Origin: Candidatus Latescibacterota bacterium
GTDB lineage: Bacteria; Latescibacterota; UBA2968; UBA8231
Direction of reading: 5' to 3'
Length of the DNA stretch: 64,000 nucleotides
Assembly (NCBI GenBank): GCA_965219385.1
Contig: CBDCNM010000002.1
Coordinates: 2,986,305 to 3,050,304 of the forward strand
Shown here: positions 1 to 64,000 of the stretch, piece by piece
How the letters are laid out: every line of letters starts with the position of its first letter
Position numbering within the stretch: the stretch's first letter is position 1
The notes under the pieces: generated by a model
The model's input: the letters and a program-made list of their open reading frames with translations, nothing else
What the model was told of the DNA's origin: nothing
The model's database searches: none
Position numbers and translations under genes: made by a program

Positions 1-2322
1 ATCCCTCAGTGTCATCATCTGGAGGGGACCATCCTCGCCAGAGAGTGCGGCGGCTTGTTGAATCCACTGAGAGATTTCCATACTATCTTCCCAACCAGCA
101 CTCGAAGCCAAAAAGTAAGCAGATGCTAATACACCAGCATCATCTTTTCCCTTCTCTACCGCTGCAAATGTCAGCTCTTTTGCATGGGGGATAGAATCCA
201 AGCGAAGGGCCATTTGAGCAGTGGTTATCAATTCTTGAGCATTTCTCTTGTCTTTTTCATTGCATTCGTTAGCTACAAACGCAGAAAGGGAGTTCCAATC
301 ACCCAAAGAGATTGCAAGATTAACCTGTAATGTGCGATAGTTCTCATTATCCCAATCATCATTCAGTTTCACCAATTCGGAGCGAGCCTTCAGCAACTCG
401 CCTTCGAGGTACAAAGTCCAGCAATAGAGCATTTGTAGTTTTTCAGATTGTTCTACAAGCGTCTTGTTTGACTCCAGAAACTCTACAAGCCGTTCATTTT
501 TCTGTGTCTTATGCAGAGCACGAGCAAACTCCTCTGCATTATGCAAAGCACGAGTTCTTTCAAACAGAGTTTCACTATACTCGCAAAGACCTTCCCAATC
601 GTCTCTGGCTCCGAGTTCGCTAACAAGGTTCTCCAAATCAGGCAGGGAATCTGTTTTCTCGAGCTGTTCCTTGAGAGCCTCAACTGGATCAGCCCCTTCT
701 GCTTCGGTAATTCTTCCCTGAAGTCGGCTTTCCTCCGTCTCAGAAAGTCCTTCTTCCAAAAGAATGCCCAAGCACTCATTTGCCTTATTAAGCTGCCCTG
801 TCTGAGAAAGTAGATCAATTTGGAGAGACAGCATTATTTTCTTGTCAATATGGTCGGCAAGCTCATCGCGGTGCTGAGCAATATAGTTCGCGGCATCCCC
901 TGGGGTCTTCTGTGTGAAAGTAAGAGCAAAGCGGGCAAGTGCAGCGTCAAGAGTAATTCCACCGTTGAGGGCAGTTTGTCGTTCGATCTCCCATTCAACT
1001 ACATCCAAGTCCAACTTGATTCCGAACTCAATACCGAGGCGAACAAAATGAAGAGCGGATTGGAGATCGCGAAGTTTAGACTCTAGTCGCTTCCGTCCTT
1101 TGTCTGATTCATCAGGATCTCTGAGTTCAAGCCAGAGTGCGTACTCATTATCTATTGTTGCCGCACAAGAAAGGCTTAATTGACTTGCAACTTCTGCCGC
1201 GTTAATAAAGTGTTGGCGTGCAACTCGACGAGTTTCAATCGCAGCCGCGTCTGAGGCAAGCGGAAAGTATGCGGCTTGGAATGGTACTTGGTTAATCACA
1301 ACGGAGCGAAACTCGTCAGGTACCGTGCTCAGCAGGTGAGTCATAGCTATCACATGATGGAGAACCGGAGCGTCGTGCAAATCGTCATCGGTCAGTACAC
1401 CAAGACATTCTTGCGATTCCTCCCAATCAGCGAGATTTAGCTGATTAGCCAAGAGAGAGAATTTGCCATCAGAATCCAAGTTAGCAGCTTCGATGTTAGC
1501 ATCCTTCAGCCAGTCAGCCACTCCCTGTGGACCGTCATGATGTTTAACGATCATAAAAGCCGTGGACCGAGATATTGGCGAATCAATATCCGCTAGAGTG
1601 CTCAGGGCAGCTTTCTTATCGCCTTTCTGTGACGATATAAAGGCGTCTGCTATATCTATTTCCTGACAAGTTCCTAATTCCTTCGCGCACTTGAGATACT
1701 TTTCTGCTTTGTCTAATTCTTCAGTACGTGACAGGACTCGCACACACCAAGCTAATGCTTGACTCCTTACCGCATTAGTGCCACCCGAGAGTTCTCCTTC
1801 TACCAGCTTTCTCGCTAGTGCTAATGAATACTGGCTACTGTCAAACTCCGCAAAAAAGCGAGATTTACGGAGTATATCGATCTCATCTTTGATTTTTTGA
1901 TCAACGAGTTCCATTGGAAAATCAGAATGAGAAAACACATTCGACGGAACGCTATCTAAGTCTTCGGAGGGCCGATTCACCATCACTTTAGTTTCGTGAT
2001 CCTGCTTCCACTGTTTGATCATTTCAGCCGGATAAGTTTCATATTGATCATCTACCACTGTATGGTGATTCGGACAAAGCAAAATCAGATTCTCTGGAGA
2101 ATTCAGTTCTTCATTGGTAAGTCCGGCTTTGCCTCTTGGACCATCGCCACTAATAGCATAAATGTGGCATATTTGAGCAACGACAGCAGCGTTAGATTTC
2201 TCAGTGGCTGGCTCGATTACATTGTTCGTACACTTTGGATGAGCACATTGGTTTCCACTCAAACCGAATAGAATTTTCAATGTCCTATGTAAATAATTTC
2301 GTCTTAGTGCTGTCATACTCAT
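1..2322 (-). CDS. Large protein, 3'-truncated by the window: N-terminal HNH endonuclease domain followed by helical/TPR-like repeats; candidate defence effector
   Basis: Hand translation gives 774 stop-free codons from ATG 2322 (MSMTALRRNYLHRTLKILFGLSGNQCAHPKC...AQICHIYAISGDGPRG...ENLILLCPNHHTVVD) to the window edge. The start overlaps the hsdS stop (TGATG). Absent from the ORF track because it has no stop in the window. Confidence 0.8.
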   Translation of the reverse strand, partial: MSMTALRRNYLHRTLKILFGLSGNQCAHPKCTNNVIEPATEKSNAAVVAQICHIYAISGDGPRGKAGLTNEELNSPENLILLCPNHHTVVDDQYETYPAEMIKQWKQDHETKVMVNRPSEDLDSVPSNVFSHSDFPMELVDQKIKDEIDILRKSRFFAEFDSSQYSLALARKLVEGELSGGTNAVRSQALAWCVRVLSRTEELDKAEKYLKCAKELGTCQEIDIADAFISSQKGDKKAALSTLADIDSPISRSTAFMIVKHHDGPQGVADWLKDANIEAANLDSDGKFSLLANQLNLADWEESQECLGVLTDDDLHDAPVLHHVIAMTHLLSTVPDEFRSVVINQVPFQAAYFPLASDAAAIETRRVARQHFINAAEVASQLSLSCAATIDNEYALWLELRDPDESDKGRKRLESKLRDLQSALHFVRLGIEFGIKLDLDVVEWEIERQTALNGGITLDAALARFALTFTQKTPGDAANYIAQHRDELADHIDKKIMLSLQIDLLSQTGQLNKANECLGILLEEGLSETEESRLQGRITEAEGADPVEALKEQLEKTDSLPDLENLVSELGARDDWEGLCEYSETLFERTRALHNAEEFARALHKTQKNERLVEFLESNKTLVEQSEKLQMLYCWTLYLEGELLKARSELVKLNDDWDNENYRTLQVNLAISLGDWNSLSAFVANECNEKDKRNAQELITTAQMALRLDSIPHAKELTFAAVEKGKDDAGVLASAYFLASSAGWEDSMEISQWIQQAAALSGEDGPLQMMTLRD

Positions 2323-2853
2323 CACCTTGCGATTTGATTTCTTATTCGCCACTTCCCCGTCAGCAACTTCTGCATCAATCCGCGTTTTTGTGTGCGGTAG
2401 CTCTTCGCTAGTTGCTCTAACATAGTGATTTCTTTCCGAGCCGTGTTAAGAACATTAACCACGCGGTCTTGTTCTGCAATTGGTGGTGCAGATATTGGCA
2501 GGTTCATTATCTGTTTGTCGGAGAGCTCTTTTTGACCTGTACCATCCATTATGTGACCAATGCGAAGGTAATAACTCTTACGAGAAAAGTAATAGAATAA
2601 GAATTCTGCATTCAATCTATTTCCGTCAATATCCAGAGATGTAATAGCATTTGAAGCAATGAAGCCATCAAGTTCTATTGGCACAATTCCGAATCCTCCA
2701 TTGTGGAAATTTTGACGGCCTATCAAAAATTCGCCAGCATTTCGGATGTAGTAAGGACGACCTTTCTCTGAAAGGGTAATTTTTATATCCCTGGTATTTG
2801 CTTCAATACCCTTACAATGAAGTTTGACTGTGAGAGGTTTTACACCTTTCGTG

Positions 2854-3728
2854 CTAGGCTGTGTACGATAAAAGGTTTTTGAGCCAAATACGGATGAAAG
2901 CGAGTATGATCATCGCCTGATACCTGTCGGCGTGTTTTTCATATCGGGTGGCAATGCGTCGGTTTTCTTTGAGCCGTCCGATGAGTCGTTCCACCACATT
3001 GCGCTGCCGATATAAGTCCTTGTCGAATCCGATGGCCTCAGGGGGATACTCCCCCTGCCGATTTTTTCGATGGGCGATCACGGGCTTGGTTCGCCGTTGG
3101 CGCAGTTTCTCGCGGATGGATTGACTATCATAGGCTTTATCACCGGCCAGGGCTTCAAACCGGGTGCGCTTGGGACCGGGTTTGCCTCCAATGGCCACTG
3201 AATCGAGCAAGGCGTCTACCTGGGTGGATTCATGCTGCTGACCCGGGGTTATGGTAACCGTGATGGGCTTGCCCGCCCCTTCACAAAGGACATGAATTTT
3301 GGTGGTATAGCCGCCACGGCTTTGCCCAAGCCCCTGTTTTTGAAGGCTTTCTTCACGGCTTATGGAAACACCATTTATGTTTTTTTTGCCCCGGCGGCTG
3401 CTTTATGCGCCCGAACGATGCTCCCATCGAGGGCGGCGAACGTAAAATCGATCTGATCCATATGGCGCGCTTGGGCTTCTAACGCATCCAGGATCTGTTG
3501 CCATAAGCCTTTTTGTTCCCAACGACGAAACCGGTCGGCCCCCGTGCTCCAAGGGCCGTACCGGGGGGGCAAATCGCGCCAAGGCGCGCCGGTGCGTAAA
3601 ATCCAGAAAATGCCGTTGAGCACTTGGCGATGACTCCGATAAGGGCAGCCCGGTTTGCCCGACCGTTCGGCAGGTAACAACGGCTTTAGCAGGGCAAATT
3701 CTTCATCGGTTAAGTCGTAGCGGGCCAT
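2854..3728 (-). CDS. IS5-family transposase, orfA/orfB joined by -1 frameshift at an A8 run (3380-3387)
   Basis: orfA MARYDLTDEEF...WILRTGAPWRDLP...DGSIVRAHKAAAG. The -1 frame continues KKNINGVS...GLGQSRGGYTTKIH...GDKAYDS...YRQRNVVERLIGRLK. Confidence 0.9.
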
Positions 3729-3810
3729 CGGTATCCCCTCCTTCGATTCAATGGTTGAAAGAGAGTATACCACGTCCCAATACTATTTCAAGCAATTATC
3801 GTACACAGCC
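2857..3810 (-). mobile_element. IS5-family insertion sequence (IS427-group-like), copy 1, 954 bp
   Basis: Perfect 15-bp terminal IRs GGCTGTGTACGATAA (2857-2871 and 3796-3810); TA duplication in a CTAG target; two-ORF DDE transposase. Confidence 0.95.
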
Positions 3811-4498
3811 TAGCAATTTTATCTTTTCGGGCAATACAGGCTGATTCTGAAAGAGTATTTTTACAGAACAGATCATCAAAAATTAACTTGTATTGCAACC
3901 ACTTAAATTGCTTCTCCTTCGCCGCGACCAGTGCTTCGGTTTTCTCAATCGCCGTGTCCCATGTTTCCAGTAAAGACGCGATGGCTTTTTGTTCAGGTAA
4001 GGTAGGTAAGGGGATCCTGAAACTAGAAAAGTCTTTTGCGTTTGCTCCTGGCTGTGCAGAACGAGCTTTGATCCCTTCTATAAAATTCCCCCAATATGCT
4101 GACTGTAAAACGCAGCTAATGAAAAATGGATACGCTATGCTCTGTTTCAATTTGCAGCGAATTAGGTATGAAGCAAACACTGAATGCACATCTGATCTTA
4201 TAATCTGATTATATCCGGTCGTCGCTCCTGTCCTTGCGATAACTATATCCCCAATTCCTAAAGTGTACTTATCTATTTTGCTGTTCTCTATTTTGCAATA
4301 TGGAACATCTTCCCAGTTTATGCTGTCTGAGACAATATCTGTAATTCTTAAGAACTTGGGGCCGATAGGTTTGCTGCTTGCAGTAGCAGTATATCCATAC
4401 GAGATGTCAGAACATAATTCTCCCAACTTCACCCGCCGCCACCCCTTCGGCAACGCTTCATTCTTCGCCGTCTTTCTACTCAAAGTCACTTTACACAC

Positions 4499-4573
4499 TC
4501 AACGTTTGATGGCTTCCGCACGCAGCTTCAGCCCCAAGGCGGTCATCACCTTTAGGATGGTATCGAAGCTCAG
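4499..4573 (-). pseudogene. C-terminal remnant of an HI1420-type addiction-module antidote gene
   Basis: Translates LSFDTILKVMTALGLKLRAEAIKR*, which resembles the family C-terminus; no start or N-terminal part. Confidence 0.6.
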
Positions 4574-4761
4574 CGGCAGTTATTCGGAAATTCCGAATAA
4601 CTGATCTTGTCTGTCACGGCAGTTGTCCGGAAATTCTGGATAACTAATTCTCGGTCTAACGCATCGCAATTCTTCCCTCGCCGGACCGACGGGTGATAAT
4701 CGCTCAAAATTCCGTCAGCGGCAGTATGTGCAAAACTTGCACATACTGAATCTTGGTCTAA
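4570..4761. repeat. Three 27-nt hairpins with conserved flanks; rhuM-like gene remnants
   Basis: CAGTTATTCGGAA-A-TTCCGAATAACTG (4577-4603), CAGTTGTCCGGAA-A-TTCTGGATAACTA (4620-4646), CAGTATGTGCAA-AAC-TTGCACATACTG (4722-4748). Each begins within a shared left flank TCA(G)CGGCAGT. Minus-strand peptides: SVIRNFRITAA, LDRELVIQNFRTTA, IFNDNELDQDSVCASFAHTAADG. Confidence 0.8.
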
Positions 4762-4797
4762 TTCGTTGTCATTAAAGATAGTCAGCCAGATGATTTT

Positions 4798-5130
4798 TCA
4801 ATGGGTAGCAACGTCGAGGTTGGATATCGGTACCTCCAATGGTTCAATCGACAGCCGACACCCCAGACCATTGAGAACAGTCCCAATTGTGTCAATCTGC
4901 GTCTCACCCTCGCTCGACAAGGCCCTCAAGAGGTTTTGAGGATCAGCATGGGCTCTCCTCGCAATTTCTCGAATCCCTCCCTGCGCTTCAATGACGCTGC
5001 GGAGTGCCAGCAGAAATGCAGGCGTGTCCCCGTCGGTTTGGTATTCTTCCAGTGCCGTTTGCAGATAGGAGATGGCCGCCTCGCGGTCAGAAAGTTTCTC
5101 GATCAGGTAATCGCGATATTTTCTCATCAT
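4798..5130 (-). CDS. Orphan addiction-module antidote / HTH protein (HI1420-like)
   Basis: YLIEKLSDREAAISYLQTALEE...AFLLALRSVIEAQGGIREIARRA...TIGTVLNGLGCRLSI; no adjacent toxin gene. Confidence 0.75.
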   Translation of the reverse strand: MMRKYRDYLIEKLSDREAAISYLQTALEEYQTDGDTPAFLLALRSVIEAQGGIREIARRAHADPQNLLRALSSEGETQIDTIGTVLNGLGCRLSIEPLEVPISNLDVATH

Positions 5131-5151
5131 TAGGACCCCGATTTATCTGGC

Positions 5152-6816
5152 CTACCAACTCTTCCCCTTCTGTTCCTTTGGAAAGAGCTTGCGGTCAGAC
5201 GGCCGGTTTTCGTCCAGAGCCTGAGTGAGATGCTCAAGCGTTTCCCGCTGTTCGTCTGCATCGCCCTCGTCCATCCACGACTGGATCAACCGGACAAGCC
5301 CGCCTTCGCGGTCGATCCCCTGCAACAACCTCCCCATCTCCCCACGCACCAGGCTTAATTCTTTTTCCAACTGATCGATTTCTCTTCCCACCGCATCAAT
5401 ATCAATCTCCTCTTCTTCCTCAAAGGTGTCCACGTAGCGCGGAATGTTCAGGTTGAAGTCGTTTTCCTCTATTTCTTCAAAGGTGGCGAGGTGGGCGTAT
5501 TTGTCTTCATCTTCGCGCGTTTTATAAGCCGCGGTGATCTTTTCGAGGTGCTCGTCCAGCAAGGTGTTTTGATTCTTGCCCGCCTGATATTCGCGGCTCG
5601 CATCGACAAACAAAACGTCTTTGCGTTTCTCATTCGCGCCCCCTTGCTCACGCGAGCGGTCAAAGACCAGAATGGCCACCGGTATCGAGGTCGTCGGGAA
5701 CAGGTTGCCGGGCAAGCCGATGACGGCGTCGAGCAGGTTTTCTTCAATGAATTGCTGGCGAATGCGCCCTTCGGCAGCGCCCCGGAACAAAACGCCGTGC
5801 GGGGCCACCACCGCAACCCGCCCTTCTTTTTCCAAAGCCGCTTCCACCATGTGGCTGATAAAAGCGTAATCGCCCTTGGATTTGGGCGGCACCCCGCGCC
5901 AAAAGCGGTTGTAAGGGTCCGTCTCGGCGTCTTCTGCGCCCCACTTGTCCAGCGAAAACGGCGGATTGGCGACCACGTTGTCGAACTTTATCAGTTGGTC
6001 GTTTTCCACCAGTGCCGGGGCGGTAAGGGTGTTGCACCACTCCACGCGGGCGGAGTCGGCGCCGTGCAGAAACATGTTCATCCGCGCCAGTGCCCAGGTG
6101 CTGCCGTTCACCTCCATGCCGTACAGGGCGTAGTCCCTGCCGTCCACCAGCCGGGCCGCCTCAATCAGCAGTCCCGCGGAACCGCAGGCGGGATCGCAGA
6201 TGCGGGCACCGGGCCTGGGAGCGCATAGTTTCGCCACCAGTTCGGACACCTTGTGCGGCGTATAGAACTCGCCGGCTTTTTTGCCCGCGTCGGATGCGAA
6301 ACGTTCGATCAGGTAGATGTAGGTATTGCCGATGACATCTTCCGAAACGCGGCTGGGACTCATGTTCAATTCGGGTTTATTGAAATCTTCCAGCAGCATT
6401 TTCAGGCGGCGATTGCGGTCTCTGGTTTTGCCGAGATTGGCCTCGCTGTTGAAATCTATATTGCGGAAAACACCTTCCAGTTTCTCTTTGTTCGTCGTTT
6501 CAATCGCCTCCAGCGCGATATTGATGCGTTCGCCAACGTTGGCTTCCGAGCGCTGTTCATAAAGGTCGTAAAAGCTGCTGCCCTCCGGCAAAACAAAACG
6601 CTCATTCTTCAACCTGCGCCGGATGCGTTCATCGTTGCCGCCGTATTTTTTTTGATATTCATCGTAGTGGTCTTTCCAGACATCGGAAATGTATTTGAGA
6701 AACAGCATCACGAGGATGTAATCTTTGTAGCCCGCCGCATCCATTACACCGCGAAAGGTGTCGCAGGCCGTCCAAGCGGCATTGTTGATGTCTTTCTGTT
6801 GGATTTGATTGCCCAT
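5152..6816 (-). CDS. hsdM: Type I RM DNA methyltransferase HsdM, with an atypical ~45-aa C-terminal extension
   Basis: GKKAGEFYTP, ICDPACGSAG (motif I), VANPPF (motif IV), FNLNIPRYVDTFEEEEEID. Confidence 0.95.
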   Translation of the reverse strand: MGNQIQQKDINNAAWTACDTFRGVMDAAGYKDYILVMLFLKYISDVWKDHYDEYQKKYGGNDERIRRRLKNERFVLPEGSSFYDLYEQRSEANVGERINIALEAIETTNKEKLEGVFRNIDFNSEANLGKTRDRNRRLKMLLEDFNKPELNMSPSRVSEDVIGNTYIYLIERFASDAGKKAGEFYTPHKVSELVAKLCAPRPGARICDPACGSAGLLIEAARLVDGRDYALYGMEVNGSTWALARMNMFLHGADSARVEWCNTLTAPALVENDQLIKFDNVVANPPFSLDKWGAEDAETDPYNRFWRGVPPKSKGDYAFISHMVEAALEKEGRVAVVAPHGVLFRGAAEGRIRQQFIEENLLDAVIGLPGNLFPTTSIPVAILVFDRSREQGGANEKRKDVLFVDASREYQAGKNQNTLLDEHLEKITAAYKTREDEDKYAHLATFEEIEENDFNLNIPRYVDTFEEEEEIDIDAVGREIDQLEKELSLVRGEMGRLLQGIDREGGLVRLIQSWMDEGDADEQRETLEHLTQALDENRPSDRKLFPKEQKGKSW

Positions 6817-6840
6817 GTTTCTTTATTGCTCCTATTGGAT

Positions 6841-7416
6841 TTAAGATTCTGTTGCCAATCGCATCTGAATCCCTTTGACTAATTTTTCTTTCTGCTCCGC
6901 CAAATCCCTCATCAGCCTCTGCTCCTCATCCGACAAATCGGCAAGGGCGACGATGCGCTCCTGAGTTTCAAGAGAGGGCAGGGGAATTTCCAAATCATCG
7001 AGGGCGGACTTGCCAATCACAGTCATCGCCGTCCCGGTAGCCCTGCTGTGCAAAAATGCCTGAGCTGACGACTGGTTGACGAACCAGCACAGATACTCCG
7101 GGAGGACATGCTTGCTCGTAACCCGGACTCGCAACAACGGAGCCGCGACAACCACCGAACCTATTTCAGTATTAATGATTGTCGCCGTGGTGGTCTTTCC
7201 TCTGGAGCGAAAAATAAAATCTTTGCGTTTTACCAAATGGCGGTCATTGAGACCGTTCATTTTGACGATAATCAGATTGCAATGCCCCAATTTGTTATCT
7301 TCGGTCAGGTCGCGCATCTGAATAACTGCAACATTTCCATCCGTTTCCGGCTCAATGCGGGAACGAAAGGAAATGCCCATCTGAACCAGGGCTATATCTT
7401 TAAGTCTGCACAGCAT
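6841..7416 (-). CDS. Small single-TRD HsdS-like restriction-modification subunit
   Basis: RLKDIA...VLPEYLCWFVN...LDDLEIPLPSLETQERIVAL; directly upstream of hsdM. Confidence 0.75.
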   Translation of the reverse strand: MLCRLKDIALVQMGISFRSRIEPETDGNVAVIQMRDLTEDNKLGHCNLIIVKMNGLNDRHLVKRKDFIFRSRGKTTTATIINTEIGSVVVAAPLLRVRVTSKHVLPEYLCWFVNQSSAQAFLHSRATGTAMTVIGKSALDDLEIPLPSLETQERIVALADLSDEEQRLMRDLAEQKEKLVKGIQMRLATES

Positions 7417-7541
7417 CTGAGAAAAATAAACGCGGGATACCGTCCCGTCAAGAAAAAAATACAGTAACGGCGTTATTTTAATATATTCTGTCGATTATGC
7501 GGAAAGACCCTGCGCAGTCCCGGGCGCGCCCAAGACCTGTT

Positions 7542-9212
7542 TTACTCCAGTTCGGCAAAATACTGCTCAGCGGGGGTTTGTTCAGACCCGTGCGTCAGGC
7601 CGTAGCGCCGGCAAAGAGCGATGTAGTGTTCTAGCAGTGCGGCTCTCCCCTCGTCCGTGGGGCTGCCGGTAGCGATCTTGGCTTTGTAGGCGCAGATCGA
7701 GGCCTTTTCGACCCGGGCGCGAACCTCTGCGCTGGAAGCCAGCTCGAGGCCCTGCCCGAAGTAGGATAGGGCTTTCCCGGCTATTTCCGGGTCGAGGCCG
7801 ACCTCTTCGGGGGTGGGGAAGCAGGTGGGATGCAGCCCCCTGGATTCGGCGTTGTCGTGCAGCATGCCGGCATAGTCCAGGATGGGCTGCGCTGCTTCCT
7901 CGTAGTGCAGCCGGATGAACTCCTCGCACAACCGGTCGCCGTCCTGCTGGGGGTCCCACAGCAGCCGGCTCAAAATGTAGTTGCGCAAATCGGACAGCTC
8001 GCCGGTGAGTCCGTTGTGGTTGGCCTGCATGAAGGCTCCTTTGGCGTTGTTGTCCATAAAGTAGCGCAGGCTGGGGGCGATGCTGCGCAGGTTGGGGAAG
8101 GGCAGGGTGTAGTGCCTGAAATTGGTGTTGTAGTGCCAGATCCAGATATCGTCGCAGATCTTTCCCCAGGCGTCCGTATCGCGGCAGAAGGCGCGATTTT
8201 TCTCGCATGCTGGATCGTCGATGGCGTGCAGGGTGCAGCACTCGATGCTGCACAACTGGATCTGGACGTTGGGGTGCGGACGCACGGTCCGGGGCGCCTG
8301 GCGGGTGTACTGGTAGGCCAGGGTGCCCACCTTGACGTGCGGGTGGACCTCTCCGATGCGAGCGGCTACGGCATTGACGAATTCCAGTTGCGAGCCCATG
8401 GGGGTGCCTTCCCGCTGGTTGACTTCCTCGCAGGGAGCGCAGCGGCAGTAGCGGCGGGTGTCGGCCTGGCTGACGCTGATGTTCTGCCGGTGGGGGTTTT
8501 CGTCCAGGATTTCGATGGCCGTGGCGGCGGCTATTTCCACGACCTCGGGATTGGTGACGCAGAGCTGGGGCCCGGCTCCGTACCTGTCGGTGTCCCGCTC
8601 GCCGTCCACCAAGGCGTAGTACTCGGGGTGGTCGGCGCCGTAGCGATCGAAGGACACCAGGAGGTGGAAGGAGTGGTTGATGAGTTCCTGGCCGGTCCTG
8701 CCGCCTAGGCGCTGGTCGTCGGTGACGGTGTTGACCCGCAGGCGGACGGCCCCTTCGGGATATTCCGCGTTCTCGCGATAGGCGCTCCAGCGGAACGACA
8801 GGGGCGGAACATAAGTGTAGGTTCCGCAGGGAATTTTTGCGCCGGAGGCCTCCGGGATATGGGTGTGGTCGTGGGTCAGAAAGCGCAGGCCGAGACCGTC
8901 TTCGAGCAGCTGGTAGACTCCGTACAGAACGCCCCGAGGGCGGCCTCCGGCGATGGTGATGCGATCCTTTGAAACCTCGATGCAGAAGCCTTCTTCACCC
9001 AGGTCCGGGGCGGACGCAACGCCGCCAATGCGGACCTGATGGGGGGCCGGGGTTGTGGAGGGGTGGAGGGGTAGATCCAGCCCGGTCGCCTGGTTGAAGA
9101 AGCGCTGGAATTCCTCGGCGGCGTAAACTTCCGCCGGGATGGCGTTGGTTGCGATTGCGATCTCCCAGTCCTTCATTTGGGAGCAGTCGAGCTGAGCTTT
9201 TTCGATGGCCAT
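7542..9212 (-). CDS. DUF4838-like protein with glycoside-hydrolase-type N-terminal domain
   Basis: EEGFCIE...IAGGRPRGVLYGVYQLLEDGLG, HPEYYALVDG...QLCVTNPEV, CRCAPC, YILSRLLWDP. Confidence 0.65.
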   Translation of the reverse strand: MAIEKAQLDCSQMKDWEIAIATNAIPAEVYAAEEFQRFFNQATGLDLPLHPSTTPAPHQVRIGGVASAPDLGEEGFCIEVSKDRITIAGGRPRGVLYGVYQLLEDGLGLRFLTHDHTHIPEASGAKIPCGTYTYVPPLSFRWSAYRENAEYPEGAVRLRVNTVTDDQRLGGRTGQELINHSFHLLVSFDRYGADHPEYYALVDGERDTDRYGAGPQLCVTNPEVVEIAAATAIEILDENPHRQNISVSQADTRRYCRCAPCEEVNQREGTPMGSQLEFVNAVAARIGEVHPHVKVGTLAYQYTRQAPRTVRPHPNVQIQLCSIECCTLHAIDDPACEKNRAFCRDTDAWGKICDDIWIWHYNTNFRHYTLPFPNLRSIAPSLRYFMDNNAKGAFMQANHNGLTGELSDLRNYILSRLLWDPQQDGDRLCEEFIRLHYEEAAQPILDYAGMLHDNAESRGLHPTCFPTPEEVGLDPEIAGKALSYFGQGLELASSAEVRARVEKASICAYKAKIATGSPTDEGRAALLEHYIALCRRYGLTHGSEQTPAEQYFAELE

Positions 9213-9281
9213 GAGGAGGCTCCTTTCCAGGTATTGGGTCTTTTCGCGCGGAATTTTCGCGCGGAATTTTAAGACGGCTTC

Positions 9282-9644
<363 letters not shown>

Positions 9645-9661
9645 TCAAATTCGGCCCGGAA

Positions 9662-11023
9662 TTACATATTATAACCCTGCTCGTCGTGCAGCGAAATATC
9701 CAGCCCCTGGGTTTCCTCATCTTCGCTGACCCGCAGCCCCACGACTGCATCGACGATCTTCAGGATGATGAAGGAAAGCACTCCACACCAGACAATGGTG
9801 AAAACAATGCCCATGAGCTGTGCTCCAAGCTGGCCGCCCATGCTGCTTATGCCGGCGCCAAAGCCCTGCCCACCCAGTCCTTCGGCGGCAAAAATACCCG
9901 TGAGGAAGGCGCCCACGATGCCTCCGATGCCGTGCACGCCGAAAGCATCCAGGGAATCGTCGTATCCCAGCTTGTGCTTGAGACTGGTAGCTCCCCAGAA
10001 GCACAAGATTCCCGAGGCCGCGCCAATGGCTATGGCGCCCATGGGACCGACACTACCCGAGGCCGGGGTAATCGCCACCAGGCCGCCCACCGCTCCGGTC
10101 ACAATACCCAGGACGCTCGGCTTGCCGTGTTTGATCCACTCCACGAGCATCCAGGCCAGGGCGGCCGATGCCGTGGCCACCTGCGTCACCAGCATGGCCA
10201 TGCCCGCGGCTCCGTCCGCGGCTACTGCGCTGCCTGCATTAAAGCCGAACCAGCCGACCCAGAGCATGGAAGCGCCGACCACGGTCAAGGTCAAGCTGTG
10301 AGGAGGTATGAGATCCTCGGGATACCCCTGGCGCTTGCCGATGACCAGGGCCACCACCAGACCAGCGATACCCGCATTGATGTGCACTACTGTGCCTCCG
10401 GCAAAATCCAGTACCCCCCGGTCTTCGAAAAAGGCGCCGTCCCCGCTCCAGGCCATGTGACAAATAGGCGCGTACACCACTGTAAACCAGATCGCCATGA
10501 ACAGCAGCATGGCCGAAAATTTCATGCGCTCGGCAAAGGCTCCGGCGATCAGCGCCGGAGTGATGATGGCAAAGGTAAGCTGAAAGGTGACGAATACCGT
10601 CTCCGGGATGGAGCCCGAGAGACTGTCCAGGCTGATTCCCCGGGCAAAGGCCTTGCCCAATCCCCCTACAAAGGAGTGGAAATTGGTTACCCCGGCTTGC
10701 ATACCGGTCGTATCGAAAGCCAGGCTGTAGCCATACAGGATCCACAAAACAGTGATCAGGCCGGTCAGGGCAAAGCACTGCATCAGGACCGACAGCACGT
10801 TTTTTGCCCGTACCAGGCCGCCGTAAAACAACGACAGACCGGGTATGGTCATGAACAGCACCAGCGCCGTCGAGGTGAGCATCCAGGCGGTGTCGCCCGA
10901 ATCGAGTCCGTCGGCCTGGGCCAGACCCGGCAGCGCCAGGGTGGCAAGCATCAGGAGTACACCCAGGCGATATCCTGGGTGTACTCCCTTCCCGGACCTT
11001 GATAAGACATGCAGTATTTGCAT
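9662..11023 (-). CDS. amtB: Ammonium transporter
   Basis: GDTAWML, FAERMKF, DFAGGTVVHINAG, GWFGFNAGS, DDSLDAFGVHG (twin His present). Confidence 0.97.
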   Translation of the reverse strand: MQILHVLSRSGKGVHPGYRLGVLLMLATLALPGLAQADGLDSGDTAWMLTSTALVLFMTIPGLSLFYGGLVRAKNVLSVLMQCFALTGLITVLWILYGYSLAFDTTGMQAGVTNFHSFVGGLGKAFARGISLDSLSGSIPETVFVTFQLTFAIITPALIAGAFAERMKFSAMLLFMAIWFTVVYAPICHMAWSGDGAFFEDRGVLDFAGGTVVHINAGIAGLVVALVIGKRQGYPEDLIPPHSLTLTVVGASMLWVGWFGFNAGSAVAADGAAGMAMLVTQVATASAALAWMLVEWIKHGKPSVLGIVTGAVGGLVAITPASGSVGPMGAIAIGAASGILCFWGATSLKHKLGYDDSLDAFGVHGIGGIVGAFLTGIFAAEGLGGQGFGAGISSMGGQLGAQLMGIVFTIVWCGVLSFIILKIVDAVVGLRVSEDEETQGLDISLHDEQGYNM

Positions 11024-11060
11024 GATATCCCCCCTTGTTGATGGTTGTAATTTCTAAAAG

Positions 11061-11089
11061 TATATAATGCATCGGTCGGCCCATATCAA
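11061..11089 (-). promoter_or_regulatory. Possible sigma70-type promoter of amtB-glnK
   Basis: TTGATA-N17-TATATA on the minus strand, about 40 nt upstream of the ATG. Confidence 0.35.
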
Positions 11090-11223
11090 GTATTTTTTGT
11101 AGTGCGAATTTCGGTTCGGGAGGCTGCTTGCGGTCGTAAAAGCATTGCCAGCCCTCCCATACGGCTATGGCCTTTGGGGTGGGCTTGACATGGTTCTCTG
11201 CGAAGAATTAGTTACACTTAGCG

Positions 11224-11343
11224 ATGCAGGGGGCATTTGCGCACATCTTTCCGGTGCTGGTGACCTACATGACCTCGGGCCCCGAGGTGGAAGGGTACGC
11301 CCGGGGAAAAGATGTGGCCCTGTATTTTTCCTACGATTTCTGA
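11224..11343 (+). pseudogene. Short gene remnant, probably the C-terminus of a lost hypothetical/nuclease-like gene
   Basis: MQGAFAHIFPVLVTYMTSGPEVEGYARGKDVALYFSYDF*; protein-like, but family recalled only loosely. Confidence 0.35.
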
Positions 11344-11464
11344 CGAGGTAAACCCAACGCGCTTCTGGCTCGAGCGCGAAAGGCACGGCAGTGGGTCACT
11401 GCCTGGCGGACGGTTGGCTTGTCCGCGGTTTCTCCAGGATAGCGAAATATAATCGCAAATACAG

Positions 11465-11617
11465 TCAGGATTCATACAGAGCCTTGCCCTTTTCGGTAAT
11501 CTCCTCGAGAAAGAAATCGTTCAAGGCAAGTCTTCTCTGCATGTCTTCCGGTGTTCGCACGACAAAATCTACGGGGATACGCGGCTTTACTTTCCGCATG
11601 ATTTCAAGCGCTTTATT
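11465..11617 (-). pseudogene. C-terminal remnant of a minimal nucleotidyltransferase (MNT antitoxin)
   Basis: NKALEIMRKVKPRIPVDFVVRTPEDMQRRLALNDFFLEEITEKGKALYES*; upstream in-frame stop, GSxAxG motif missing. Confidence 0.7.
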
Positions 11618-11668
11618 GCTGCCTGTAGCAAATGTACCCAGGCTCAGAAGATCGGGTCAATGAGTGCG

Positions 11669-13978
11669 CTAATCCGACTCTATAAAATGCAGGACCTGAT
11701 CGGCATCCAGACGCTGGTGTTTCTCGGTTTTGCCGGAAGGCCAGAAGATCTCCAACTCGTCGACCTGGGTGCGGGCGCCCAGGCCGAATTCCAGCGCCAG
11801 GCTGTTGGATGAGCCAAAGCCAAAGCCGCTGCTGATCTCGGCCTCCTGGACCCGATCCCCGGAGCGGACCCGGACGCGGGTGCCTATGGCGCTGTGGTTG
11901 GAGTTCCTGCCCTGGACCTTTACTACGAGCCAGTGGTTGGCGTGTCCCTCGTTGCGGTAGAGGCTGTTGGCCCACAGATCTCCCGGGTAGTGGCCCCCGA
12001 TCCCGGCGTAGAGGTCCAGGTCGCCGTCGCTGTCAAAGTCGGCGAAGGTGGCGCCGTGGCCTTTGCCCAGGTTGCCCACACCCGCCGATTCGGTGATGTC
12101 GGCAAAGCGGTCGCCTTTGTTGTGATAGAGGATATTGGGCTCGAAACGCGGCATGACCGGCCCGCCATTGGACAAATAAATATCCACCAGGCCGTCGTAG
12201 TCCACGTCGCCGAGACCGGCCCCCATCGAACCGAAAAACCGGGCCAGGCCCGCCTCCGGGGCCACGTCGGCGAAGGTGCCGTCTCCATTGTTGTGATACA
12301 GATGGACCCGGTGCGGGCGATCGGCCCGGCCGCTCACCTGGGATTGGACAAAATCCTCGTAGTAGGCCATGGCCGAGACAAACAGGTCCGGGCGCAAGTC
12401 GTTGTTGTAGTCGAAGAAGAAGGCCACGTACCCGCCCTGGGCTGGATCGGCCACGCCCGCCGCCCCGGTCACATCCGCGAAACGGCCGTTGCCCTGGTTG
12501 CGGTACAGGGTATTGGGACCGGCCACATCGGCTACGTACAGGTCCGGGTCCCCATCCAGGTCGTAGTCGCCGAAGACCACGCCCAGGGATTTGCCCGGGT
12601 GGCCCACCCCGGCCTCCGCGGCCTGGTCAATGAAGTGGCCGTTGCCCTGGTTGTGGTAGAGCTTGTTGGGCGAGCCATCTCCAGTAATGCCATCGGCCAC
12701 GTACAAATCCAGGTTGCCGTCGTTGTCGTAGTCGCCCCAGGTCGCGGTGAAACTGGCCTCGGCCCCGGCCACCCCGGCTTCCTCGCCGACATCCTTGAAT
12801 TTTCCGCCGTCCTGATTCTGGTAGAGGGAGTTGAGAGCCCGGCCTTCCCAGGCATCCCGGGTGACGTAGAGATCCAGGTCGCCGTCGTTGTCGTAGTCGG
12901 CGCACAGGGCGCCCCAGCCGCCGCGCGGATCGTGGAGGCCGACCTCCAGGGTGATGTCTGAAAACGAGACACCCTCGTGGTTGCGGTAGAGGGCGTGGGG
13001 CACCTGGATGCCCACGGTGAACAGGTCGAGGTCGCCGTCGTTGTCGTAGTCGCCCCAGGCGCTGCCCCGACCCCGGTCCTTTTTGGCCACCCCGACCGCG
13101 GCGGCCACATCCGCGAAGCGTACGGGGGCGGTTTCGGCCCGGGATTTTATGCGGACCTGGTAGGGGGGGGGCAGGTCGCCCGGATACTCGCCATACGCCC
13201 CCAGGTAAGCAAGGCGCAGGTTCCACTGCCGCACCGGGCGCTGCGGGGAGGTGGGAGGCAGGCTGTCGATGGCCTGTTTATAGGCCTCCACGGCTCCTTC
13301 GTAGTCTTCTTGCCAGTGGAGCGCCGTGCCCAGGAGAAAACTCAGGTGGGCGTTTCCGGGTTTTTTCAGGAGCAATTGTTCCAGTTCCGTGGCCGCCTGG
13401 GCAAAAAGACCCAGATTCAAGCGGGAGACCGCGGCTCCGCTCTGGGCTTGAAAGTGGGTCGGGGCGGATTGTAGGATGGCTGTATACTGTTCGAGGGCAC
13501 CCTCAGGATCGGGTGGGGCCTGGGTCATGAGCAGGTCGGCCAGGGCCATGCGGGGGTGGATTTTCCCAGGGAAATCCGCCACAATGGCCTGGAGCAACTC
13601 TCTGGCTTCGCCTTTGCGCTGAAGCTTGAGATAGCTGCGGGCGCGCTGAAAGCGGGCTTCGATGCGCCGGGGATCGAGACCCTGGGCCTGCTCCAGATGG
13701 GGAAGGGCTTCGGCAAAACGCCTCTGGCGCATGTAGACCTCGCCCAGGCCGAGCCAGGCTTCGTAGTGGGCAGGATCGAGTTGGAGGAGTTGCTCGAAGG
13801 TAGCAGCAGCGGCCCGGGGTTGCCGGTTTTTTATCTGGCCGAGGGCCTTCTGGTAGAGCCGGTCGACTTGCTGGCGGTCGACTTCGACCTGCCGTTCCCC
13901 TGGGGTGCAGCTGGAGAGTGCTACAAGCAGGCCCATCAGCAGGCTTCTGAGGGTGCAGGTGGAGAATAAAAAGGGCAT
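11669..13978 (-). CDS. TPR + FG-GAP/VCBS repeat + ASPIC/UnbV (CRTAC1-family) predicted lipoprotein
   Basis: LSSC lipobox, N-terminal TPRs, repeated WGDYDNDGDLDL / NxLYRN, C-terminal NHWL...FGLG...IFWPSG. Confidence 0.88.
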   Translation of the reverse strand: MPFLFSTCTLRSLLMGLLVALSSCTPGERQVEVDRQQVDRLYQKALGQIKNRQPRAAAATFEQLLQLDPAHYEAWLGLGEVYMRQRRFAEALPHLEQAQGLDPRRIEARFQRARSYLKLQRKGEARELLQAIVADFPGKIHPRMALADLLMTQAPPDPEGALEQYTAILQSAPTHFQAQSGAAVSRLNLGLFAQAATELEQLLLKKPGNAHLSFLLGTALHWQEDYEGAVEAYKQAIDSLPPTSPQRPVRQWNLRLAYLGAYGEYPGDLPPPYQVRIKSRAETAPVRFADVAAAVGVAKKDRGRGSAWGDYDNDGDLDLFTVGIQVPHALYRNHEGVSFSDITLEVGLHDPRGGWGALCADYDNDGDLDLYVTRDAWEGRALNSLYQNQDGGKFKDVGEEAGVAGAEASFTATWGDYDNDGNLDLYVADGITGDGSPNKLYHNQGNGHFIDQAAEAGVGHPGKSLGVVFGDYDLDGDPDLYVADVAGPNTLYRNQGNGRFADVTGAAGVADPAQGGYVAFFFDYNNDLRPDLFVSAMAYYEDFVQSQVSGRADRPHRVHLYHNNGDGTFADVAPEAGLARFFGSMGAGLGDVDYDGLVDIYLSNGGPVMPRFEPNILYHNKGDRFADITESAGVGNLGKGHGATFADFDSDGDLDLYAGIGGHYPGDLWANSLYRNEGHANHWLVVKVQGRNSNHSAIGTRVRVRSGDRVQEAEISSGFGFGSSNSLALEFGLGARTQVDELEIFWPSGKTEKHQRLDADQVLHFIESD

Positions 13979-14037
13979 GGAACACCTGCTTTAGAGCGCT
14001 GGTGCATTTGTTGGGCTCTAAGAAGGCTTCTGAGAGT

Positions 14038-15210
14038 TTATTCGACCATCTGCATGAGGCGCTGGGTCATGGAGCCTTCCTGGGTGAGGGCGAAGACCAC
14101 GGTGTTGACGCCCAGGTGCAGGTTGCGGGTGGTTTCCATGCCGGCGGTGCGTCCCCGGGCGTAAATGTAGGTATTGACATTGGCCGCAGCCAGCCGGTCC
14201 CCGATCCACAAGCCGCTCAGATCGTTTCTGGTCCGTGGGGAGCCGTACCCATCGGTCGAGATCGCCGGCCCGCCCAGTGCGAAGAAACAGTTGTAGAGCG
14301 GGTGATCATTGGGGATGCGTTCCCGAAAGAAGTCCCGTCCCTCCACCAGACCGCCGTACTTCACCAGGGCCTCGGAGGGCACACCCCCGAGGACGAATCC
14401 GCCGGCCAGCACGTAGCGGGACAGTTGTTCCAGCTCCTGTTCGGTCCGTCTGCCGCTGCCCTTGGGGATGATGATGGGGGTCTCCAACAGGCGCTCGTCG
14501 GCTATGCTCATGTGGTCCAGAAAGTCCACCTTAAGGTCGGTATAGGTCTTCAGGGCCTGGACCAGGTACAGCAGGGAAAGGTTGTCGTATTGCTGCATGA
14601 GTTCGGCATGCTGGCCCTGATGCTGAAGTTCGGTGGAGACCCGGGCGATTTTTAAAAAGCCCTTGATGGCCTGCGGGTTGCCCGGATCCTGCACCACCAT
14701 GGCCCGGTAGCGGCCGGTGTCCATGCTTTTGACATCCAGCATTTCCAGGCCCATGTCGATCTTGTTTTCGGGCTGCCGGGTGCCCTGGATGGCCTGGCTC
14801 ATCAGGGCCGGCTCCAGGACGAGAGACGCGGTCGGCATCTCGCCGGTGAGCGAGGCGCTGGTGGTGACGATCTGGCCGATCAGGCCCCGGGTATCAAAGG
14901 CGGCGGTGGCCTGCACCTGGTCCATGCGGGCGGCGGCCAGCTTGACCTGGCGGCGCAGCAGCTGGCGCTTGGGCTGGGGAATTTTGCGCAATTCCAATGG
15001 TTTGGTCAGCCGCGGCTCGCGTTTGACAAAGCGGGTGGTCAGGGGCCTGGGGGCCTTTTCCAGGGTCTGCTGGAAGGGATTGACCCCCACCACGGCCAGA
15101 TGAACGGCCAGGGCCAGGCCGAGGGCTGCCCACAGGGCCTTGCGGGCCCGGCGCAGCAGGCCATCGAGATCTAGAGCGGCGGTGGGGCTGGCAAAGCGCG
15201 AACTCTTCAT
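14038..15210 (-). CDS. Membrane-anchored protein, DUF4159-like C-terminal domain
   Basis: TM ALWAALGLALAVHLAVV, Pro/Lys/Arg-rich linker, then ELEQLSRYVLAGGFV...DHPLYNCFF...LGVNTVVFALTQEG. Confidence 0.55.
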   Translation of the reverse strand: MKSSRFASPTAALDLDGLLRRARKALWAALGLALAVHLAVVGVNPFQQTLEKAPRPLTTRFVKREPRLTKPLELRKIPQPKRQLLRRQVKLAAARMDQVQATAAFDTRGLIGQIVTTSASLTGEMPTASLVLEPALMSQAIQGTRQPENKIDMGLEMLDVKSMDTGRYRAMVVQDPGNPQAIKGFLKIARVSTELQHQGQHAELMQQYDNLSLLYLVQALKTYTDLKVDFLDHMSIADERLLETPIIIPKGSGRRTEQELEQLSRYVLAGGFVLGGVPSEALVKYGGLVEGRDFFRERIPNDHPLYNCFFALGGPAISTDGYGSPRTRNDLSGLWIGDRLAAANVNTYIYARGRTAGMETTRNLHLGVNTVVFALTQEGSMTQRLMQMVE

Positions 15211-15289
15211 AGTTCACAACTCCTGCTTGCTTACATTGGGTTGGTACTAGAAATTGGCAGCGAGTGGCCTAATTGTCAACCATAAAGTG

Positions 15290-16360
15290 TTAGTCCCCGT
15301 TTTTTATAGGGGCGCTCCAGGTGCGGGTGGATTTGCGCTTTTTGGAAATCACCCGGTCGCCGGACTGGATGCCCTCGCCTAGTTTGCGCAGTTTTTTATC
15401 GATTTTGCGCACCCGGGCAACGGCGGTGGTGGAATCCACCTGGACCACCTGGACCTGCCCTACCTTTTGTGCGGCGGGAAGGGGACGCCACACATCCAGT
15501 TTCAGGCGAGAGGAAACCCCGTGCACGGCACCGATGTTCAGCAAAACCCGGCGCTTGCCCTTTTCTTCGGGCAACAACTCCACGATTTCTCCTTCGAGCG
15601 GCAGGTTGCCGTCCAGGCCGGTATAAAAGGAGGCAGCCAGGCCAACCAGCAGGCCCCTGGCCGTGTCTATATCGTCCCGGGGCTCGGAAATGAACCAGCG
15701 ATCGGCCGCCTCCAGGATATGGCGGAGCGGCGAGCGGGGGACATTCGTAAGCCGCAGGATATCGGCCATGAAGTTCTGCAGCATTTCGGGATGGGTGGCA
15801 CCGGGGTGTTTGGCCGGATTGAAGATGTAGTCGTACCTGCCGTGGGGAATGGCCGCGGTGCTGTCGCTCATCCTGGACCAGAACCGCTTTCCCTTGCGGG
15901 CATCCACCAGCCCGAGTTCGAGCTGGGCGATGAGGATCGGTTCGGAGATGACCTCCATATCTCCCGGTTCATAGTATAACTCATCCGCTATATGGATATC
16001 GTGCGATGTGCCGAGGTACTGTTTGTTGCGGTAGGATTTGTGCAGCTGGCGGACGAAAACCTGGGCGAAAAAATCCACGGCCCCGTACTGGGCCTGGCTC
16101 TCACTGCTGGAATCCGAGGAAAGCTCGAAGGCTTTGCAGCGGCCCAGAGCCTTGAAGAGGACCAGTATGTCCTGGTGCAGATTGTCCAGGAGTAAAGGTT
16201 TGACGCGCAGCAGGTGAGGGGGCATGCCGGCCGCGTCTACCTGGTCCACGATTTCGACCCCAATGACCAGTTCGCGCGGCTGGGACGAGCACGGGGTCGC
16301 GTGGCCGACAAAGACGAGCGTCAGTCCGATCAGAGAAATGTTCCCGAGGTTTCCCGTCAT
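15290..16360 (-). CDS. Exported hypothetical protein, FlgT-C-like beta domain at C-terminus
   Basis: Signal-like N-terminus; VLLNIGAVHGV...VGQVQVVQVDSTTAVARV...IQSGDRV. Confidence 0.5.
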   Translation of the reverse strand: MTGNLGNISLIGLTLVFVGHATPCSSQPRELVIGVEIVDQVDAAGMPPHLLRVKPLLLDNLHQDILVLFKALGRCKAFELSSDSSSESQAQYGAVDFFAQVFVRQLHKSYRNKQYLGTSHDIHIADELYYEPGDMEVISEPILIAQLELGLVDARKGKRFWSRMSDSTAAIPHGRYDYIFNPAKHPGATHPEMLQNFMADILRLTNVPRSPLRHILEAADRWFISEPRDDIDTARGLLVGLAASFYTGLDGNLPLEGEIVELLPEEKGKRRVLLNIGAVHGVSSRLKLDVWRPLPAAQKVGQVQVVQVDSTTAVARVRKIDKKLRKLGEGIQSGDRVISKKRKSTRTWSAPIKNGD

Positions 16361-16383
16361 GAATATCGACCTTAGAAGGCTTC

Positions 16384-17634
16384 TTATCGGCCTGTTTTTT
16401 CCAAACGCTTGCGCATCAACTCGTCCAGCAGGCGCGCTGCCTGTGGATGGGATTGGGTGCCCGGGGTATTCCGCAGAAAGAGAATCGCCTCGTCCAGCCG
16501 GCCCTGGTAGTGGTAGATGAGGGCCAGATTGAAGACCACCTGCATCATGGTCGGGTCCAGTTTAAGGGCCTGCTGCACGAAGTGCTCGGCCTGGTTTAAA
16601 TCACCCGCCTGTAGCTGCGCCTGCCCCAGAGTATTGTATAGCCGCAGCATATCCCGGGGCGCGATCTTGCCTTCATTCCCGGGCAAGCGGGTCTGCTCCA
16701 GGGCCTTTTTTAGGGCGGCAATGGCCTCCTCGGTGCGTTTGACCCCGAGGAGGGCGGTGCCGTAATTGCACCAGTGCATCGGGTTGTTCTCGCCTTCCGA
16801 GACCAGAGGAGAAAATTGGGCCAAGGCGGCCGCGAAATTTCCCTGGCTCAGGTAGCGTTCTCCGCGTTTTGAAAACCAGTACGGGGTCGCGCCCACCCTT
16901 TCGGCCTCGCGCCACAGGGAGTCGGGCATGCTCCTCGTTTTAATGTACTTGCGCGCGGCCTGAGCATGCCGGGCCGCAGCCTGTTCCCGGCCCAGCGCCA
17001 GGGCTACCTGCGCCAGGGCCGAGTGCACTTCACCCCGTCTCGGATCCAGTTTTAGGGCCTGCTGCAAGATCCGGCGGGCCGCCTCGAATTGCCGGGCCGA
17101 AAGCGCCAGCTGTCCCAGACCGAGGTGGGCGAAAAAATTCTTCGGGTCCAGCTCCAAGGCCTGCTCAAAGTATTGCCGCGCCTCCTCCAAGCGGCCCAGG
17201 TTCCTGAGGGCATAGGCGCAATAAATATAGGCCGGCGGGTAGTTCGGGTCGAGTTCCAGAGCCCGGGTCAGGGCAGCGGCCGCCCTGGAGGGCTCTTTTT
17301 CGTGCAGGGCCCGGCCCAGAAAATAGAGCCAGCGAAACCCGTCGCTTTCTAGTTCCGCGGCGCTCTGATAGTAGGGGATGGCCTGGTCTTCCCAGCCGTG
17401 GACGAAGTAGAGGTGGCCCAAATGGGCCCAGGCCGCGGCCGAGTCGGGTGTAGCGGCAATGACATTCCGGGCCTCTTGTATGGCCTCCAAGAGCAGGGGT
17501 TTGGAGACCTGCGACAGGTCCGGATGAGGCATGGATACCAGATTCCGGCTCCCGGAGCCGTTCCCGCACCCACAGAAAAGGGCGATGCCGCATCCACTCA
17601 GTAACGCTGTAAAGCAGAGCCTCTTCACGGCCAT
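16384..17634 (-). CDS. TPR-repeat lipoprotein
   Basis: FCGC lipobox; repeated ALELDP-type TPR motifs; overlaps the upstream CRTAC1 gene. Confidence 0.85.
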   Translation of the reverse strand: MAVKRLCFTALLSGCGIALFCGCGNGSGSRNLVSMPHPDLSQVSKPLLLEAIQEARNVIAATPDSAAAWAHLGHLYFVHGWEDQAIPYYQSAAELESDGFRWLYFLGRALHEKEPSRAAAALTRALELDPNYPPAYIYCAYALRNLGRLEEARQYFEQALELDPKNFFAHLGLGQLALSARQFEAARRILQQALKLDPRRGEVHSALAQVALALGREQAAARHAQAARKYIKTRSMPDSLWREAERVGATPYWFSKRGERYLSQGNFAAALAQFSPLVSEGENNPMHWCNYGTALLGVKRTEEAIAALKKALEQTRLPGNEGKIAPRDMLRLYNTLGQAQLQAGDLNQAEHFVQQALKLDPTMMQVVFNLALIYHYQGRLDEAILFLRNTPGTQSHPQAARLLDELMRKRLEKTGR

Positions 17635-19334
17635 TCTCCCGTTCCCTGGCGGAGGGTCACCTCGCGGTCGACGGCTCTTGTTTTAAAGCGCTCCCGGCTG
17701 TGGTCGGGCCATTTTACCTCGATGGCATCGATGGCATCGGTTGGGCCCAGGCCAAAGTGCGCCTGCGGTGCGCTGCTGCTCAGATAGCTGTAGGCCGCCA
17801 CTACCAGTCCGGCCCATTCCTTTTCCCCCGCCCGGATTTTCACCAGGGCGCCGATGGCATCCCTCTTTCCGACCAGGGCCCGCACCCGGAGCCAGTGATG
17901 GCCCGCGGATGGGGCTTGGTTGCGGAAAACCCGGATCCCACCGAGCGCCCCGGTCACCAGGTCGATGGCTCCATCGCGGTCAATGTCGCCGAAGGCGAGT
18001 CCCCGGTACACATCTATCCGGGTGTTGAAAAGGCCGGCGTGGGCACTGACGTTGCTGAAATGCCCGCGGCCGTCGTTCCGGAAGAGCAGGTTGGGCTCGG
18101 CATAGCGGTTCCAGAAGGGGCCGGCGCGGGCTCCGGACAGCACCGGGCCGCGATGGATGCGGCCGTTGACCAGGGCCAGGTCCAGGTCCCCGTCGTTTTC
18201 GAGGTCGAAGAAGCCGCAGCCAAAGCCGGTGTAGGGCAGGTCCACTGTGCCGAATCCGGAGGTGGCGGTCTGGTCGGCAAACATAGCGCCCTCCTGGCCC
18301 AGGTAGAGGGTGTTGGTCTCGTGGCGCAGATGGGTCATGAACAGATCGAAAAGGCCATCGGCATTCGCATCGCCTATGGTCACGCCCATACTGGCTTCGG
18401 TGCGTCCATAGGCATTCACTCCCACCCCGCGCGCCACGGCCTGGTCCACAAAGGTGCCGTCCCCGCGGTTGATCCAGAGCTGGTTCAAATCCGCGTCGTT
18501 GGCCACGTAGATGTCCACCCGGCCGTCGCCGCTCAAATCCGCGCAGATCACGCCCAGGCCCTTGCCTGGCGCGTGGATGCCGGCCGCGGTGGTGACATCA
18601 GCGAAGGAGCCGTCGCCCTGGTTGCGGTAGAGCTTGTCGAGGGTGCCCTCGAAGTGCTGGGGGCCGCAGTATTCCGGGGCATTGCTCAGATCGTTGCAGA
18701 TGGTGCCGGTGTAGTGGAGGTAGTGCACCACGTAAAGATCCAGATCGCCGTCCGCGTCGTAGTCGAAAAAGGCGGCCGAGGTGCTCCACGCCTTCCCGCC
18801 AAAACCGGTCCGGGTGGTGGCCTCCGAGAAGGTGCCGTCGCTGTTGTTCAGGTAGAAGGCATTGGGGCCGTAGTTGGTCACGTACACATCCACATCGCCG
18901 TCGTTGTCCGCATCGCCCGTGGCCACGCCCTGTCCGTACCCGGGATCGCCCAGGCCGGAGGTTGCGGTCACGTCGGCAAATTTTCCGTCTGGTTGCTGCT
19001 GGAAGAGCTGGTTCGGGGCCTGGTCGCGCGGGCGGCCGGGCGGGGGGGAGCGGATCTGGAGGAGGTCGAGATCGGCATCGTTGTCGTAGTCGAAGAGAGC
19101 CAGTCCGCCCCCCATGAGTTCGGGCAGGAAGTAGGTTCCCTGGGGCTGGTTCGACGCGGCGCGGTCGAGGCCGAGTTCGGCGGTGATATCGGTGAAGAGG
19201 GGCGGGAGTTTTTCACTGGGTGGAAGTGGGGTTTCTCCTTTTTCGCAGGCGGAGAAGAGGATGGTAAAGAGGCCAAGAAGAACCACTAGAGTACTTCGCG
19301 ATCCGCCGATTCTACCAAAAGAATAAATACGCAT
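17625..19334 (-). CDS. CRTAC1-family (FG-GAP + ASPIC/UnbV) lipoprotein
   Basis: FSAC lipobox; LPELMGGGLALFDYDNDADLDL; YCGP; ASMGV; YSYLS...HFGLG...VKWP. Confidence 0.9.
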   Translation of the reverse strand: MRIYSFGRIGGSRSTLVVLLGLFTILFSACEKGETPLPPSEKLPPLFTDITAELGLDRAASNQPQGTYFLPELMGGGLALFDYDNDADLDLLQIRSPPPGRPRDQAPNQLFQQQPDGKFADVTATSGLGDPGYGQGVATGDADNDGDVDVYVTNYGPNAFYLNNSDGTFSEATTRTGFGGKAWSTSAAFFDYDADGDLDLYVVHYLHYTGTICNDLSNAPEYCGPQHFEGTLDKLYRNQGDGSFADVTTAAGIHAPGKGLGVICADLSGDGRVDIYVANDADLNQLWINRGDGTFVDQAVARGVGVNAYGRTEASMGVTIGDANADGLFDLFMTHLRHETNTLYLGQEGAMFADQTATSGFGTVDLPYTGFGCGFFDLENDGDLDLALVNGRIHRGPVLSGARAGPFWNRYAEPNLLFRNDGRGHFSNVSAHAGLFNTRIDVYRGLAFGDIDRDGAIDLVTGALGGIRVFRNQAPSAGHHWLRVRALVGKRDAIGALVKIRAGEKEWAGLVVAAYSYLSSSAPQAHFGLGPTDAIDAIEVKWPDHSRERFKTRAVDREVTLRQGTGEWP

Positions 19335-19340
19335 GCGATC

Positions 19341-22193
19341 CTAGGGCTGTTGGGCCGCGGCCTGCCGGCGGATTTTCTCGTAGGCCGACTTCAGGGAAGC
19401 CCGTACCTGGGGGGTATCCGGGGCTACCTCCTCGGCCCGGCGATACACCGCCAGGGCCCTGGCGGGCAAGCCTTTTTGGGCGTAGAGATAGCTCAATGAC
19501 AGGTAGGCCTTCAGGTAGTTGGGCGCCATTTCCACGGTTTTTTTAAAGGTCTTTTCCGCCTCCTCCACGCGGCCGAGCTGGGCGTAGAGATTGCCCAGTT
19601 GCCAGCGGGTCTCGGCATCCTTGGGGCGGGCGAGGAGGTGGCGCTGGTACTGGGCGGCGATTTGCTGGCCGAGGTGGCCCACAAAAAAGGCGGCGGTGCG
19701 GTCCTCCGGGTTGAGTTTAAGGGCCTTTCTGTAGGCCTGAAACGCGGACCGACCTCTTCGTTGCATGCGCAGGATATCGGCCTGGAGGGTGTATCCCTTA
19801 CTCTGGAAATAAGCCTCCAAGCGGGTCGCCACTGCGGTCTGGCTGTCCCTTTCTATCCCTTTGACAAAAGGAAAGACGCGAACCCTGTGAGCCCCCACAT
19901 CTCCCAGTACCCGCCAGCCTGTCTTCTTGAAGCCGCTGGAGCGCAAAAAGCTGATGTGGGGGTGGTCGTCGGTATTGAGCAGGCCTGCGCCGACATAGGC
20001 TTTCAGGGTCTTTGCGTCCATCAAAAAGCAACTTAAAAGCGCAAAGGGGTCGCCCAGATTGACGCCCTCCAGGCTCTGTCGCACCTTGTCCGAGCGCAGT
20101 TTCTGTTTTAGGAGACCCCAGTCCAATCGCACTTTCTGCCGGGTGCCCAGGATGACGGCATAATCGTTGGTCAGCCACAAGGTGGCATGGGGAAAGACGC
20201 TCTGAAAGGTGCGCAGAATGGTCTTGTAGTCCTCCACGGATAGTCCGTGCAGGGGCAGCCACTGGGCCATGATTCCGTCCGGGGTGAGGCGGTTCTTGCA
20301 CAGCTGGTAAAAGTCCCGGGTGTAGAGCACCCAGCTGTCGGCACTGGTGGGATGGGTGGCGTCCCCGGTGATGACGTGGTAGGAATTCGGACGGGTGAGA
20401 AGAAAGTTGCGGCCGTCGTCGATGGTGATATGGACCTTGGAGGTTTCCAGGCTGTCCAGGATGTGGTGGTTGAACTCGGCAAAGTGTTGCCGGGCCGCAT
20501 CCAGAACCCCGGGCGCGATCTCGACGCAGTCAATACGGCGGAGCGCGTGCTGGGCCACGCTGCCCAGGGCAATGCCGCCGCCAAAGGCGATTACCAGAAC
20601 ATCCTGCGGATCGGGATGCAACAACAAAGGGAGGTGTCCCAGCAGGCGGAACAGCTGCAGGGAGGCGTAATCGCTGGGGACCTGGCCGCCTCCGTTGACC
20701 TTCAAGTTGTGGCGTCCATCCGCTGATCGTGCGACGGTGACCACGCCGGTGGCGCCTTCCTCGTAGTAGACGAGCCGGGAGGGGGGGGCCGGTTTCGAAG
20801 CCTGTCTGAGGACGTCCGCGGGGCCGCCGACGAGAAGCACGGCCAGGACCACGATGGCGGCAGCGCCGGCGATTTGTTTGCGCCGCGCGTCCCAGAAGGG
20901 GTGCAGGCCGATCACCGCCAGGCCTACCAGGAGGTTGAGCCCGGCCAGGGCCTTGATGCTCCACTCGGTGCCCAGGAGGGGGATCAGGACGAACCCGGTC
21001 ACACCGGCCCCGCCGATGGCGCCCATGCTGTTGAGGGCGCCCACATCGCCCACGCCCCGGCCTACCCGCTCCAGCTGCCGGGTGTAGATGCGGCTGACGA
21101 GGGGGAAGGTAGCCCCCATCAGGAGGGTGGGGACCAGCATCAGGGTGGTCGAGACGGCAAAGACCCAGCCCTCGAAGGCCAGCCAGGTGCGCGCCCCCCG
21201 GGCCGTTTCAACCAGGCCGGGGAGGGCCGCAAAGACAGGTATTGAAACCACGCCCAGCAGGCCGATGAGAATCTGCGTTCCGCCGAACAACGAGAGAAGA
21301 TCCTGGCGGGCGTCCAGAAAGCGACTGCAGAGCAAACTCCCCAGGCCCAGGCCCAGGAGGAACGCGGTCAGGATGATACTGAATTCGTAATGGGAATTGG
21401 CCGCAAAAGCCACGGTCAGCAACCGCATCCAGGCCACTTCGTACCCCAGGGCGGCAAAACCGGACAGGGCGAATCCGCCCAGGACCACGCCCAGGACACC
21501 CCCCGGAATCAGGGGCTGATCTGGTTGGCTGGTTTGCGCCTCTTCTTCTGCCTCCTCGCGGCGGACGACCTGGTCTTTGCCGGCCGCCCAGGCCAGGCCG
21601 GCGATGAGGAAATTCACCGCGGCTGCCGCGTAGGTGCTCCCGTTCAGGCCCAGCCACTCCATCAGCAGGAAGGTGACCAGCAAAACCCCGGAAACCGCCC
21701 CGAGGGTATTGATGGCGTAGAGGGTGCCCACGCCCCGGCCCAGGTGGGAAATTCGCTGCACGCCGAATTTGACCACCACCGGCAGGGTGGCGCCCATGAG
21801 GGCGGTGGGAATCAACAAGAGCAGAAAACACAGGAGGAAGCGGATGAATAGGGCGTAGAAGCCGGCCTGGTCGGGGTGGAGCCATAGGTAAACCTGGCCC
21901 AGACCAGACAGGATCCAGGGAAAGAGCAGGGCAAAAAGCCCGATCCCACCTTCGAGCGCGGCAAAGACCCGTAGCGGACGTCCGACCCGGTCGATCCAGC
22001 GGCCGCAGAGGAAGCTGCCCAAGGCCAGGCCGGCCATGAAGGCGCTGAGGACCGTGCTCACGGCAAACAGGGTGGTGCCGAAGAGGACCGTCAGCATCCG
22101 GGCCCAGACCACCTCGTAGATCAGCCCGCAGGCCCCGGAGCAAAAGAAAAGCACCAGAAGCACAAAAGTGAGCAACATAACTTTAACGAACAC
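19341..22193 (-). CDS. Fused membrane (MFS-like) / spermidine-synthase-like SAM-fold protein with C-terminal TPRs
   Basis: SGACGLIYEVVWARML, LMGATLP twice, LYAINTLG; VLVIAFGGG...CVEIAP...DDGRNFL...LYTRDFY...GIMAQW; TPRs at the end. Confidence 0.85.
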   Translation of the reverse strand: MFVKVMLLTFVLLVLFFCSGACGLIYEVVWARMLTVLFGTTLFAVSTVLSAFMAGLALGSFLCGRWIDRVGRPLRVFAALEGGIGLFALLFPWILSGLGQVYLWLHPDQAGFYALFIRFLLCFLLLLIPTALMGATLPVVVKFGVQRISHLGRGVGTLYAINTLGAVSGVLLVTFLLMEWLGLNGSTYAAAAVNFLIAGLAWAAGKDQVVRREEAEEEAQTSQPDQPLIPGGVLGVVLGGFALSGFAALGYEVAWMRLLTVAFAANSHYEFSIILTAFLLGLGLGSLLCSRFLDARQDLLSLFGGTQILIGLLGVVSIPVFAALPGLVETARGARTWLAFEGWVFAVSTTLMLVPTLLMGATFPLVSRIYTRQLERVGRGVGDVGALNSMGAIGGAGVTGFVLIPLLGTEWSIKALAGLNLLVGLAVIGLHPFWDARRKQIAGAAAIVVLAVLLVGGPADVLRQASKPAPPSRLVYYEEGATGVVTVARSADGRHNLKVNGGGQVPSDYASLQLFRLLGHLPLLLHPDPQDVLVIAFGGGIALGSVAQHALRRIDCVEIAPGVLDAARQHFAEFNHHILDSLETSKVHITIDDGRNFLLTRPNSYHVITGDATHPTSADSWVLYTRDFYQLCKNRLTPDGIMAQWLPLHGLSVEDYKTILRTFQSVFPHATLWLTNDYAVILGTRQKVRLDWGLLKQKLRSDKVRQSLEGVNLGDPFALLSCFLMDAKTLKAYVGAGLLNTDDHPHISFLRSSGFKKTGWRVLGDVGAHRVRVFPFVKGIERDSQTAVATRLEAYFQSKGYTLQADILRMQRRGRSAFQAYRKALKLNPEDRTAAFFVGHLGQQIAAQYQRHLLARPKDAETRWQLGNLYAQLGRVEEAEKTFKKTVEMAPNYLKAYLSLSYLYAQKGLPARALAVYRRAEEVAPDTPQVRASLKSAYEKIRRQAAAQQP

Positions 22194-22605
22194 AATGAAT
22201 TAATTAAAAACGAGTGCGCCGTTCGATGCGCCCGGCGTTCGCAGTGCAAATTAGCGGGGGACGAGGTGAAGTGTCAAGTGAAGCTATTACTAACATTTAA
22301 AGACAAGTCAATACAGGGGGACCGAGAGCAGAAATAATTCAGAAATAATTCTTGACAAGACTTGAATTTTTATTCAGGTTGTACGCCAAATTGTATAAAG
22401 AAGGTTGTAGGCAAAATTTGATAAATGCGCCAGGGAAGCGGGCCGGGTGTCGGGGAGTGGGGCCTTGGAACACCCTCTGCATCCGGGCAAAGCCGCAGGT
22501 TTTTTCTTGCGACCATGAAAGGAGGTGGTTTTCGGGAAGTAATACTCTCGCAGATGAAGGTAATTGATGGATTTTGGTTTTTTATTTTAACCCAAAGGAG
22601 TCATC
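22194..22605. promoter_or_regulatory. AT-rich divergent promoter region
   Basis: TTGACA on minus (22272-22277) and plus (22352-22357); 11-bp tandem CAGAAATAATT x2 (22329-22350); near-palindrome ACTTGAAT-TTTT-ATTCAGGT (22360-22379); AAGGAG RBS before 22606. Confidence 0.55.
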
Positions 22606-23541
22606 ATGAAGAAATTAGCTGTTCTACTGGGCATGGGCGCCCTGCTCGTGGGGGGCGCTGCTTTTGCTCAACCGTATGTTGTTTGGGAGCTGCCGCAAAT
22701 GACCGAGCCGCCGGAGCTGGACGGCGTCCGGGGTGAAGCCGAGTGGGCCGGTGCGATCACCGACGAGTGCTCGCCCTCCCAGGTCGAGCGGGATGCCGAT
22801 GCTTACGGCTGGATGGATGAAGCTACTGTCAGAAGCAATCGAAGCCATAATCAGGTCGTGGGTCAGTTAGGCGAGGAGGAGGATGCCAGCGAGGCCGGAA
22901 CCGATGCCGACTACACCTCCAATAATTGGATAGCCTGGGACGAGGACGCGATCTACTACATCCACGAAGTGCGCGACAATTACCACGATACCACCCAGGA
23001 CGCCGGCGGCAACCCCGTGGCCTGGTGGGAACGCGACAGCGTCGGCCTCTACATCGATCTGACGAATTCCAACGTCGGCGGTGGGGGCGAGCTCTACGAG
23101 TCCATGAACGTGGTGAATACCCTGGCCGAGCCGCAGGCGTCCAGCAACATAACCGTCACCCTTATTATCATCGAGGCGGGCGCCCGGGTGGATACCCAGG
23201 AGCCGGATGTCATCGAAGGCGTAGAGTACGGCTACCGCGCTGCCGGCGACGAGTTCGGCGGCGAGGAGGACTACGTCATCGAGGCCATGGTTGAATGGGA
23301 CACCTTCATGCAGTTCAACCTGCCGGATGCGCCTTCGGTGGGCACTGTTATGGGAATGAGCTGGGTCCTGCCGGATCCGGACATCGCTCCGGGCTGGAAC
23401 GGTCAGATGGTGTGCTGGGGGCAGGCGGATTCCCCCGCCACCTACGATGATTTTGTGTTTTCAGACACCCCGGCTGGCCCGGGTGCAGAGACCGCGGCCG
23501 AGCGCGATTCCTGGGGCCGCATCAAGGCCACTTTCAAATAA
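22606..23541 (+). CDS. Secreted acidic CBM9/DOMON-like sugar-binding protein with C-terminal SWGRIK tail
   Basis: Signal peptide MKKLAVLL...AFA; PELDG..GEAEW, AWDEDAIY...VRD, WERDSVGLYID, YVIEAMVEW; ends TAAERDSWGRIKATFK. Confidence 0.7.
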   Translation: MKKLAVLLGMGALLVGGAAFAQPYVVWELPQMTEPPELDGVRGEAEWAGAITDECSPSQVERDADAYGWMDEATVRSNRSHNQVVGQLGEEEDASEAGTDADYTSNNWIAWDEDAIYYIHEVRDNYHDTTQDAGGNPVAWWERDSVGLYIDLTNSNVGGGGELYESMNVVNTLAEPQASSNITVTLIIIEAGARVDTQEPDVIEGVEYGYRAAGDEFGGEEDYVIEAMVEWDTFMQFNLPDAPSVGTVMGMSWVLPDPDIAPGWNGQMVCWGQADSPATYDDFVFSDTPAGPGAETAAERDSWGRIKATFK

Positions 23542-23587
23542 ACCCGAGAGCCTGTAATTCGGGCTTGCGGAATGAGTCTCCATCTTC

Positions 23588-23621
23588 GAGCGGGGCAGGC
23601 CAAAATGGTCTGTCCCGCTTT
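23588..23621 (+). terminator. Intergenic stem-loop (terminator or mRNA stabiliser)
   Basis: GAGCGGGGCAGGCCA-AAA-TGGTCTGTCCCGCTT, short T tail. Confidence 0.6.
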
Positions 23622-23629
23622 AAGTCCTT

Positions 23630-26551
23630 ATGCTCAAAGGATTTTGTCTTCCAGTGGGCGCAATTCAGCATAGATTCAGGGTTGTTGGACCTGCCGGCAG
23701 AGGGCCGGGGAAGATCTGCCTGGCGCTCCTGATCCTTTTCCTCTCTCTGCCTGTCCAGGCCCAGCGCCACCCGGAATCCGCGGGTCCGGTGAAACTGTTC
23801 CGGGAAGAACCCGGGCTGGTGATCAGGCCCTCGTGGCAGCGCCGCCTCAACTTTAATCGCGGGTCGAAGGATCGCTACGAAAGAGGTCGGGCGCGGATGT
23901 TTCTCAATGCAGAGGACAGCGTCCCCTACCTGAACTATGCCGAGAAGATTTACTTCACCTGGAACCGCAGTGGGTCGCGCGGCTCCAGCCCGCGGGTCGG
24001 TCAGCCGTGGGACCGGATGGGCAATTACATCGGGAGCGGATCACGGGCTTTTTCCTGGGAGGAGAGCCGCAGCAACGGTGAGGGAGGGATAAGTTCTATA
24101 GGCGGGGGGAGCAGTCTGCGCATCGGCCACTACAACCACAAGGCCCTGCACTGGAGCGTCACTACCGGTAAGGCTATCCGGAATCGCTTCACCTCCCTTA
24201 CCCTGCACCAGGCCCGCATGAGCGTGGCCCGCATGGATCTCAACTACAAGGACAGGGACCAGGCCACCTTGTTGTTCAACCGAGGCCGCGAGGGGGGGCT
24301 GTTTTCGACCTGGGATTTCAACATCGGAAGAACCGCTGAAACCGCTGAAAACGCGACCATCTTGATGTACGCCGGGCACTGGCAGCACGCCCTGGGCGAT
24401 TTCGGTCATATAGGCGCGACCTTTCTGAACCAATTCCAGTCCCTTCCCGCTTCTCCCAACAGGGATGCCCTGCGCGGCGATCTGTCCTATCCCATGTTGC
24501 CACCGGATATCATCTGGGTGCAGATCAGCGATGATTCGCCCGAGGAGACCCAGGCCAATGCCAGGGTCTACGGGGTGGACCTCATCATCGAGGGGGAACG
24601 CAACGGCGAGCCGGTGCGGCTCACGACCATTGAGGGAGACGAAAACTTCGATGCCAACCTGGCGCGCGGGCGTTCCCGCACCGGGGGGCGCTTTGTACCC
24701 GGAGGGGGCTGGGAGGCGGTGGGTCAGGACGAAGTGCTCTACCAATTTGCCATGCCCCAGGATGTGACGGTGCGCTCGGCCCGCTTCGTGGCCGAGGTCT
24801 CGGACGACTACCGCATCGGGGTGCGGCAACAGCATGTGTTCATCAACCGAGGCCGAGACGGCGAGGAAGATCCGGAGGATTGGCTGTGGCCGGCCACACC
24901 GCTTGCCTCGGAAGGCCGGCGCGCCTTCAAGGGGGAGGTCCTGTTCCTGGACGAAGAGCCTTTTTACACGGTGAGACGGGCCGGGGGCACAGGCAGCAAC
25001 GGCGGCAACCGCCAGAAGGTCGGCTTTGACTACGGCATGCCCACCGGCCAGATCCTGGCGTCGGTGGACTGGAACGCCGACCTGGTGGGCCTGAGCCTGA
25101 GTGGCGAAGCAGTCCAAAACCTGCAGAACTACCTGTATCCCATTGGTGGTTCCAACGAGGGGACGCGCAGCACCCAGAAAGCATGGGCCTGGTGGATCAA
25201 GGCGGTCAAGGATTTTCCCGGCGGACTCCAGGCAGGGGCCGAATTATACCGCCTGGAACCCGACTACAGTGGAGGCTACGACAGCAAGCGCGGCGGTCTG
25301 CCCTTCCATCTCGATTTCCAGGCTCAACCCGGCTCGCCGGTGCAGAGCGTCACTCAGGAGTACTTTCTGATAGAGGACAACGACGACACCGACCAGTGGC
25401 CGGACGAGCACTTCTTCGATCAGCCCAAGGGGGGCTGGCCCGACTCCGAGGTTTACCCGGGACTGGACGAGAACGGCGACAATATCCCGGATATCGACAA
25501 CAACCTCAATTTCATTCCGGACTGGCAGGAGCCTTTCCTGATGTACGATTTGGATCCGGTGGAGTTCGTCTACGGGATCGACTTCAACAACAACGGGTTG
25601 CCGGATTTTCGCGAAAACGACGATCTACCCGACTATCCCTACCGCAGAGACCAGCGGGGTCGCCATCTCTTCGCCCGTTTCAACCGCCTGGGCGGATTGG
25701 GGCACTATGTCTCGCTGGGGTACTACAACCTGGAGGAGATTGCCAATCCGGGCCAGGCCAAAGCGCTTTACCTGCGCTATGCCTACGAGCTCAACCTGCC
25801 GGATTGGGGCCGCATCGGCCTGGATTACGATGTCAAAAAGGTAGAAGACGATATCCGCGACGATTCCTTCATATGGGTCGTGGCCGAGGACGATCGGTCC
25901 AAGGTGAACCTCATGGATGGCCCCCCCGGAATCCCGGGGCGGGAGCGGCCGGCCACGCCCGATCCTCTGTTGATGCGCGACAGTTGGGTGAACACCGTGT
26001 ATCTGAATACCCGGGTCGGGCGTCTGGAAAACCTGAATATTCAAAATTCGTTCCTGCTGATACGCAACAATCAGGCCGAGATCGAACTGGACGATGGCAC
26101 GGGGTTGCTGCAGGAGGAGGACACCCGCTCGCATTTCACCCTGATCAACAAGATTGACTACACCTGGGAAAAAGGCGCCCTGACGGTGCATCCCAAATTC
26201 AAGCACATGCTGCAGCGCGACGGGATGGGCAGCGCCGCAGAGCCAATCCGGTCCTATTCCGACTTTATTCCGATCCTGCGGGCGGATTATGCACTCACCG
26301 AGAAAACCCGTATCCTCTCGGGGATTCAGGGTTTTCCCCTCCTGCCCTACAAACGCTGGGACCGGATCCAGGAAGACGCGACCTTCGCGCAGCGGGACTA
26401 CATGATCGTGTTGAATTCCCGCTCCGAGTACTGGGGGCATGACGCCTCTATTTTCTGGGGCTTTCACGCCACTCGCAAGGAGTACAGCCAGCTGCAAGAA
26501 CGGGATATTGAAGACCACAGGATTTTCATGGATATCGTGGTTGGTTACTAG
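23630..26551 (+). CDS. Large exported protein, predicted outer-membrane beta-barrel with acidic Ca-binding-like repeats (paralog A)
   Basis: Signal ...LLILFLSLPVQA; amphipathic beta pattern; DNDDTDQWPD, DENGDNIPDIDNN, DFNNNG; ends RIFMDIVVGY. Start uncertain. Confidence 0.65.
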   Translation: MLKGFCLPVGAIQHRFRVVGPAGRGPGKICLALLILFLSLPVQAQRHPESAGPVKLFREEPGLVIRPSWQRRLNFNRGSKDRYERGRARMFLNAEDSVPYLNYAEKIYFTWNRSGSRGSSPRVGQPWDRMGNYIGSGSRAFSWEESRSNGEGGISSIGGGSSLRIGHYNHKALHWSVTTGKAIRNRFTSLTLHQARMSVARMDLNYKDRDQATLLFNRGREGGLFSTWDFNIGRTAETAENATILMYAGHWQHALGDFGHIGATFLNQFQSLPASPNRDALRGDLSYPMLPPDIIWVQISDDSPEETQANARVYGVDLIIEGERNGEPVRLTTIEGDENFDANLARGRSRTGGRFVPGGGWEAVGQDEVLYQFAMPQDVTVRSARFVAEVSDDYRIGVRQQHVFINRGRDGEEDPEDWLWPATPLASEGRRAFKGEVLFLDEEPFYTVRRAGGTGSNGGNRQKVGFDYGMPTGQILASVDWNADLVGLSLSGEAVQNLQNYLYPIGGSNEGTRSTQKAWAWWIKAVKDFPGGLQAGAELYRLEPDYSGGYDSKRGGLPFHLDFQAQPGSPVQSVTQEYFLIEDNDDTDQWPDEHFFDQPKGGWPDSEVYPGLDENGDNIPDIDNNLNFIPDWQEPFLMYDLDPVEFVYGIDFNNNGLPDFRENDDLPDYPYRRDQRGRHLFARFNRLGGLGHYVSLGYYNLEEIANPGQAKALYLRYAYELNLPDWGRIGLDYDVKKVEDDIRDDSFIWVVAEDDRSKVNLMDGPPGIPGRERPATPDPLLMRDSWVNTVYLNTRVGRLENLNIQNSFLLIRNNQAEIELDDGTGLLQEEDTRSHFTLINKIDYTWEKGALTVHPKFKHMLQRDGMGSAAEPIRSYSDFIPILRADYALTEKTRILSGIQGFPLLPYKRWDRIQEDATFAQRDYMIVLNSRSEYWGHDASIFWGFHATRKEYSQLQERDIEDHRIFMDIVVGY

Positions 26552-26552
26552 T

Positions 26553-27383
26553 ATGAAGAGGAAGAGTTTACTGATCGCCATCGCCTGCGGCAGCGTCCTG
26601 CTCTTGAGCTGGGGTTGTCAGCTGAGGCCCCGGCCCCACCTGATGCACTACATGGACACCGAACCGGTACTGCCGGAAGACGGCCCGTACTACGTCGACC
26701 CGATCGACAGTTCGGTGGTGTGGAGCCAGGAGGGAGTGCAGCTGAAGGTCAAGCCCCTGAGCGACCAGATGCTCAACCAGGAGTACGGTCTGGAGGACAA
26801 TCCTTACACCGTGGGCCACTGGAGGAACGAGGCGGGCTTTACCCCGCCGGCGGGCACGGTTTTCCAGATCACCATCATCAATCGCACCCGTGAACGGGTG
26901 GAAATGGATTTCACCGAAGTGGTCTTGCGCCTCGACAACGGCTACCACTGGCATTTGAGCGGAGGACCGTGGGACGGTCCCTTCGGCCACAGCGATTACC
27001 CCAGGTCGCGCTACCGCATGAAAGATACCGGCGAGGCCACCGGGCCGTGGGACAATGGCTTCCCCAATTCCTACACCTACAAGTACCCGAAATACGGCGA
27101 CCACGACGGCAGATCCCAGTACTACCGCGTGCCCAGAGGACAGATCGGTTCGCGGGCCACACTGAAGCGCGAAAAGCCGGTCCGCAAGGGCCAGAAGCAC
27201 ACCGGCAAGATCTCCTTCGGGTCCCTGCCGGCGAATGTGAAAGAATTTACCCTCGAGGTCAACAACTTCATCCTGGCCTACGACTCCAATGAAGTGGGTT
27301 ACGGCAACCCGGTCGAGTTTACGGACATGGCTTTCCACTTCAAGGTGGACCACGGCATGATGGTGGTGGACAAGGACAAATGA
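26553..27383 (+). CDS. Hypothetical lipoprotein (paralog of 38470-39240)
   Basis: ATG 26553, 1 nt after the barrel A stop; MKRKSLL...LSWGC lipobox. Confidence 0.75.
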   Translation: MKRKSLLIAIACGSVLLLSWGCQLRPRPHLMHYMDTEPVLPEDGPYYVDPIDSSVVWSQEGVQLKVKPLSDQMLNQEYGLEDNPYTVGHWRNEAGFTPPAGTVFQITIINRTRERVEMDFTEVVLRLDNGYHWHLSGGPWDGPFGHSDYPRSRYRMKDTGEATGPWDNGFPNSYTYKYPKYGDHDGRSQYYRVPRGQIGSRATLKREKPVRKGQKHTGKISFGSLPANVKEFTLEVNNFILAYDSNEVGYGNPVEFTDMAFHFKVDHGMMVVDKDK

Positions 27384-28030
27384 AGATAGAGAAGAAATGC
27401 GCCTGGGTAGTGCTGGTCGGGCTGGTCCTGAGTGGATGCCTGGGACTCAAGTACGAGATCCTCAAGCGCACCAGCGTGACCAACCCCCCGGTCGAACGCA
27501 TCAAGGTTTACATCAAGGAGTTCCCGGTGGAAAGCCGGGCCAGTGTGATCGAGCCTCTGGCCGCCGTGGCCTACCAGTATTACGATGGTGCGGAGAGCAA
27601 TCTCAGGTCTTCGGCCTCGGCTCTGGCGGAGATTGCCCGCTCCTCCCGCATAGAGGATTTGTCCGCGGTGCTTTTGCGCGAGTTGCGCCAGGACAAAATC
27701 CGCACCTTTCTGGATGTCGGCAAGATCTCTTCCCTGGACGGGACTCGCCTGGTGGACAATCCCTTCGAGCTGGTCCCTCTCGATGATGCCGAGGCCCAGC
27801 TGGAAATTATGGGCACGGCCAAGATCCACAGCCAGCGGCTCGGGGACCAGTTTTCGCGCAATACCTCCAGGGTGGATATCGAGGTAGGGGTCAGAGACCT
27901 AAAGACCGACAAGGTGGTCATACAGCCCCTGTTTCCCGCGGGCATCAACATGGTCTACAATTCGCGGGCGCTGGAGGAGGCCATGGCCGTGACCGTGGCC
28001 ACGGTGCTGACCAGAAAAACGCCGTTTTAA
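27380..28030 (+). CDS. Hypothetical lipoprotein
   Basis: VLSGC lipobox; ATGA overlap with the upstream gene. Confidence 0.7.
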   Translation: MKIEKKCAWVVLVGLVLSGCLGLKYEILKRTSVTNPPVERIKVYIKEFPVESRASVIEPLAAVAYQYYDGAESNLRSSASALAEIARSSRIEDLSAVLLRELRQDKIRTFLDVGKISSLDGTRLVDNPFELVPLDDAEAQLEIMGTAKIHSQRLGDQFSRNTSRVDIEVGVRDLKTDKVVIQPLFPAGINMVYNSRALEEAMAVTVATVLTRKTPF

Positions 28031-28035
28031 GGGCT

Positions 28036-29691
28036 TTGGTGAGATCTACAAGCCTTCTCTGCCTGGTGGTGGTATTGGGTGGGGTAGCCGGGATCCGGGC
28101 TGAAATGCAGCGGTGGGTTGCCCGGGATACCGATGAGTTCGAGAGGGCCACCCTGGAGGGGGTTCAGGTGCATCCCGACAGCCTGGTGATCCTGGCTCAA
28201 CTGAGCGGGAAGGAAAACTTGGCTCTCGGGCGTCCGGCCGTGGATGATTTCGACCGGGAGGTGCCGCTGACTGACGGCAGCATTGACGCGCTGGGGAGCG
28301 AATGGAATTCCGCTACCCCCCAGGTCTTCGGGCGCAGCTTTATGGTGGACCTGGGGCTGGACCGGGCGATCCACCGGGTGCGGGTTCTGGCGGGAGAAAC
28401 CGCGGTGTCGAGTCGGCCCGAATACTTTATGCGCGGTTACCGGATTGAAGCCGCCACCCAACTAAAGCCCGATATCTGGCGCATCCTGGCCGAGCAGAGA
28501 GAAAATTTCGTTTTGAACGTGGATACGCAAAAAGACAGCACCTGGTTGAAGGTGGACCCTGATGGAGCGGCGATTCCCTCCATTGGGCGGTTCGTGCGCC
28601 TCACCCTGATCCGCCAGGACCGCAGCAACTGGGTGGTGCTGGGGGAGCTGGAGGTCTTTGGCAGAGGGTACGGCAGCCAGGGCTCGATCGCGGGTGAATT
28701 CGCCGGCCCAGAGCCGGTAAACATCGGGCGGATCCGCTGGCGGAGTGAGACCCCGTCCCAGACCTGGATGCGGATGCAATTCCGTGGTCTGGCCGCGGAT
28801 GAGGCCGGTCCCGAGTGGGATGAACTACCGGTGTACCAGACTGCGGAGGTGCTGTTTCCCGGGGCCGAGCCGGTGGCGCGGTTCCACTACCGGGCCTTGC
28901 TGGAATCCACCGCGCCTTTTGCTACCCCCGCGTTCAGGGCCATCGAGATCGACTACGATCCAGTCCTGGTGGCCCGGGAAGTGCTCGGCTCGGTGGAGGC
29001 CGATGCCGTCGGAATAGGAGAGCGGACAACCCTGAAATACAGGGCCGCCCTCCAGGTAGAGCCGGATGATTACGGCATCGACCTGATCAGTCTGGAGGGC
29101 GCCCGGGTAGAGGTGGAAGAAATCCGGTTCGAGGGGGCCATGGCGTCTTTTGAGGAAGGGTTGGATCCGGAGGGGGGCACCATCATTGAACTCGCCCCGG
29201 CTGACCGGATTGAGGCTTCGGGGGCGTTGGAGATTGCGGGCCGGGCGCTGTTTTTGCAGGACCAGACCGCCCTGGTGCTGCGGGTGGGGAGTCGGGTGCA
29301 GCAAGAGCGGGACGGGTACATCAACTGGCAGAACGCCCGCGAAGACCCGGCCTCGACCTGGACCGTGCGGGCGGGGGGAGCGCTGGGACTGCTGAGCAAG
29401 GTGGAATTCGGTCCGCGACCGTTCTCGCCCCTGGGTGCCGAGCTGGAGTTCCGCTTTGTGGTGGGTCACCTCCGGGACCAGACCGAAGTGGCCGTGCGCA
29501 TCTTTACCATCGAGGGGCGCAGGGTGCGCAAACTAGCTCGGATGGGCGGGACCGGCGAGTACCGCATGGCCTGGGACGGCCGCGACCAGCAGAACCGGAT
29601 AGTGGCGCCGGGACTCTACCTGTTCGAGGTCCGCGTCGAGGCCGGGGATTCTACCAGTAGCCGGCGAGGCGCCTTTGTGGTGGCGTATTAG
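28036..29691 (+). CDS. Secreted discoidin/F5-8-like protein with C-terminal FlgD-Ig (T9SS-CTD-like) domain
   Basis: NLALGRP...VDLG...RFVRL...LGELEVFG; C-terminus PRPFSP...VRIFTIEGRRVRKL...WDGRDQQNRIVAPGLY. Confidence 0.75.
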   Translation: MVRSTSLLCLVVVLGGVAGIRAEMQRWVARDTDEFERATLEGVQVHPDSLVILAQLSGKENLALGRPAVDDFDREVPLTDGSIDALGSEWNSATPQVFGRSFMVDLGLDRAIHRVRVLAGETAVSSRPEYFMRGYRIEAATQLKPDIWRILAEQRENFVLNVDTQKDSTWLKVDPDGAAIPSIGRFVRLTLIRQDRSNWVVLGELEVFGRGYGSQGSIAGEFAGPEPVNIGRIRWRSETPSQTWMRMQFRGLAADEAGPEWDELPVYQTAEVLFPGAEPVARFHYRALLESTAPFATPAFRAIEIDYDPVLVAREVLGSVEADAVGIGERTTLKYRAALQVEPDDYGIDLISLEGARVEVEEIRFEGAMASFEEGLDPEGGTIIELAPADRIEASGALEIAGRALFLQDQTALVLRVGSRVQQERDGYINWQNAREDPASTWTVRAGGALGLLSKVEFGPRPFSPLGAELEFRFVVGHLRDQTEVAVRIFTIEGRRVRKLARMGGTGEYRMAWDGRDQQNRIVAPGLYLFEVRVEAGDSTSSRRGAFVVAY

Positions 29692-29712
29692 CGCCTTTGT
29701 GGTGGCGTATTA
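29669..29712. repeat. Perfect 22-bp tandem duplication at a gene junction
   Basis: GCGCCTTTGTGGTGGCGTATTA at 29669-29690 and 29691-29712. Confidence 0.95.
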
Positions 29713-30572
29713 AAGGAGTATTGCTGAGTGGAGTGGGGGTGTTCTGCTGGCTCTTGCCGGTACAGGCGGCCTTCGAGGTTACCGGCGAAGGGGCTCGTTC
29801 GACCGCTCTGGCAGGGGCCTTTACCGCAATCGGTGGGGATCCCGAAGCGGTCTGGTTCAATCCGGCCGGCAGCGCCCGGGTGCAAAAGAAAGGGGTCGGC
29901 ACCACCCATGCCTTGCTCTATCCCGGGCTGGACGAGAGTCCGACCCTGAACGCCCTGGCCGCGAATTTCCCGCTGCGCGGAGGGGGCGCCCAGGTGGGGC
30001 TCTCGGTCCTGGGCTTTGAGGATTGGAGCGAACAGGTGCTGGTCGCCGGGTACGGTCGGCCCCTGCACCCGCGGGTATCCGTGGGCGTCAGCATCGCCAG
30101 CAGGGGCTGGCAGGTAGGTCGTCTGTCCCGTCGTACCTTGGGGCTGGACCTGGGCGGGGTCTACGAGGTAGGCTGGGTGCTGCCCCGGGCCTATATGAGG
30201 TTGGCGCTGGTACTGAAAAGTCTCAACCGGCCCAATGTTTCGGCGGCCGGGCATGGGGCCGGCAGGACCCTGGTGGGAGTTGTGGTGGGGGCTTCGATCG
30301 AGGATGCGCACCAGAGGATCCTGGTGGATCTGGAGCGCGACGGGGCTTACACCCGGATCCGGGTCGGCTACGAAAACCGGCCGGCCGGCTGGGGCGGCAC
30401 CAGGTTTCGCCTGGGCGCGGACGCTCTGTTCGCTCCCTGGGAGAACCGCGAAATGGATGTGGGATTGGGACACAACTGGCGGCAGTGGCACTTTGATTAC
30501 GCCTATTCCTATCCTCTGAGACTCGAGGGCCTGGGAGGGATCCACCGGGTGAGTATCAGATGGATGCAGTAG
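29697..30572 (+). CDS. PorV/PorQ (FadL-like) outer-membrane barrel
   Basis: GEGARSTALAGAFTAIGGDPEAVWFNPAG N-terminal motif; LGLDLG; FDYAY...LGGIHRVSI. Confidence 0.7.
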   Translation: MWWRIKGVLLSGVGVFCWLLPVQAAFEVTGEGARSTALAGAFTAIGGDPEAVWFNPAGSARVQKKGVGTTHALLYPGLDESPTLNALAANFPLRGGGAQVGLSVLGFEDWSEQVLVAGYGRPLHPRVSVGVSIASRGWQVGRLSRRTLGLDLGGVYEVGWVLPRAYMRLALVLKSLNRPNVSAAGHGAGRTLVGVVVGASIEDAHQRILVDLERDGAYTRIRVGYENRPAGWGGTRFRLGADALFAPWENREMDVGLGHNWRQWHFDYAYSYPLRLEGLGGIHRVSIRWMQ

Positions 30573-33500
30573 TGAATGAGGTTTTAACGAGGATGAGCGC
30601 AATGAGTGGAAAAATCCGCGGTAGGAACGCATTGCTGGTTTTGCTGCTGGGTCTGCTGGTCTGGGGAGGGAGCGGGGTGGATATTCAGGCGCAGACGCAG
30701 CTGAAAAACCGGGACTTTTTGCACCTCGGCGATCCCGAGCCCTATCTGAACTACGGTCGCACCATGTACGATGCCTATCCCGATGTCCTGACCTCGCGCA
30801 ATCAGTACGATCGCCTGGGCAATTTCCTGATGCGGGGATACAACATGTTCAGGCTCGACGATGTGCGTCCGGGCTTCAGCGAGATCTCGCGCCACCGGCT
30901 TTACACCCAGTGGTTCAACTCCATGATCATCACCACCGATACCTACCGCGGGTGGAACTACTCCCTGACCGTGGGGGATGAGATCCGCACCAAGCTCTCG
31001 GATATGACCGTGAAGCATCCGCGCTGGGACGGCATCCGCTTCGACGGGGCTGCTTCCGACAATCAATTCACCTTCATGTTTACCCGGGGCGAACAGACCG
31101 CTTCGCTCCCGAAGTTCTCTACTTTTGAATCGGGCCGGGAGCGGTCTTCGGTCGTCGCCTTTGGAGGACACTGGCAGACCGAGCTGGGGGATATCCTGGA
31201 GCTGGGAGCGACCTATTACAACCAGCACATGGCGGACAGCTTCAACCCGGACGGCTCCTTTCTGCGGGGGGATACCCCCTATTCCATCCTGCCGCCCACC
31301 TTCATCACCGTGGCCATTGAGGACGACTCTCCCGAGGAGCAGACCCAGGGCGCCCGGGTCTATCGGGTGGACATGTTTGTGGTGGGCGAGTCCCTGGGTC
31401 AGGAGGTGCGTTTTACCACGGTGCAGGGCGTCGAGGGCTATGAGTTCCGTCCCGATCTGAAGCAGCCGGCTGTGGGCGGGCGCCGGATCCCGGGCGAGGA
31501 CGGGTGGCAGGTCGCCGGCGACGATAGGGTCCTCTTCGAGTTCCAGATGCCCGAATACGTCCTGCCCGGGGCCGAAGACTACGCTGCAAACCCGGATGTG
31601 CCCCTGCAGGGCATCACCATAAAATCCGTGCGCTTCCAGGCCGAGGTGGAGGGGGATTACCGCATCGGGGTGCGCCAGAAGCATCTGTTCTTCGACGAGA
31701 AGGAATACCTGAAGAACATCGATAAGGGCTACAGTCCCAGCGCGGATACCGAACGAGCCAGAGAGCGCTACGTAAATCCCTTCACCGGCCTCAAAGGCGG
31801 CGACGGCGGCGACGACGAGGAGGACGATGATGCGGCCCTGCTGACCCCGGTCGAAGCCGCGGCGGCCGGGTACGATGTGTTCCGGAAGTGGCCGGTGCCC
31901 CCGGACCCGGCGGTCAACCCCTTCCAGCTCTACAAGTGGGACCAAGCCCCCGAAAACATATTCTACACCGTCAAACGTGCCAATGGCAAGAACCAGAGCC
32001 GGGGGGTGGTGGAATTTGACTACGGCATCCCCACCGGACAGTCTATATACGGGCTGGACTGGAAGCTCAAGCTCAAGGACATGACCGTAAAGGGCGCGTT
32101 TGTCACCAACCCGCAGCACTTCATTTTCCCGGCGGGGCGCAATGCTGGAGAGCGCTCTGCAAAACGCACCTGGGCTTATTACCTCACGGTCGACCGGCAA
32201 CTGGGACTCTCGATGCAGGTGGGGGGCGAATTCTTCGACTTCGATCCGGATTTCAGCGGTAATTACGACAGCCGGCGGGGAGGCGTCCCCTTCTTCACCG
32301 ACCGGGCGCGCAGCGGCGGCAATGTGTCGGTAATGGAGGAATTCCGCCTCATGGCGGACAACGACGACAACGACCAGTTTCCCGATGATAGTCTGCCGGA
32401 AAATCCCAGCTCGTTTCTAACGGATTCGGGCATTTATCCCGGACTGGACGAGAACGGGGACCTGGTGCCGGACAGCGACCAGAACTTCAACGGTATTCCC
32501 GACTGGACGGAACCCCTTCTGTTCTACGACGCCGATCCCCCGGAATTCGTCTACGGCATTGACCTGAACAACAACGGGGTGGTGGACTACCGCGAGAACG
32601 ACGATCATCCCGATTATCCCTACCGCCGGGACCGCCGGGGCGTGAATCTCTTCGTCACCAGGGACGGTCTGGGTGGTCTGGGCAAATGGGTCTCGCTGGG
32701 AGGCTACCGGATAAAGGAAAACGCCGGGGGCAACAAGGCCAGGGCCCTGTACCTGCGCTGGGAGTACTACAAGGCCTCGCCGATCTTCGGCGCCATTCGC
32801 ATCAACGACGACATCAAGCTGGTTGAGGACGAGATCCGCGACGATGTCTACATCTGGAAAGATTATCCCAATGACCTCAGGGTGCCCCATCCGAGCATCG
32901 AGGGCGAGGATATCCGCAAGATCGACCTGAACAGCCAGCTCTTTGCCCCCCCTCCGGATCCGCTGCTGATGAAGAACAGCCTAGTCAACACCCTGTTCCT
33001 GGAATCGCGCTTCAGCCAGATCCTCGACTTCAACATCGTCAACAACGTGCAGTACATCCGCAACAGCCAGCGCCAGGACGAGTTCGACGACGGCAGCATG
33101 CAGGAGAGCGATGTGCGCACCATCTGGACCCTGGTCAACAAGGTGGATTATACCCTGCGCCTGGGTGATTCGTTCAAGATCCGGCCCATGTTCAAGCACC
33201 TGCTCTTCCGCGAGACATCGGACAATCACGAAAAGGCGATCAAGGAAGCCACGGGGGAGAAAAAGGCCATCCGCTCCACCTCGGTCTACACCCCGATCCT
33301 GCGCACCGACTACCACTTTACCCCCAAGTTCTTCATCCAACTGGGTTTCCAGGGGTTTCCCTTCTGGCGCTATCGCTTTAAAGACCGGGTGGACGAAATC
33401 AATGATTTCAAACAGTGGGACCTAGTGGTGATGATGACCAACCGATCCGACTACTGGGGCTACAGCATTGCCAGCCAGTTCGGGTACGCGCGCACCAACC

Positions 33501-33580
33501 GGAAATTCGACGACGAGGCCCAGGGGGCGCTCAGCGAACGCAATTCGCGCATCTTCTTTGACCTGGTAGGCGGGTATTGA
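30560..33580 (+). CDS. Large exported protein, predicted outer-membrane beta-barrel with acidic Ca-binding-like repeats (paralog B)
   Basis: Collinear motifs with paralog A; ends RIFFDLVGGY. True start probably 30593 or 30602. Confidence 0.65.
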   Translation: MDAVVNEVLTRMSAMSGKIRGRNALLVLLLGLLVWGGSGVDIQAQTQLKNRDFLHLGDPEPYLNYGRTMYDAYPDVLTSRNQYDRLGNFLMRGYNMFRLDDVRPGFSEISRHRLYTQWFNSMIITTDTYRGWNYSLTVGDEIRTKLSDMTVKHPRWDGIRFDGAASDNQFTFMFTRGEQTASLPKFSTFESGRERSSVVAFGGHWQTELGDILELGATYYNQHMADSFNPDGSFLRGDTPYSILPPTFITVAIEDDSPEEQTQGARVYRVDMFVVGESLGQEVRFTTVQGVEGYEFRPDLKQPAVGGRRIPGEDGWQVAGDDRVLFEFQMPEYVLPGAEDYAANPDVPLQGITIKSVRFQAEVEGDYRIGVRQKHLFFDEKEYLKNIDKGYSPSADTERARERYVNPFTGLKGGDGGDDEEDDDAALLTPVEAAAAGYDVFRKWPVPPDPAVNPFQLYKWDQAPENIFYTVKRANGKNQSRGVVEFDYGIPTGQSIYGLDWKLKLKDMTVKGAFVTNPQHFIFPAGRNAGERSAKRTWAYYLTVDRQLGLSMQVGGEFFDFDPDFSGNYDSRRGGVPFFTDRARSGGNVSVMEEFRLMADNDDNDQFPDDSLPENPSSFLTDSGIYPGLDENGDLVPDSDQNFNGIPDWTEPLLFYDADPPEFVYGIDLNNNGVVDYRENDDHPDYPYRRDRRGVNLFVTRDGLGGLGKWVSLGGYRIKENAGGNKARALYLRWEYYKASPIFGAIRINDDIKLVEDEIRDDVYIWKDYPNDLRVPHPSIEGEDIRKIDLNSQLFAPPPDPLLMKNSLVNTLFLESRFSQILDFNIVNNVQYIRNSQRQDEFDDGSMQESDVRTIWTLVNKVDYTLRLGDSFKIRPMFKHLLFRETSDNHEKAIKEATGEKKAIRSTSVYTPILRTDYHFTPKFFIQLGFQGFPFWRYRFKDRVDEINDFKQWDLVVMMTNRSDYWGYSIASQFGYARTNRKFDDEAQGALSERNSRIFFDLVGGY

Positions 33581-33590
33581 GAGCATACTT

Positions 33591-36500
33591 ATGGCACTGA
33601 TAAACATCTTGCTGATTGCAGTAGTGGCCGGGACCGTGGGCCTGAGTACGCGGTTCTTTTCGCCGCAGGAATTGCAGGACCGCTTCGAACAGGGCCAGAA
33701 GCTCTACGCCCTGGGAGACTACGAGAAGGCGATTCCCCATTTCGAGGCCATCCTCTTCACTCAGAGCAATGCCACCATAAACGTGGACCAGGTGACGGTG
33801 ACGGTCGACGAGTTCATTTTGCCGGTGCGGGTGGCGGGCACCTACCAGCTGGCCAATACCTTCAACAAGCTGGGGCTCGAAAAGCTGAAGCGCTCCCAGT
33901 TCCTGCGCGTGGAAAAAAACGAACTCGAAGCCCAGATCCGCTACGATGAGGCCCTGAAAGACCTCAACACCAGCCTGGAGTACTTCGGCCGGATCATCGC
34001 CGATGGGCACATCGACGTGCGCACCCGCGCCATGGCCCAGTACCAGATGGTCCAGACCAATTATCAGCTGAAAAGGTATGAACAGGCCATCCAGGAAGCC
34101 CAAAAACTGATTGACGAATACCCCAACAGCGTGTACGAAACAGCGGCCTACTACGATATTGCCTGGTCGCATTTCGAGCTAGAGCAGTACCGGCCGGCCA
34201 TAAAGAACTTCAGGGAGGTCCTGATTTTATCGCCCACGGGCTCGCGTTCGGATCGGGCGCTGCTGCAGATCGGGGATTGCTATGACCGCCTGGGCGAGTA
34301 CGACGAGGCCCTGGACTATTTGGGACGTCTGATCAGGCGCTACGATTTCTCGCGGATGAGCCAGCAGGAAATCATCGAGATGACCACCCTCAAACTCAAG
34401 GGGATCGTCAAGGAGACGACCCGTGAGCTGGTGGCCAAGGCCCAGCTCAAACGCGGGGATATTTACGGCCATCAGGGGGAAGTAGATAAAGCCCTGGAAG
34501 TCTACGCAGTCGTGCCGCGCGACTACGGCGCCGAGACCCGGCTGGTGCAGGATTCCTACCTGCGCGCCGCCGAACTGGTGCACCAGCACCGCGGCGCCAT
34601 CCCGGCGGTAAACGCCTACAAGTACGCCATCGAGCACGTCGAGGACAAGAAATTCCAGGCCAGGACCCAGCTGCAGGTAGCCCGGCTGCTGTTCGAAGAA
34701 AAGGAGTTCGAAAAGGCCGCCGAGGAGTACGATATCTACATCAGGGCCTACGCGGATATCGCCGAGCGGGTGGGGTTCAGTCTGGACAAGGCGGTCTTCC
34801 GCATGGCCCAGTCCCACCAGGCGCACGGGGAGAAAGTGCGGCGGAGCGATCCCGAGGAAGCCTCGGCCGCGCTCGAACGGGCCATCGCGCTTTATCGCCA
34901 GATGCAGGAGGAGTACGGCGACAGCGACCTCATCCCGGAGATCCTGTTCGGCCTGGGTTTTTCCCACCAACTCCAGGGAGAGCGGGCTCCGGCCAGGGCC
35001 GCGTACCAGGACCTGATCGAAAAATACCCCCAACACGCCGCCGCGCCCAACGCCCTGCTGCAGCTGGCGCGGATCCAGTACGAGGAGGATGAACGCGAAG
35101 CCGCCGCCGCTTCTTATCGAAAGCTGCTGGAGGACTACCCCGAATCTCCGCTACGCAATACCGCCAACATGGAACTGGGCATCACCGACAAAAGAATGGG
35201 GAATATCCAGGGGGCGATTGCCGCGTTCGAAGCCGTAGAGCAGGGCTGGAGCCAGTGGGCCAAGGTCCAGCTGGAGCTGGCCGAACTCTACGCCAGACAG
35301 CAAAACTACCAACGGGCCGAAGTGGTCTTGCGCCGGAGCCTGGGCGAAATCCAGGACGATCAACTCCTGGGTCAGCTGCACTACATAAAGGGCAAGGCCC
35401 ACTTTGCCCAGATGGAGTACGAGGAGGCGGTCGCCGAACTGGACAAGTCCCTGCAAGGCGCCGCGGATCCGAAGGTGGTCGAGAGCGCTCTCCTGACCCG
35501 GGGCGCCTCCCATTACGAAATTGCCCGGCAAATGGATGCGGCCGGCGATTCCACCCTGGCCCAGTCCAGGTACGAGGCCTCTCTGGCGGATTTGAAGAAG
35601 CTCCTCGAAGGGGATCCCCCGCCCCATATAAAGGACAGTGCCTTCCGCACCCTGGGCGCCAGCATGATCCGCCTGGGGCGCGAGCAGGAGGCGGCACAGT
35701 ACTACGAGGAGGTCATCGCCGCCTCCACCGACGCCCAGGAGCGCGCCACCTTTCAGATGCTGCTGACCGAATTGTATTTTGACATGGAAGATTTCCCCCA
35801 GGCCCTGGACCACGCCCGCGCCTTGCTCGAAATGGAGTTCGAAGACGACAACAAGGCCGGGTACTTCCGCCAGGAGCGCGCCTATGCCATCATCGGCAAT
35901 GTGCTCTTGCAGCAGAAGAGATACCAGGAGGCCGCAAAGGTCTTTGCAACCGGGCTTGCCAACTATCCCCAGTCCGGGGAGAGCGCCAATCTTTCTTTCT
36001 CCAAGGCCCTGGCTCAGTTCAGCGCTGGGGAGTACCAAGCTGCGGTCTCGAGCTTCAAAGCCTACATAAAGGGGTTTCCCGGGTACCGCAATCGCATCCA
36101 CGCGCACTATTACCTGGCCCATGCTCTCCAGGCCATGACCCAATTCGAACCGGCGGCCACGGCCTTTGAGAAACTGGCCGGGCGCTATCCCAATTCTACC
36201 TACGAGGAAGAAGCCCTGTTTCTGGTGGGCGAAAACTACTACAACGAACGCATCTTCGATCTGGCCGCTGAAGCATACGGGGAATTGTTGGAGCACTACC
36301 CCTCCGGCAAGTACAACGACGTGGCGCAGTACGCCCTGGCCTGGTCCCATTTCGAGCAGGAGAATATGGAGGAGGGGGTCGAGGCCATGAAGGTACTGGT
36401 TGCCCGCTATCCACGCAGCGAGTTCGCCTCCAAGGCGCAGTTCACGGTCGGGGACTACTACTACAATATCCGTGCCTACGAACAGGCCCTGGAGGCCTAC

Positions 36501-36863
36501 AAACGGGTGCTGGAGGAGTACCCCGACTCCGGCGAAGCGTCCAAGGCCGGGAGCCTGGTAGACGAGTTGAGCGAGATACAGGCCAGTTTCGAGTACGCCG
36601 AGGTGATGAAGCTCTTCGACAACGCTCAGTACGAGGAGGCCGCGGCCGGCTTCAAGCGACTTGTGGAGAAGTACCCGGGCACCTATACTGAGATGGCGGC
36701 TTATTGCAACCTGGGCATGGCCTACGAGAACTTGCGCCAGTGGTCGCAGGCCGTCGAGTACTATGAAAAGGCCCTGGAACAGGCGGGCGACAATCCGGAA
36801 CACTACGATGTGGTGGGTTTTTCCCGCCAGCACCGGGATTGGATCGTGGAGAACAGGTTGTAG
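33591..36863 (+). CDS. 1090-aa membrane-anchored TPR protein (BamD/YfiO/CpoB-like repeats)
   Basis: N-terminal hydrophobic helix; many 'L...YP.S....A' TPR units. Confidence 0.85.
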   Translation: MALINILLIAVVAGTVGLSTRFFSPQELQDRFEQGQKLYALGDYEKAIPHFEAILFTQSNATINVDQVTVTVDEFILPVRVAGTYQLANTFNKLGLEKLKRSQFLRVEKNELEAQIRYDEALKDLNTSLEYFGRIIADGHIDVRTRAMAQYQMVQTNYQLKRYEQAIQEAQKLIDEYPNSVYETAAYYDIAWSHFELEQYRPAIKNFREVLILSPTGSRSDRALLQIGDCYDRLGEYDEALDYLGRLIRRYDFSRMSQQEIIEMTTLKLKGIVKETTRELVAKAQLKRGDIYGHQGEVDKALEVYAVVPRDYGAETRLVQDSYLRAAELVHQHRGAIPAVNAYKYAIEHVEDKKFQARTQLQVARLLFEEKEFEKAAEEYDIYIRAYADIAERVGFSLDKAVFRMAQSHQAHGEKVRRSDPEEASAALERAIALYRQMQEEYGDSDLIPEILFGLGFSHQLQGERAPARAAYQDLIEKYPQHAAAPNALLQLARIQYEEDEREAAAASYRKLLEDYPESPLRNTANMELGITDKRMGNIQGAIAAFEAVEQGWSQWAKVQLELAELYARQQNYQRAEVVLRRSLGEIQDDQLLGQLHYIKGKAHFAQMEYEEAVAELDKSLQGAADPKVVESALLTRGASHYEIARQMDAAGDSTLAQSRYEASLADLKKLLEGDPPPHIKDSAFRTLGASMIRLGREQEAAQYYEEVIAASTDAQERATFQMLLTELYFDMEDFPQALDHARALLEMEFEDDNKAGYFRQERAYAIIGNVLLQQKRYQEAAKVFATGLANYPQSGESANLSFSKALAQFSAGEYQAAVSSFKAYIKGFPGYRNRIHAHYYLAHALQAMTQFEPAATAFEKLAGRYPNSTYEEEALFLVGENYYNERIFDLAAEAYGELLEHYPSGKYNDVAQYALAWSHFEQENMEEGVEAMKVLVARYPRSEFASKAQFTVGDYYYNIRAYEQALEAYKRVLEEYPDSGEASKAGSLVDELSEIQASFEYAEVMKLFDNAQYEEAAAGFKRLVEKYPGTYTEMAAYCNLGMAYENLRQWSQAVEYYEKALEQAGDNPEHYDVVGFSRQHRDWIVENRL

Positions 36864-36910
36864 AACCATGAGATGAGTACCTGTAGATAGTTTAATCGGG
36901 AGGTATAGCA

Positions 36911-37576
36911 ATGGAGCAAAACTTTCTGTTAGCACAGTTCGCCAAAGGCGGCTGGATGATGTGGCCTTTGTTCGCCTGTTCGCTGTTGGCGCTGGCCTTC
37001 ATCGTGGATCGGTTGTGGGGGCTGTACCGGGTGCCCAGCGAGCAGGGGGCGGAGCAGGATCTGGAGGCGGCCGAGGAGGTGTTGAAAGATCAGGGCGAGG
37101 AAGGGGCCGTGGGCCATTTCCAGCAGAATCGGGGCGTGATGGACTTCATCTTTGCCGCTTTGCTGAAGCGCTACGACACCTTGATCCTCGAAAACCGCAA
37201 GGATGTCGAGGATATGCGGCAGGAGTTGATCATTGCCACGGACGAGGCCGCCGTGGCCTATCTGGGCCGTTCCCTCAATGCCCTGGGCACCATCGGGGTG
37301 GTCGCGCCCCTCTTGGGGCTGCTGGGCACCATCACCGGCATGATTCGCGCCTTTGACGCCATTGCCCGCGCCGGAGTGGGGGATCCCGGGGCCGTGGCCG
37401 GGGGCATTTCCGAAGCCCTCATCACCACGGCCAGCGGACTCATCATCGCCATCCCGACCATCGTCCTGCACCGCTACCTGACCGGTCGGGCGGACAAGGT
37501 CTTCAAGCGCATAGAACTCTACTGTCATGCTTTTGCCAACACCCTGCTGACGCGGTTCCAGGAGCAGGAGGGCTAG
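36911..37576 (+). CDS. exbB: MotA/TolQ/ExbB proton channel
   Basis: APLLGLLGTITGMIRAF, VAGGISEALITTASGLIIAIP; AGGAGG-like RBS. Confidence 0.92.
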   Translation: MEQNFLLAQFAKGGWMMWPLFACSLLALAFIVDRLWGLYRVPSEQGAEQDLEAAEEVLKDQGEEGAVGHFQQNRGVMDFIFAALLKRYDTLILENRKDVEDMRQELIIATDEAAVAYLGRSLNALGTIGVVAPLLGLLGTITGMIRAFDAIARAGVGDPGAVAGGISEALITTASGLIIAIPTIVLHRYLTGRADKVFKRIELYCHAFANTLLTRFQEQEG

Positions 37577-37585
37577 GAAGAGTCC

Positions 37586-38002
37586 ATGGCACCCAGAAGG
37601 CGCCCCCCCACTGGTTCGCGTTTTACCGCCAGTACCGATCCGGACCTGACGCCGCTGACGGATTGCGTATTCCTCTTGCTGATCTTCTTCATGGTGGCCA
37701 CCACCTTCATCACCACCAAGGGCATCAGCGTGGACCTGCCCACTGGCAAGAGCGAATCCAGGCCGACCAAGGACGTGAACATCGTAATCGACCGGGACGG
37801 CGTGGTCCAGATCAACGGCGAGGTTACTCAGGCGGCGGATCTGGCCGACAAGATCCGCCTGGAAATGGAGGCCAACAGTACCCGCAACGCCATCCTGGAA
37901 GCAGACCGCGCGGTGTTGCACAAGCAGATCGTCAAGATCATGGATATCGCCCGCGGCGAGGGTATTGAAAGCATTGCTTTTGCCAAGTCGGAGCGAGGAT
38001 GA
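37586..38002 (+). CDS. exbD: ExbD/TolR protein
   Basis: DLTPLTDCVFLLLIFFMV with the conserved TM Asp. Confidence 0.92.
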   Translation: MAPRRRPPTGSRFTASTDPDLTPLTDCVFLLLIFFMVATTFITTKGISVDLPTGKSESRPTKDVNIVIDRDGVVQINGEVTQAADLADKIRLEMEANSTRNAILEADRAVLHKQIVKIMDIARGEGIESIAFAKSERG

Positions 38003-38008
38003 ACCTCT

Positions 38009-38443
38009 ATGCCTGAAAAGGGTGCCAACATATTCCGGGGCGAAGCCGACGAACTGCGCCTGAACCTGACCCCGATGATTGATGCGGTGTTCCTGCTGCT
38101 GATCTTCTTCATGGTGACCACGGTGTTTACCCGGCCCCACCAGCTTCAGATCGCCCTGCCGGAAGCGGTGAATTACGACCGGCTCAAAGAGAAAAAGCTG
38201 AATGTGGCGATTTCGGCCGAAGGCCAGGTGGAAATCAACGGCCGGCTGGTGGACATGGCGGATCTGGCGGGCTGGTTGGAAAAGGAAAAGAGCCGCACCA
38301 CCAGCACCAGTCTGATCATCAAAGCCGATGCCAAGTCCATGCACGGCCACGTCATCGATGCCATGGAGATCGCCAACCAGGTAGGGATGGCCAAGATCAG
38401 CGTGGAAACCGAGGAGTTGCGCGGAGTAACCAAAAAGGAATAG
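38009..38443 (+). CDS. exbD: ExbD/TolR protein (second copy)
   Basis: NLTPMIDAVFLLLIFFMV; IIKAD. Confidence 0.92.
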   Translation: MPEKGANIFRGEADELRLNLTPMIDAVFLLLIFFMVTTVFTRPHQLQIALPEAVNYDRLKEKKLNVAISAEGQVEINGRLVDMADLAGWLEKEKSRTTSTSLIIKADAKSMHGHVIDAMEIANQVGMAKISVETEELRGVTKKE

Positions 38444-38469
38444 TTCGGTAATGCGGAGAAACGGGTAGC

Positions 38470-39240
38470 ATGAAAGCATCGCGGAATACAGCATTTTGGG
38501 CGCTTTTTTGCATCGCTTTTGGATGCGGCTGCGCTGGTCTGATCCCCGCCCAGCTGGAATACCAGGTGAATGTACAACCTGTCCTGCCCGAAGGGCGCGG
38601 GGATATCTACGTGGATGAGGAAGACAGCTCCGTGGTCTTCAGCAAAGAAGGGGCCATGATCAAGATCAAGCTGTTGAGCGATAAAGAACTCAATCAGCGT
38701 TTCCCACGGTCCAACGACGGCCGCTTTGTCAATCCCTATTCCTACGCGGAAAAAGATCGGACCAAAGGGTATGTTCCCCCTCGTTTTACCGTGTTCGATA
38801 TAACCGTGATCAACGAAACCTATGCCAAAATCGAATTCGATCCGGCCAAGAGCGTCCTGATCACGGGCAGGGGCGCGGAGTTCCGCTACTACGATGCGGG
38901 TCGGGAAGGGGCCAATCCATTGGGGGGAAACAGTTTCAACAAGTACTACAGGATCGAGGCGGGGCGTACGGGAAACGAACTGCAGCTCAATATGGAGCGC
39001 AGGGGGCTCATCAACAGAAGCATCTACCACCGCCACCGGGCGGTCTTTAAAGGAGACAGACGCACGGGGCTGCTGGTCTTCGATCCGCTGCCGGAAAAGA
39101 CGCAGGAGATTCGTCTGGTGGTCAAGGAGTTTGTGCTCTCCTTCGACGCCAATGGGAATCCGGAGGAGACGGTGGAGGTCGAATTCGAGTTTGACATAGA
39201 GCAGCAGGTGGTGGAGGTCGTTGATTCGGGTGGCGTTTAG
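38470..39240 (+). CDS. Hypothetical lipoprotein (paralog of 26553-27383)
   Basis: FGCGC lipobox; YVDEEDSSVVFSKEG...LSDKELN...NPY...PPRFTVFDITVINET. Confidence 0.75.
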   Translation: MKASRNTAFWALFCIAFGCGCAGLIPAQLEYQVNVQPVLPEGRGDIYVDEEDSSVVFSKEGAMIKIKLLSDKELNQRFPRSNDGRFVNPYSYAEKDRTKGYVPPRFTVFDITVINETYAKIEFDPAKSVLITGRGAEFRYYDAGREGANPLGGNSFNKYYRIEAGRTGNELQLNMERRGLINRSIYHRHRAVFKGDRRTGLLVFDPLPEKTQEIRLVVKEFVLSFDANGNPEETVEVEFEFDIEQQVVEVVDSGGV

Positions 39241-39269
39241 CACGGACGAAAATAGACAGATGCAGTTTT

Positions 39270-39306
39270 GGGCCAGGGGTTTTTGGGTTAGCCCCTGGTC
39301 CTTTTT
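39270..39306 (+). terminator. Rho-independent terminator-like hairpin
   Basis: GGGCCAGGGGT-loop-GCCCCTGGTCC followed by TTTTT. Confidence 0.7.
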
Positions 39307-41208
39307 ATGGATGGATGTCGGCAAATGAGAAGCGTAAGTGAACTGTTCGCTACTTGGCGCAATCGGCGGGCAGCCGTGCGGGGATTGTGGCTCTGGCGTT
39401 TGGTGAGGCCCAGGGAGCTCTTACCCCCTTCCACCCCCCCAGGCAGTCCCGAGTCCCAGATCACCCTTTTCCCAGCCCAGCCCTCCACTGCCCCCTCCCT
39501 GCTGCCGCGCCCGCTCGCAGCCCCCACCGCCCTGCCGGCAAAATCCCCTCCCGGCCTTGAGGGCCGTATATCGACGGTATCTCGCGAAGTACTGATATTC
39601 GCCGCGGGACTGCTGCTCTGCGGATGTTCGGGGCCTCCTGAAGATCCCTCTGTGCTGGCAAAGGTGGGAGAGATCCGCATTAAAGCCGCGGACCTGCGGG
39701 CCTTTCAGGAGAAACTCCCGCCCAGCTATCGGCGCTCGAAGGTGGAGAAGGAGGCCCGGCGGGCGGATTTGCAGACCCTGATTGACCGGCGCCTCATGGA
39801 CCTGGACGCCCAGTCCCGGGAGCTGGATGGGGATGCACAGGTGCTGGAGAGTTTAAGGGAGCGCGAGGACGAGAAACTGGTTGATGAGATGATCAATCGC
39901 CAGGTCCGCGCCCGGGTTGCCTTCTCCGAGGAGGATATAGTACGGGAATACCAGGAGAAGGGCTGGGACGAGCAGGTCGAGACCCTGGAGTTTTTTGTGC
40001 CGACCAGGGAAAAGGCCGAGGTGGTGGTGGAACGTCTGGACAACGGGGTTGATTTCAATGAGGTGGCCCGTTCATACTCGGTGGATCGAGTCCTGAAGGT
40101 GCCTACCGGCAATCCCCAGAGTTTTACCTACTCTCCGTACGATCAACCCCGTGCGGTGGTCGAGGCGGTCTTTTCATTGTCCCAGGGCGGCACCACCGAA
40201 CCTGTTCCCCTGATGGATGGTTTTGTTTTCGCCAGGGTGGTGGAACGCCGCAAGGTGGAACTGGACCAGGTGCGGCACAAGGTCGAGAAAGAACTGGTAC
40301 GCAAAAACACAAAGTTATACCGGTCGCTGTACCTCATCGAACTGCGCAAGCAGTTCAATCTGGAGTTCAATCAGGACGGCATGGATCTGGTGGTCCAGGT
40401 TTTGCGGGATAAGGTTTCGCTGTCCGCGGCTCAGCGCGACACGGCGGTATATACCTACGAAGGAGGCGTCCTGAAGGTGGAGGAGGTTCTGGAGGCGGTG
40501 AAGAGGGTGAAGAGGGAATGGCCTCGGATCGAAGAAGGATACGTGATAGCATACCTCAAGGAAAACACCCTGCCCGACCGGTTGATGGCGCTGGATGGGC
40601 GCAACCGGGGAGTGGATCGAGAGGAGGCCTTCCAGCGGTGGCGGGAGCAAGAAAAAAAGGATCTCGTGGTCGCCCGTCTGCGAGCCCTGGTTCTGGAAAA
40701 AAAAGTAAAAATAACCCGGGAAGATCTGGAAGCCTATTACGAGGAGCACAAGTCCAGGTTCACCAATCCCGACCGCGCCCGAGTCCTGGAACTGCTGGTA
40801 AAAGACAGGGCCCGGGCTCAGGATCTGAGGCGACGGATCGAGGAAGGGGAGGATATGGCCGCCCTGATCCAGGAGCACAGCATCCGCGAGAACCCCAAAG
40901 ATGGAAACCTGCGGGTTTCCACCCCGCAGATCCCCTTTTATGGGGAGGAGTGGGTCAACGCGGTGATGAATGCCCCTTTGAACCAGGTGCAGGGGCCGGT
41001 CCAGACCAGGGGCGGGTACTCCATTTTCAAGCTGCTCGAGCGCTATCCCGAGGAGTTGTTCCCGCTGCAGGGGAAGGTGCTCAGATTGGTTCGCAATCGG
41101 GTGAAAGAGGAAAAGGAGCGGGAGATCTTCAATCAGTACCTGTGGGATCTGCGCCAAAGATATGCCAATGGAGTCGAGGTCTACCAAGAGCACCTGGAAC
41201 AACTCTGA
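39307..41208 (+). CDS. SurA/PrsA-like peptidyl-prolyl isomerase lipoprotein (two parvulin-like regions)
   Basis: LLCGC lipobox, VLAKVG..I, GVDFNEVARSYS, GEDMAALIQEHS, GPVQTRGGYSIFK. Start uncertain because of a Pro-rich leader. Confidence 0.75.
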   Translation: MDGCRQMRSVSELFATWRNRRAAVRGLWLWRLVRPRELLPPSTPPGSPESQITLFPAQPSTAPSLLPRPLAAPTALPAKSPPGLEGRISTVSREVLIFAAGLLLCGCSGPPEDPSVLAKVGEIRIKAADLRAFQEKLPPSYRRSKVEKEARRADLQTLIDRRLMDLDAQSRELDGDAQVLESLREREDEKLVDEMINRQVRARVAFSEEDIVREYQEKGWDEQVETLEFFVPTREKAEVVVERLDNGVDFNEVARSYSVDRVLKVPTGNPQSFTYSPYDQPRAVVEAVFSLSQGGTTEPVPLMDGFVFARVVERRKVELDQVRHKVEKELVRKNTKLYRSLYLIELRKQFNLEFNQDGMDLVVQVLRDKVSLSAAQRDTAVYTYEGGVLKVEEVLEAVKRVKREWPRIEEGYVIAYLKENTLPDRLMALDGRNRGVDREEAFQRWREQEKKDLVVARLRALVLEKKVKITREDLEAYYEEHKSRFTNPDRARVLELLVKDRARAQDLRRRIEEGEDMAALIQEHSIRENPKDGNLRVSTPQIPFYGEEWVNAVMNAPLNQVQGPVQTRGGYSIFKLLERYPEELFPLQGKVLRLVRNRVKEEKEREIFNQYLWDLRQRYANGVEVYQEHLEQL

Positions 41209-43129
41209 GCCAGGGGACAGCGGGCTGACCTGGCGCTCGGCAGGCCTGGGACTGTCCCTGGTCGTCCTCATTTCCCTGGGGGGCCCTTATTCGATCTGGA
41301 TGGCCGGTTCCTCGGAGATCACCTGGTCCCATTTCCCGGTGGGCGTGGGGGTGCCCTTCCTGATCATCGTTTTTTTCAATGCCCTGGTCCGGCGCCTGTT
41401 TTGCAACTGGGCCTTGCATCCGGCCGAGTTGGTGATCATTCTGGTCATGGGGTTGATCGCGACCACCATACCTATATTCATTGTCGGTACCTTTCTGGGA
41501 ATCATTTCGGCTCCTTATTATGCGGCTACGGTGGAAAATGAATGGGCGGACTACATCCAGCCCTACCTGCCGGAGTGGGCCATTCCAGGCGCTGAAGGAG
41601 AGGCCATGCGCTGGTTCTTCGAAGGCCTGCCTTCCGGATACGGCCTACCTTTGGATGTCTGGATCGGCCCGTTGTGCTGGTGGTTGAGCCTTATCCTGGC
41701 GATTTATTTCCTGTGTTTTTGCCTGGTGGTCATCCTGCGGCGGCAGTGGGTGGACCACGAGCGCCTGATCTTTCCGCTGACCGAAATGCCGCGCCTGCTG
41801 ATAGCGGACGGCGGTACGGCGCTGTTGCACGCCAGGATGTTCTGGATTGGCTGCAGCGTGCCGGTGGGTATCATCCTCTACAATTCCATCAGTTATTTCT
41901 ATCCGGGTTTTCCCCAGATCGGCATTCACCAGGCTGTCACGTTCCAAATCAGCCGGGAATTCCCGGTCGTGTTCCTGATGATATACCTGCCGGTAATGGG
42001 GTTTATGTTCCTGGCCAGCACCAGCATTTCGTTCAGCATCTGGTTCTTCTATCTAATCGCGGTGGTGCAGGAAGGGATCACCAACCGCTTTGGCTACGAT
42101 ATAACCCGCCCGGATCCCTTTGTCTGGGGGATGCAATCGCTCTCCTGGCAGTCCTGGGGCGCCTTTACCGCCATGGTAATATGGAGTTTCTGGATGGCCC
42201 GCAAGCACTTGCGAGCGGTGTGCCGCCAGGTGTTCATGGGCGGCAAAGAACTCGACGACCGCGAAGAAATGGTATCGTACCGCACAGCTGTATACGGCAC
42301 CTTGGGCGGGCTGACCTACATCCTGGCCTGGCTTTGCTACTCGGGCATGGACTTGCACGTGGCCCTGCTCTTTGTCTTCGGGGTTCTGGTCGCCTATATC
42401 GGCATTACTCGACTGGTCATCCAATCGGGTTTGTACTATCTCACCCCGCCGGTGGGCGGCCAGGCCTTTGCCCTGGCGGTATTGGGTACGGCAATAGCGC
42501 CCTCCAATCTGGTGAGTCTGTCTCTGTCTTATGCCTGGTTCGGGGATGTGCAGTCCATCTTCATGCCCACCGCGGCCAATGGCGCCAAGCTCAACGAGTT
42601 GTGTCGGGGCCGGCGCTCCATGGTCCTGGCCATGAGCCTGGCCGTGGTCGCAGGGTTTGTCGCCAGCATTTATTTCGTACTCTATCTGTGCTACAAGTAT
42701 GGGGGCGGCAACTTCCGCTCCTGGTATTTCATCGCCGGGGGCGGCGTGGGTGGCATGGCGTTTAATGGGGTGGTCCAGCAGATAAAAAATCCCTGGTTCC
42801 CGGACTGGGGCAAGTTGTCGTTTTTCGGCATTGGCACCCTGCTCTATTCCGTCCTGGCGGCTTGCCAGTACCGGTTTCACTGGTGGCCCCTGCACCCGGT
42901 GGGATTGGCTCTGGCTTCCTTGTGGATGACTCGACTGATCGCGGTCTCGGTGTTTTTGGCCTGGGCGGCCAAAAGCCTGATTTTGCACCTGGGCGGAATA
43001 GGGGCCTACCGCACGGCCCGGCCTTTCTTCATCGGCCTCATAGCCGGGTTCTTTCTGGGGGTAGGTATTTCCTATGGGATGGATCTGATCTGGTTCTATG
43101 GCAAGGGACATCCCATTCTCAACGGCTAG
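41162..43129 (+). CDS. DUF6785/DUF6784-like polytopic membrane protein, putative transporter, copy 1
   Basis: Highly hydrophobic; SEITWS.FP, LRRQWVDHERLIFPL, WWPLHPVG, PFFIGL. Confidence 0.75.
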   Translation: MPMESRSTKSTWNNSEPGDSGLTWRSAGLGLSLVVLISLGGPYSIWMAGSSEITWSHFPVGVGVPFLIIVFFNALVRRLFCNWALHPAELVIILVMGLIATTIPIFIVGTFLGIISAPYYAATVENEWADYIQPYLPEWAIPGAEGEAMRWFFEGLPSGYGLPLDVWIGPLCWWLSLILAIYFLCFCLVVILRRQWVDHERLIFPLTEMPRLLIADGGTALLHARMFWIGCSVPVGIILYNSISYFYPGFPQIGIHQAVTFQISREFPVVFLMIYLPVMGFMFLASTSISFSIWFFYLIAVVQEGITNRFGYDITRPDPFVWGMQSLSWQSWGAFTAMVIWSFWMARKHLRAVCRQVFMGGKELDDREEMVSYRTAVYGTLGGLTYILAWLCYSGMDLHVALLFVFGVLVAYIGITRLVIQSGLYYLTPPVGGQAFALAVLGTAIAPSNLVSLSLSYAWFGDVQSIFMPTAANGAKLNELCRGRRSMVLAMSLAVVAGFVASIYFVLYLCYKYGGGNFRSWYFIAGGGVGGMAFNGVVQQIKNPWFPDWGKLSFFGIGTLLYSVLAACQYRFHWWPLHPVGLALASLWMTRLIAVSVFLAWAAKSLILHLGGIGAYRTARPFFIGLIAGFFLGVGISYGMDLIWFYGKGHPILNG

Positions 43130-45140
43130 GGAGAATCTGTTTTTGGGAAAGGAGATTGGACAAAAGCCCCAGGGGCATCCCCAGGACCTCCACGGGAAGA
43201 AGGTGGCCGAATTGGGCCTGACCTGGCGTGCTCTTGGGGTAGGGTTGGGCCTGGTCGTCCTCATCAGCTTTGGAGCCCCTTATTCTCTGTGGATCGTGGG
43301 CTCTTCGGAGATCACCTGGTCCTATTTCCCCACCGTGGTAGGGGTATGCTTCATCCTGCTCCTCTTTGTCAATGCCCTGCTCAGGTGGCTGGTGCAACCC
43401 TGGGGCCTGGAAAGGGGGGAACTTATCGCCATCCTGGTCATGGGACTGGTGGCCAGCAGCATGCCCACTTTCATGGCCGGTTACATCCTCGCCATCATCT
43501 CAAAACCCTACTTCGACGCCACCACGGAAAATGCGTGGCCCATCTACGTCCAGCCCTATTTGCCTGAGTGGGCCATCCCCAGCCCCGCGGGAAACGCCAT
43601 GGAGTACTTCTACCAGGGTTTGCCTCTGAGCCGGGAACGCGTTCCCTTCGAGGTGTGGATCGGCCCCTTGTTCTGGTGGCTGGTCCTGGTCCTGGCCATC
43701 TACTTCGTCTGCTTCTGTCTGGTGGTGCTGTTGCGCCGGCAATGGGTGGAGCACGAGCGTCTGACCTTCCCGCTGGTCCAGGTGCCGCTGTTGCTCATGG
43801 AGGAAAAAGCGGGCTCGGCGCTGGCGCCGATATTCCGGGACCGCACTTTCTGGATCGGGGTTTGGGTGCCCCTGAGCATCATCCTCTACAACATCATCAA
43901 CTACTTCGAGCCGGGCATACCCCAGATCGAGGTCCAGCGCGGTGTCGCCGTGAAACTGGTCGAGGGGGTCTTTCCCCTCACCTTGATCCTCTACTTTCCG
44001 ATAGTGGGTTTTGTGTACCTGGTCAACACCGCCATCTCCTTCAGCGTCCTGTTCTTCTACTTGTTCACCATGTTGGAGGCCGGCCTGGTCAACTGGGCCG
44101 GCTACAACCTGACGCGGGTGGATCCCTTTGCCTGGGGCTGGCAACTGGGCCTGGCGTGGCAGGCCTGGGGTGCCTTTTTGGCCATGGTGGCGTGGAGCGG
44201 GTGGATGGCCCGGCAACACCTGTGGGCGGTGGTGCGCCAGGTCTTCATCGGCAGCGAGGAGATCGACGATGCCCGCGAGATGATCTCCTACCGGGTAGCA
44301 CTGTACGGGTTTGTGGTCACGACGCTCTTTGTCCTGGCCTGGTTGTGGCATTCAGGCATGGACCCGCACGTGGCCGTCCTCTGTTTTTTCACCGCTCTGG
44401 CCATCTTTCTGGGGATCACCCGGCTGGTCATCCAGACCGGGCTGCACCAGGTGACCACGCCGATGAGCGCCCAGGGACTGACCCTGGCCATCACCGGCAC
44501 GGCCATAGCACCGCACAACCTGGTGGCCCTGGGGTTATCCTATGGATGGTGCGGTGATGTCCAGTCCATCTTCATGACCTCGGCGGCACATGCAGCCAGG
44601 CTCAACGAGCACAGCCGGCGGCCCCGCCGGCTGACCATTGCCATCTTTGCCGCCACTGCCCTCAGCTTTATTGCCAGCACGTATTTCATGATAGAGCTGT
44701 GTTACGAGTACGGGGCCGGCAATCTGCGCTCATGGGGCTTTCTCCCCGGGAGCGGCGCCTCCGGCATGGCCTTCGGTCAGGTGGCGAGTCAGTTGCGGGA
44801 TCCCTGGCCCACGGATTGGGGCAAGCTGGGTTATTTGGGGCTCGGAGCCCTGCTCTACTCGTTGATCTTCGTGTGTTACTACCGCTTTTTCTGGTGGCCC
44901 CTGCACCCGGTGGGGCTCACCATCGCCACCTTGTGGATGACGCGTCACATCGTGGTATCGGTGCTCATCGCCTGGCTCTGCAAAAGACTCATCCTGCACT
45001 TTGGCGGGGTAGTACTCTATCGCCGCCTGCTGCCCTTTTTCATGGGTTTGCCGGTGGGATTTTTCATGGGTGTGGGTATATCCTATGCAGTGGACGTGAT
45101 CTGGTTTTTCGGCAAGGGCCACTCCATCCTGCACGGCTGA
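43098..45140 (+). CDS. DUF6785/DUF6784-like membrane protein, copy 2
   Basis: Same motifs; true start probably downstream, e.g. GTG 43203. Confidence 0.75.
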   Translation: MARDIPFSTARENLFLGKEIGQKPQGHPQDLHGKKVAELGLTWRALGVGLGLVVLISFGAPYSLWIVGSSEITWSYFPTVVGVCFILLLFVNALLRWLVQPWGLERGELIAILVMGLVASSMPTFMAGYILAIISKPYFDATTENAWPIYVQPYLPEWAIPSPAGNAMEYFYQGLPLSRERVPFEVWIGPLFWWLVLVLAIYFVCFCLVVLLRRQWVEHERLTFPLVQVPLLLMEEKAGSALAPIFRDRTFWIGVWVPLSIILYNIINYFEPGIPQIEVQRGVAVKLVEGVFPLTLILYFPIVGFVYLVNTAISFSVLFFYLFTMLEAGLVNWAGYNLTRVDPFAWGWQLGLAWQAWGAFLAMVAWSGWMARQHLWAVVRQVFIGSEEIDDAREMISYRVALYGFVVTTLFVLAWLWHSGMDPHVAVLCFFTALAIFLGITRLVIQTGLHQVTTPMSAQGLTLAITGTAIAPHNLVALGLSYGWCGDVQSIFMTSAAHAARLNEHSRRPRRLTIAIFAATALSFIASTYFMIELCYEYGAGNLRSWGFLPGSGASGMAFGQVASQLRDPWPTDWGKLGYLGLGALLYSLIFVCYYRFFWWPLHPVGLTIATLWMTRHIVVSVLIAWLCKRLILHFGGVVLYRRLLPFFMGLPVGFFMGVGISYAVDVIWFFGKGHSILHG

Positions 45141-45344
45141 GCAAACCTTCCAAAGATAAAAGTGGGGCGGTACCGTAGATTCTTCTGGCGCGAATAGGGA
45201 AACGGGCATTTATTATGCCAGCCTCAGAAGCCTTCTCAAGATTCCTGGTGCGCCCCGAGCCCGAGCGCATTGGCTGCCTTGTGCCAGGCAAAAGCGCCGC
45301 CGGGGGGGGTTGAGACGGCTCCTCAAGTGCAGGAAAAGTCCCGA

Positions 45345-47330
45345 GTGAAAAAATACATTCCACAACGCTTCCTGGACCATTTACAGACCCGCCGGCAAAT
45401 CGAGCTGGAGGGCATCGGCCTGACCTGGCGCTCTGCTTTTCTCGGCCTGGGGCTGGTCGTCCTCATCAGTTTTGGGGCCCCCCACTCCGCGTGGATCGTG
45501 CACTCCTCTGAAATCACCTGGTCTTACTTTCCCACAGGGGCGGGGGTGTCCTTCCTCCTCCTCCTCTTTGTCAATGTCCTGCTCAAACGTCTGCAGGTGG
45601 TCCGGCCGCTCAGCCCGGCGGAACTGGCCACCATCCTGGTCATGGGGCTGGTGGCCAGCGGCATGCCCACTTTCATCGCCGGGTACCTGCTGACCATTAC
45701 TTCGGAGCCCTTCTACGGGGCTTCCGACGAAAACGAATGGGTGACCTATATCCTGCCCTACCTGCCCGAATGGGCGGTCCCCAACCCCGATAATAAGGCG
45801 GTGGATTACTTCTACGAGGGGTTGCCCCTGGGCCAGGAGCAGGTTCCCTTCGAGGCCTGGATCAGCCCTTTATTCTGGTGGTTGATGCTGATCATGACGG
45901 TTTTTTTCGTGTGCTTTTGCATGGTGGTTATCCTGCGCCGGCAATGGGTGGAAAATGAGCGCCTCGCCTTCCCCCTGGTCCAGGTCCCCCTTATGCTGGT
46001 GGAGGAAAGACCGGGGTCGGTCCTGCCGCCGCTAGTCAGGGAGCGCACATTCTGGATCGGCGTCAGCTTGCCCCTGAGCATCATCCTGTTCAATATCATC
46101 AACTACTTCGAGCCGGCGGCCCCCAGGATCCCGGTCCAGTCGGGCATCATGAGCCTGGAACTGGTCAAGGGCGTTTTCCCCCTCACCCTGATCATCTACT
46201 TTCCGGTGGTAGGCTTCGTGTACCTGGTCAGTACCAGCATCTCGTTCAGCGTCCTGTTTTTCTATGTGTTCACCCTGCTGGAGGCGAGTCTGGTGCAGGT
46301 GGCCGGTTACAATCTGACGCGGGCGGATCCCTTTGCCTGGGGCTGGCAGCTGGGGCTGGCATGGCAGGCCTATGGCGCCTTTGTGGCCATGGTGGGGTGG
46401 AGCATGTGGATGGGGCGACACCATCTGTGGGCGGTCTTGCGCCAGGTCTTTACCGGAAGCGATGGGATCGACGATGAGCGCGAAATGATGTCGTACCCGG
46501 TGGCGGTGTACGGGTTTATCGCCGGAGTGGTTTTCATCCTGGCCTGGTTGCATCGTTCAGGTATGGACCTGATTGTAGCTGTGCCGTGTCTCTTCGCCGC
46601 TCTGACCATCTTCCTGGGGGTTACCCGGCTGGTCATCCAGACCGGACTGCACCACCTGACCTCGCCGATGAGCGCCCAGGGTTTTGCCCGGGCCATCACC
46701 GGCACGGCCATAGCACCGCACAACCTGGTGGCTCTGTCTTTGTCCTATTCGTGGTGCGGCGACGTGCAGTCCATCTTCATGACCGCCGCGGCCCACGCGG
46801 CCAAGCTCAACGAGCGCTGCCAGAAACATCGGCGGCTGGCCGTTGCCATCTTTGTTGCCGCTGCTCTCAGTTTCATTGCCAGTACGTATTTCATGCTGGA
46901 GCTGTTTTACGAGTACGGGACGATCAACGCCCGCTGGAGAGCGGGTGAAATGGCCTTCAAATCGCTGGTGAACATGACCACGGATCCCTGGCCTGTGATG
47001 GACCCGGGCAAGCTGGCTTATTTCAGTCTGGGCGCCCTGCTCTATTCCCTGATTTTTGTCTGCTACTACCGTTTTTTCTGGTGGCCGCTGCACCCGGTGG
47101 GACTCACAGTTGCCACGTTGTGGATGACCCGTCACATCGTCGTGTCGGTCCTCATCACCTGGACTTGCAAACGCCTCATCCTGCGCTATGGTGGGGTGGC
47201 GCTCTACCGCCGGTTGCTGCCCTTTTTCATGGGCTTGCCGGTGGGCTTTTTCATGGGTGTGGGCATATCCTATGCGGTGGACATGATCTGGTTCTACGGC
47301 AAGGGCCATCGCATCATGCACGGGGGTTGA
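45345..47330 (+). CDS. DUF6785/DUF6784-like membrane protein, copy 3
   Basis: Same motifs; start set at GTG 45345 by similarity of KKYIPQRFL to copy 4 KKGIPQKFL. Confidence 0.75.
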   Translation: MKKYIPQRFLDHLQTRRQIELEGIGLTWRSAFLGLGLVVLISFGAPHSAWIVHSSEITWSYFPTGAGVSFLLLLFVNVLLKRLQVVRPLSPAELATILVMGLVASGMPTFIAGYLLTITSEPFYGASDENEWVTYILPYLPEWAVPNPDNKAVDYFYEGLPLGQEQVPFEAWISPLFWWLMLIMTVFFVCFCMVVILRRQWVENERLAFPLVQVPLMLVEERPGSVLPPLVRERTFWIGVSLPLSIILFNIINYFEPAAPRIPVQSGIMSLELVKGVFPLTLIIYFPVVGFVYLVSTSISFSVLFFYVFTLLEASLVQVAGYNLTRADPFAWGWQLGLAWQAYGAFVAMVGWSMWMGRHHLWAVLRQVFTGSDGIDDEREMMSYPVAVYGFIAGVVFILAWLHRSGMDLIVAVPCLFAALTIFLGVTRLVIQTGLHHLTSPMSAQGFARAITGTAIAPHNLVALSLSYSWCGDVQSIFMTAAAHAAKLNERCQKHRRLAVAIFVAAALSFIASTYFMLELFYEYGTINARWRAGEMAFKSLVNMTTDPWPVMDPGKLAYFSLGALLYSLIFVCYYRFFWWPLHPVGLTVATLWMTRHIVVSVLITWTCKRLILRYGGVALYRRLLPFFMGLPVGFFMGVGISYAVDMIWFYGKGHRIMHGG

Positions 47331-47392
47331 ACCTCTGCGCGAGGGCACGGTGGCGCGAAATTAATATTGTTGCACCCCGTCGACCGGAAAAG

Positions 47393-49399
47393 ATGCTTTT
47401 GAAAAAAGGAATTCCGCAAAAATTCCTGCAGTATCTTCAAATCCGCCACCAGCGCGACCTGATCGGTCCCGCGCTGACCTGGCGCGCCTTGCTGTTGGGG
47501 CTGGTCCTGGTCCTCGTGGTCAGCATGGGAGCGCCTTATTCCATATGGATGGTGGGTGCCTCCGAAATCACCTGGTCCTACTTCCCCTCCGGAGTGGGCG
47601 CACCTTTCATCCTCCTCATCGCCTGCAATGCCGTGCTCAGGCGGTTCGCGCGGGCCTGGGCCCTGGCGCCGGGCGAACTCCTCGCCATCCTGATCATGGG
47701 GCTGGTGGCCAGCGGCATGCCCATCTTCATGGCCGGGTACACCCTGGCTATCATCTCCAAACCCTACTACGGCGCCTCCGACGAAAACGAGTGGGCCACC
47801 TACATCCAGCCCTACCTGCCCGAGTGGGCCATCCCCGGGAACACTGGGAAAGCCATGGATCATTTCTACGAAGGACTGCCCCTGGGAGAGGATCGGGTCC
47901 CGTACGAGGCCTGGATGGGACCTTTGCTCTGGTGGCTGCTGCTGATCCTGGCGGTCTACTTTGTCTGCTTTTGCATGGTGGTGCTGCTGCGCCGGCACTG
48001 GGTGGAGCACGAGCGCCTGGCCTTTCCCCTGGTCCAGGTTCCGCTCTTGCTGGTAGAGGAAAGCCCGGGCTCGGCCTTGCCGCCGATCCTCCGAGCCCGA
48101 GCTTTTTGGGTCGGTTGTGCCGTCCCCCTGAGCGTTATCCTCTTTAATTGCATCCACTATTTCTACCCGGGCATGGTGCAGATCCCATTTCACGGAGGGG
48201 GGGGGGACCTGGTGCTGGTCCAGGGCGCTCCATCCACGGGTGTGTTCATCTACTTTCCGATAGTGGGATTTGTGTACCTGGTCAGCACCAGCATCTCGTT
48301 CAGCCTTGTGTTCTTCTACCTGCTCGTGTTGCTGGAGACCGGCCTGGTCAACCTGACCGGCTATACCCTGGGCAATCCCGATCCCTTTGTGTTTAACTGG
48401 CAGCATGGTCTGGGATTCCAGAGTTACGGCGCCTTTGTGGCCATGGTGGGGTGGAGTGTGTGGATGGGTCGTCACCACCTGGGGGAGGTGGTGCGCAAGG
48501 TCTTAGGTGGAGGGAGAGAAAGCGACGATGGCGACGAGATGATTTCCCACAGGGTGGCCTTGGGGGGGTTCCTGGCGGGCGCCTTTTTTGTCCTGGCCTG
48601 GTTGTGCTATTCGGGCATGGACCTACACGTGGCCCTGCTTTGCTTTGCCGGCACCCTGATCATTTTTCTGGGCATCACCCGGCTGGTAATCCAAACCGGT
48701 CTGCACTACCTGACCACGCCGATGAGCGCCCAGAGCATGACCCTGGCCGTCACCGGCACGGCCATTGCGCCCCACAACCTGGTGGCCCTGGCCCTGTCCT
48801 ACGGCTGGAGCGGCGACGTGCAGTCCATCTTTATGACCGCTGCCGCCCATGCGGCCCGGCTCAACCAGCGCTGCCAACACCACCGCCGCCTGACCGTGGC
48901 TATTTTTCTGGCCGCGCTGCTCAGTTTTATCGCGACGGTATATCTCATGTTGTACCTGTGCTATTACTATGGGGCGAGCAATTTCACTGGGGGTCTTTTC
49001 AATCCCAGCAGCGGTGGCGGCAGCATGGCCTTTGACCCGGTAGTGCGGCAGATCCAGGGGCTGTGGCCCACGGACTGGAGCAAGCTGGCTTATTTCGGTC
49101 TGGGTGCGCTGCTCTATTCGCTGGTCTTTACTTTTTATTACCGCTTTTTCTGGTGGCCGCTGCATCCGGTGGGGCTCACCCTGGCCACGGTGTGGATGAC
49201 CCGCCGGATTATCTTGTCGGTTTTACTTGCCTGGGCTCTCAAGCGGCTCATCCTGCGCTTTGGCGGGGTAGCGCTCTACCGCCGGCTGCTGCCCTTTTTC
49301 ATGGGCTTGCCGGTGGGCTTTTTCATGGGCGTGGGCCTGTCGTATTTGATAGATGTGATCTGGTTCTTTGGCCAGGGACATCCCGTGCTGCACGGTTGA
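47393..49399 (+). CDS. DUF6785/DUF6784-like membrane protein, copy 4
   Basis: Same motifs; ATG 47393. Confidence 0.75.
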   Translation: MLLKKGIPQKFLQYLQIRHQRDLIGPALTWRALLLGLVLVLVVSMGAPYSIWMVGASEITWSYFPSGVGAPFILLIACNAVLRRFARAWALAPGELLAILIMGLVASGMPIFMAGYTLAIISKPYYGASDENEWATYIQPYLPEWAIPGNTGKAMDHFYEGLPLGEDRVPYEAWMGPLLWWLLLILAVYFVCFCMVVLLRRHWVEHERLAFPLVQVPLLLVEESPGSALPPILRARAFWVGCAVPLSVILFNCIHYFYPGMVQIPFHGGGGDLVLVQGAPSTGVFIYFPIVGFVYLVSTSISFSLVFFYLLVLLETGLVNLTGYTLGNPDPFVFNWQHGLGFQSYGAFVAMVGWSVWMGRHHLGEVVRKVLGGGRESDDGDEMISHRVALGGFLAGAFFVLAWLCYSGMDLHVALLCFAGTLIIFLGITRLVIQTGLHYLTTPMSAQSMTLAVTGTAIAPHNLVALALSYGWSGDVQSIFMTAAAHAARLNQRCQHHRRLTVAIFLAALLSFIATVYLMLYLCYYYGASNFTGGLFNPSSGGGSMAFDPVVRQIQGLWPTDWSKLAYFGLGALLYSLVFTFYYRFFWWPLHPVGLTLATVWMTRRIILSVLLAWALKRLILRFGGVALYRRLLPFFMGLPVGFFMGVGLSYLIDVIWFFGQGHPVLHG

Positions 49400-49437
49400 G
49401 CGCAGACAGAGAGAGCAGTTCCTTGCGAAGGCTTCTC

Positions 49438-51087
49438 ATGCGACAATTCAGGGTTGATAGAGCGGTAGGGGTACTGTGCTTGTGGGCCTGGGGTGCAGCT
49501 GGTGCTCCGGCTTCACAAGTCCAGTTCGTGGACGTGGCGCTTGAGATGGGGGTTGACTTCGTGCACGAAAACGGGATCAGCAGTGAAAAAAGACTGCCGG
49601 AGACCTATGGCTCCGGCAGTGCTTTTTTTGATTACGACGGGGACGGGGATCTGGATCTCTACCTGGTCAACAGTGGGGACCTGGTCGAGGGACGCGGAAC
49701 GGCCTGGAACCGGCTCTACCGCAACCAAGGCCGGAGTTTTGCAGAGGTTACCGAAGAGGCCGGTGTCCCGGGCAGGGGGTACGGCATGGGCGTGGTGGCG
49801 GCAGATGCTGACGGAGACGGGGACGCGGAGATCTACCTGACCAGCTGGGGCGAGGATATCTTCTACCGCAACGAAGGCAATGGCCGCTTCCGGGATTTCA
49901 CCCTTCCGGCCGGCTTGGGCAACCCCCAGTGGGGCGCCAGCGCCGCCTTTCTGGACTATGACCGGGACGGGGATCTGGACCTGTTCGTGGCCAATTACGT
50001 GGATTTCCAGGTCGGCGAACAGCCCTGGTGCGGCCGCAGCGACCTGGATCTGCGATTCTACTGCGATCCCCGGCAGTTCGAGTCCACAGTGGACCGGCTC
50101 ATGCGCAACAATGGGGATGGAAGCTTTAGCGATGTGGGTCAGGAGGCCGGCATTGTCCACGCCGGCAATGGCCTGGGGGTGATCTGCGGGGATTTTGACG
50201 GGGATGGGGACGCGGATGTGTACGTGGCCAATGACATGACCCCCAATTTCCTCTACGAGAATATGGGGGGCGGTCGCTTCCAGGAAAACGCACTGCTCGC
50301 GGGTGCAGCGCTCAGCGCCGACGGAGTGACCCAGGCCGGCATGGGGGTGGATGCCGGAGATTTCGACCGGGACGGGGACCAGGATCTGTTTGTGACCAAT
50401 TACCAGCTTGAGAACAACGACCTGTATCGCAACGACGGTGCCTATTTTTCCGAGGTGGGTTTCCGGGCGGGTGTGGGCGAGATCAGCCTGAACTACCTGG
50501 GCTTCGGAGCCGGGTTTTTCGACTACGACAACGATGGCTGGCTGGATTTGTTTGTGGCCAACGGGCACGTCCACGACAACATAGAAGCCTACGACAAGCT
50601 GGTGAGATACCCTCAGAAGGCCCAGGTCTTCCACAACGACGGCAAGGGGCGCTACGTCGAACGCACCCAGGCCCTGGGTCCGGGCCTGGCCGTATCCTAC
50701 GTGGGCCGCGGCTCGTCCTTCGGGGACTTTGACCAGGATGGCGATCTGGATATTGCGCTGGTGAGTTCCGGACGCCGGGCGGCCCTGCTGCAAAACCAGG
50801 GCGGCAATGCCCGCCACTGGTTGCAGGTGGAGCTGGAGGGCACCCGCGGCAACCGGGACGGGATCGGGGCAAAGGTGTACCTGGAGGCCGGTTCCCTGCG
50901 CAGCTTCCAGGAGGTCAGGGCGGGTTCGGGCTACCTTTCCTCCAGCCAGCTGGCCCCGTTCTTCGGGCTGGGGGATCACACCCGGGTGGACCGGCTGGAG
51001 ATCCACTGGCCCTCGGGTGTAGAACAGGTGCTCGAAGAGATCCCCGCCGACCAGAGGCTCTACATCGTGGAACCGTCGGGACCTTGA
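49438..51087 (+). CDS. CRTAC1-family (FG-GAP + ASPIC/UnbV) secreted protein
   Basis: LPETYGSGSAFFDYDGDGDLDL; YCDP; AGMGV; GSGYLSS...FFGLG...IHWPSG. Confidence 0.9.
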   Translation: MRQFRVDRAVGVLCLWAWGAAGAPASQVQFVDVALEMGVDFVHENGISSEKRLPETYGSGSAFFDYDGDGDLDLYLVNSGDLVEGRGTAWNRLYRNQGRSFAEVTEEAGVPGRGYGMGVVAADADGDGDAEIYLTSWGEDIFYRNEGNGRFRDFTLPAGLGNPQWGASAAFLDYDRDGDLDLFVANYVDFQVGEQPWCGRSDLDLRFYCDPRQFESTVDRLMRNNGDGSFSDVGQEAGIVHAGNGLGVICGDFDGDGDADVYVANDMTPNFLYENMGGGRFQENALLAGAALSADGVTQAGMGVDAGDFDRDGDQDLFVTNYQLENNDLYRNDGAYFSEVGFRAGVGEISLNYLGFGAGFFDYDNDGWLDLFVANGHVHDNIEAYDKLVRYPQKAQVFHNDGKGRYVERTQALGPGLAVSYVGRGSSFGDFDQDGDLDIALVSSGRRAALLQNQGGNARHWLQVELEGTRGNRDGIGAKVYLEAGSLRSFQEVRAGSGYLSSSQLAPFFGLGDHTRVDRLEIHWPSGVEQVLEEIPADQRLYIVEPSGP

Positions 51088-53009
51088 GTGAGCGGGGTAT
51101 AACACTGCGGTCCCTGCTCGCAGGGGCGATCATGGCGGCCCTGATCGGCGGGGGCACGGCGTACGAGAACCTGCTGATCTCGGGTTCCACCATGAACTTC
51201 GACTACAGCATGGGCGCGGCCATCTTCGCCTTTGCCCTGTTCGTGCTGCTGCTCAACCCGGCCCTGCTCCGGCCCGCCTGGGCTTTCAGGCGCACCGAGC
51301 AGGCCACCCTCTACATCATGGCCATGGTGGCCTGCGTGCTGCCCACCAATGCCCTGGTGGGCCAGCTGATCCCGGCGCTTTCCGGTGGCATCTACTACGC
51401 CTCGGTGGAGAACAACTGGCTCGAATCCATAATCCCCTATATCGAGCCCTGGCTAATGGTCGCCGACCCGCAGGGCATCAGGGGGTTCTACGAGGGCCTG
51501 TCCGGCCAGGCCATTCCGTGGGGGATATGGTTGCGCCCCCTGCTCTGTTGGTCCCTGGCCCTGGCGGGTTTTTTCGGCACTGTCATCGCACTGATGGTGC
51601 TGCTGCGCAAGCAGTGGGTGATCAACGAGCGCCTGCTGTATCCTCTGGTGCAGGTGCCGATTGCCATGATCGGCGAGGAAGAGGCCGAACAAAAGGCCTA
51701 CCCACCCCTGTTCAGGCGGTGGTTGTTCTGGGGCGGGGTGCTGATCCCCGGGGTGATGTACAGCCTGAAATCCCTGCACTTCTACGATCCTATATTTCCG
51801 ATCGGGCTGCCGACCTTCATCCACGTTCCCTTTGCCAACAACGCCGTGGTCATACCCTTTGGGATCAACTACGCGGGCATTGGTTTCGGCTATCTCCTGA
51901 CCACGAAATTGAGTTTCTCGATATGGATCATGGCGCTGCTGACTATCGTGGAGGAAGTGGTCCTGATGCGGATCGGCTTGTTCAGCAGCGAGCGTCTGAT
52001 ATACAACTACTCCCCGAGCGTGTATCCCTCCTACCAGGGCGCCGGCGCTCTGCTGGTGTTCGCCCTGGCCGTGCTGTGGACCGGAAGGCGCCACCTGCGC
52101 CAGGTACTCGAGGCGGCCTGGAAAGGAGAGGGGGATAGCGGAGAGATGCTGTCGTATCGCGCCACGTGCCTGCTGTTGCTGGGCAGTCTGCTGCTGCTGG
52201 GCGGCTGGCTGGTGGCAGCCGGAGCGAGCAGCTGGCTGGTCGTGGTCTTCCTGCCGATCTTTTTCCTGATGATGCTCGGCCTCACCCGGATCGTCGCCGA
52301 GGGCGGATTGGCCGTGAGCCGGTTGCCCATCCTGCCCAACGATCTGGTGGTCGGGGCTATTGGCAGCAGCCATCTCGGAGCCATCAATCTCGGGGTACTC
52401 AGTATGACCTTTCCCCTGGGCAGCGAAATGCGCACCTCGTTGATGTCGGCTCTGGCCCACGGGCTGAAGCTGGCGGAGATCCACGTGCGGACCCAGCGTC
52501 GTCGCCTGTTCGCAGGGGTGATTCTGGCCATCGTCCTGTCGACCGGATGTGCCGTCTTCACCATGCTGTTCATCGGCTACCACTACGGGGCGGTCAACCT
52601 GAGTGCCCACTGGTTTTTCGGCACGGCGGCGGGCGGACGCATCTTCGATTTTATCTCCTACCACCTCGAACAGAACGCCGGACCCCGGTGGGACAGTCTG
52701 GGGTTTGCCGGGCTGGGGGCCGGGATTCAATTGCTGTTGATGCTGGCGCACCAGCGGCTGCTCTGGTGGCCGATACACCCGCTGAGCTTTCCGATCGGCG
52801 CGATCTGGTGCACCCACCAGGTGATGGCGAGCATGTTGCTGGCCTGGGTGGCCAAGGTCACGACCCTGCACTACGGTGGGGTGCGGCTCTACAATGCCAC
52901 CAAGCCGTTGTTTCTGGGGCTGATCCTGGGGCAGTACCTCACCGGAGGGCTGTGGCTGGTGATCGATGGGTTCACGGGTGTGCAGGCCAACTACTTGTTT
53001 TTCTGGTAG
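51084..53009 (+). CDS. DUF6785/DUF6784-like membrane protein, divergent copy 5
   Basis: LRKQWVINERLLYPL, WWPIHPL, KPLFLGLILG; start overlaps the CRTAC1 stop. Confidence 0.72.
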   Translation: MSERGITLRSLLAGAIMAALIGGGTAYENLLISGSTMNFDYSMGAAIFAFALFVLLLNPALLRPAWAFRRTEQATLYIMAMVACVLPTNALVGQLIPALSGGIYYASVENNWLESIIPYIEPWLMVADPQGIRGFYEGLSGQAIPWGIWLRPLLCWSLALAGFFGTVIALMVLLRKQWVINERLLYPLVQVPIAMIGEEEAEQKAYPPLFRRWLFWGGVLIPGVMYSLKSLHFYDPIFPIGLPTFIHVPFANNAVVIPFGINYAGIGFGYLLTTKLSFSIWIMALLTIVEEVVLMRIGLFSSERLIYNYSPSVYPSYQGAGALLVFALAVLWTGRRHLRQVLEAAWKGEGDSGEMLSYRATCLLLLGSLLLLGGWLVAAGASSWLVVVFLPIFFLMMLGLTRIVAEGGLAVSRLPILPNDLVVGAIGSSHLGAINLGVLSMTFPLGSEMRTSLMSALAHGLKLAEIHVRTQRRRLFAGVILAIVLSTGCAVFTMLFIGYHYGAVNLSAHWFFGTAAGGRIFDFISYHLEQNAGPRWDSLGFAGLGAGIQLLLMLAHQRLLWWPIHPLSFPIGAIWCTHQVMASMLLAWVAKVTTLHYGGVRLYNATKPLFLGLILGQYLTGGLWLVIDGFTGVQANYLFFW

Positions 53010-53929
53010 GCGCTCCCAACGCGAAGCTGGCGGGCGCGCGCTTCGAGTTCCGCGGCTTCGTCGTGGCGTTCGAGCTTCTTTAACACCTCGACCAGCTTGT
53101 CGAGGGTCCGGATTCGTTCAGGATGGTTTTCGCCCAGGGTTTTTTCCTGTATGGCCAGGGTGCGCTTATAGAATCTTGCGGCCAGGGCATAGCGTCTCTG
53201 GACATCGTAGAGCAAAGCCAGGGCATGGCAGGTCCGGGCCTGATCAGGGTGGCTGTTGCCCAGGGTTTTTTCCTGCACGGTCAGAGCGCGTTTATAAAAT
53301 TGCTCGGCCGGGGCGTAGCGTCTCTGGAGGTAATAGTCGTACGCCCGGGCGTAGAATTTGAGTCCCATGGAGCGCCGGGCCAGGGAGTCGGCGCGCGCGT
53401 AATCTTCCCGGGCGCGATGGAGGTCGGCCAGCTTGTTGAGGGTGGAGGCCAGGCCCTGAAAGTCCAGGTCCTTTTCCTGCAGTACGAGGATGCGCCGGTA
53501 GAGGCTTTGGGCCTGGGTGGATTGGTTCAGGGCGGCCTGGGTTTGCGCCAGTTGGTTCAGAGTGGGGCTCAGCCTGGGATTCTCTGTTCCCAGGCTGTTT
53601 TCCTGCAATTTGAGGAGGCGCTGGTACAGACTTTCGGCCCGGGTGTGCTGGCCCTGAGTGGTGTAGAGGTGCGCCAGACCGCTCAGGGTTCTGTGCCGGC
53701 GCGGATCGGTCTCGGCAAACCCTTCAGCTTCCTTGAGGGCAGCGCGAAATCGGCTCTCGGCCTCAGTGTAGTGGCCTTGCTCAAGGGCTCCGGCACCGGC
53801 CCTGTAATGGATCTCCCAGGCGGATTCTTGCGGGGCCTCGGAATCCGGGGAGCTACAGGCGGAGAAGGAGGGGATCCAGAGGGCGAGACCGGTCAATAAG
53901 CAGATGGTTTGGGGTCCTGGTAGCGGCAT
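52991..53929 (-). CDS. TPR lipoprotein (kinesin-light-chain-type repeats)
   Basis: FSAC; repeats AE.LY.R.L..QE..LG..HP. Confidence 0.8.
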   Translation of the reverse strand: MPLPGPQTICLLTGLALWIPSFSACSSPDSEAPQESAWEIHYRAGAGALEQGHYTEAESRFRAALKEAEGFAETDPRRHRTLSGLAHLYTTQGQHTRAESLYQRLLKLQENSLGTENPRLSPTLNQLAQTQAALNQSTQAQSLYRRILVLQEKDLDFQGLASTLNKLADLHRAREDYARADSLARRSMGLKFYARAYDYYLQRRYAPAEQFYKRALTVQEKTLGNSHPDQARTCHALALLYDVQRRYALAARFYKRTLAIQEKTLGENHPERIRTLDKLVEVLKKLERHDEAAELEARARQLRVGSAYQKNK

Positions 53930-54037
53930 GGTATTTCGTCTGTTTTGGCGCTGCGGCGGCCTGGGGGAGGGGGCGTTTTTTTGACGCTCTGCTTCGGGGG
54001 GATATATTCAGTACTTGAAAAAGCGGAAAGCACCCGG

Positions 54038-55315
54038 ATGGTAAAGAAAAGCAATGGCAACAGAAAAGAAAAGTCCGCCCCCGGAGTATCCCGGGGTTTG
54101 GGCCGGAGTTGGTGGTGGATATCGGGCTTGCTGGTCGTGGCGGGAGGGGTGGGATTGGGGTGGTGGCACTGGGAGGCGGGTAGGGAGGAGGCCCGAGCGC
54201 ACAGTGCCCAGGGGGATGTACTGCGCCAAAAGGGACGCTTTGCCGAAGCCGCACACTACTACCAGCAGGCGGTGGAGGCCGACCCGGATCTGGCCTGGGC
54301 CTGGGGGCACTGGGGGGTGGCGCTGGTGGCCCAGGAGCATTTTGCCGAGGGTCTCGATCCCCTCAATCGGGCCGTGGAGATACAGCCCGATTTCTTCGAA
54401 GCCCGGAGTGCCCTGGCCATTGCCCATGCCATGCTGGGGCACTTCCTAAAAGCAGAGGCGAACTACCAGCAGGCCGTGCGGATCCGGCCCGAGCACGCTG
54501 CGATCCACTACAACCTCGGCTGCCTCTACCAGGAGCAAGGACTCTATCCGGAAGCCCTGGCCCGGTTCAAAAAAGCCACGGACTTGCAGCCGGATTTGCG
54601 CCAGGCCTGGGGCAACCTGGGCAAGGTCTACAGCCAGCAACACAAGCCGGGAGAAGCCGTAAAGGCCTATCATAAGTTCCTCTCCATAGCCCCGGAGGAT
54701 GGAACCATTCTGGAGCCCCTGGGGCAAAGTTACATGGACCTGGCCGATTATGTCCGGGCCAGAGAGATCTACGAGCGGGCCCTTGACCTGGGGGTGGAAA
54801 AAGCCGGGGTGTACTACAACCTGGGATTTATCCACGAGCAGGAGGGGAGGTTTGACGAGGCCAGGGAACACTACGTGCGCGCACTGCAGCTGGACCCCGA
54901 GCACGCCGGGGCCTGTTACCACCTCGGTGCGGTTCTGGAAAACTTGGGGGAAGAAGTGCGGGCCCTGCGGCTGTACCGCAAGACCCTGGATCTGGATCCC
55001 GAGTACGTGGCCGCCAGCCACAGCATTGCCCGGCTTCTGCTCAAGAAGGGCAACACAGAGGAAGGGAGGCAGTGGATGGGGGTCTTCCAGCGCCTGAAAG
55101 CCTACGAGCAGAAGGTAAAGGCGCGCAAGCGGGTCCTGCAGCGCAATCCGCGCGATATCGGGGCCGCCTATGAACTGGGGATGGTCTACTTCGAGCACAG
55201 GCGTTATCAAAAGGCGAGGGGGATTTTTGAGACCGTCCTGAAACTGGATCCGAATTTTTCCGCGGCCAGGGAGAAGCTGGACCAGATCGAAGAGGCCGAG
55301 GGAGATAGTCTCTAA
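54038..55315 (+). CDS. Membrane-anchored TPR protein
   Basis: TM WWWISGLLVVAGGVGLGWW followed by about 10 TPRs. Confidence 0.82.
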   Translation: MVKKSNGNRKEKSAPGVSRGLGRSWWWISGLLVVAGGVGLGWWHWEAGREEARAHSAQGDVLRQKGRFAEAAHYYQQAVEADPDLAWAWGHWGVALVAQEHFAEGLDPLNRAVEIQPDFFEARSALAIAHAMLGHFLKAEANYQQAVRIRPEHAAIHYNLGCLYQEQGLYPEALARFKKATDLQPDLRQAWGNLGKVYSQQHKPGEAVKAYHKFLSIAPEDGTILEPLGQSYMDLADYVRAREIYERALDLGVEKAGVYYNLGFIHEQEGRFDEAREHYVRALQLDPEHAGACYHLGAVLENLGEEVRALRLYRKTLDLDPEYVAASHSIARLLLKKGNTEEGRQWMGVFQRLKAYEQKVKARKRVLQRNPRDIGAAYELGMVYFEHRRYQKARGIFETVLKLDPNFSAAREKLDQIEEAEGDSL

Positions 55316-55325
55316 GGAGGCAAAA

Positions 55326-57590
55326 ATGTCAGCACTACAAAAAGAAAAACCCGCCGTAGAAATCCGTCCGCATCTGGGCCGGCCCGCCGTCTTTATCAAC
55401 GGCCAGCCCCATGCCCTGGCGGGGTACAATTTCCACCAGGACCACCTGCGCCTGTTTGCCGCACACGGGATGGGCCTGTACCTGATCGGGCCTCCTTCCA
55501 ACCCGGGCGACTCTCCCGGCACCCGCTTCTGGGTCGGCGACGAGATCTCCAGCCAGCCCCTGGTCGAGGCGCCGCCCAACCTGTTGACCCTGGACCGGCG
55601 GGCCGAGATGGTGCTGGAGTGCGATCCGGAGGCCTACCTGATGGTGCGCTTCGTCACCCGCGCGCCGCGCTCGTGGCGCGAACTGCACCCGGTGGAGTTT
55701 TTCATCACCGAAGAAGGCGAGCTGCTGGACCGCCCCTCGCTGGCCTCAGATCTGTTCTGGGAAATGAACGCTCGTTACGCGGCAGCGCTCATCCAGTACG
55801 TGGAGTCGCGGTCCTGGGCCCACCGGGTCATCGGCTACGCCAATTTTCACTATGAAGAAGGCATCCACCGGCCGGTGGCCCAGGGCTGGCTTTTCGACCA
55901 CAACCCGGCCATGCTGCACAAGTGGCGGGTTTTCCTCAAGTACAAGTACGGCACGGAAGAGGCCCTGCGGGAGGCCCACGGCGAGGCCGGGTTGGATTTT
56001 GAGACGGTGCGGATTCCCAGGGATAGACTGCGCGGTCCGGTGCCTGAATTCGCGCAACTCCCTTACTGGCAGGCCGGCCCGGAAAACCGGCCCCTGCGCG
56101 ACTACCTGGAACTGACGCGCGATCTGTGGCATTTGCGCTTCCACCATACGAGCGCGGCCATGGCCGGCGCTGTGGAGCGCCCGGTGATTTTCCTGCACGA
56201 CGCCCTCAAGCAGACCATGCTGGGCTGGAATCTGTACGGTTTTTTCAATTACCCCCACACGGGCCAGGAAACCTCCTGGAGTCCGGCCTACCCCGAATTG
56301 ATGGGTGGTTCGGGTAGTATCGGCGTGGCCGAACTTTTCGATGTGCCCGGCTGCGACGGCCTCATCACCCCGCACGACTACCAGGCGCGCGGCAGTGGCG
56401 GGGTCTACGAACCCGAGGGCATCGCCGATTCCGCGGTGCTGCGCGGCAAATACTTTTACGGCGAAATGGATCAGCGGGTGGGCCAGCGCGATGTGGGTGC
56501 GGCGCGCGATCCGAAAGAGTTGCACGCCATCATCTGGCGCAATTTCGCCACCAGCTTCACCCGCGGCTTCAACTCTTACTGGATGCACGGTTTTTTCGTG
56601 GACGAGTGGTTCGAAGAAGAGGAAGTCCAGCAGACGGTGCGGCGCCACATCGAGGTGATCGAGGAATCCATCCACTGGCCGCACCAGACCGTGCCGGGCA
56701 TCGCCATGATCCTGGACGACGCGGCGATCCTGGAGACCAGCGGCAATGGCAACTTTCTCAACGAGGCCGTCATGTGGGAGCAGAAGATGGGCCTGGCCCG
56801 CTGCGGCGTGCCGCACCGCATCTATCTGTTCGAGGATCTGGACCTGGACGAGTTTCCACTCCACCGGGTGTTTTACTTCCCCAATTTGTTCCGCGTCGAC
56901 CAGAACAGGCTGGAACTGCTGCGCCGGAAGGCCCTGCGCGACGGCAATGTAGTGGTGTGGGGGCCGGGCTCGGGGATTGCGGACGGGCAGCAGATCGGCC
57001 CGGCCTCGGCCAGCCGGCTGACCGGCTTCGAGTTCGAGATGCTGCCGGCCAATGCCCCGCGGCGCATCCTGATTTCCAACTTCGAGCATGCGCTGACCCG
57101 CGATCTGGACCCGGCCCTGGTGATCGGGGGCCCCCTGGCCTACGGTCCGGTGCTCATGCCCACCGACGGGCTGGAACTGGGCCTGGCCTGGGCCAAGGGG
57201 GGCAATAACCACACGGGTCTGGCGCTGAAGGAATTCGGCCGGGGCGCCCGGGGTACTTACGCGGGAGCGGCTGCGCTGGGAGAGGGCGACTACGCCGCGG
57301 TTTTCACCACGGCGGTACCGCTGCCGGCCGCCCTGTGGCGCAACCTGGCGCGTTTTGCCGGGGCGCACGTGTACTGCCAGAGCAACGACGTGGTGCTGGC
57401 CAACCAGAGCATGGTGGCGCTGCATTCGCTGCAGGGAGGCGAGAAACGGATCGCTTTGCCCGGCGAGTTCCAGGTGTGCGACGTGGTTTCCGGGGCCGAA
57501 TACGCCACCTCTACCCGGAAGATTGTCTTCGAGCTGGAGCCGCCGGAAACCCGGGTGTTTTTGCTCAACCAGCGATCTCGACCCGGTTGA
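55326..57590 (+). CDS. GH42/beta-galactosidase-like glycoside hydrolase (tentative)
   Basis: AAGGAGG RBS; RPSLASDLFW, HRVIGY..EEG, WRVFLKYKYGTEEALREAHG, trimerisation-like C-terminus. Confidence 0.5.
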   Translation: MSALQKEKPAVEIRPHLGRPAVFINGQPHALAGYNFHQDHLRLFAAHGMGLYLIGPPSNPGDSPGTRFWVGDEISSQPLVEAPPNLLTLDRRAEMVLECDPEAYLMVRFVTRAPRSWRELHPVEFFITEEGELLDRPSLASDLFWEMNARYAAALIQYVESRSWAHRVIGYANFHYEEGIHRPVAQGWLFDHNPAMLHKWRVFLKYKYGTEEALREAHGEAGLDFETVRIPRDRLRGPVPEFAQLPYWQAGPENRPLRDYLELTRDLWHLRFHHTSAAMAGAVERPVIFLHDALKQTMLGWNLYGFFNYPHTGQETSWSPAYPELMGGSGSIGVAELFDVPGCDGLITPHDYQARGSGGVYEPEGIADSAVLRGKYFYGEMDQRVGQRDVGAARDPKELHAIIWRNFATSFTRGFNSYWMHGFFVDEWFEEEEVQQTVRRHIEVIEESIHWPHQTVPGIAMILDDAAILETSGNGNFLNEAVMWEQKMGLARCGVPHRIYLFEDLDLDEFPLHRVFYFPNLFRVDQNRLELLRRKALRDGNVVVWGPGSGIADGQQIGPASASRLTGFEFEMLPANAPRRILISNFEHALTRDLDPALVIGGPLAYGPVLMPTDGLELGLAWAKGGNNHTGLALKEFGRGARGTYAGAAALGEGDYAAVFTTAVPLPAALWRNLARFAGAHVYCQSNDVVLANQSMVALHSLQGGEKRIALPGEFQVCDVVSGAEYATSTRKIVFELEPPETRVFLLNQRSRPG

Positions 57591-58971
57591 AGGCCCACAG
57601 CGCCAAGAAGAAGGAGAGGCCGGCCTCCAGCACCAGGATGACGATCGGGGTGATCTCCGCTTCCAGTCCCTCTTTTAGAGTGGGTCTTTTCAGTTCCAGG
57701 CGTGGGATGTGGTCCGGATTCAGGGATTTGTTGGACATATAGCCGGGAAAGAAGTAGATATGCGGTGAGTCAGGGTCGGCCGCATCCCGGGCGCGCAAAA
57801 ATTCGCGCAGGGTATCCCGGTACTGCCAGGCCCGTTCAAAGGCCAGGTCGCGGCGCACTACCCCGGTGCCCAGAAACCCCTCGATGGTATACTGGAAAGC
57901 ATAACCCGGAGAGAGCAGATTAACCGCCTTTGCGGCCCGGTACTGGCGCCGCAATTGTTCTTCTACCTGCCGCGCCAGTTGGGCCTGCTCTTTTTCGGCT
58001 GCGCGCAGGCGTTCGGCATAGCGCCTTTCCTGGGCGTAGTTGTCGTGCCTGCCCTGTCCCCGGCCGCGCATTACGAGACCCTCCTCCCCGAGACTGTCCC
58101 ATACTTCGTCCATATAATCCCATATCTGGTCGGGATTAGCCGGCTCCACAATCTGTTCGCCGATAAGCGAAGAGGTTTGCGGAATGATGACAATGAATAT
58201 GGCCCAGATGAGAACGAGGAGCACGATGGAGGAAGATGAATTGCGCATCAGGGCGGAAACGCCAATGGACAAAAAAAGAAAAATGGCCAGATAGAGCACG
58301 GTGCCCAGTAAAAACAATCCGTATCCTTGCAGGATGCGCGCATTTAAATCAAAGGTCTCGTTGAGCGAGAGGCACAGCAAACTGATCAGCGTGCCGATCA
58401 AAACCGCTGCCATCAGGACGGCCAGGTGAGCCAGAAACTTGCCGGCCAGGAAGTGCGCTCGGGACAGCGGATTGGCCAGGGCCACCCTGAGGGTGCCGGC
58501 TTCGAATTCGCGGGAAACCGCGTCGTAGGCCAGGACGATGCACAGAAACGAAAGCACAAAGCGCACGATCATGGTCCAGTCCAGCAGGTCAAAGCGCTCC
58601 ATTACCGCATTTACGGTCATGGGGCGAGAGGGCGAGGGAATATTTGCCGACTCGGGGCTGAGCTGGAAGGTGGTATTCAGAAATCGCGTACCTCCTTCGG
58701 CAATGAATTCGGTGCCCACCAGCTGGCTGGTGAATCGGTACCAATTCCCCACGGCTTGGTTCAGGGTTTCGACCTCTTCGTAGCGGCGCTCGTTCTCGCG
58801 GTTGATGTGCTCCATTTCAATGACCATGCGCTCGGCCCGCCAGGCAAAGACCAGACCGTTTATCAAAAAGAAAACCAGCAGGATGATCAGGCTGATCTGG
58901 AAGCGCAGGGATTTGAGGTGGTCGTGCAACTGGTGCAGAAAAACAGTGGCCACGGAATACCTCCGGTTCAA
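57565..58971 (-). CDS. ABC-2 type transporter permease
   Basis: LAYDAVSREFEAGTLRVALANPLSRAHFLAGKF. Confidence 0.85.
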   Translation of the reverse strand: MNRRYSVATVFLHQLHDHLKSLRFQISLIILLVFFLINGLVFAWRAERMVIEMEHINRENERRYEEVETLNQAVGNWYRFTSQLVGTEFIAEGGTRFLNTTFQLSPESANIPSPSRPMTVNAVMERFDLLDWTMIVRFVLSFLCIVLAYDAVSREFEAGTLRVALANPLSRAHFLAGKFLAHLAVLMAAVLIGTLISLLCLSLNETFDLNARILQGYGLFLLGTVLYLAIFLFLSIGVSALMRNSSSSIVLLVLIWAIFIVIIPQTSSLIGEQIVEPANPDQIWDYMDEVWDSLGEEGLVMRGRGQGRHDNYAQERRYAERLRAAEKEQAQLARQVEEQLRRQYRAAKAVNLLSPGYAFQYTIEGFLGTGVVRRDLAFERAWQYRDTLREFLRARDAADPDSPHIYFFPGYMSNKSLNPDHIPRLELKRPTLKEGLEAEITPIVILVLEAGLSFFLALWAFNRVEIAG

Positions 58972-60536
58972 CGGGGATCGTAGCGCAGGAAGCGTCTTAT
59001 CGCGATCATCATGCTCAGGCCGAATACCAGCAGCAGCACCACCAGGCCCGGCGTCATCAGGACGAGGGATTCGCCCAGGGTCCGGTGCCAGTTGATCTCG
59101 AAGCGGGGCAGGGTCTTCAGGTCGAGGCGACGCGCCGGATCTTGGTTGGCCTTTTTCTCCTGCTCCTCGGTCCAGGCCATGCGCTCTTTCATAAAGGGCG
59201 AGGCCGGATGCAGCATTTCGTCGGTGACTTCCTCGGGGTTGGGAATCATGGGCTCCTGGTCCTCGGGATCGTCGCTGAACCAGCGCCGGCTGCCGAAGAG
59301 GTTCTCCTCCTGCATGTGGCGGTAGAGCTGCTCGCGGAAACGCATGCCCAGTTGCCCCATGCGCAGCCGGTCGTCGAGCGAATTGTTGAGCACTTGTTTG
59401 GCCAGGATCTTGTAATTGGCAAACGGCGAGAGGAAACTCCAGTCCTCCACGTTCATGCCCTGGCGAAGGTGGGGACCGGTGGTGGCCGGCCAGATCACCT
59501 TGGTCGAGGCATCGGTGCGTTCGAGCAGCTTGTTGTAGCGGAATTCATTGCGCTTCTGCAGCCAGGCGTAGCCCCGCGGGTGGGCATAGCGCAGGACGCC
59601 GTTGCGCCGCAGGCCCTTGAGGTAGGCTTCCCCCGGGCCGGGATTGCGCTCCTCCCATTCCTCCATCTCTTTGTTAAAGTCCTTCCACAACTTGCGGTCC
59701 TCGTCCAGGAAGTACTGGATGGGCTTTTCGTCGACGCCAAAGCGGCTGATGGAGGGCAGGATATTGGCGTAGCCCACGCCGCCGACCAGCCAGCCGAAGA
59801 GGCAGATGATGAGGGCTGTGGCCGAGTTGCGGGCAAAGCAAGAAACCATCAGACTCAGGGAAAAAACCTGGCCTAAGAACAGGCAGGAAATGAGAAAATA
59901 GAAGCCCAGGCGGATCCACTCCTCGCTGCTGAAAACAATTTCCGGATTGGCCATCAAAATGATCAGGTTGATTAAAAAGGCCAGGGCCAGAGCGGTCCAC
60001 AGGGTGATCAGGCCGCCCAGGAGCTTGGCCACTACAATACTGCCGCGCGCCAGGGGATGGGTAAGGATCAGACCCAGGGTGCCGCGCTCCCGTTCACCGC
60101 AGATGCCGTCGAAACCTAGGACCACGGCCAGGAAGCTGAGGAGCAGGGCCACGGCGCCGGTGAAGTCGATCCACACCAGGGTATTGAGGCGGTCGTTTCC
60201 GGTCCATCGTCCCAGAGGGGTGGGACCGGGTCTTTTGTAGTGTATGCTGACGCGGTAGTGGTAACCCCTGGCTTCGGAGGCGCCGCGGGCAAAAATGGCG
60301 AGGGGCTGGGGGGTGATATAAAACCGGACATGCAGTCGATCGTATACTGTAATGTCCTTCTGCCCCTCCGCATGCTGCCTGGACTCGGTGCGGTAGACAT
60401 CCATGGCCCGGGAGAAGTCCAGGCTACCCACCACACCGGTCAGCACGGACAGAATCACCGCGAAGATCAACACGATCGTCAGGCGCAAGGTCAGCAGGTT
60501 GTCGAGGAGTTCCTTGCGCACCAGGGTCCAGAGCAT
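58968..60536 (-). CDS. ABC-2 type transporter permease
   Basis: MLWTLVRKELLDNL; FDGICGERERGTLGLILTHPLARGSIVVAKL. Confidence 0.85.
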   Translation of the reverse strand: MLWTLVRKELLDNLLTLRLTIVLIFAVILSVLTGVVGSLDFSRAMDVYRTESRQHAEGQKDITVYDRLHVRFYITPQPLAIFARGASEARGYHYRVSIHYKRPGPTPLGRWTGNDRLNTLVWIDFTGAVALLLSFLAVVLGFDGICGERERGTLGLILTHPLARGSIVVAKLLGGLITLWTALALAFLINLIILMANPEIVFSSEEWIRLGFYFLISCLFLGQVFSLSLMVSCFARNSATALIICLFGWLVGGVGYANILPSISRFGVDEKPIQYFLDEDRKLWKDFNKEMEEWEERNPGPGEAYLKGLRRNGVLRYAHPRGYAWLQKRNEFRYNKLLERTDASTKVIWPATTGPHLRQGMNVEDWSFLSPFANYKILAKQVLNNSLDDRLRMGQLGMRFREQLYRHMQEENLFGSRRWFSDDPEDQEPMIPNPEEVTDEMLHPASPFMKERMAWTEEQEKKANQDPARRLDLKTLPRFEINWHRTLGESLVLMTPGLVVLLLVFGLSMMIAIRRFLRYDPR

Positions 60537-60619
60537 GGTCTTGTCCAGTTCCAGTGCTACCAGGGTTTGTCCGACGGTCCTCTTGCAGGCCAGCTGGTCA
60601 GCAGAAATAGTCTTCACTA

Positions 60620-61573
60620 GGCTGTGTACGATAATTGCTTGAAATAGTATTGGGACGTGGTATACTCTCTTTCAACCATTGAATCGAAGGAGGGGATACC
60701 GATGGCCCGCTACGACTTAACCGATGAAGAATTTGCCCTGCTAAAGCCGTTGTTACCTGCCGAACGGTCGGGCAAACCGGGCTGCCCTTATCGGAGTCAT
60801 CGCCAAGTGCTCAACGGCATTTTCTGGATTTTACGCACCGGCGCGCCTTGGCGCGATTTGCCCCCCCGGTACGGCCCTTGGAGCACGGGGGCCGACCGGT
60901 TTCGTCGTTGGGAACAAAAAGGCTTATGGCAACAGATCCTGGATGCGTTAGAAGCCCAAGCGCGCCATATGGATCAGATCGATTTTACGTTCGCCGCCCT
61001 CGATGGGAGCATCGTTCGGGCGCATAAAGCAGCCGCCGGGGCAAAAAAAACATAAATGGTGTTTCCATAAGCCGTGAAGAAAGCCTTCAAAAACAGGGGC
61101 TTGGGCAAAGCCGTGGCGGCTATACCACCAAAATTCATGTCCTTTGTGAAGGGGCGGGCAAGCCCATCACGGTTACCATAACCCCGGGTCAGCAGCATGA
61201 ATCCACCCAGGTAGACGCCTTGCTCGATTCAGTGGCCATTGGAGGCAAACCCGGTCCCAAGCGCACCCGGTTTGAAGCCCTGGCCGGTGATAAAGCCTAT
61301 GATAGTCAATCCATCCGCGAGAAACTGCGCCAACGGCGAACCAAGCCCGTGATCGCCCATCGAAAAAATCGGCAGGGGGAGTATCCCCCTGAGGCCATCG
61401 GATTCGACAAGGACTTATATCGGCAGCGCAATGTGGTGGAACGACTCATCGGACGGCTCAAAGAAAACCGACGCATTGCCACCCGATATGAAAAACACGC
61501 CGACAGGTATCAGGCGATGATCATACTCGCTTTCATCCGTATTTGGCTCAAAAACCTTTTATCGTACACAGCC
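60620..61573 (+). mobile_element. IS5-family insertion sequence, copy 2, 954 bp, inverted relative to copy 1
   Basis: Same 15-bp IRs, TA duplication in CTAG, identical translated ORFs. Confidence 0.95.
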
Positions 61574-61576
61574 TAG
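60702..61576 (+). CDS. IS5-family transposase with -1 frameshift at A8 (61043-61050)
   Basis: AAGGAGG RBS; promoter-like TTGAAA-N16-TATACT at 60639-60666; stop TAG supplied by the target site. Confidence 0.9.
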
Positions 61577-61603
61577 TCTAAAGGCCGAATTTGGCCATGT
61601 CAA
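61575..61603 (-). promoter_or_regulatory. Sigma70-type promoter facing the ABC permeases, now separated from them by the IS
   Basis: TTGACA (61603-61598) - 17 nt - TAGACT (61580-61575); GGCC-GAATTT-GGCC dyad in the spacer. Confidence 0.6.
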
Positions 61604-61797
61604 GGAGGCCCCCAACTCCTTCATCCAGCAGCGGCAAAATCCCTTCCCGGTCTTGAGTCCGGTGCATTTATTTCTCTGTTGGTCATCCCGGGTTCAGTCC
61701 TACTTGACACGGCCTGTGTGCGTGCTCTATTTTATCCACGACAAAGCCGTATTTTAAGGTTTTAAACCACCCAACAAGCAACGAGAGGGGGTGACCC

Positions 61798-62706
61798 TTG
61801 AAAGATTTCGAATACACTGCTCCCCGGACCCTGCGCGAAGCCGTGGCCTCGATGGTGGAAAAGGGCGCACAGGCCCGGGCTCTGGCCGGGGGAACGGACT
61901 TGATCGTCCAGCTCAGGGTAAAGCGCTTGCAACCCGAGCGGATCGTGGATGTCAAGCACATCCCAGAGCTCAACGAGCTCTCCTACGGTCCCAGAAAGGG
62001 ACTGACGATCGGAGCGGCCGTGCCCTGCCACCGGCTCTACGGGGATGCAGAGGTCGTCGAGCGCTATCCGGGGCTGATCGATTCGGCCGCCATCATCGGC
62101 GGCATCCAGATTCAGGGACGGGCCACTTTTGGCGGCAACCTGTGCAATGCCTCGCCGAGTGCGGATACCATCCCGTCCCTGATCGCCTATGGCGCAACCT
62201 GCGAGATTGCAGGGCCCAACGGCAGGCGCCAGGTGGCGGTGGAGGATTTTTGCACCGCTCCGGGCCAGAGCGTGCTGCAGCTGGGCGAACTCCTGGTCGC
62301 TTTGCGGATCCCCCCGGTGCGCAAGCACTCGGGGGCGCATTATCTGCGTTTCATTCCGCGCAACGAGATGGACATCGCCGTAGTCGGGGCGGGGGCCTAC
62401 GTGGAGTTGGCCAACCGCAAAAAGGAATTCAAAGCGGTCCGCATCGGACTGGCCGCGGTGGCGCCGACGCCCCTGTTCGCCAGGGCGGCCGGCGAACTGC
62501 TGGTGGGCCGTCCGGTGAGCCCTGAGGCCATCGAGGAGGCGGCCGAAGCCGCCAAGGGCATTGCGCGGCCGATTTCGGATATGCGCGGCCCCGCGGATTT
62601 CCGCACTCACCTGGTGGGCGTGCTGACCAGGCGGGCCCTGAACGGGGCCATCGAACGGGCGCGCGGCAATTTTGTCGCCAATGCCGTCCAGGAAGCAGCG
62701 GGTTAA
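61798..62706 (+). CDS. Xanthine dehydrogenase family FAD-binding subunit (CoxM-like)
   Basis: FEYTAPRTL, LAGGTDL, IQGRATFGGNLCNASPSAD, PISDMRG. Confidence 0.92.
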   Translation: MKDFEYTAPRTLREAVASMVEKGAQARALAGGTDLIVQLRVKRLQPERIVDVKHIPELNELSYGPRKGLTIGAAVPCHRLYGDAEVVERYPGLIDSAAIIGGIQIQGRATFGGNLCNASPSADTIPSLIAYGATCEIAGPNGRRQVAVEDFCTAPGQSVLQLGELLVALRIPPVRKHSGAHYLRFIPRNEMDIAVVGAGAYVELANRKKEFKAVRIGLAAVAPTPLFARAAGELLVGRPVSPEAIEEAAEAAKGIARPISDMRGPADFRTHLVGVLTRRALNGAIERARGNFVANAVQEAAG

Positions 62707-62724
62707 ACCTCAAGCACCTAAGCA

Positions 62725-62746
62725 GGTCCCATCCTCGGATGGGACC
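62725..62746. repeat. Perfect intergenic palindrome
   Basis: GGTCCCATCC-TC-GGATGGGACC. Confidence 0.8.
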
Positions 62747-62769
62747 CTTTAAATGGAGCAAGTGGATCA

Positions 62770-63237
62770 ATGAGTAAAGTTCACGTTCAGACCAAGATCA
62801 ACGGAGAAGAAGTCGAGTTTCTCTGCGAACTCCGCCAGAGTCTGCTCGAAGTGCTGCGCGAGGAACTCGGTTTCACCGGAACCAAGGAGGGCTGCAACGA
62901 CGGAAATTGCGGCGCCTGCAGTACCATTATCGACGGAGTCCTGGTGGACTCCTGCCTGGTGCTGGCCGTCGAAGCCCAGGACAAGGAGATCACCACGGTC
63001 GAGGGTCTGGCCACGCCCATGGAGCTGCATCCCCTGCAGCAGAAGTTCCTCGAGCACGCCAGCCTGCAGTGCGGCGTCTGCACCCCGGGCTTCCTGGTAG
63101 CTGCCAAGTCCCTGCTCGACCACAACCCCAATCCCACCGAACACGAGGTGCGTCACTGGCTGGCCGGCAATCTGTGCCGCTGCACCGGGTACGACAAGAT
63201 CGTCCGGGCGGTGCTGGATGCCGCGCAGGCCGGATAG
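62770..63237 (+). CDS. Xanthine dehydrogenase family 2Fe-2S subunit (CoxS-like)
   Basis: GTKEGCNDGNCGACS, QCGVCTPG, GNLCRCTGY. Confidence 0.95.
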   Translation: MSKVHVQTKINGEEVEFLCELRQSLLEVLREELGFTGTKEGCNDGNCGACSTIIDGVLVDSCLVLAVEAQDKEITTVEGLATPMELHPLQQKFLEHASLQCGVCTPGFLVAAKSLLDHNPNPTEHEVRHWLAGNLCRCTGYDKIVRAVLDAAQAG

Positions 63238-63265
63238 CCCGTTCCTGTAAAAGGAGGAAACACCC

Positions 63266-64000
63266 ATGTCGTCCACTAATGGAAACTACAAGGTCATCGG
63301 CACCCGTCCCATCCGCCACGACGGCACGGACAAGGTGACCGGTCGGGCCGTATATGGCGGGGATACGCGGTTGCCGGGTATGCTCTATGGCCAGGTCCTG
63401 CGCAGTCCCCACGCCCACGCCCGCATCAAGTCGATCGACACCAGCAAGGCCGAGGCCCTGGAGGGGGTCCGCGCGGTGGTCACGGCCAAAGATTTGCCCG
63501 GCACCGGTCCCGAGGAGATGGTGGATCTGGGGGAGGGGCCGGCCAAACTGAAATACATGCGCGACAACGTTCTGGCCTCTGACAAGGCCCTCTACAGGGG
63601 GCATGCGATCGCCGCGGTGGCGGCCACCAGCCCGCACATTGCGGACGAAGCCCTGGGCCTGATCGAGGTGGAGTACGAGGTATTGCCTACGGCGATGACG
63701 GTGCACGAAGCCATGAAGGAGGATGCCCCCCTGGTGCACGAGGACCTGACCACTCAGGAGATGGGCGAGGACACCGGCGTGCACAGCAATATCACCACCC
63801 ACGTCCTCTACGAGTTGGGCGACCCCCAAAAGGCCTTTGCCGAAGCCGCTGTCGTGGTCGAGCGCGAGGTCGACACCGCGACCGTGCACCAGGGCTATAT
63901 CGAACCGCACAATGCCACGGCCGTGTGGAATCCGGACGGTTATTTGACCGTCTGGACCAGCACTCAGGGGGCCTTCACCGCGCAGAAGCAGCTGGGCGCT
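63266..64000 (+). CDS. Xanthine dehydrogenase family molybdopterin-binding subunit, truncated by the window
   Basis: AAGGAGG RBS; MSSTNGNYKVIGTRPIRHDGTDKVTGRAVY...LRSPHAHARIKSID...HQGYIEPH...VWTSTQG; not in the ORF track. Confidence 0.92.
   Translation, partial: MSSTNGNYKVIGTRPIRHDGTDKVTGRAVYGGDTRLPGMLYGQVLRSPHAHARIKSIDTSKAEALEGVRAVVTAKDLPGTGPEEMVDLGEGPAKLKYMRDNVLASDKALYRGHAIAAVAATSPHIADEALGLIEVEYEVLPTAMTVHEAMKEDAPLVHEDLTTQEMGEDTGVHSNITTHVLYELGDPQKAFAEAAVVVEREVDTATVHQGYIEPHNATAVWNPDGYLTVWTSTQGAFTAQKQLGA

Follow-up and report, generated by a model that had tools for sequence, protein, structure and literature searches.

The window analysed here is a 64,000-nucleotide stretch of a Candidatus Latescibacterota bacterium genome (contig CBDCNM010000002.1, positions 2,986,305 to 3,050,304), and gene coordinates refer to it. 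Between positions 22606 and 53009 lie 19 open reading frames (g1 to g19), all on the + strand. A first-pass annotation made from the sequence had likewise described about 19 co-oriented genes here, as a transport machine spanning the envelope, and profile searches (Pfam, NCBIfam) recovered each of its domain calls, some weakly. From g1 to g12 neighbouring genes overlap or abut, with gaps of 2-88 nt. The listed reading frames start too early for several genes; probable starts are 26553 for g3 (listed at 26439), 30602 for g7, 47393 for g17 and 49438 for g18 (listed at 49063). Additionally, the first ~100 codons of the g13 frame overlap a repeat found genome-wide. Contigs identical to g1, g2, g5 and g8-g13 are present in four runs from the RNA libraries of a single study, a presence that does not by itself prove transcription.

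Two genes encode giant outer-membrane beta-barrels, g2 (paralogue B2, 973 aa, 23630..26551) and g7 (paralogue B7, 992 aa from its probable start, 30602..33580). The proposal of two paralogous barrels of ~1000 aa is borne out by their 38% identity across about 890 residues and by an AF2 model of g7 (pLDDT 79.7, pTM 0.78), which is a very large beta-barrel of mostly long strands that has neither a plug nor an N-terminal globular domain. Neither protein belongs to a Pfam or NCBIfam family. In Pfam searches neither matches Plug (PF07715) at E 0.01 or TonB_dep_Rec, and the same Plug model has 24 hits at other places in the genome. When the alignment of the barrel family was compared with two alignments of TonB-dependent transporters (TBDTs) from the same genome, hhalign returned probabilities of 0.1% and 0.2%, against 100% (E 4.6e-73) for the two transporter sets compared with each other. 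With no Plug match, a plug-less model and no profile similarity to TBDTs, we reject the identification of g2 and g7 as TonB-dependent receptors; the annotation had named ordinary receptors or non-barrels as outcomes that would count against it, and the barrels are neither.

Structural searches with the barrel gave generic matches throughout. The best Foldseek matches are other very large outer-membrane barrels, Deinococcus SlpA, Shewanella MtrB and LptD (E 1.5e-10 to 4e-6, TM at most 0.23), and VIA gave Z scores of 11-14, a range common to ordinary porins. SlpA aligned over 433 residues (Z 11.8, rmsd 9.0), with ordinary porins as good, and SprA gave one of the longest aligned stretches (454 residues, Z 11.1, rmsd 11.4). 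Barrel homologues show a weak SlpA_C match in Pfam (E 7.5e-6, below cut-off), but the giant barrels differ from SlpA in lacking an SLH or coiled-coil region and in not belonging to its family at the sequence level. In MtrB and LptD the barrel encloses a partner protein, which is a possible model for the lipoproteins here. The barrels also carry an invariant Asp/Asn-rich segment, which may bind calcium as similar motifs do. In a set of 1.84 billion proteins, the family accounts for 818 representative clusters.

The three lipoproteins claimed for the cluster are g3 (26553..27383), g4 (27380..28030) and g12 (38470..39240). The first and last of these are paralogues (32% identity), and the lipobox cysteine is invariant in the alignment of their family (L3/L12). 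The AF2 model of g12 (pLDDT 87.3) predicts an Ig-like beta-sandwich of the DUF4352/YcdA type (VIA Z 8.7 to 4r4g, rmsd 4.1, 125 residues aligned). For g4, a 216-aa protein with a lipobox, no family or solved relative was found; it has orthologues in 24 loci (44-51% identity) and is confined to the core locus.

Three further products of the cluster are candidates for the cell surface or its attachment points. The secreted g1 (311 aa, 22606..23541) has a signal peptide, no lipobox and no C-terminal domain (CTD), and matches CBM9_1 above the Pfam cut-off (E 5.4e-6, 26.9 bits against 23.4). For g5 (28036..29691), a secreted protein, the discoidin and FlgD-Ig domains proposed earlier were both recovered faintly, as an F5_F8_type_C_2 match at E 0.013 and a FlgD_ig match of 25.5 bits against a cut-off of 27; a putative T9SS-type CTD also matches the PorU C-terminal region (E 8e-7). 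Paralogues of g5 carry F5_F8_type_C and pass for FlgD_ig, CHU_C and Por_Secre_tail. The product of g6 (29697..30572) is a small, divergent barrel whose proposed PorV/PorQ likeness stands as a weak match to PorV_fam (NF033709, 37 bits), the weakest of 14 in the genome, and falls short of the family cut-off of 90. Complex modelling predicts that g6 holds the g5 CTD: the score is 0.86, that of the best control 0.02, the runs share 92% or more of their contacts, with a partner pLDDT of 80 or above. In the benchmark, 116/157 solved complexes and 2/215 mismatched pairs attained this mark, and the score may reflect likeness to solved PorV-CTD complexes.

Next in order is a 1090-aa tetratricopeptide repeat (TPR) protein, g8 (33591..36863), with TPR_6 and YbgF-type repeats, eight stretches of which match the YbgF/CpoB model TIGR02795. 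Its scores against PorW/SprE (113 bits, cut-off 250) and GltC (38 bits, cut-off 450) are low. Its single N-terminal hydrophobic anchor is kept in the listed homologues; TonB and TolA anchors carry a conserved polar motif, and none of this kind is present among those homologues. The following three genes confirm the ExbB-ExbD-ExbD motor of the first-pass annotation, all above gathering scores: g9 (36911..37576), an ExbB/TolQ-type proton channel (PF01618, E 8.6e-29, 100.3 bits); g10 (37586..38002), the first of two ExbD/TolR paralogues, with a transmembrane Asp in its sequence (PF02472, E 5.2e-25, 88.4 bits); and g11 (38009..38443), the second, 36% identical to g10 (PF02472, E 1.1e-28, 100.3 bits). 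The NCBIfam equivalog models for TolQ, ExbB, TolR and ExbD all score below their cut-offs on g9-g11, with TolQ models ahead of ExbB models for g9. As had been noted, known coupling and secretion parts are missing from the cluster: Pfam and NCBIfam searches found no TonB/TonB_C, Plug, TolA, TolB or SprA there and recognised no GldK, GldL, GldM or GldN. Some of these occur elsewhere in the genome. The only clear TonB_C match lies beside another ExbB-ExbD-ExbD set (C2:13082-15205), there are four or five ExbB genes in all, and SprA_N matches only at C2:2512260-2513564. TonB, TonB-dependent receptors and SprA could therefore act in trans. TolB_N has no match in this genome (93.96% complete), and a GldM_1st search, run without a positive control, gave none.

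A terminator-like hairpin (39270..39301, a 12-bp stem followed by a T run) lies 3′ of g12; the total of such sites in the region does not exceed shuffled expectation, so it is no more than a hint. Beyond it come g13 (39307..41208 as an ORF span), a SurA/PrsA-like parvulin-type peptidyl-prolyl isomerase (PPIase) lipoprotein (Rotamase_2, E 9.7e-23), and four tandem polytopic membrane proteins, g14-g17 (41162..49399; individually 41162-43129, 43098-45140, 45270-47330 and 47393-49399), with a fifth, g19, at 51084..53009. All five, described earlier as DUF6785-like, are true DUF6785/DUF6784 members (PF20581, E 1e-106 to 1e-111, 8.1e-111 for g19; PF20580, E 6e-20 to 6e-25; both above gathering score). 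Their inclusion among the machine parts is not supported, as they lie outside the conserved operon and behind the hairpin, and relatives have a single g14 orthologue nearby; in L067, the only relative whose ORFs were read, two genes on the opposite strand lie in between. The five genes are a lineage-specific expansion.

The arrangement of the cluster is far beyond chance, because its order is kept in other genomes and its families co-localise within this one. In 16 of 61 fetched related loci, all 13 genes from the one for the CBM9-like protein to the one for the PPIase stand in the same order, further loci on shorter contigs are colinear up to the contig ends, and order is fixed across genera despite protein identities of 40-75%. 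Homologues of these genes thus do co-occur elsewhere, where the annotation had allowed that they might not. A near-full-score g7 orthologue was found in 37 of 64 same-family genomes, where no more than five candidates were scored in each. The ExbB-ExbD-ExbD genes sit between the TPR and L12 genes in 21 of the 23 orthologous loci that span this interval; they are missing inside the cluster in the other two (L007, L010) and in most paralogous loci, so that coupling, if there is any, may be provided in trans. This genome alone holds ~20 barrel paralogues in ~11 loci. Paralogous loci follow a pattern of CTD protein, one to three barrels, TPR and L12; the CTD genes are immediately upstream of the barrels in nearly every locus, and an L12-type gene accompanies the g8-type gene in 23/28. 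The minimal recurring module is one or more barrels, a giant TPR protein and an L12-type lipoprotein. DUF6785 genes lie within 20 kb of a barrel at 10 of 16 independent loci in the genome (expected 1.2; 0 of 5000 permutations equal), as do PPIase (6/7), CTD (11/13) and L3/L12 (5/6) genes. Some barrel loci include a GH42-like protein, a GH20b fragment, GFO/IDH/MocA oxidoreductases, PfkB or an FGE-sulfatase domain; classic CAZymes are scarce in the eight other barrel loci scanned.

The earlier proposal is partly supported by these results. The cluster is a conserved unit for which the papers searched offered no description, and undescribed nutrient-uptake machinery is its most likely nature. In the form that we favour, a real possibility though short of probable, g1-g12 (22606-39240) and then g13 would encode a single apparatus that spans the envelope and is particular to Latescibacterota and their close relatives. 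It would capture material and use energy to take it up through the outer membrane, the cluster itself encoding no TonB. Its inner-membrane part, pictured after the Ton and Tol motors, would be a proton channel of the ExbB pentamer type joined by two distinct ExbD proteins. In the periplasm, g8, held by its one N-terminal helix, would be a scaffold and possibly the force transducer instead of TonB. The two plug-less barrels would sit in the outer membrane together with three lipoproteins, the beta-sandwich proteins g3 and g12 and also g4. At the surface, discoidin-like g5 would be retained because its CTD docks on g6, and g1 would be a further sugar-binding-type protein. A large or complex nutrient would be bound and then passed, with energy, through the giant barrels, making the apparatus a functional counterpart of SusCD/TonB-dependent 'utilisomes'; nearby DUF6785/DUF6784 transporters would then carry products across the inner membrane. 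Apart from the modelled g5-g6 pair, the interactions, the direction of transport and the substrate are those that we infer.

Evidence for this uptake scheme comes from the conserved synteny, the repeated paralogous pattern and co-localisation, the plug-less barrels with no profile similarity to TBDTs, the g5-g6 docking score, the catabolic-type genes of some barrel loci and the RNA-library contigs. The cluster also resembles the Ton system and the SusCD-type polysaccharide utilisation loci of Bacteroidota in several respects: an ExbB and ExbD motor in the cluster, a large barrel beside surface binding proteins, lipoproteins, many diversified paralogous loci per genome, and inner-membrane importers and CRTAC1-like genes nearby. 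In contrast to those systems, the cluster has no TonB, plug or TonB_dep_Rec and no detectable homology to the TBDTs of its own genome; where those loci have a SusD lipoprotein as surface partner, this one has a protein with a T9SS-type CTD on a PorV-like barrel, and the anchored TPR protein stands in TonB's place. Against uptake, the core operon encodes no substrate, enzyme or regulator indicative of it, classic CAZymes are scarce, the DUF6785 array lies outside the conserved operon, some loci have no motor, the g8 anchor carries no TonB/TolA-like polar motif, and the genome has a canonical TonB system with 24 Plug matches as well as SprA.

The motor and TPR scaffold could instead act on the PorV-like barrel and move, load or turn over its CTD protein, with the giant barrels as platform or translocon, in a machine for display, adhesion or gliding modelled on the T9SS extended translocon and the Agl-Glt core complex. 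The part list does parallel the solved SprA-PorV-PPI-SkpA-SprE translocon (8gl8, a fold-search entry) with GldLM/PorLM: a giant barrel, a PorV-like barrel predicted to bind a CTD protein, a PPIase, a TPR protein and a motor of the MotA/ExbB class driven by protons. One of the longest alignments of the barrel is with SprA, and CTD genes stand directly upstream of barrels almost everywhere, with the g5 CTD predicted on g6. However, the barrels here are ~1000 rather than ~2400 aa and have no SprA_N, the motor is ExbB/ExbD instead of GldL/GldM, the PPIase is parvulin/SurA-like, and true SprA is encoded elsewhere in the genome. For Myxococcus xanthus and relatives, the available portion of PMC3169522 lists aglR, aglQ, aglS, gltD, gltE, gltG and gltC, and describes a core complex joining one TolQ-like and two TolR-like proteins to a ~1190-aa TPR protein. 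The genes there are likewise linked to a TPR protein of ~1100-1200 aa and to outer-membrane components, and the complex is duplicated into paralogous clusters that differ in function. Here the TonB-like GltG has no counterpart, and the NCBIfam scores for GltC and GltE are far below cut-offs, as is that of g8 for PorW/SprE; GltE is matched only by the downstream TPR protein g21. The giant barrels, L3/L12 lipoproteins and PorV-CTD pair are not Glt parts. With structural matches of the barrel all generic (Foldseek TM at most 0.23) and inner-membrane importers co-localising with barrels in better accord with uptake, we regard a display machine as rather unlikely.

The cluster could also be a mosaic of functionally separate neighbours, namely a group of porin-like barrels and their lipoproteins, a transporter array, and a TPR-ExbB-ExbD-ExbD unit of the type known in the FCB superphylum that energises ordinary receptors through a TonB encoded elsewhere. 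In Fibrobacter succinogenes, FSU_2396-2403 encode OmpA, two TPR proteins, ExbB, two ExbD and a TonB-domain protein, and proteomics ties them to polymer degradation and uptake, according to the available part of PMC6851124, which reports no giant barrel. That cluster resembles ours by gene content in its TPR and ExbB-ExbD-ExbD genes, and differs in including TonB and OmpA. One clear TonB_C match beside four or five ExbB genes in the genome, the two motor-less orthologous loci and the hairpin between g12 and g13 all fit a mosaic, yet order is constant across genera at 40-75% identity, and the TPR gene adjoins barrels and L12 even where the motor is missing and is co-duplicated with them in paralogous loci. 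We consider a mosaic unlikely. Still less credible, indeed very improbable, is an envelope-integrity system standing in for Tol-Pal, in which a TolQ/TolR-like motor, a CpoB/YbgF-like TPR protein, lipoproteins and barrels would tether or remodel the outer membrane. The TIGR02795 stretches of g8, the lead of TolQ over ExbB models for g9, the unmatched TolB_N and the invariant Asp/Asn-rich barrel segment are in its favour, but every Tol equivalog score is below cut-off and the g7 orthologue was found in little more than half of the same-family genomes at the search depth given above. Moreover, the ~20 barrel paralogues stand beside variable surface proteins, which suggests diversified specificity rather than housekeeping.

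There is a bolder version of the uptake scheme, which we consider rather unlikely. In it, g8 and the L12 lipoprotein would replace TonB in linking ExbB-ExbD1-ExbD2 to the plug-less barrels, a third proton-driven mode of outer-membrane transport beside Ton and T9SS. It would serve Latescibacterota as their main and diversified gate for nutrients, and the part of SusD would fall to CTD proteins that T9SS delivers and PorV-like barrels hold. Latescibacterota are widespread and uncultured, and the portion of PMC4454575 available credits them only with non-specific porins and a few TonB-dependent receptors; if the barrel family is an energised gate without TonB or plug, nutrient uptake would be read differently from such genomes, and proton motive force would prove to be coupled to the outer membrane in a new manner. 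Under the rival readings too, the fixed association of a giant TPR protein and a PorV-CTD pair with a motor of the ExbBD class marks a candidate machine, and a barrel family with so many copies in one genome has no database model.

For the DUF6785 transporters, a profile built from eight members found no PDB match. The nearest named Atlas clusters (scores 0.78-0.80) are annotated as 'peptide transporter' together with one OPT cluster (PF03169 in 31% of members), weak leads only towards an OPT-like identity. Between g17 and g19, g18 (49438..51087) encodes a CRTAC1-like protein with FG-GAP and UnbV_ASPIC domains (Pfam), which has 22 paralogues in the genome.

Between 22606 and 53009, 19 plus-strand ORFs overlap or abut one another, confirming the roughly 19 co-oriented, often overlapping genes described in the first-pass annotation. 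In Pfam/NCBIfam, g1 matches CBM9_1 (E 5.4e-6), and no family was found for the giant barrel genes g2 and g7 (B2 and B7; 973 and 1006 aa as listed ORFs) or for g3, g4 and g12 (L3, L4 and L12), in whose sequences lipoboxes are seen. The g5 product carries a C-terminal FlgD_ig match of 25.5 bits (cut-off 27), a PorU C-terminal region (E 8e-7) and a weak F5_F8_type_C_2 match (E 0.013), and g6 matches PorV_fam at 37 bits, below the cut-off of 90. These are followed by a TPR protein of 1090 aa whose sequence shows eight YbgF-type stretches (g8), ExbB/TolQ (g9), two ExbD/TolR proteins (g10, g11), a parvulin-type PPIase (g13), five DUF6785 + DUF6784 proteins (g14-17, g19) and an UnbV_ASPIC + FG-GAP protein (g18). 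The two barrels share 38% identity over nearly their full length, and g3 and g12 share 32%. Several listed ORFs start too early, with probable starts at 26553 (g3), 30602 (g7, whose database entry is a 992-aa form), 47393 (g17) and 49438 (g18). The listed start of g13 is uncertain, as the initial ~100 codons of the ORF coincide with a dispersed repeat of ~250 bp (39350-39600) in the interval from g12 to the PPIase gene, which makes the ORF too long at the 5′ side; by BLASTN, contig C2 has 97 more pieces matching this repeat, with 69-91% identity among the matches listed.

The whole window has no Rfam match at gathering scores and therefore offers no riboswitch clue to a substrate. The count of sigma-70-type promoters in a scan was not above that of shuffles, and PADLOC defense models matched none of the barrels or lipoproteins. 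Four runs of RNA libraries from a single study, which carry the label sponge metagenome, contain contigs that are identical or near-identical to g1, to g8-g13 and to portions of g2 and g5. In all four, a contig starts at 22502, ~100 nt upstream of g1, which may be a transcript 5′ end; such contigs do not prove transcription, its start or its level. Contig depth is higher at g1 and some parts are uncovered, so that these runs are not usable for ranking expression.

Scanning one genome per species gave 597 confirmed stretches, from which 61 loci were kept, and synteny was counted from BLASTP matches of window proteins to their ORFs. The complete order CBM9-B2-L3-L4-CTD-PorV-B7-TPR-ExbB-ExbD-ExbD-L12-PPIase (CTD being the g5 protein with its T9SS-type C-terminal domain) is present in 16 of the 61 loci at 30-75% identity, bearing out the co-occurrence on which the first-pass proposal depended, and shorter loci are colinear with the core order as far as their ends. 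The homologues are labelled Latescibacterota, Handelsmanbacteria and Gemmatimonadota. ExbB-ExbD-ExbD lies between TPR and L12 in 21 of the 23 orthologous loci spanning these two genes, the other two being L007 and L010. Paralogous loci typically comprise a CTD protein, one to three barrels, TPR and L12. An L12-type gene is found in 23 of the 28 paralogous loci that have a g8-type TPR gene (TPR8), and a same-strand ExbB adjoins the TPR8 gene in four of the 28 (L049, L056, L057 and L058), with ExbD genes detected in L056 and L058 only.

In the genome itself (5.81 Mb, 2 contigs, 93.96% complete), the barrel genes number 20 and are spread over about 11 loci, frequently as tandem copies. Parts of the core recur at three further places: C2:3924000-3952000 holds three barrels, TPR, a DUF5683-like protein, DUF4159, L12, ExbB-ExbD-ExbD and two DUF6785 genes; C2:3546000-3565999 holds L12, a PorV-like protein, TPR, ExbB, ExbD and DUF4159; and C1:576000-606000 holds four barrels, TPR, DUF4159, an L12-like gene and a GH42-like protein. 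By position permutation, DUF6785, PPIase, CTD, CRTAC1-like and L3/L12 genes co-localize strongly with barrels, and TPR8 and ExbB more weakly (19 and 170 of 5000 permutations, respectively, reach the observed value). DUF4159 proteins lie beside or between TPR, L12 and ExbBD genes in three paralogous loci (L001:16034-18270; L003:9875-11215, minus strand; L005:2850-4070), one of which also has a DUF5683-like protein; the window cluster has no DUF4159 protein. Two other barrel loci share a repeated block downstream of a CTD protein and a barrel (L083:10344-13473 and L084:11772-15878), in which a Peptidase_A24-like membrane protein (356-357 aa) is flanked by family-less proteins of ~310-320 aa, two in L083 and three in L084. 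Another barrel locus is adjoined by a 1030-aa protein with a spermine/spermidine synthase domain (L074:5368-8460, minus strand).

An AF2 model of the barrel, built on an alignment of 55 homologues (pLDDT 79.7, pTM 0.78), is made up chiefly of long strands, which begin at residue ~66 and continue to the C-terminus, with a mixed insert at ~240-470, no globular N-terminal domain, and a low-confidence segment at ~580-675 within which the alignment has invariant Asp/Asn-rich motifs. The barrels also share a conserved extension at the N-terminus, marked by an aromatic-x-Asn-Tyr motif. Foldseek ranks Deinococcus SlpA, MtrB and LptD highest (E 1.5e-10 to 4e-6, TM at most 0.23). VIA-align gives Z 12-14 against ordinary porins across ~220-260 residues, and Z 11.8 against SlpA (rmsd 9.0, 433 aligned), 11.1 against SprA (rmsd 11.4, 454 aligned) and 9.9 against FecA (rmsd 11.7, 382 aligned). 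As these matches are only generic, the family is predicted to be a large barrel without a close solved relative; a g7 sequence search against PDB chains likewise gave no meaningful match. We rejected an ordinary TonB-dependent receptor, given that the barrels have no Plug match, no N-terminal globular domain in the model and no profile similarity: against two alignments of the genome's own receptors the probability was 0.1% and 0.2%, compared with 100% for receptor set against receptor set, and the first-pass separation of the barrels from such receptors stands. Plug matches number 24 elsewhere in the genome, where a clear TonB_C match also adjoins a different ExbB-ExbD-ExbD. DUF5916 is a barrel family known in CBM9-fused form; this link was rejected too, as DUF5916 matches only two fragments elsewhere in the genome and none of the giant barrels. 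Among 1.84 billion proteins, the barrel family gathers 818, 553 and 260 representative clusters at E 0.001, 1e-10 and 1e-30. Of 151 genomes sampled within the phylum, 94 have it. It is present in all 63 other genomes of the organism's own taxonomic family, and in 0 of 30 and 0 of 19 sampled genomes of two families of the same class.

For the smaller envelope parts, the C-terminal domain of g5 (residues 440-551) was predicted to dock on g6 with a score of 0.86, against 0.02 for the best of 3 controls, with at least 92% contact agreement between runs and partner pLDDT of at least 80. Among solved complexes, 116 of 157 attain the mark passed here, as do 2 of 215 mismatched pairs; since PorV-CTD complexes have already been solved, the pass may reflect likeness to them. 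The genome has 14 PorV-family matches, g6 being the weakest. The L12 model is an Ig-like beta-sandwich with helices (pLDDT 87.3), closest to B. subtilis YcdA (Z 8.7, rmsd 4.1, 125 aligned), YjhA (Z 7.7) and MPT63 (Z 7.4). In the Atlas, a protein-cluster resource, g12 falls only in unnamed lipoprotein clusters, with DUF4352 as a lead (0.81); the predicted fold is of the DUF4352 type, in agreement with this lead, and does not look like TonB. Neither the L3/L12 profile nor the g4 profile had a meaningful match among PDB chains. With the exception of L049, for which the ORF appears to have been called from a wrong start, all TPR8-type proteins examined have at their very N-terminus a ~20-residue hydrophobic segment, ahead of a conserved stretch; from sequence, this segment would be an uncleaved membrane anchor.

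The first-pass annotation had also made the five DUF6785 transporters part of the machine, a claim that comparison with relatives did not sustain. Four related complete genomes each have a single g14 orthologue (66% identity), located a few kilobases downstream of the conserved genes; in L067, the sole relative with ORFs listed, it sits past two opposite-strand genes. A DUF6785 gene directly follows the PPIase gene in two loci. Because relatives keep a single g14 orthologue nearby, the array of five genes, interrupted by a CRTAC1-like gene, is a local expansion. A terminator-like hairpin with a 12-bp stem lies after g12 (39270-39301). DUF6785 appears to be among the lineage's most expanded membrane-protein families, with 39-57 matches in each of five related genomes compared with 26 here. 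Its alignment matched no PDB chain, Atlas similarity gave no more than a lead to an OPT-like nature, and no mention of it was found in the literature searched.

There are several possible readings of the conserved genes. They could be a mosaic of separate units, which we consider improbable, as the fixed order and tight spacing, and the fact that barrel, TPR and L12 have repeatedly been duplicated together, point to a single apparatus. For its function we tentatively favor energized uptake across the outer membrane, because the barrels show a SusC-like diversification next to surface binding proteins that vary, because genes for inner-membrane importers and CRTAC1-like proteins cluster with them, and because some barrel loci contain catabolic genes. 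CRTAC1-like genes are frequent in Bacteroidota PULs. Against uptake, the barrel loci scanned have few CAZymes, most paralogous loci lack the motor, and no observation fixes the direction of transport.

The main rival is a display or adhesion machine, since the parts also parallel those of the T9SS extended translocon and of the Agl-Glt core complex; in our judgement it is unlikely. SprA is encoded elsewhere in the genome, and a genome search for GldM_1st, run without a positive control, was negative. A stand-in for Tol-Pal is very improbable. One point in its favor is that TolB_N has no match in the genome as assembled (93.96% complete). In the literature searched, the nearest described gene sets are Fibrobacter FSU_2396-2403 (PMC6851124) and the Agl-Glt core complex (PMC3169522). 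Literature searched on Latescibacter with ExbB or polysaccharide utilization yielded no description of the present cluster, and the Latescibacteria genome paper, in the portion available, predicts non-specific porins and TonB-dependent import and leaves the cluster unmentioned (PMC4454575).

Additional features were observed around the cluster and its DUF6785 relatives. A 1535-aa protein with Peptidase_M28, MacB_PCD and FtsX domains adjoins a DUF6785 gene in this genome (L079:4344-8951, minus strand), as does an ORF of equal length in L067 (8780-13387, plus strand). Divergent from the cluster and upstream of it, 19341-22193 (minus strand) encodes a 950-aa protein that joins an MFS-like membrane part to a spermine/spermidine synthase domain and TPR repeats. 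Positions 1-6000 have a GC content of 46-51%, compared with about 58-64% in the rest, and could be of foreign origin or distinct in some other way. Downstream, g22 (55326-57590) encodes a family-less protein of 754 aa; its second copy, at C2:1783898-1785816 of the same genome, is split across several overlapping ORFs at 45-73% identity and looks like a broken paralogue.
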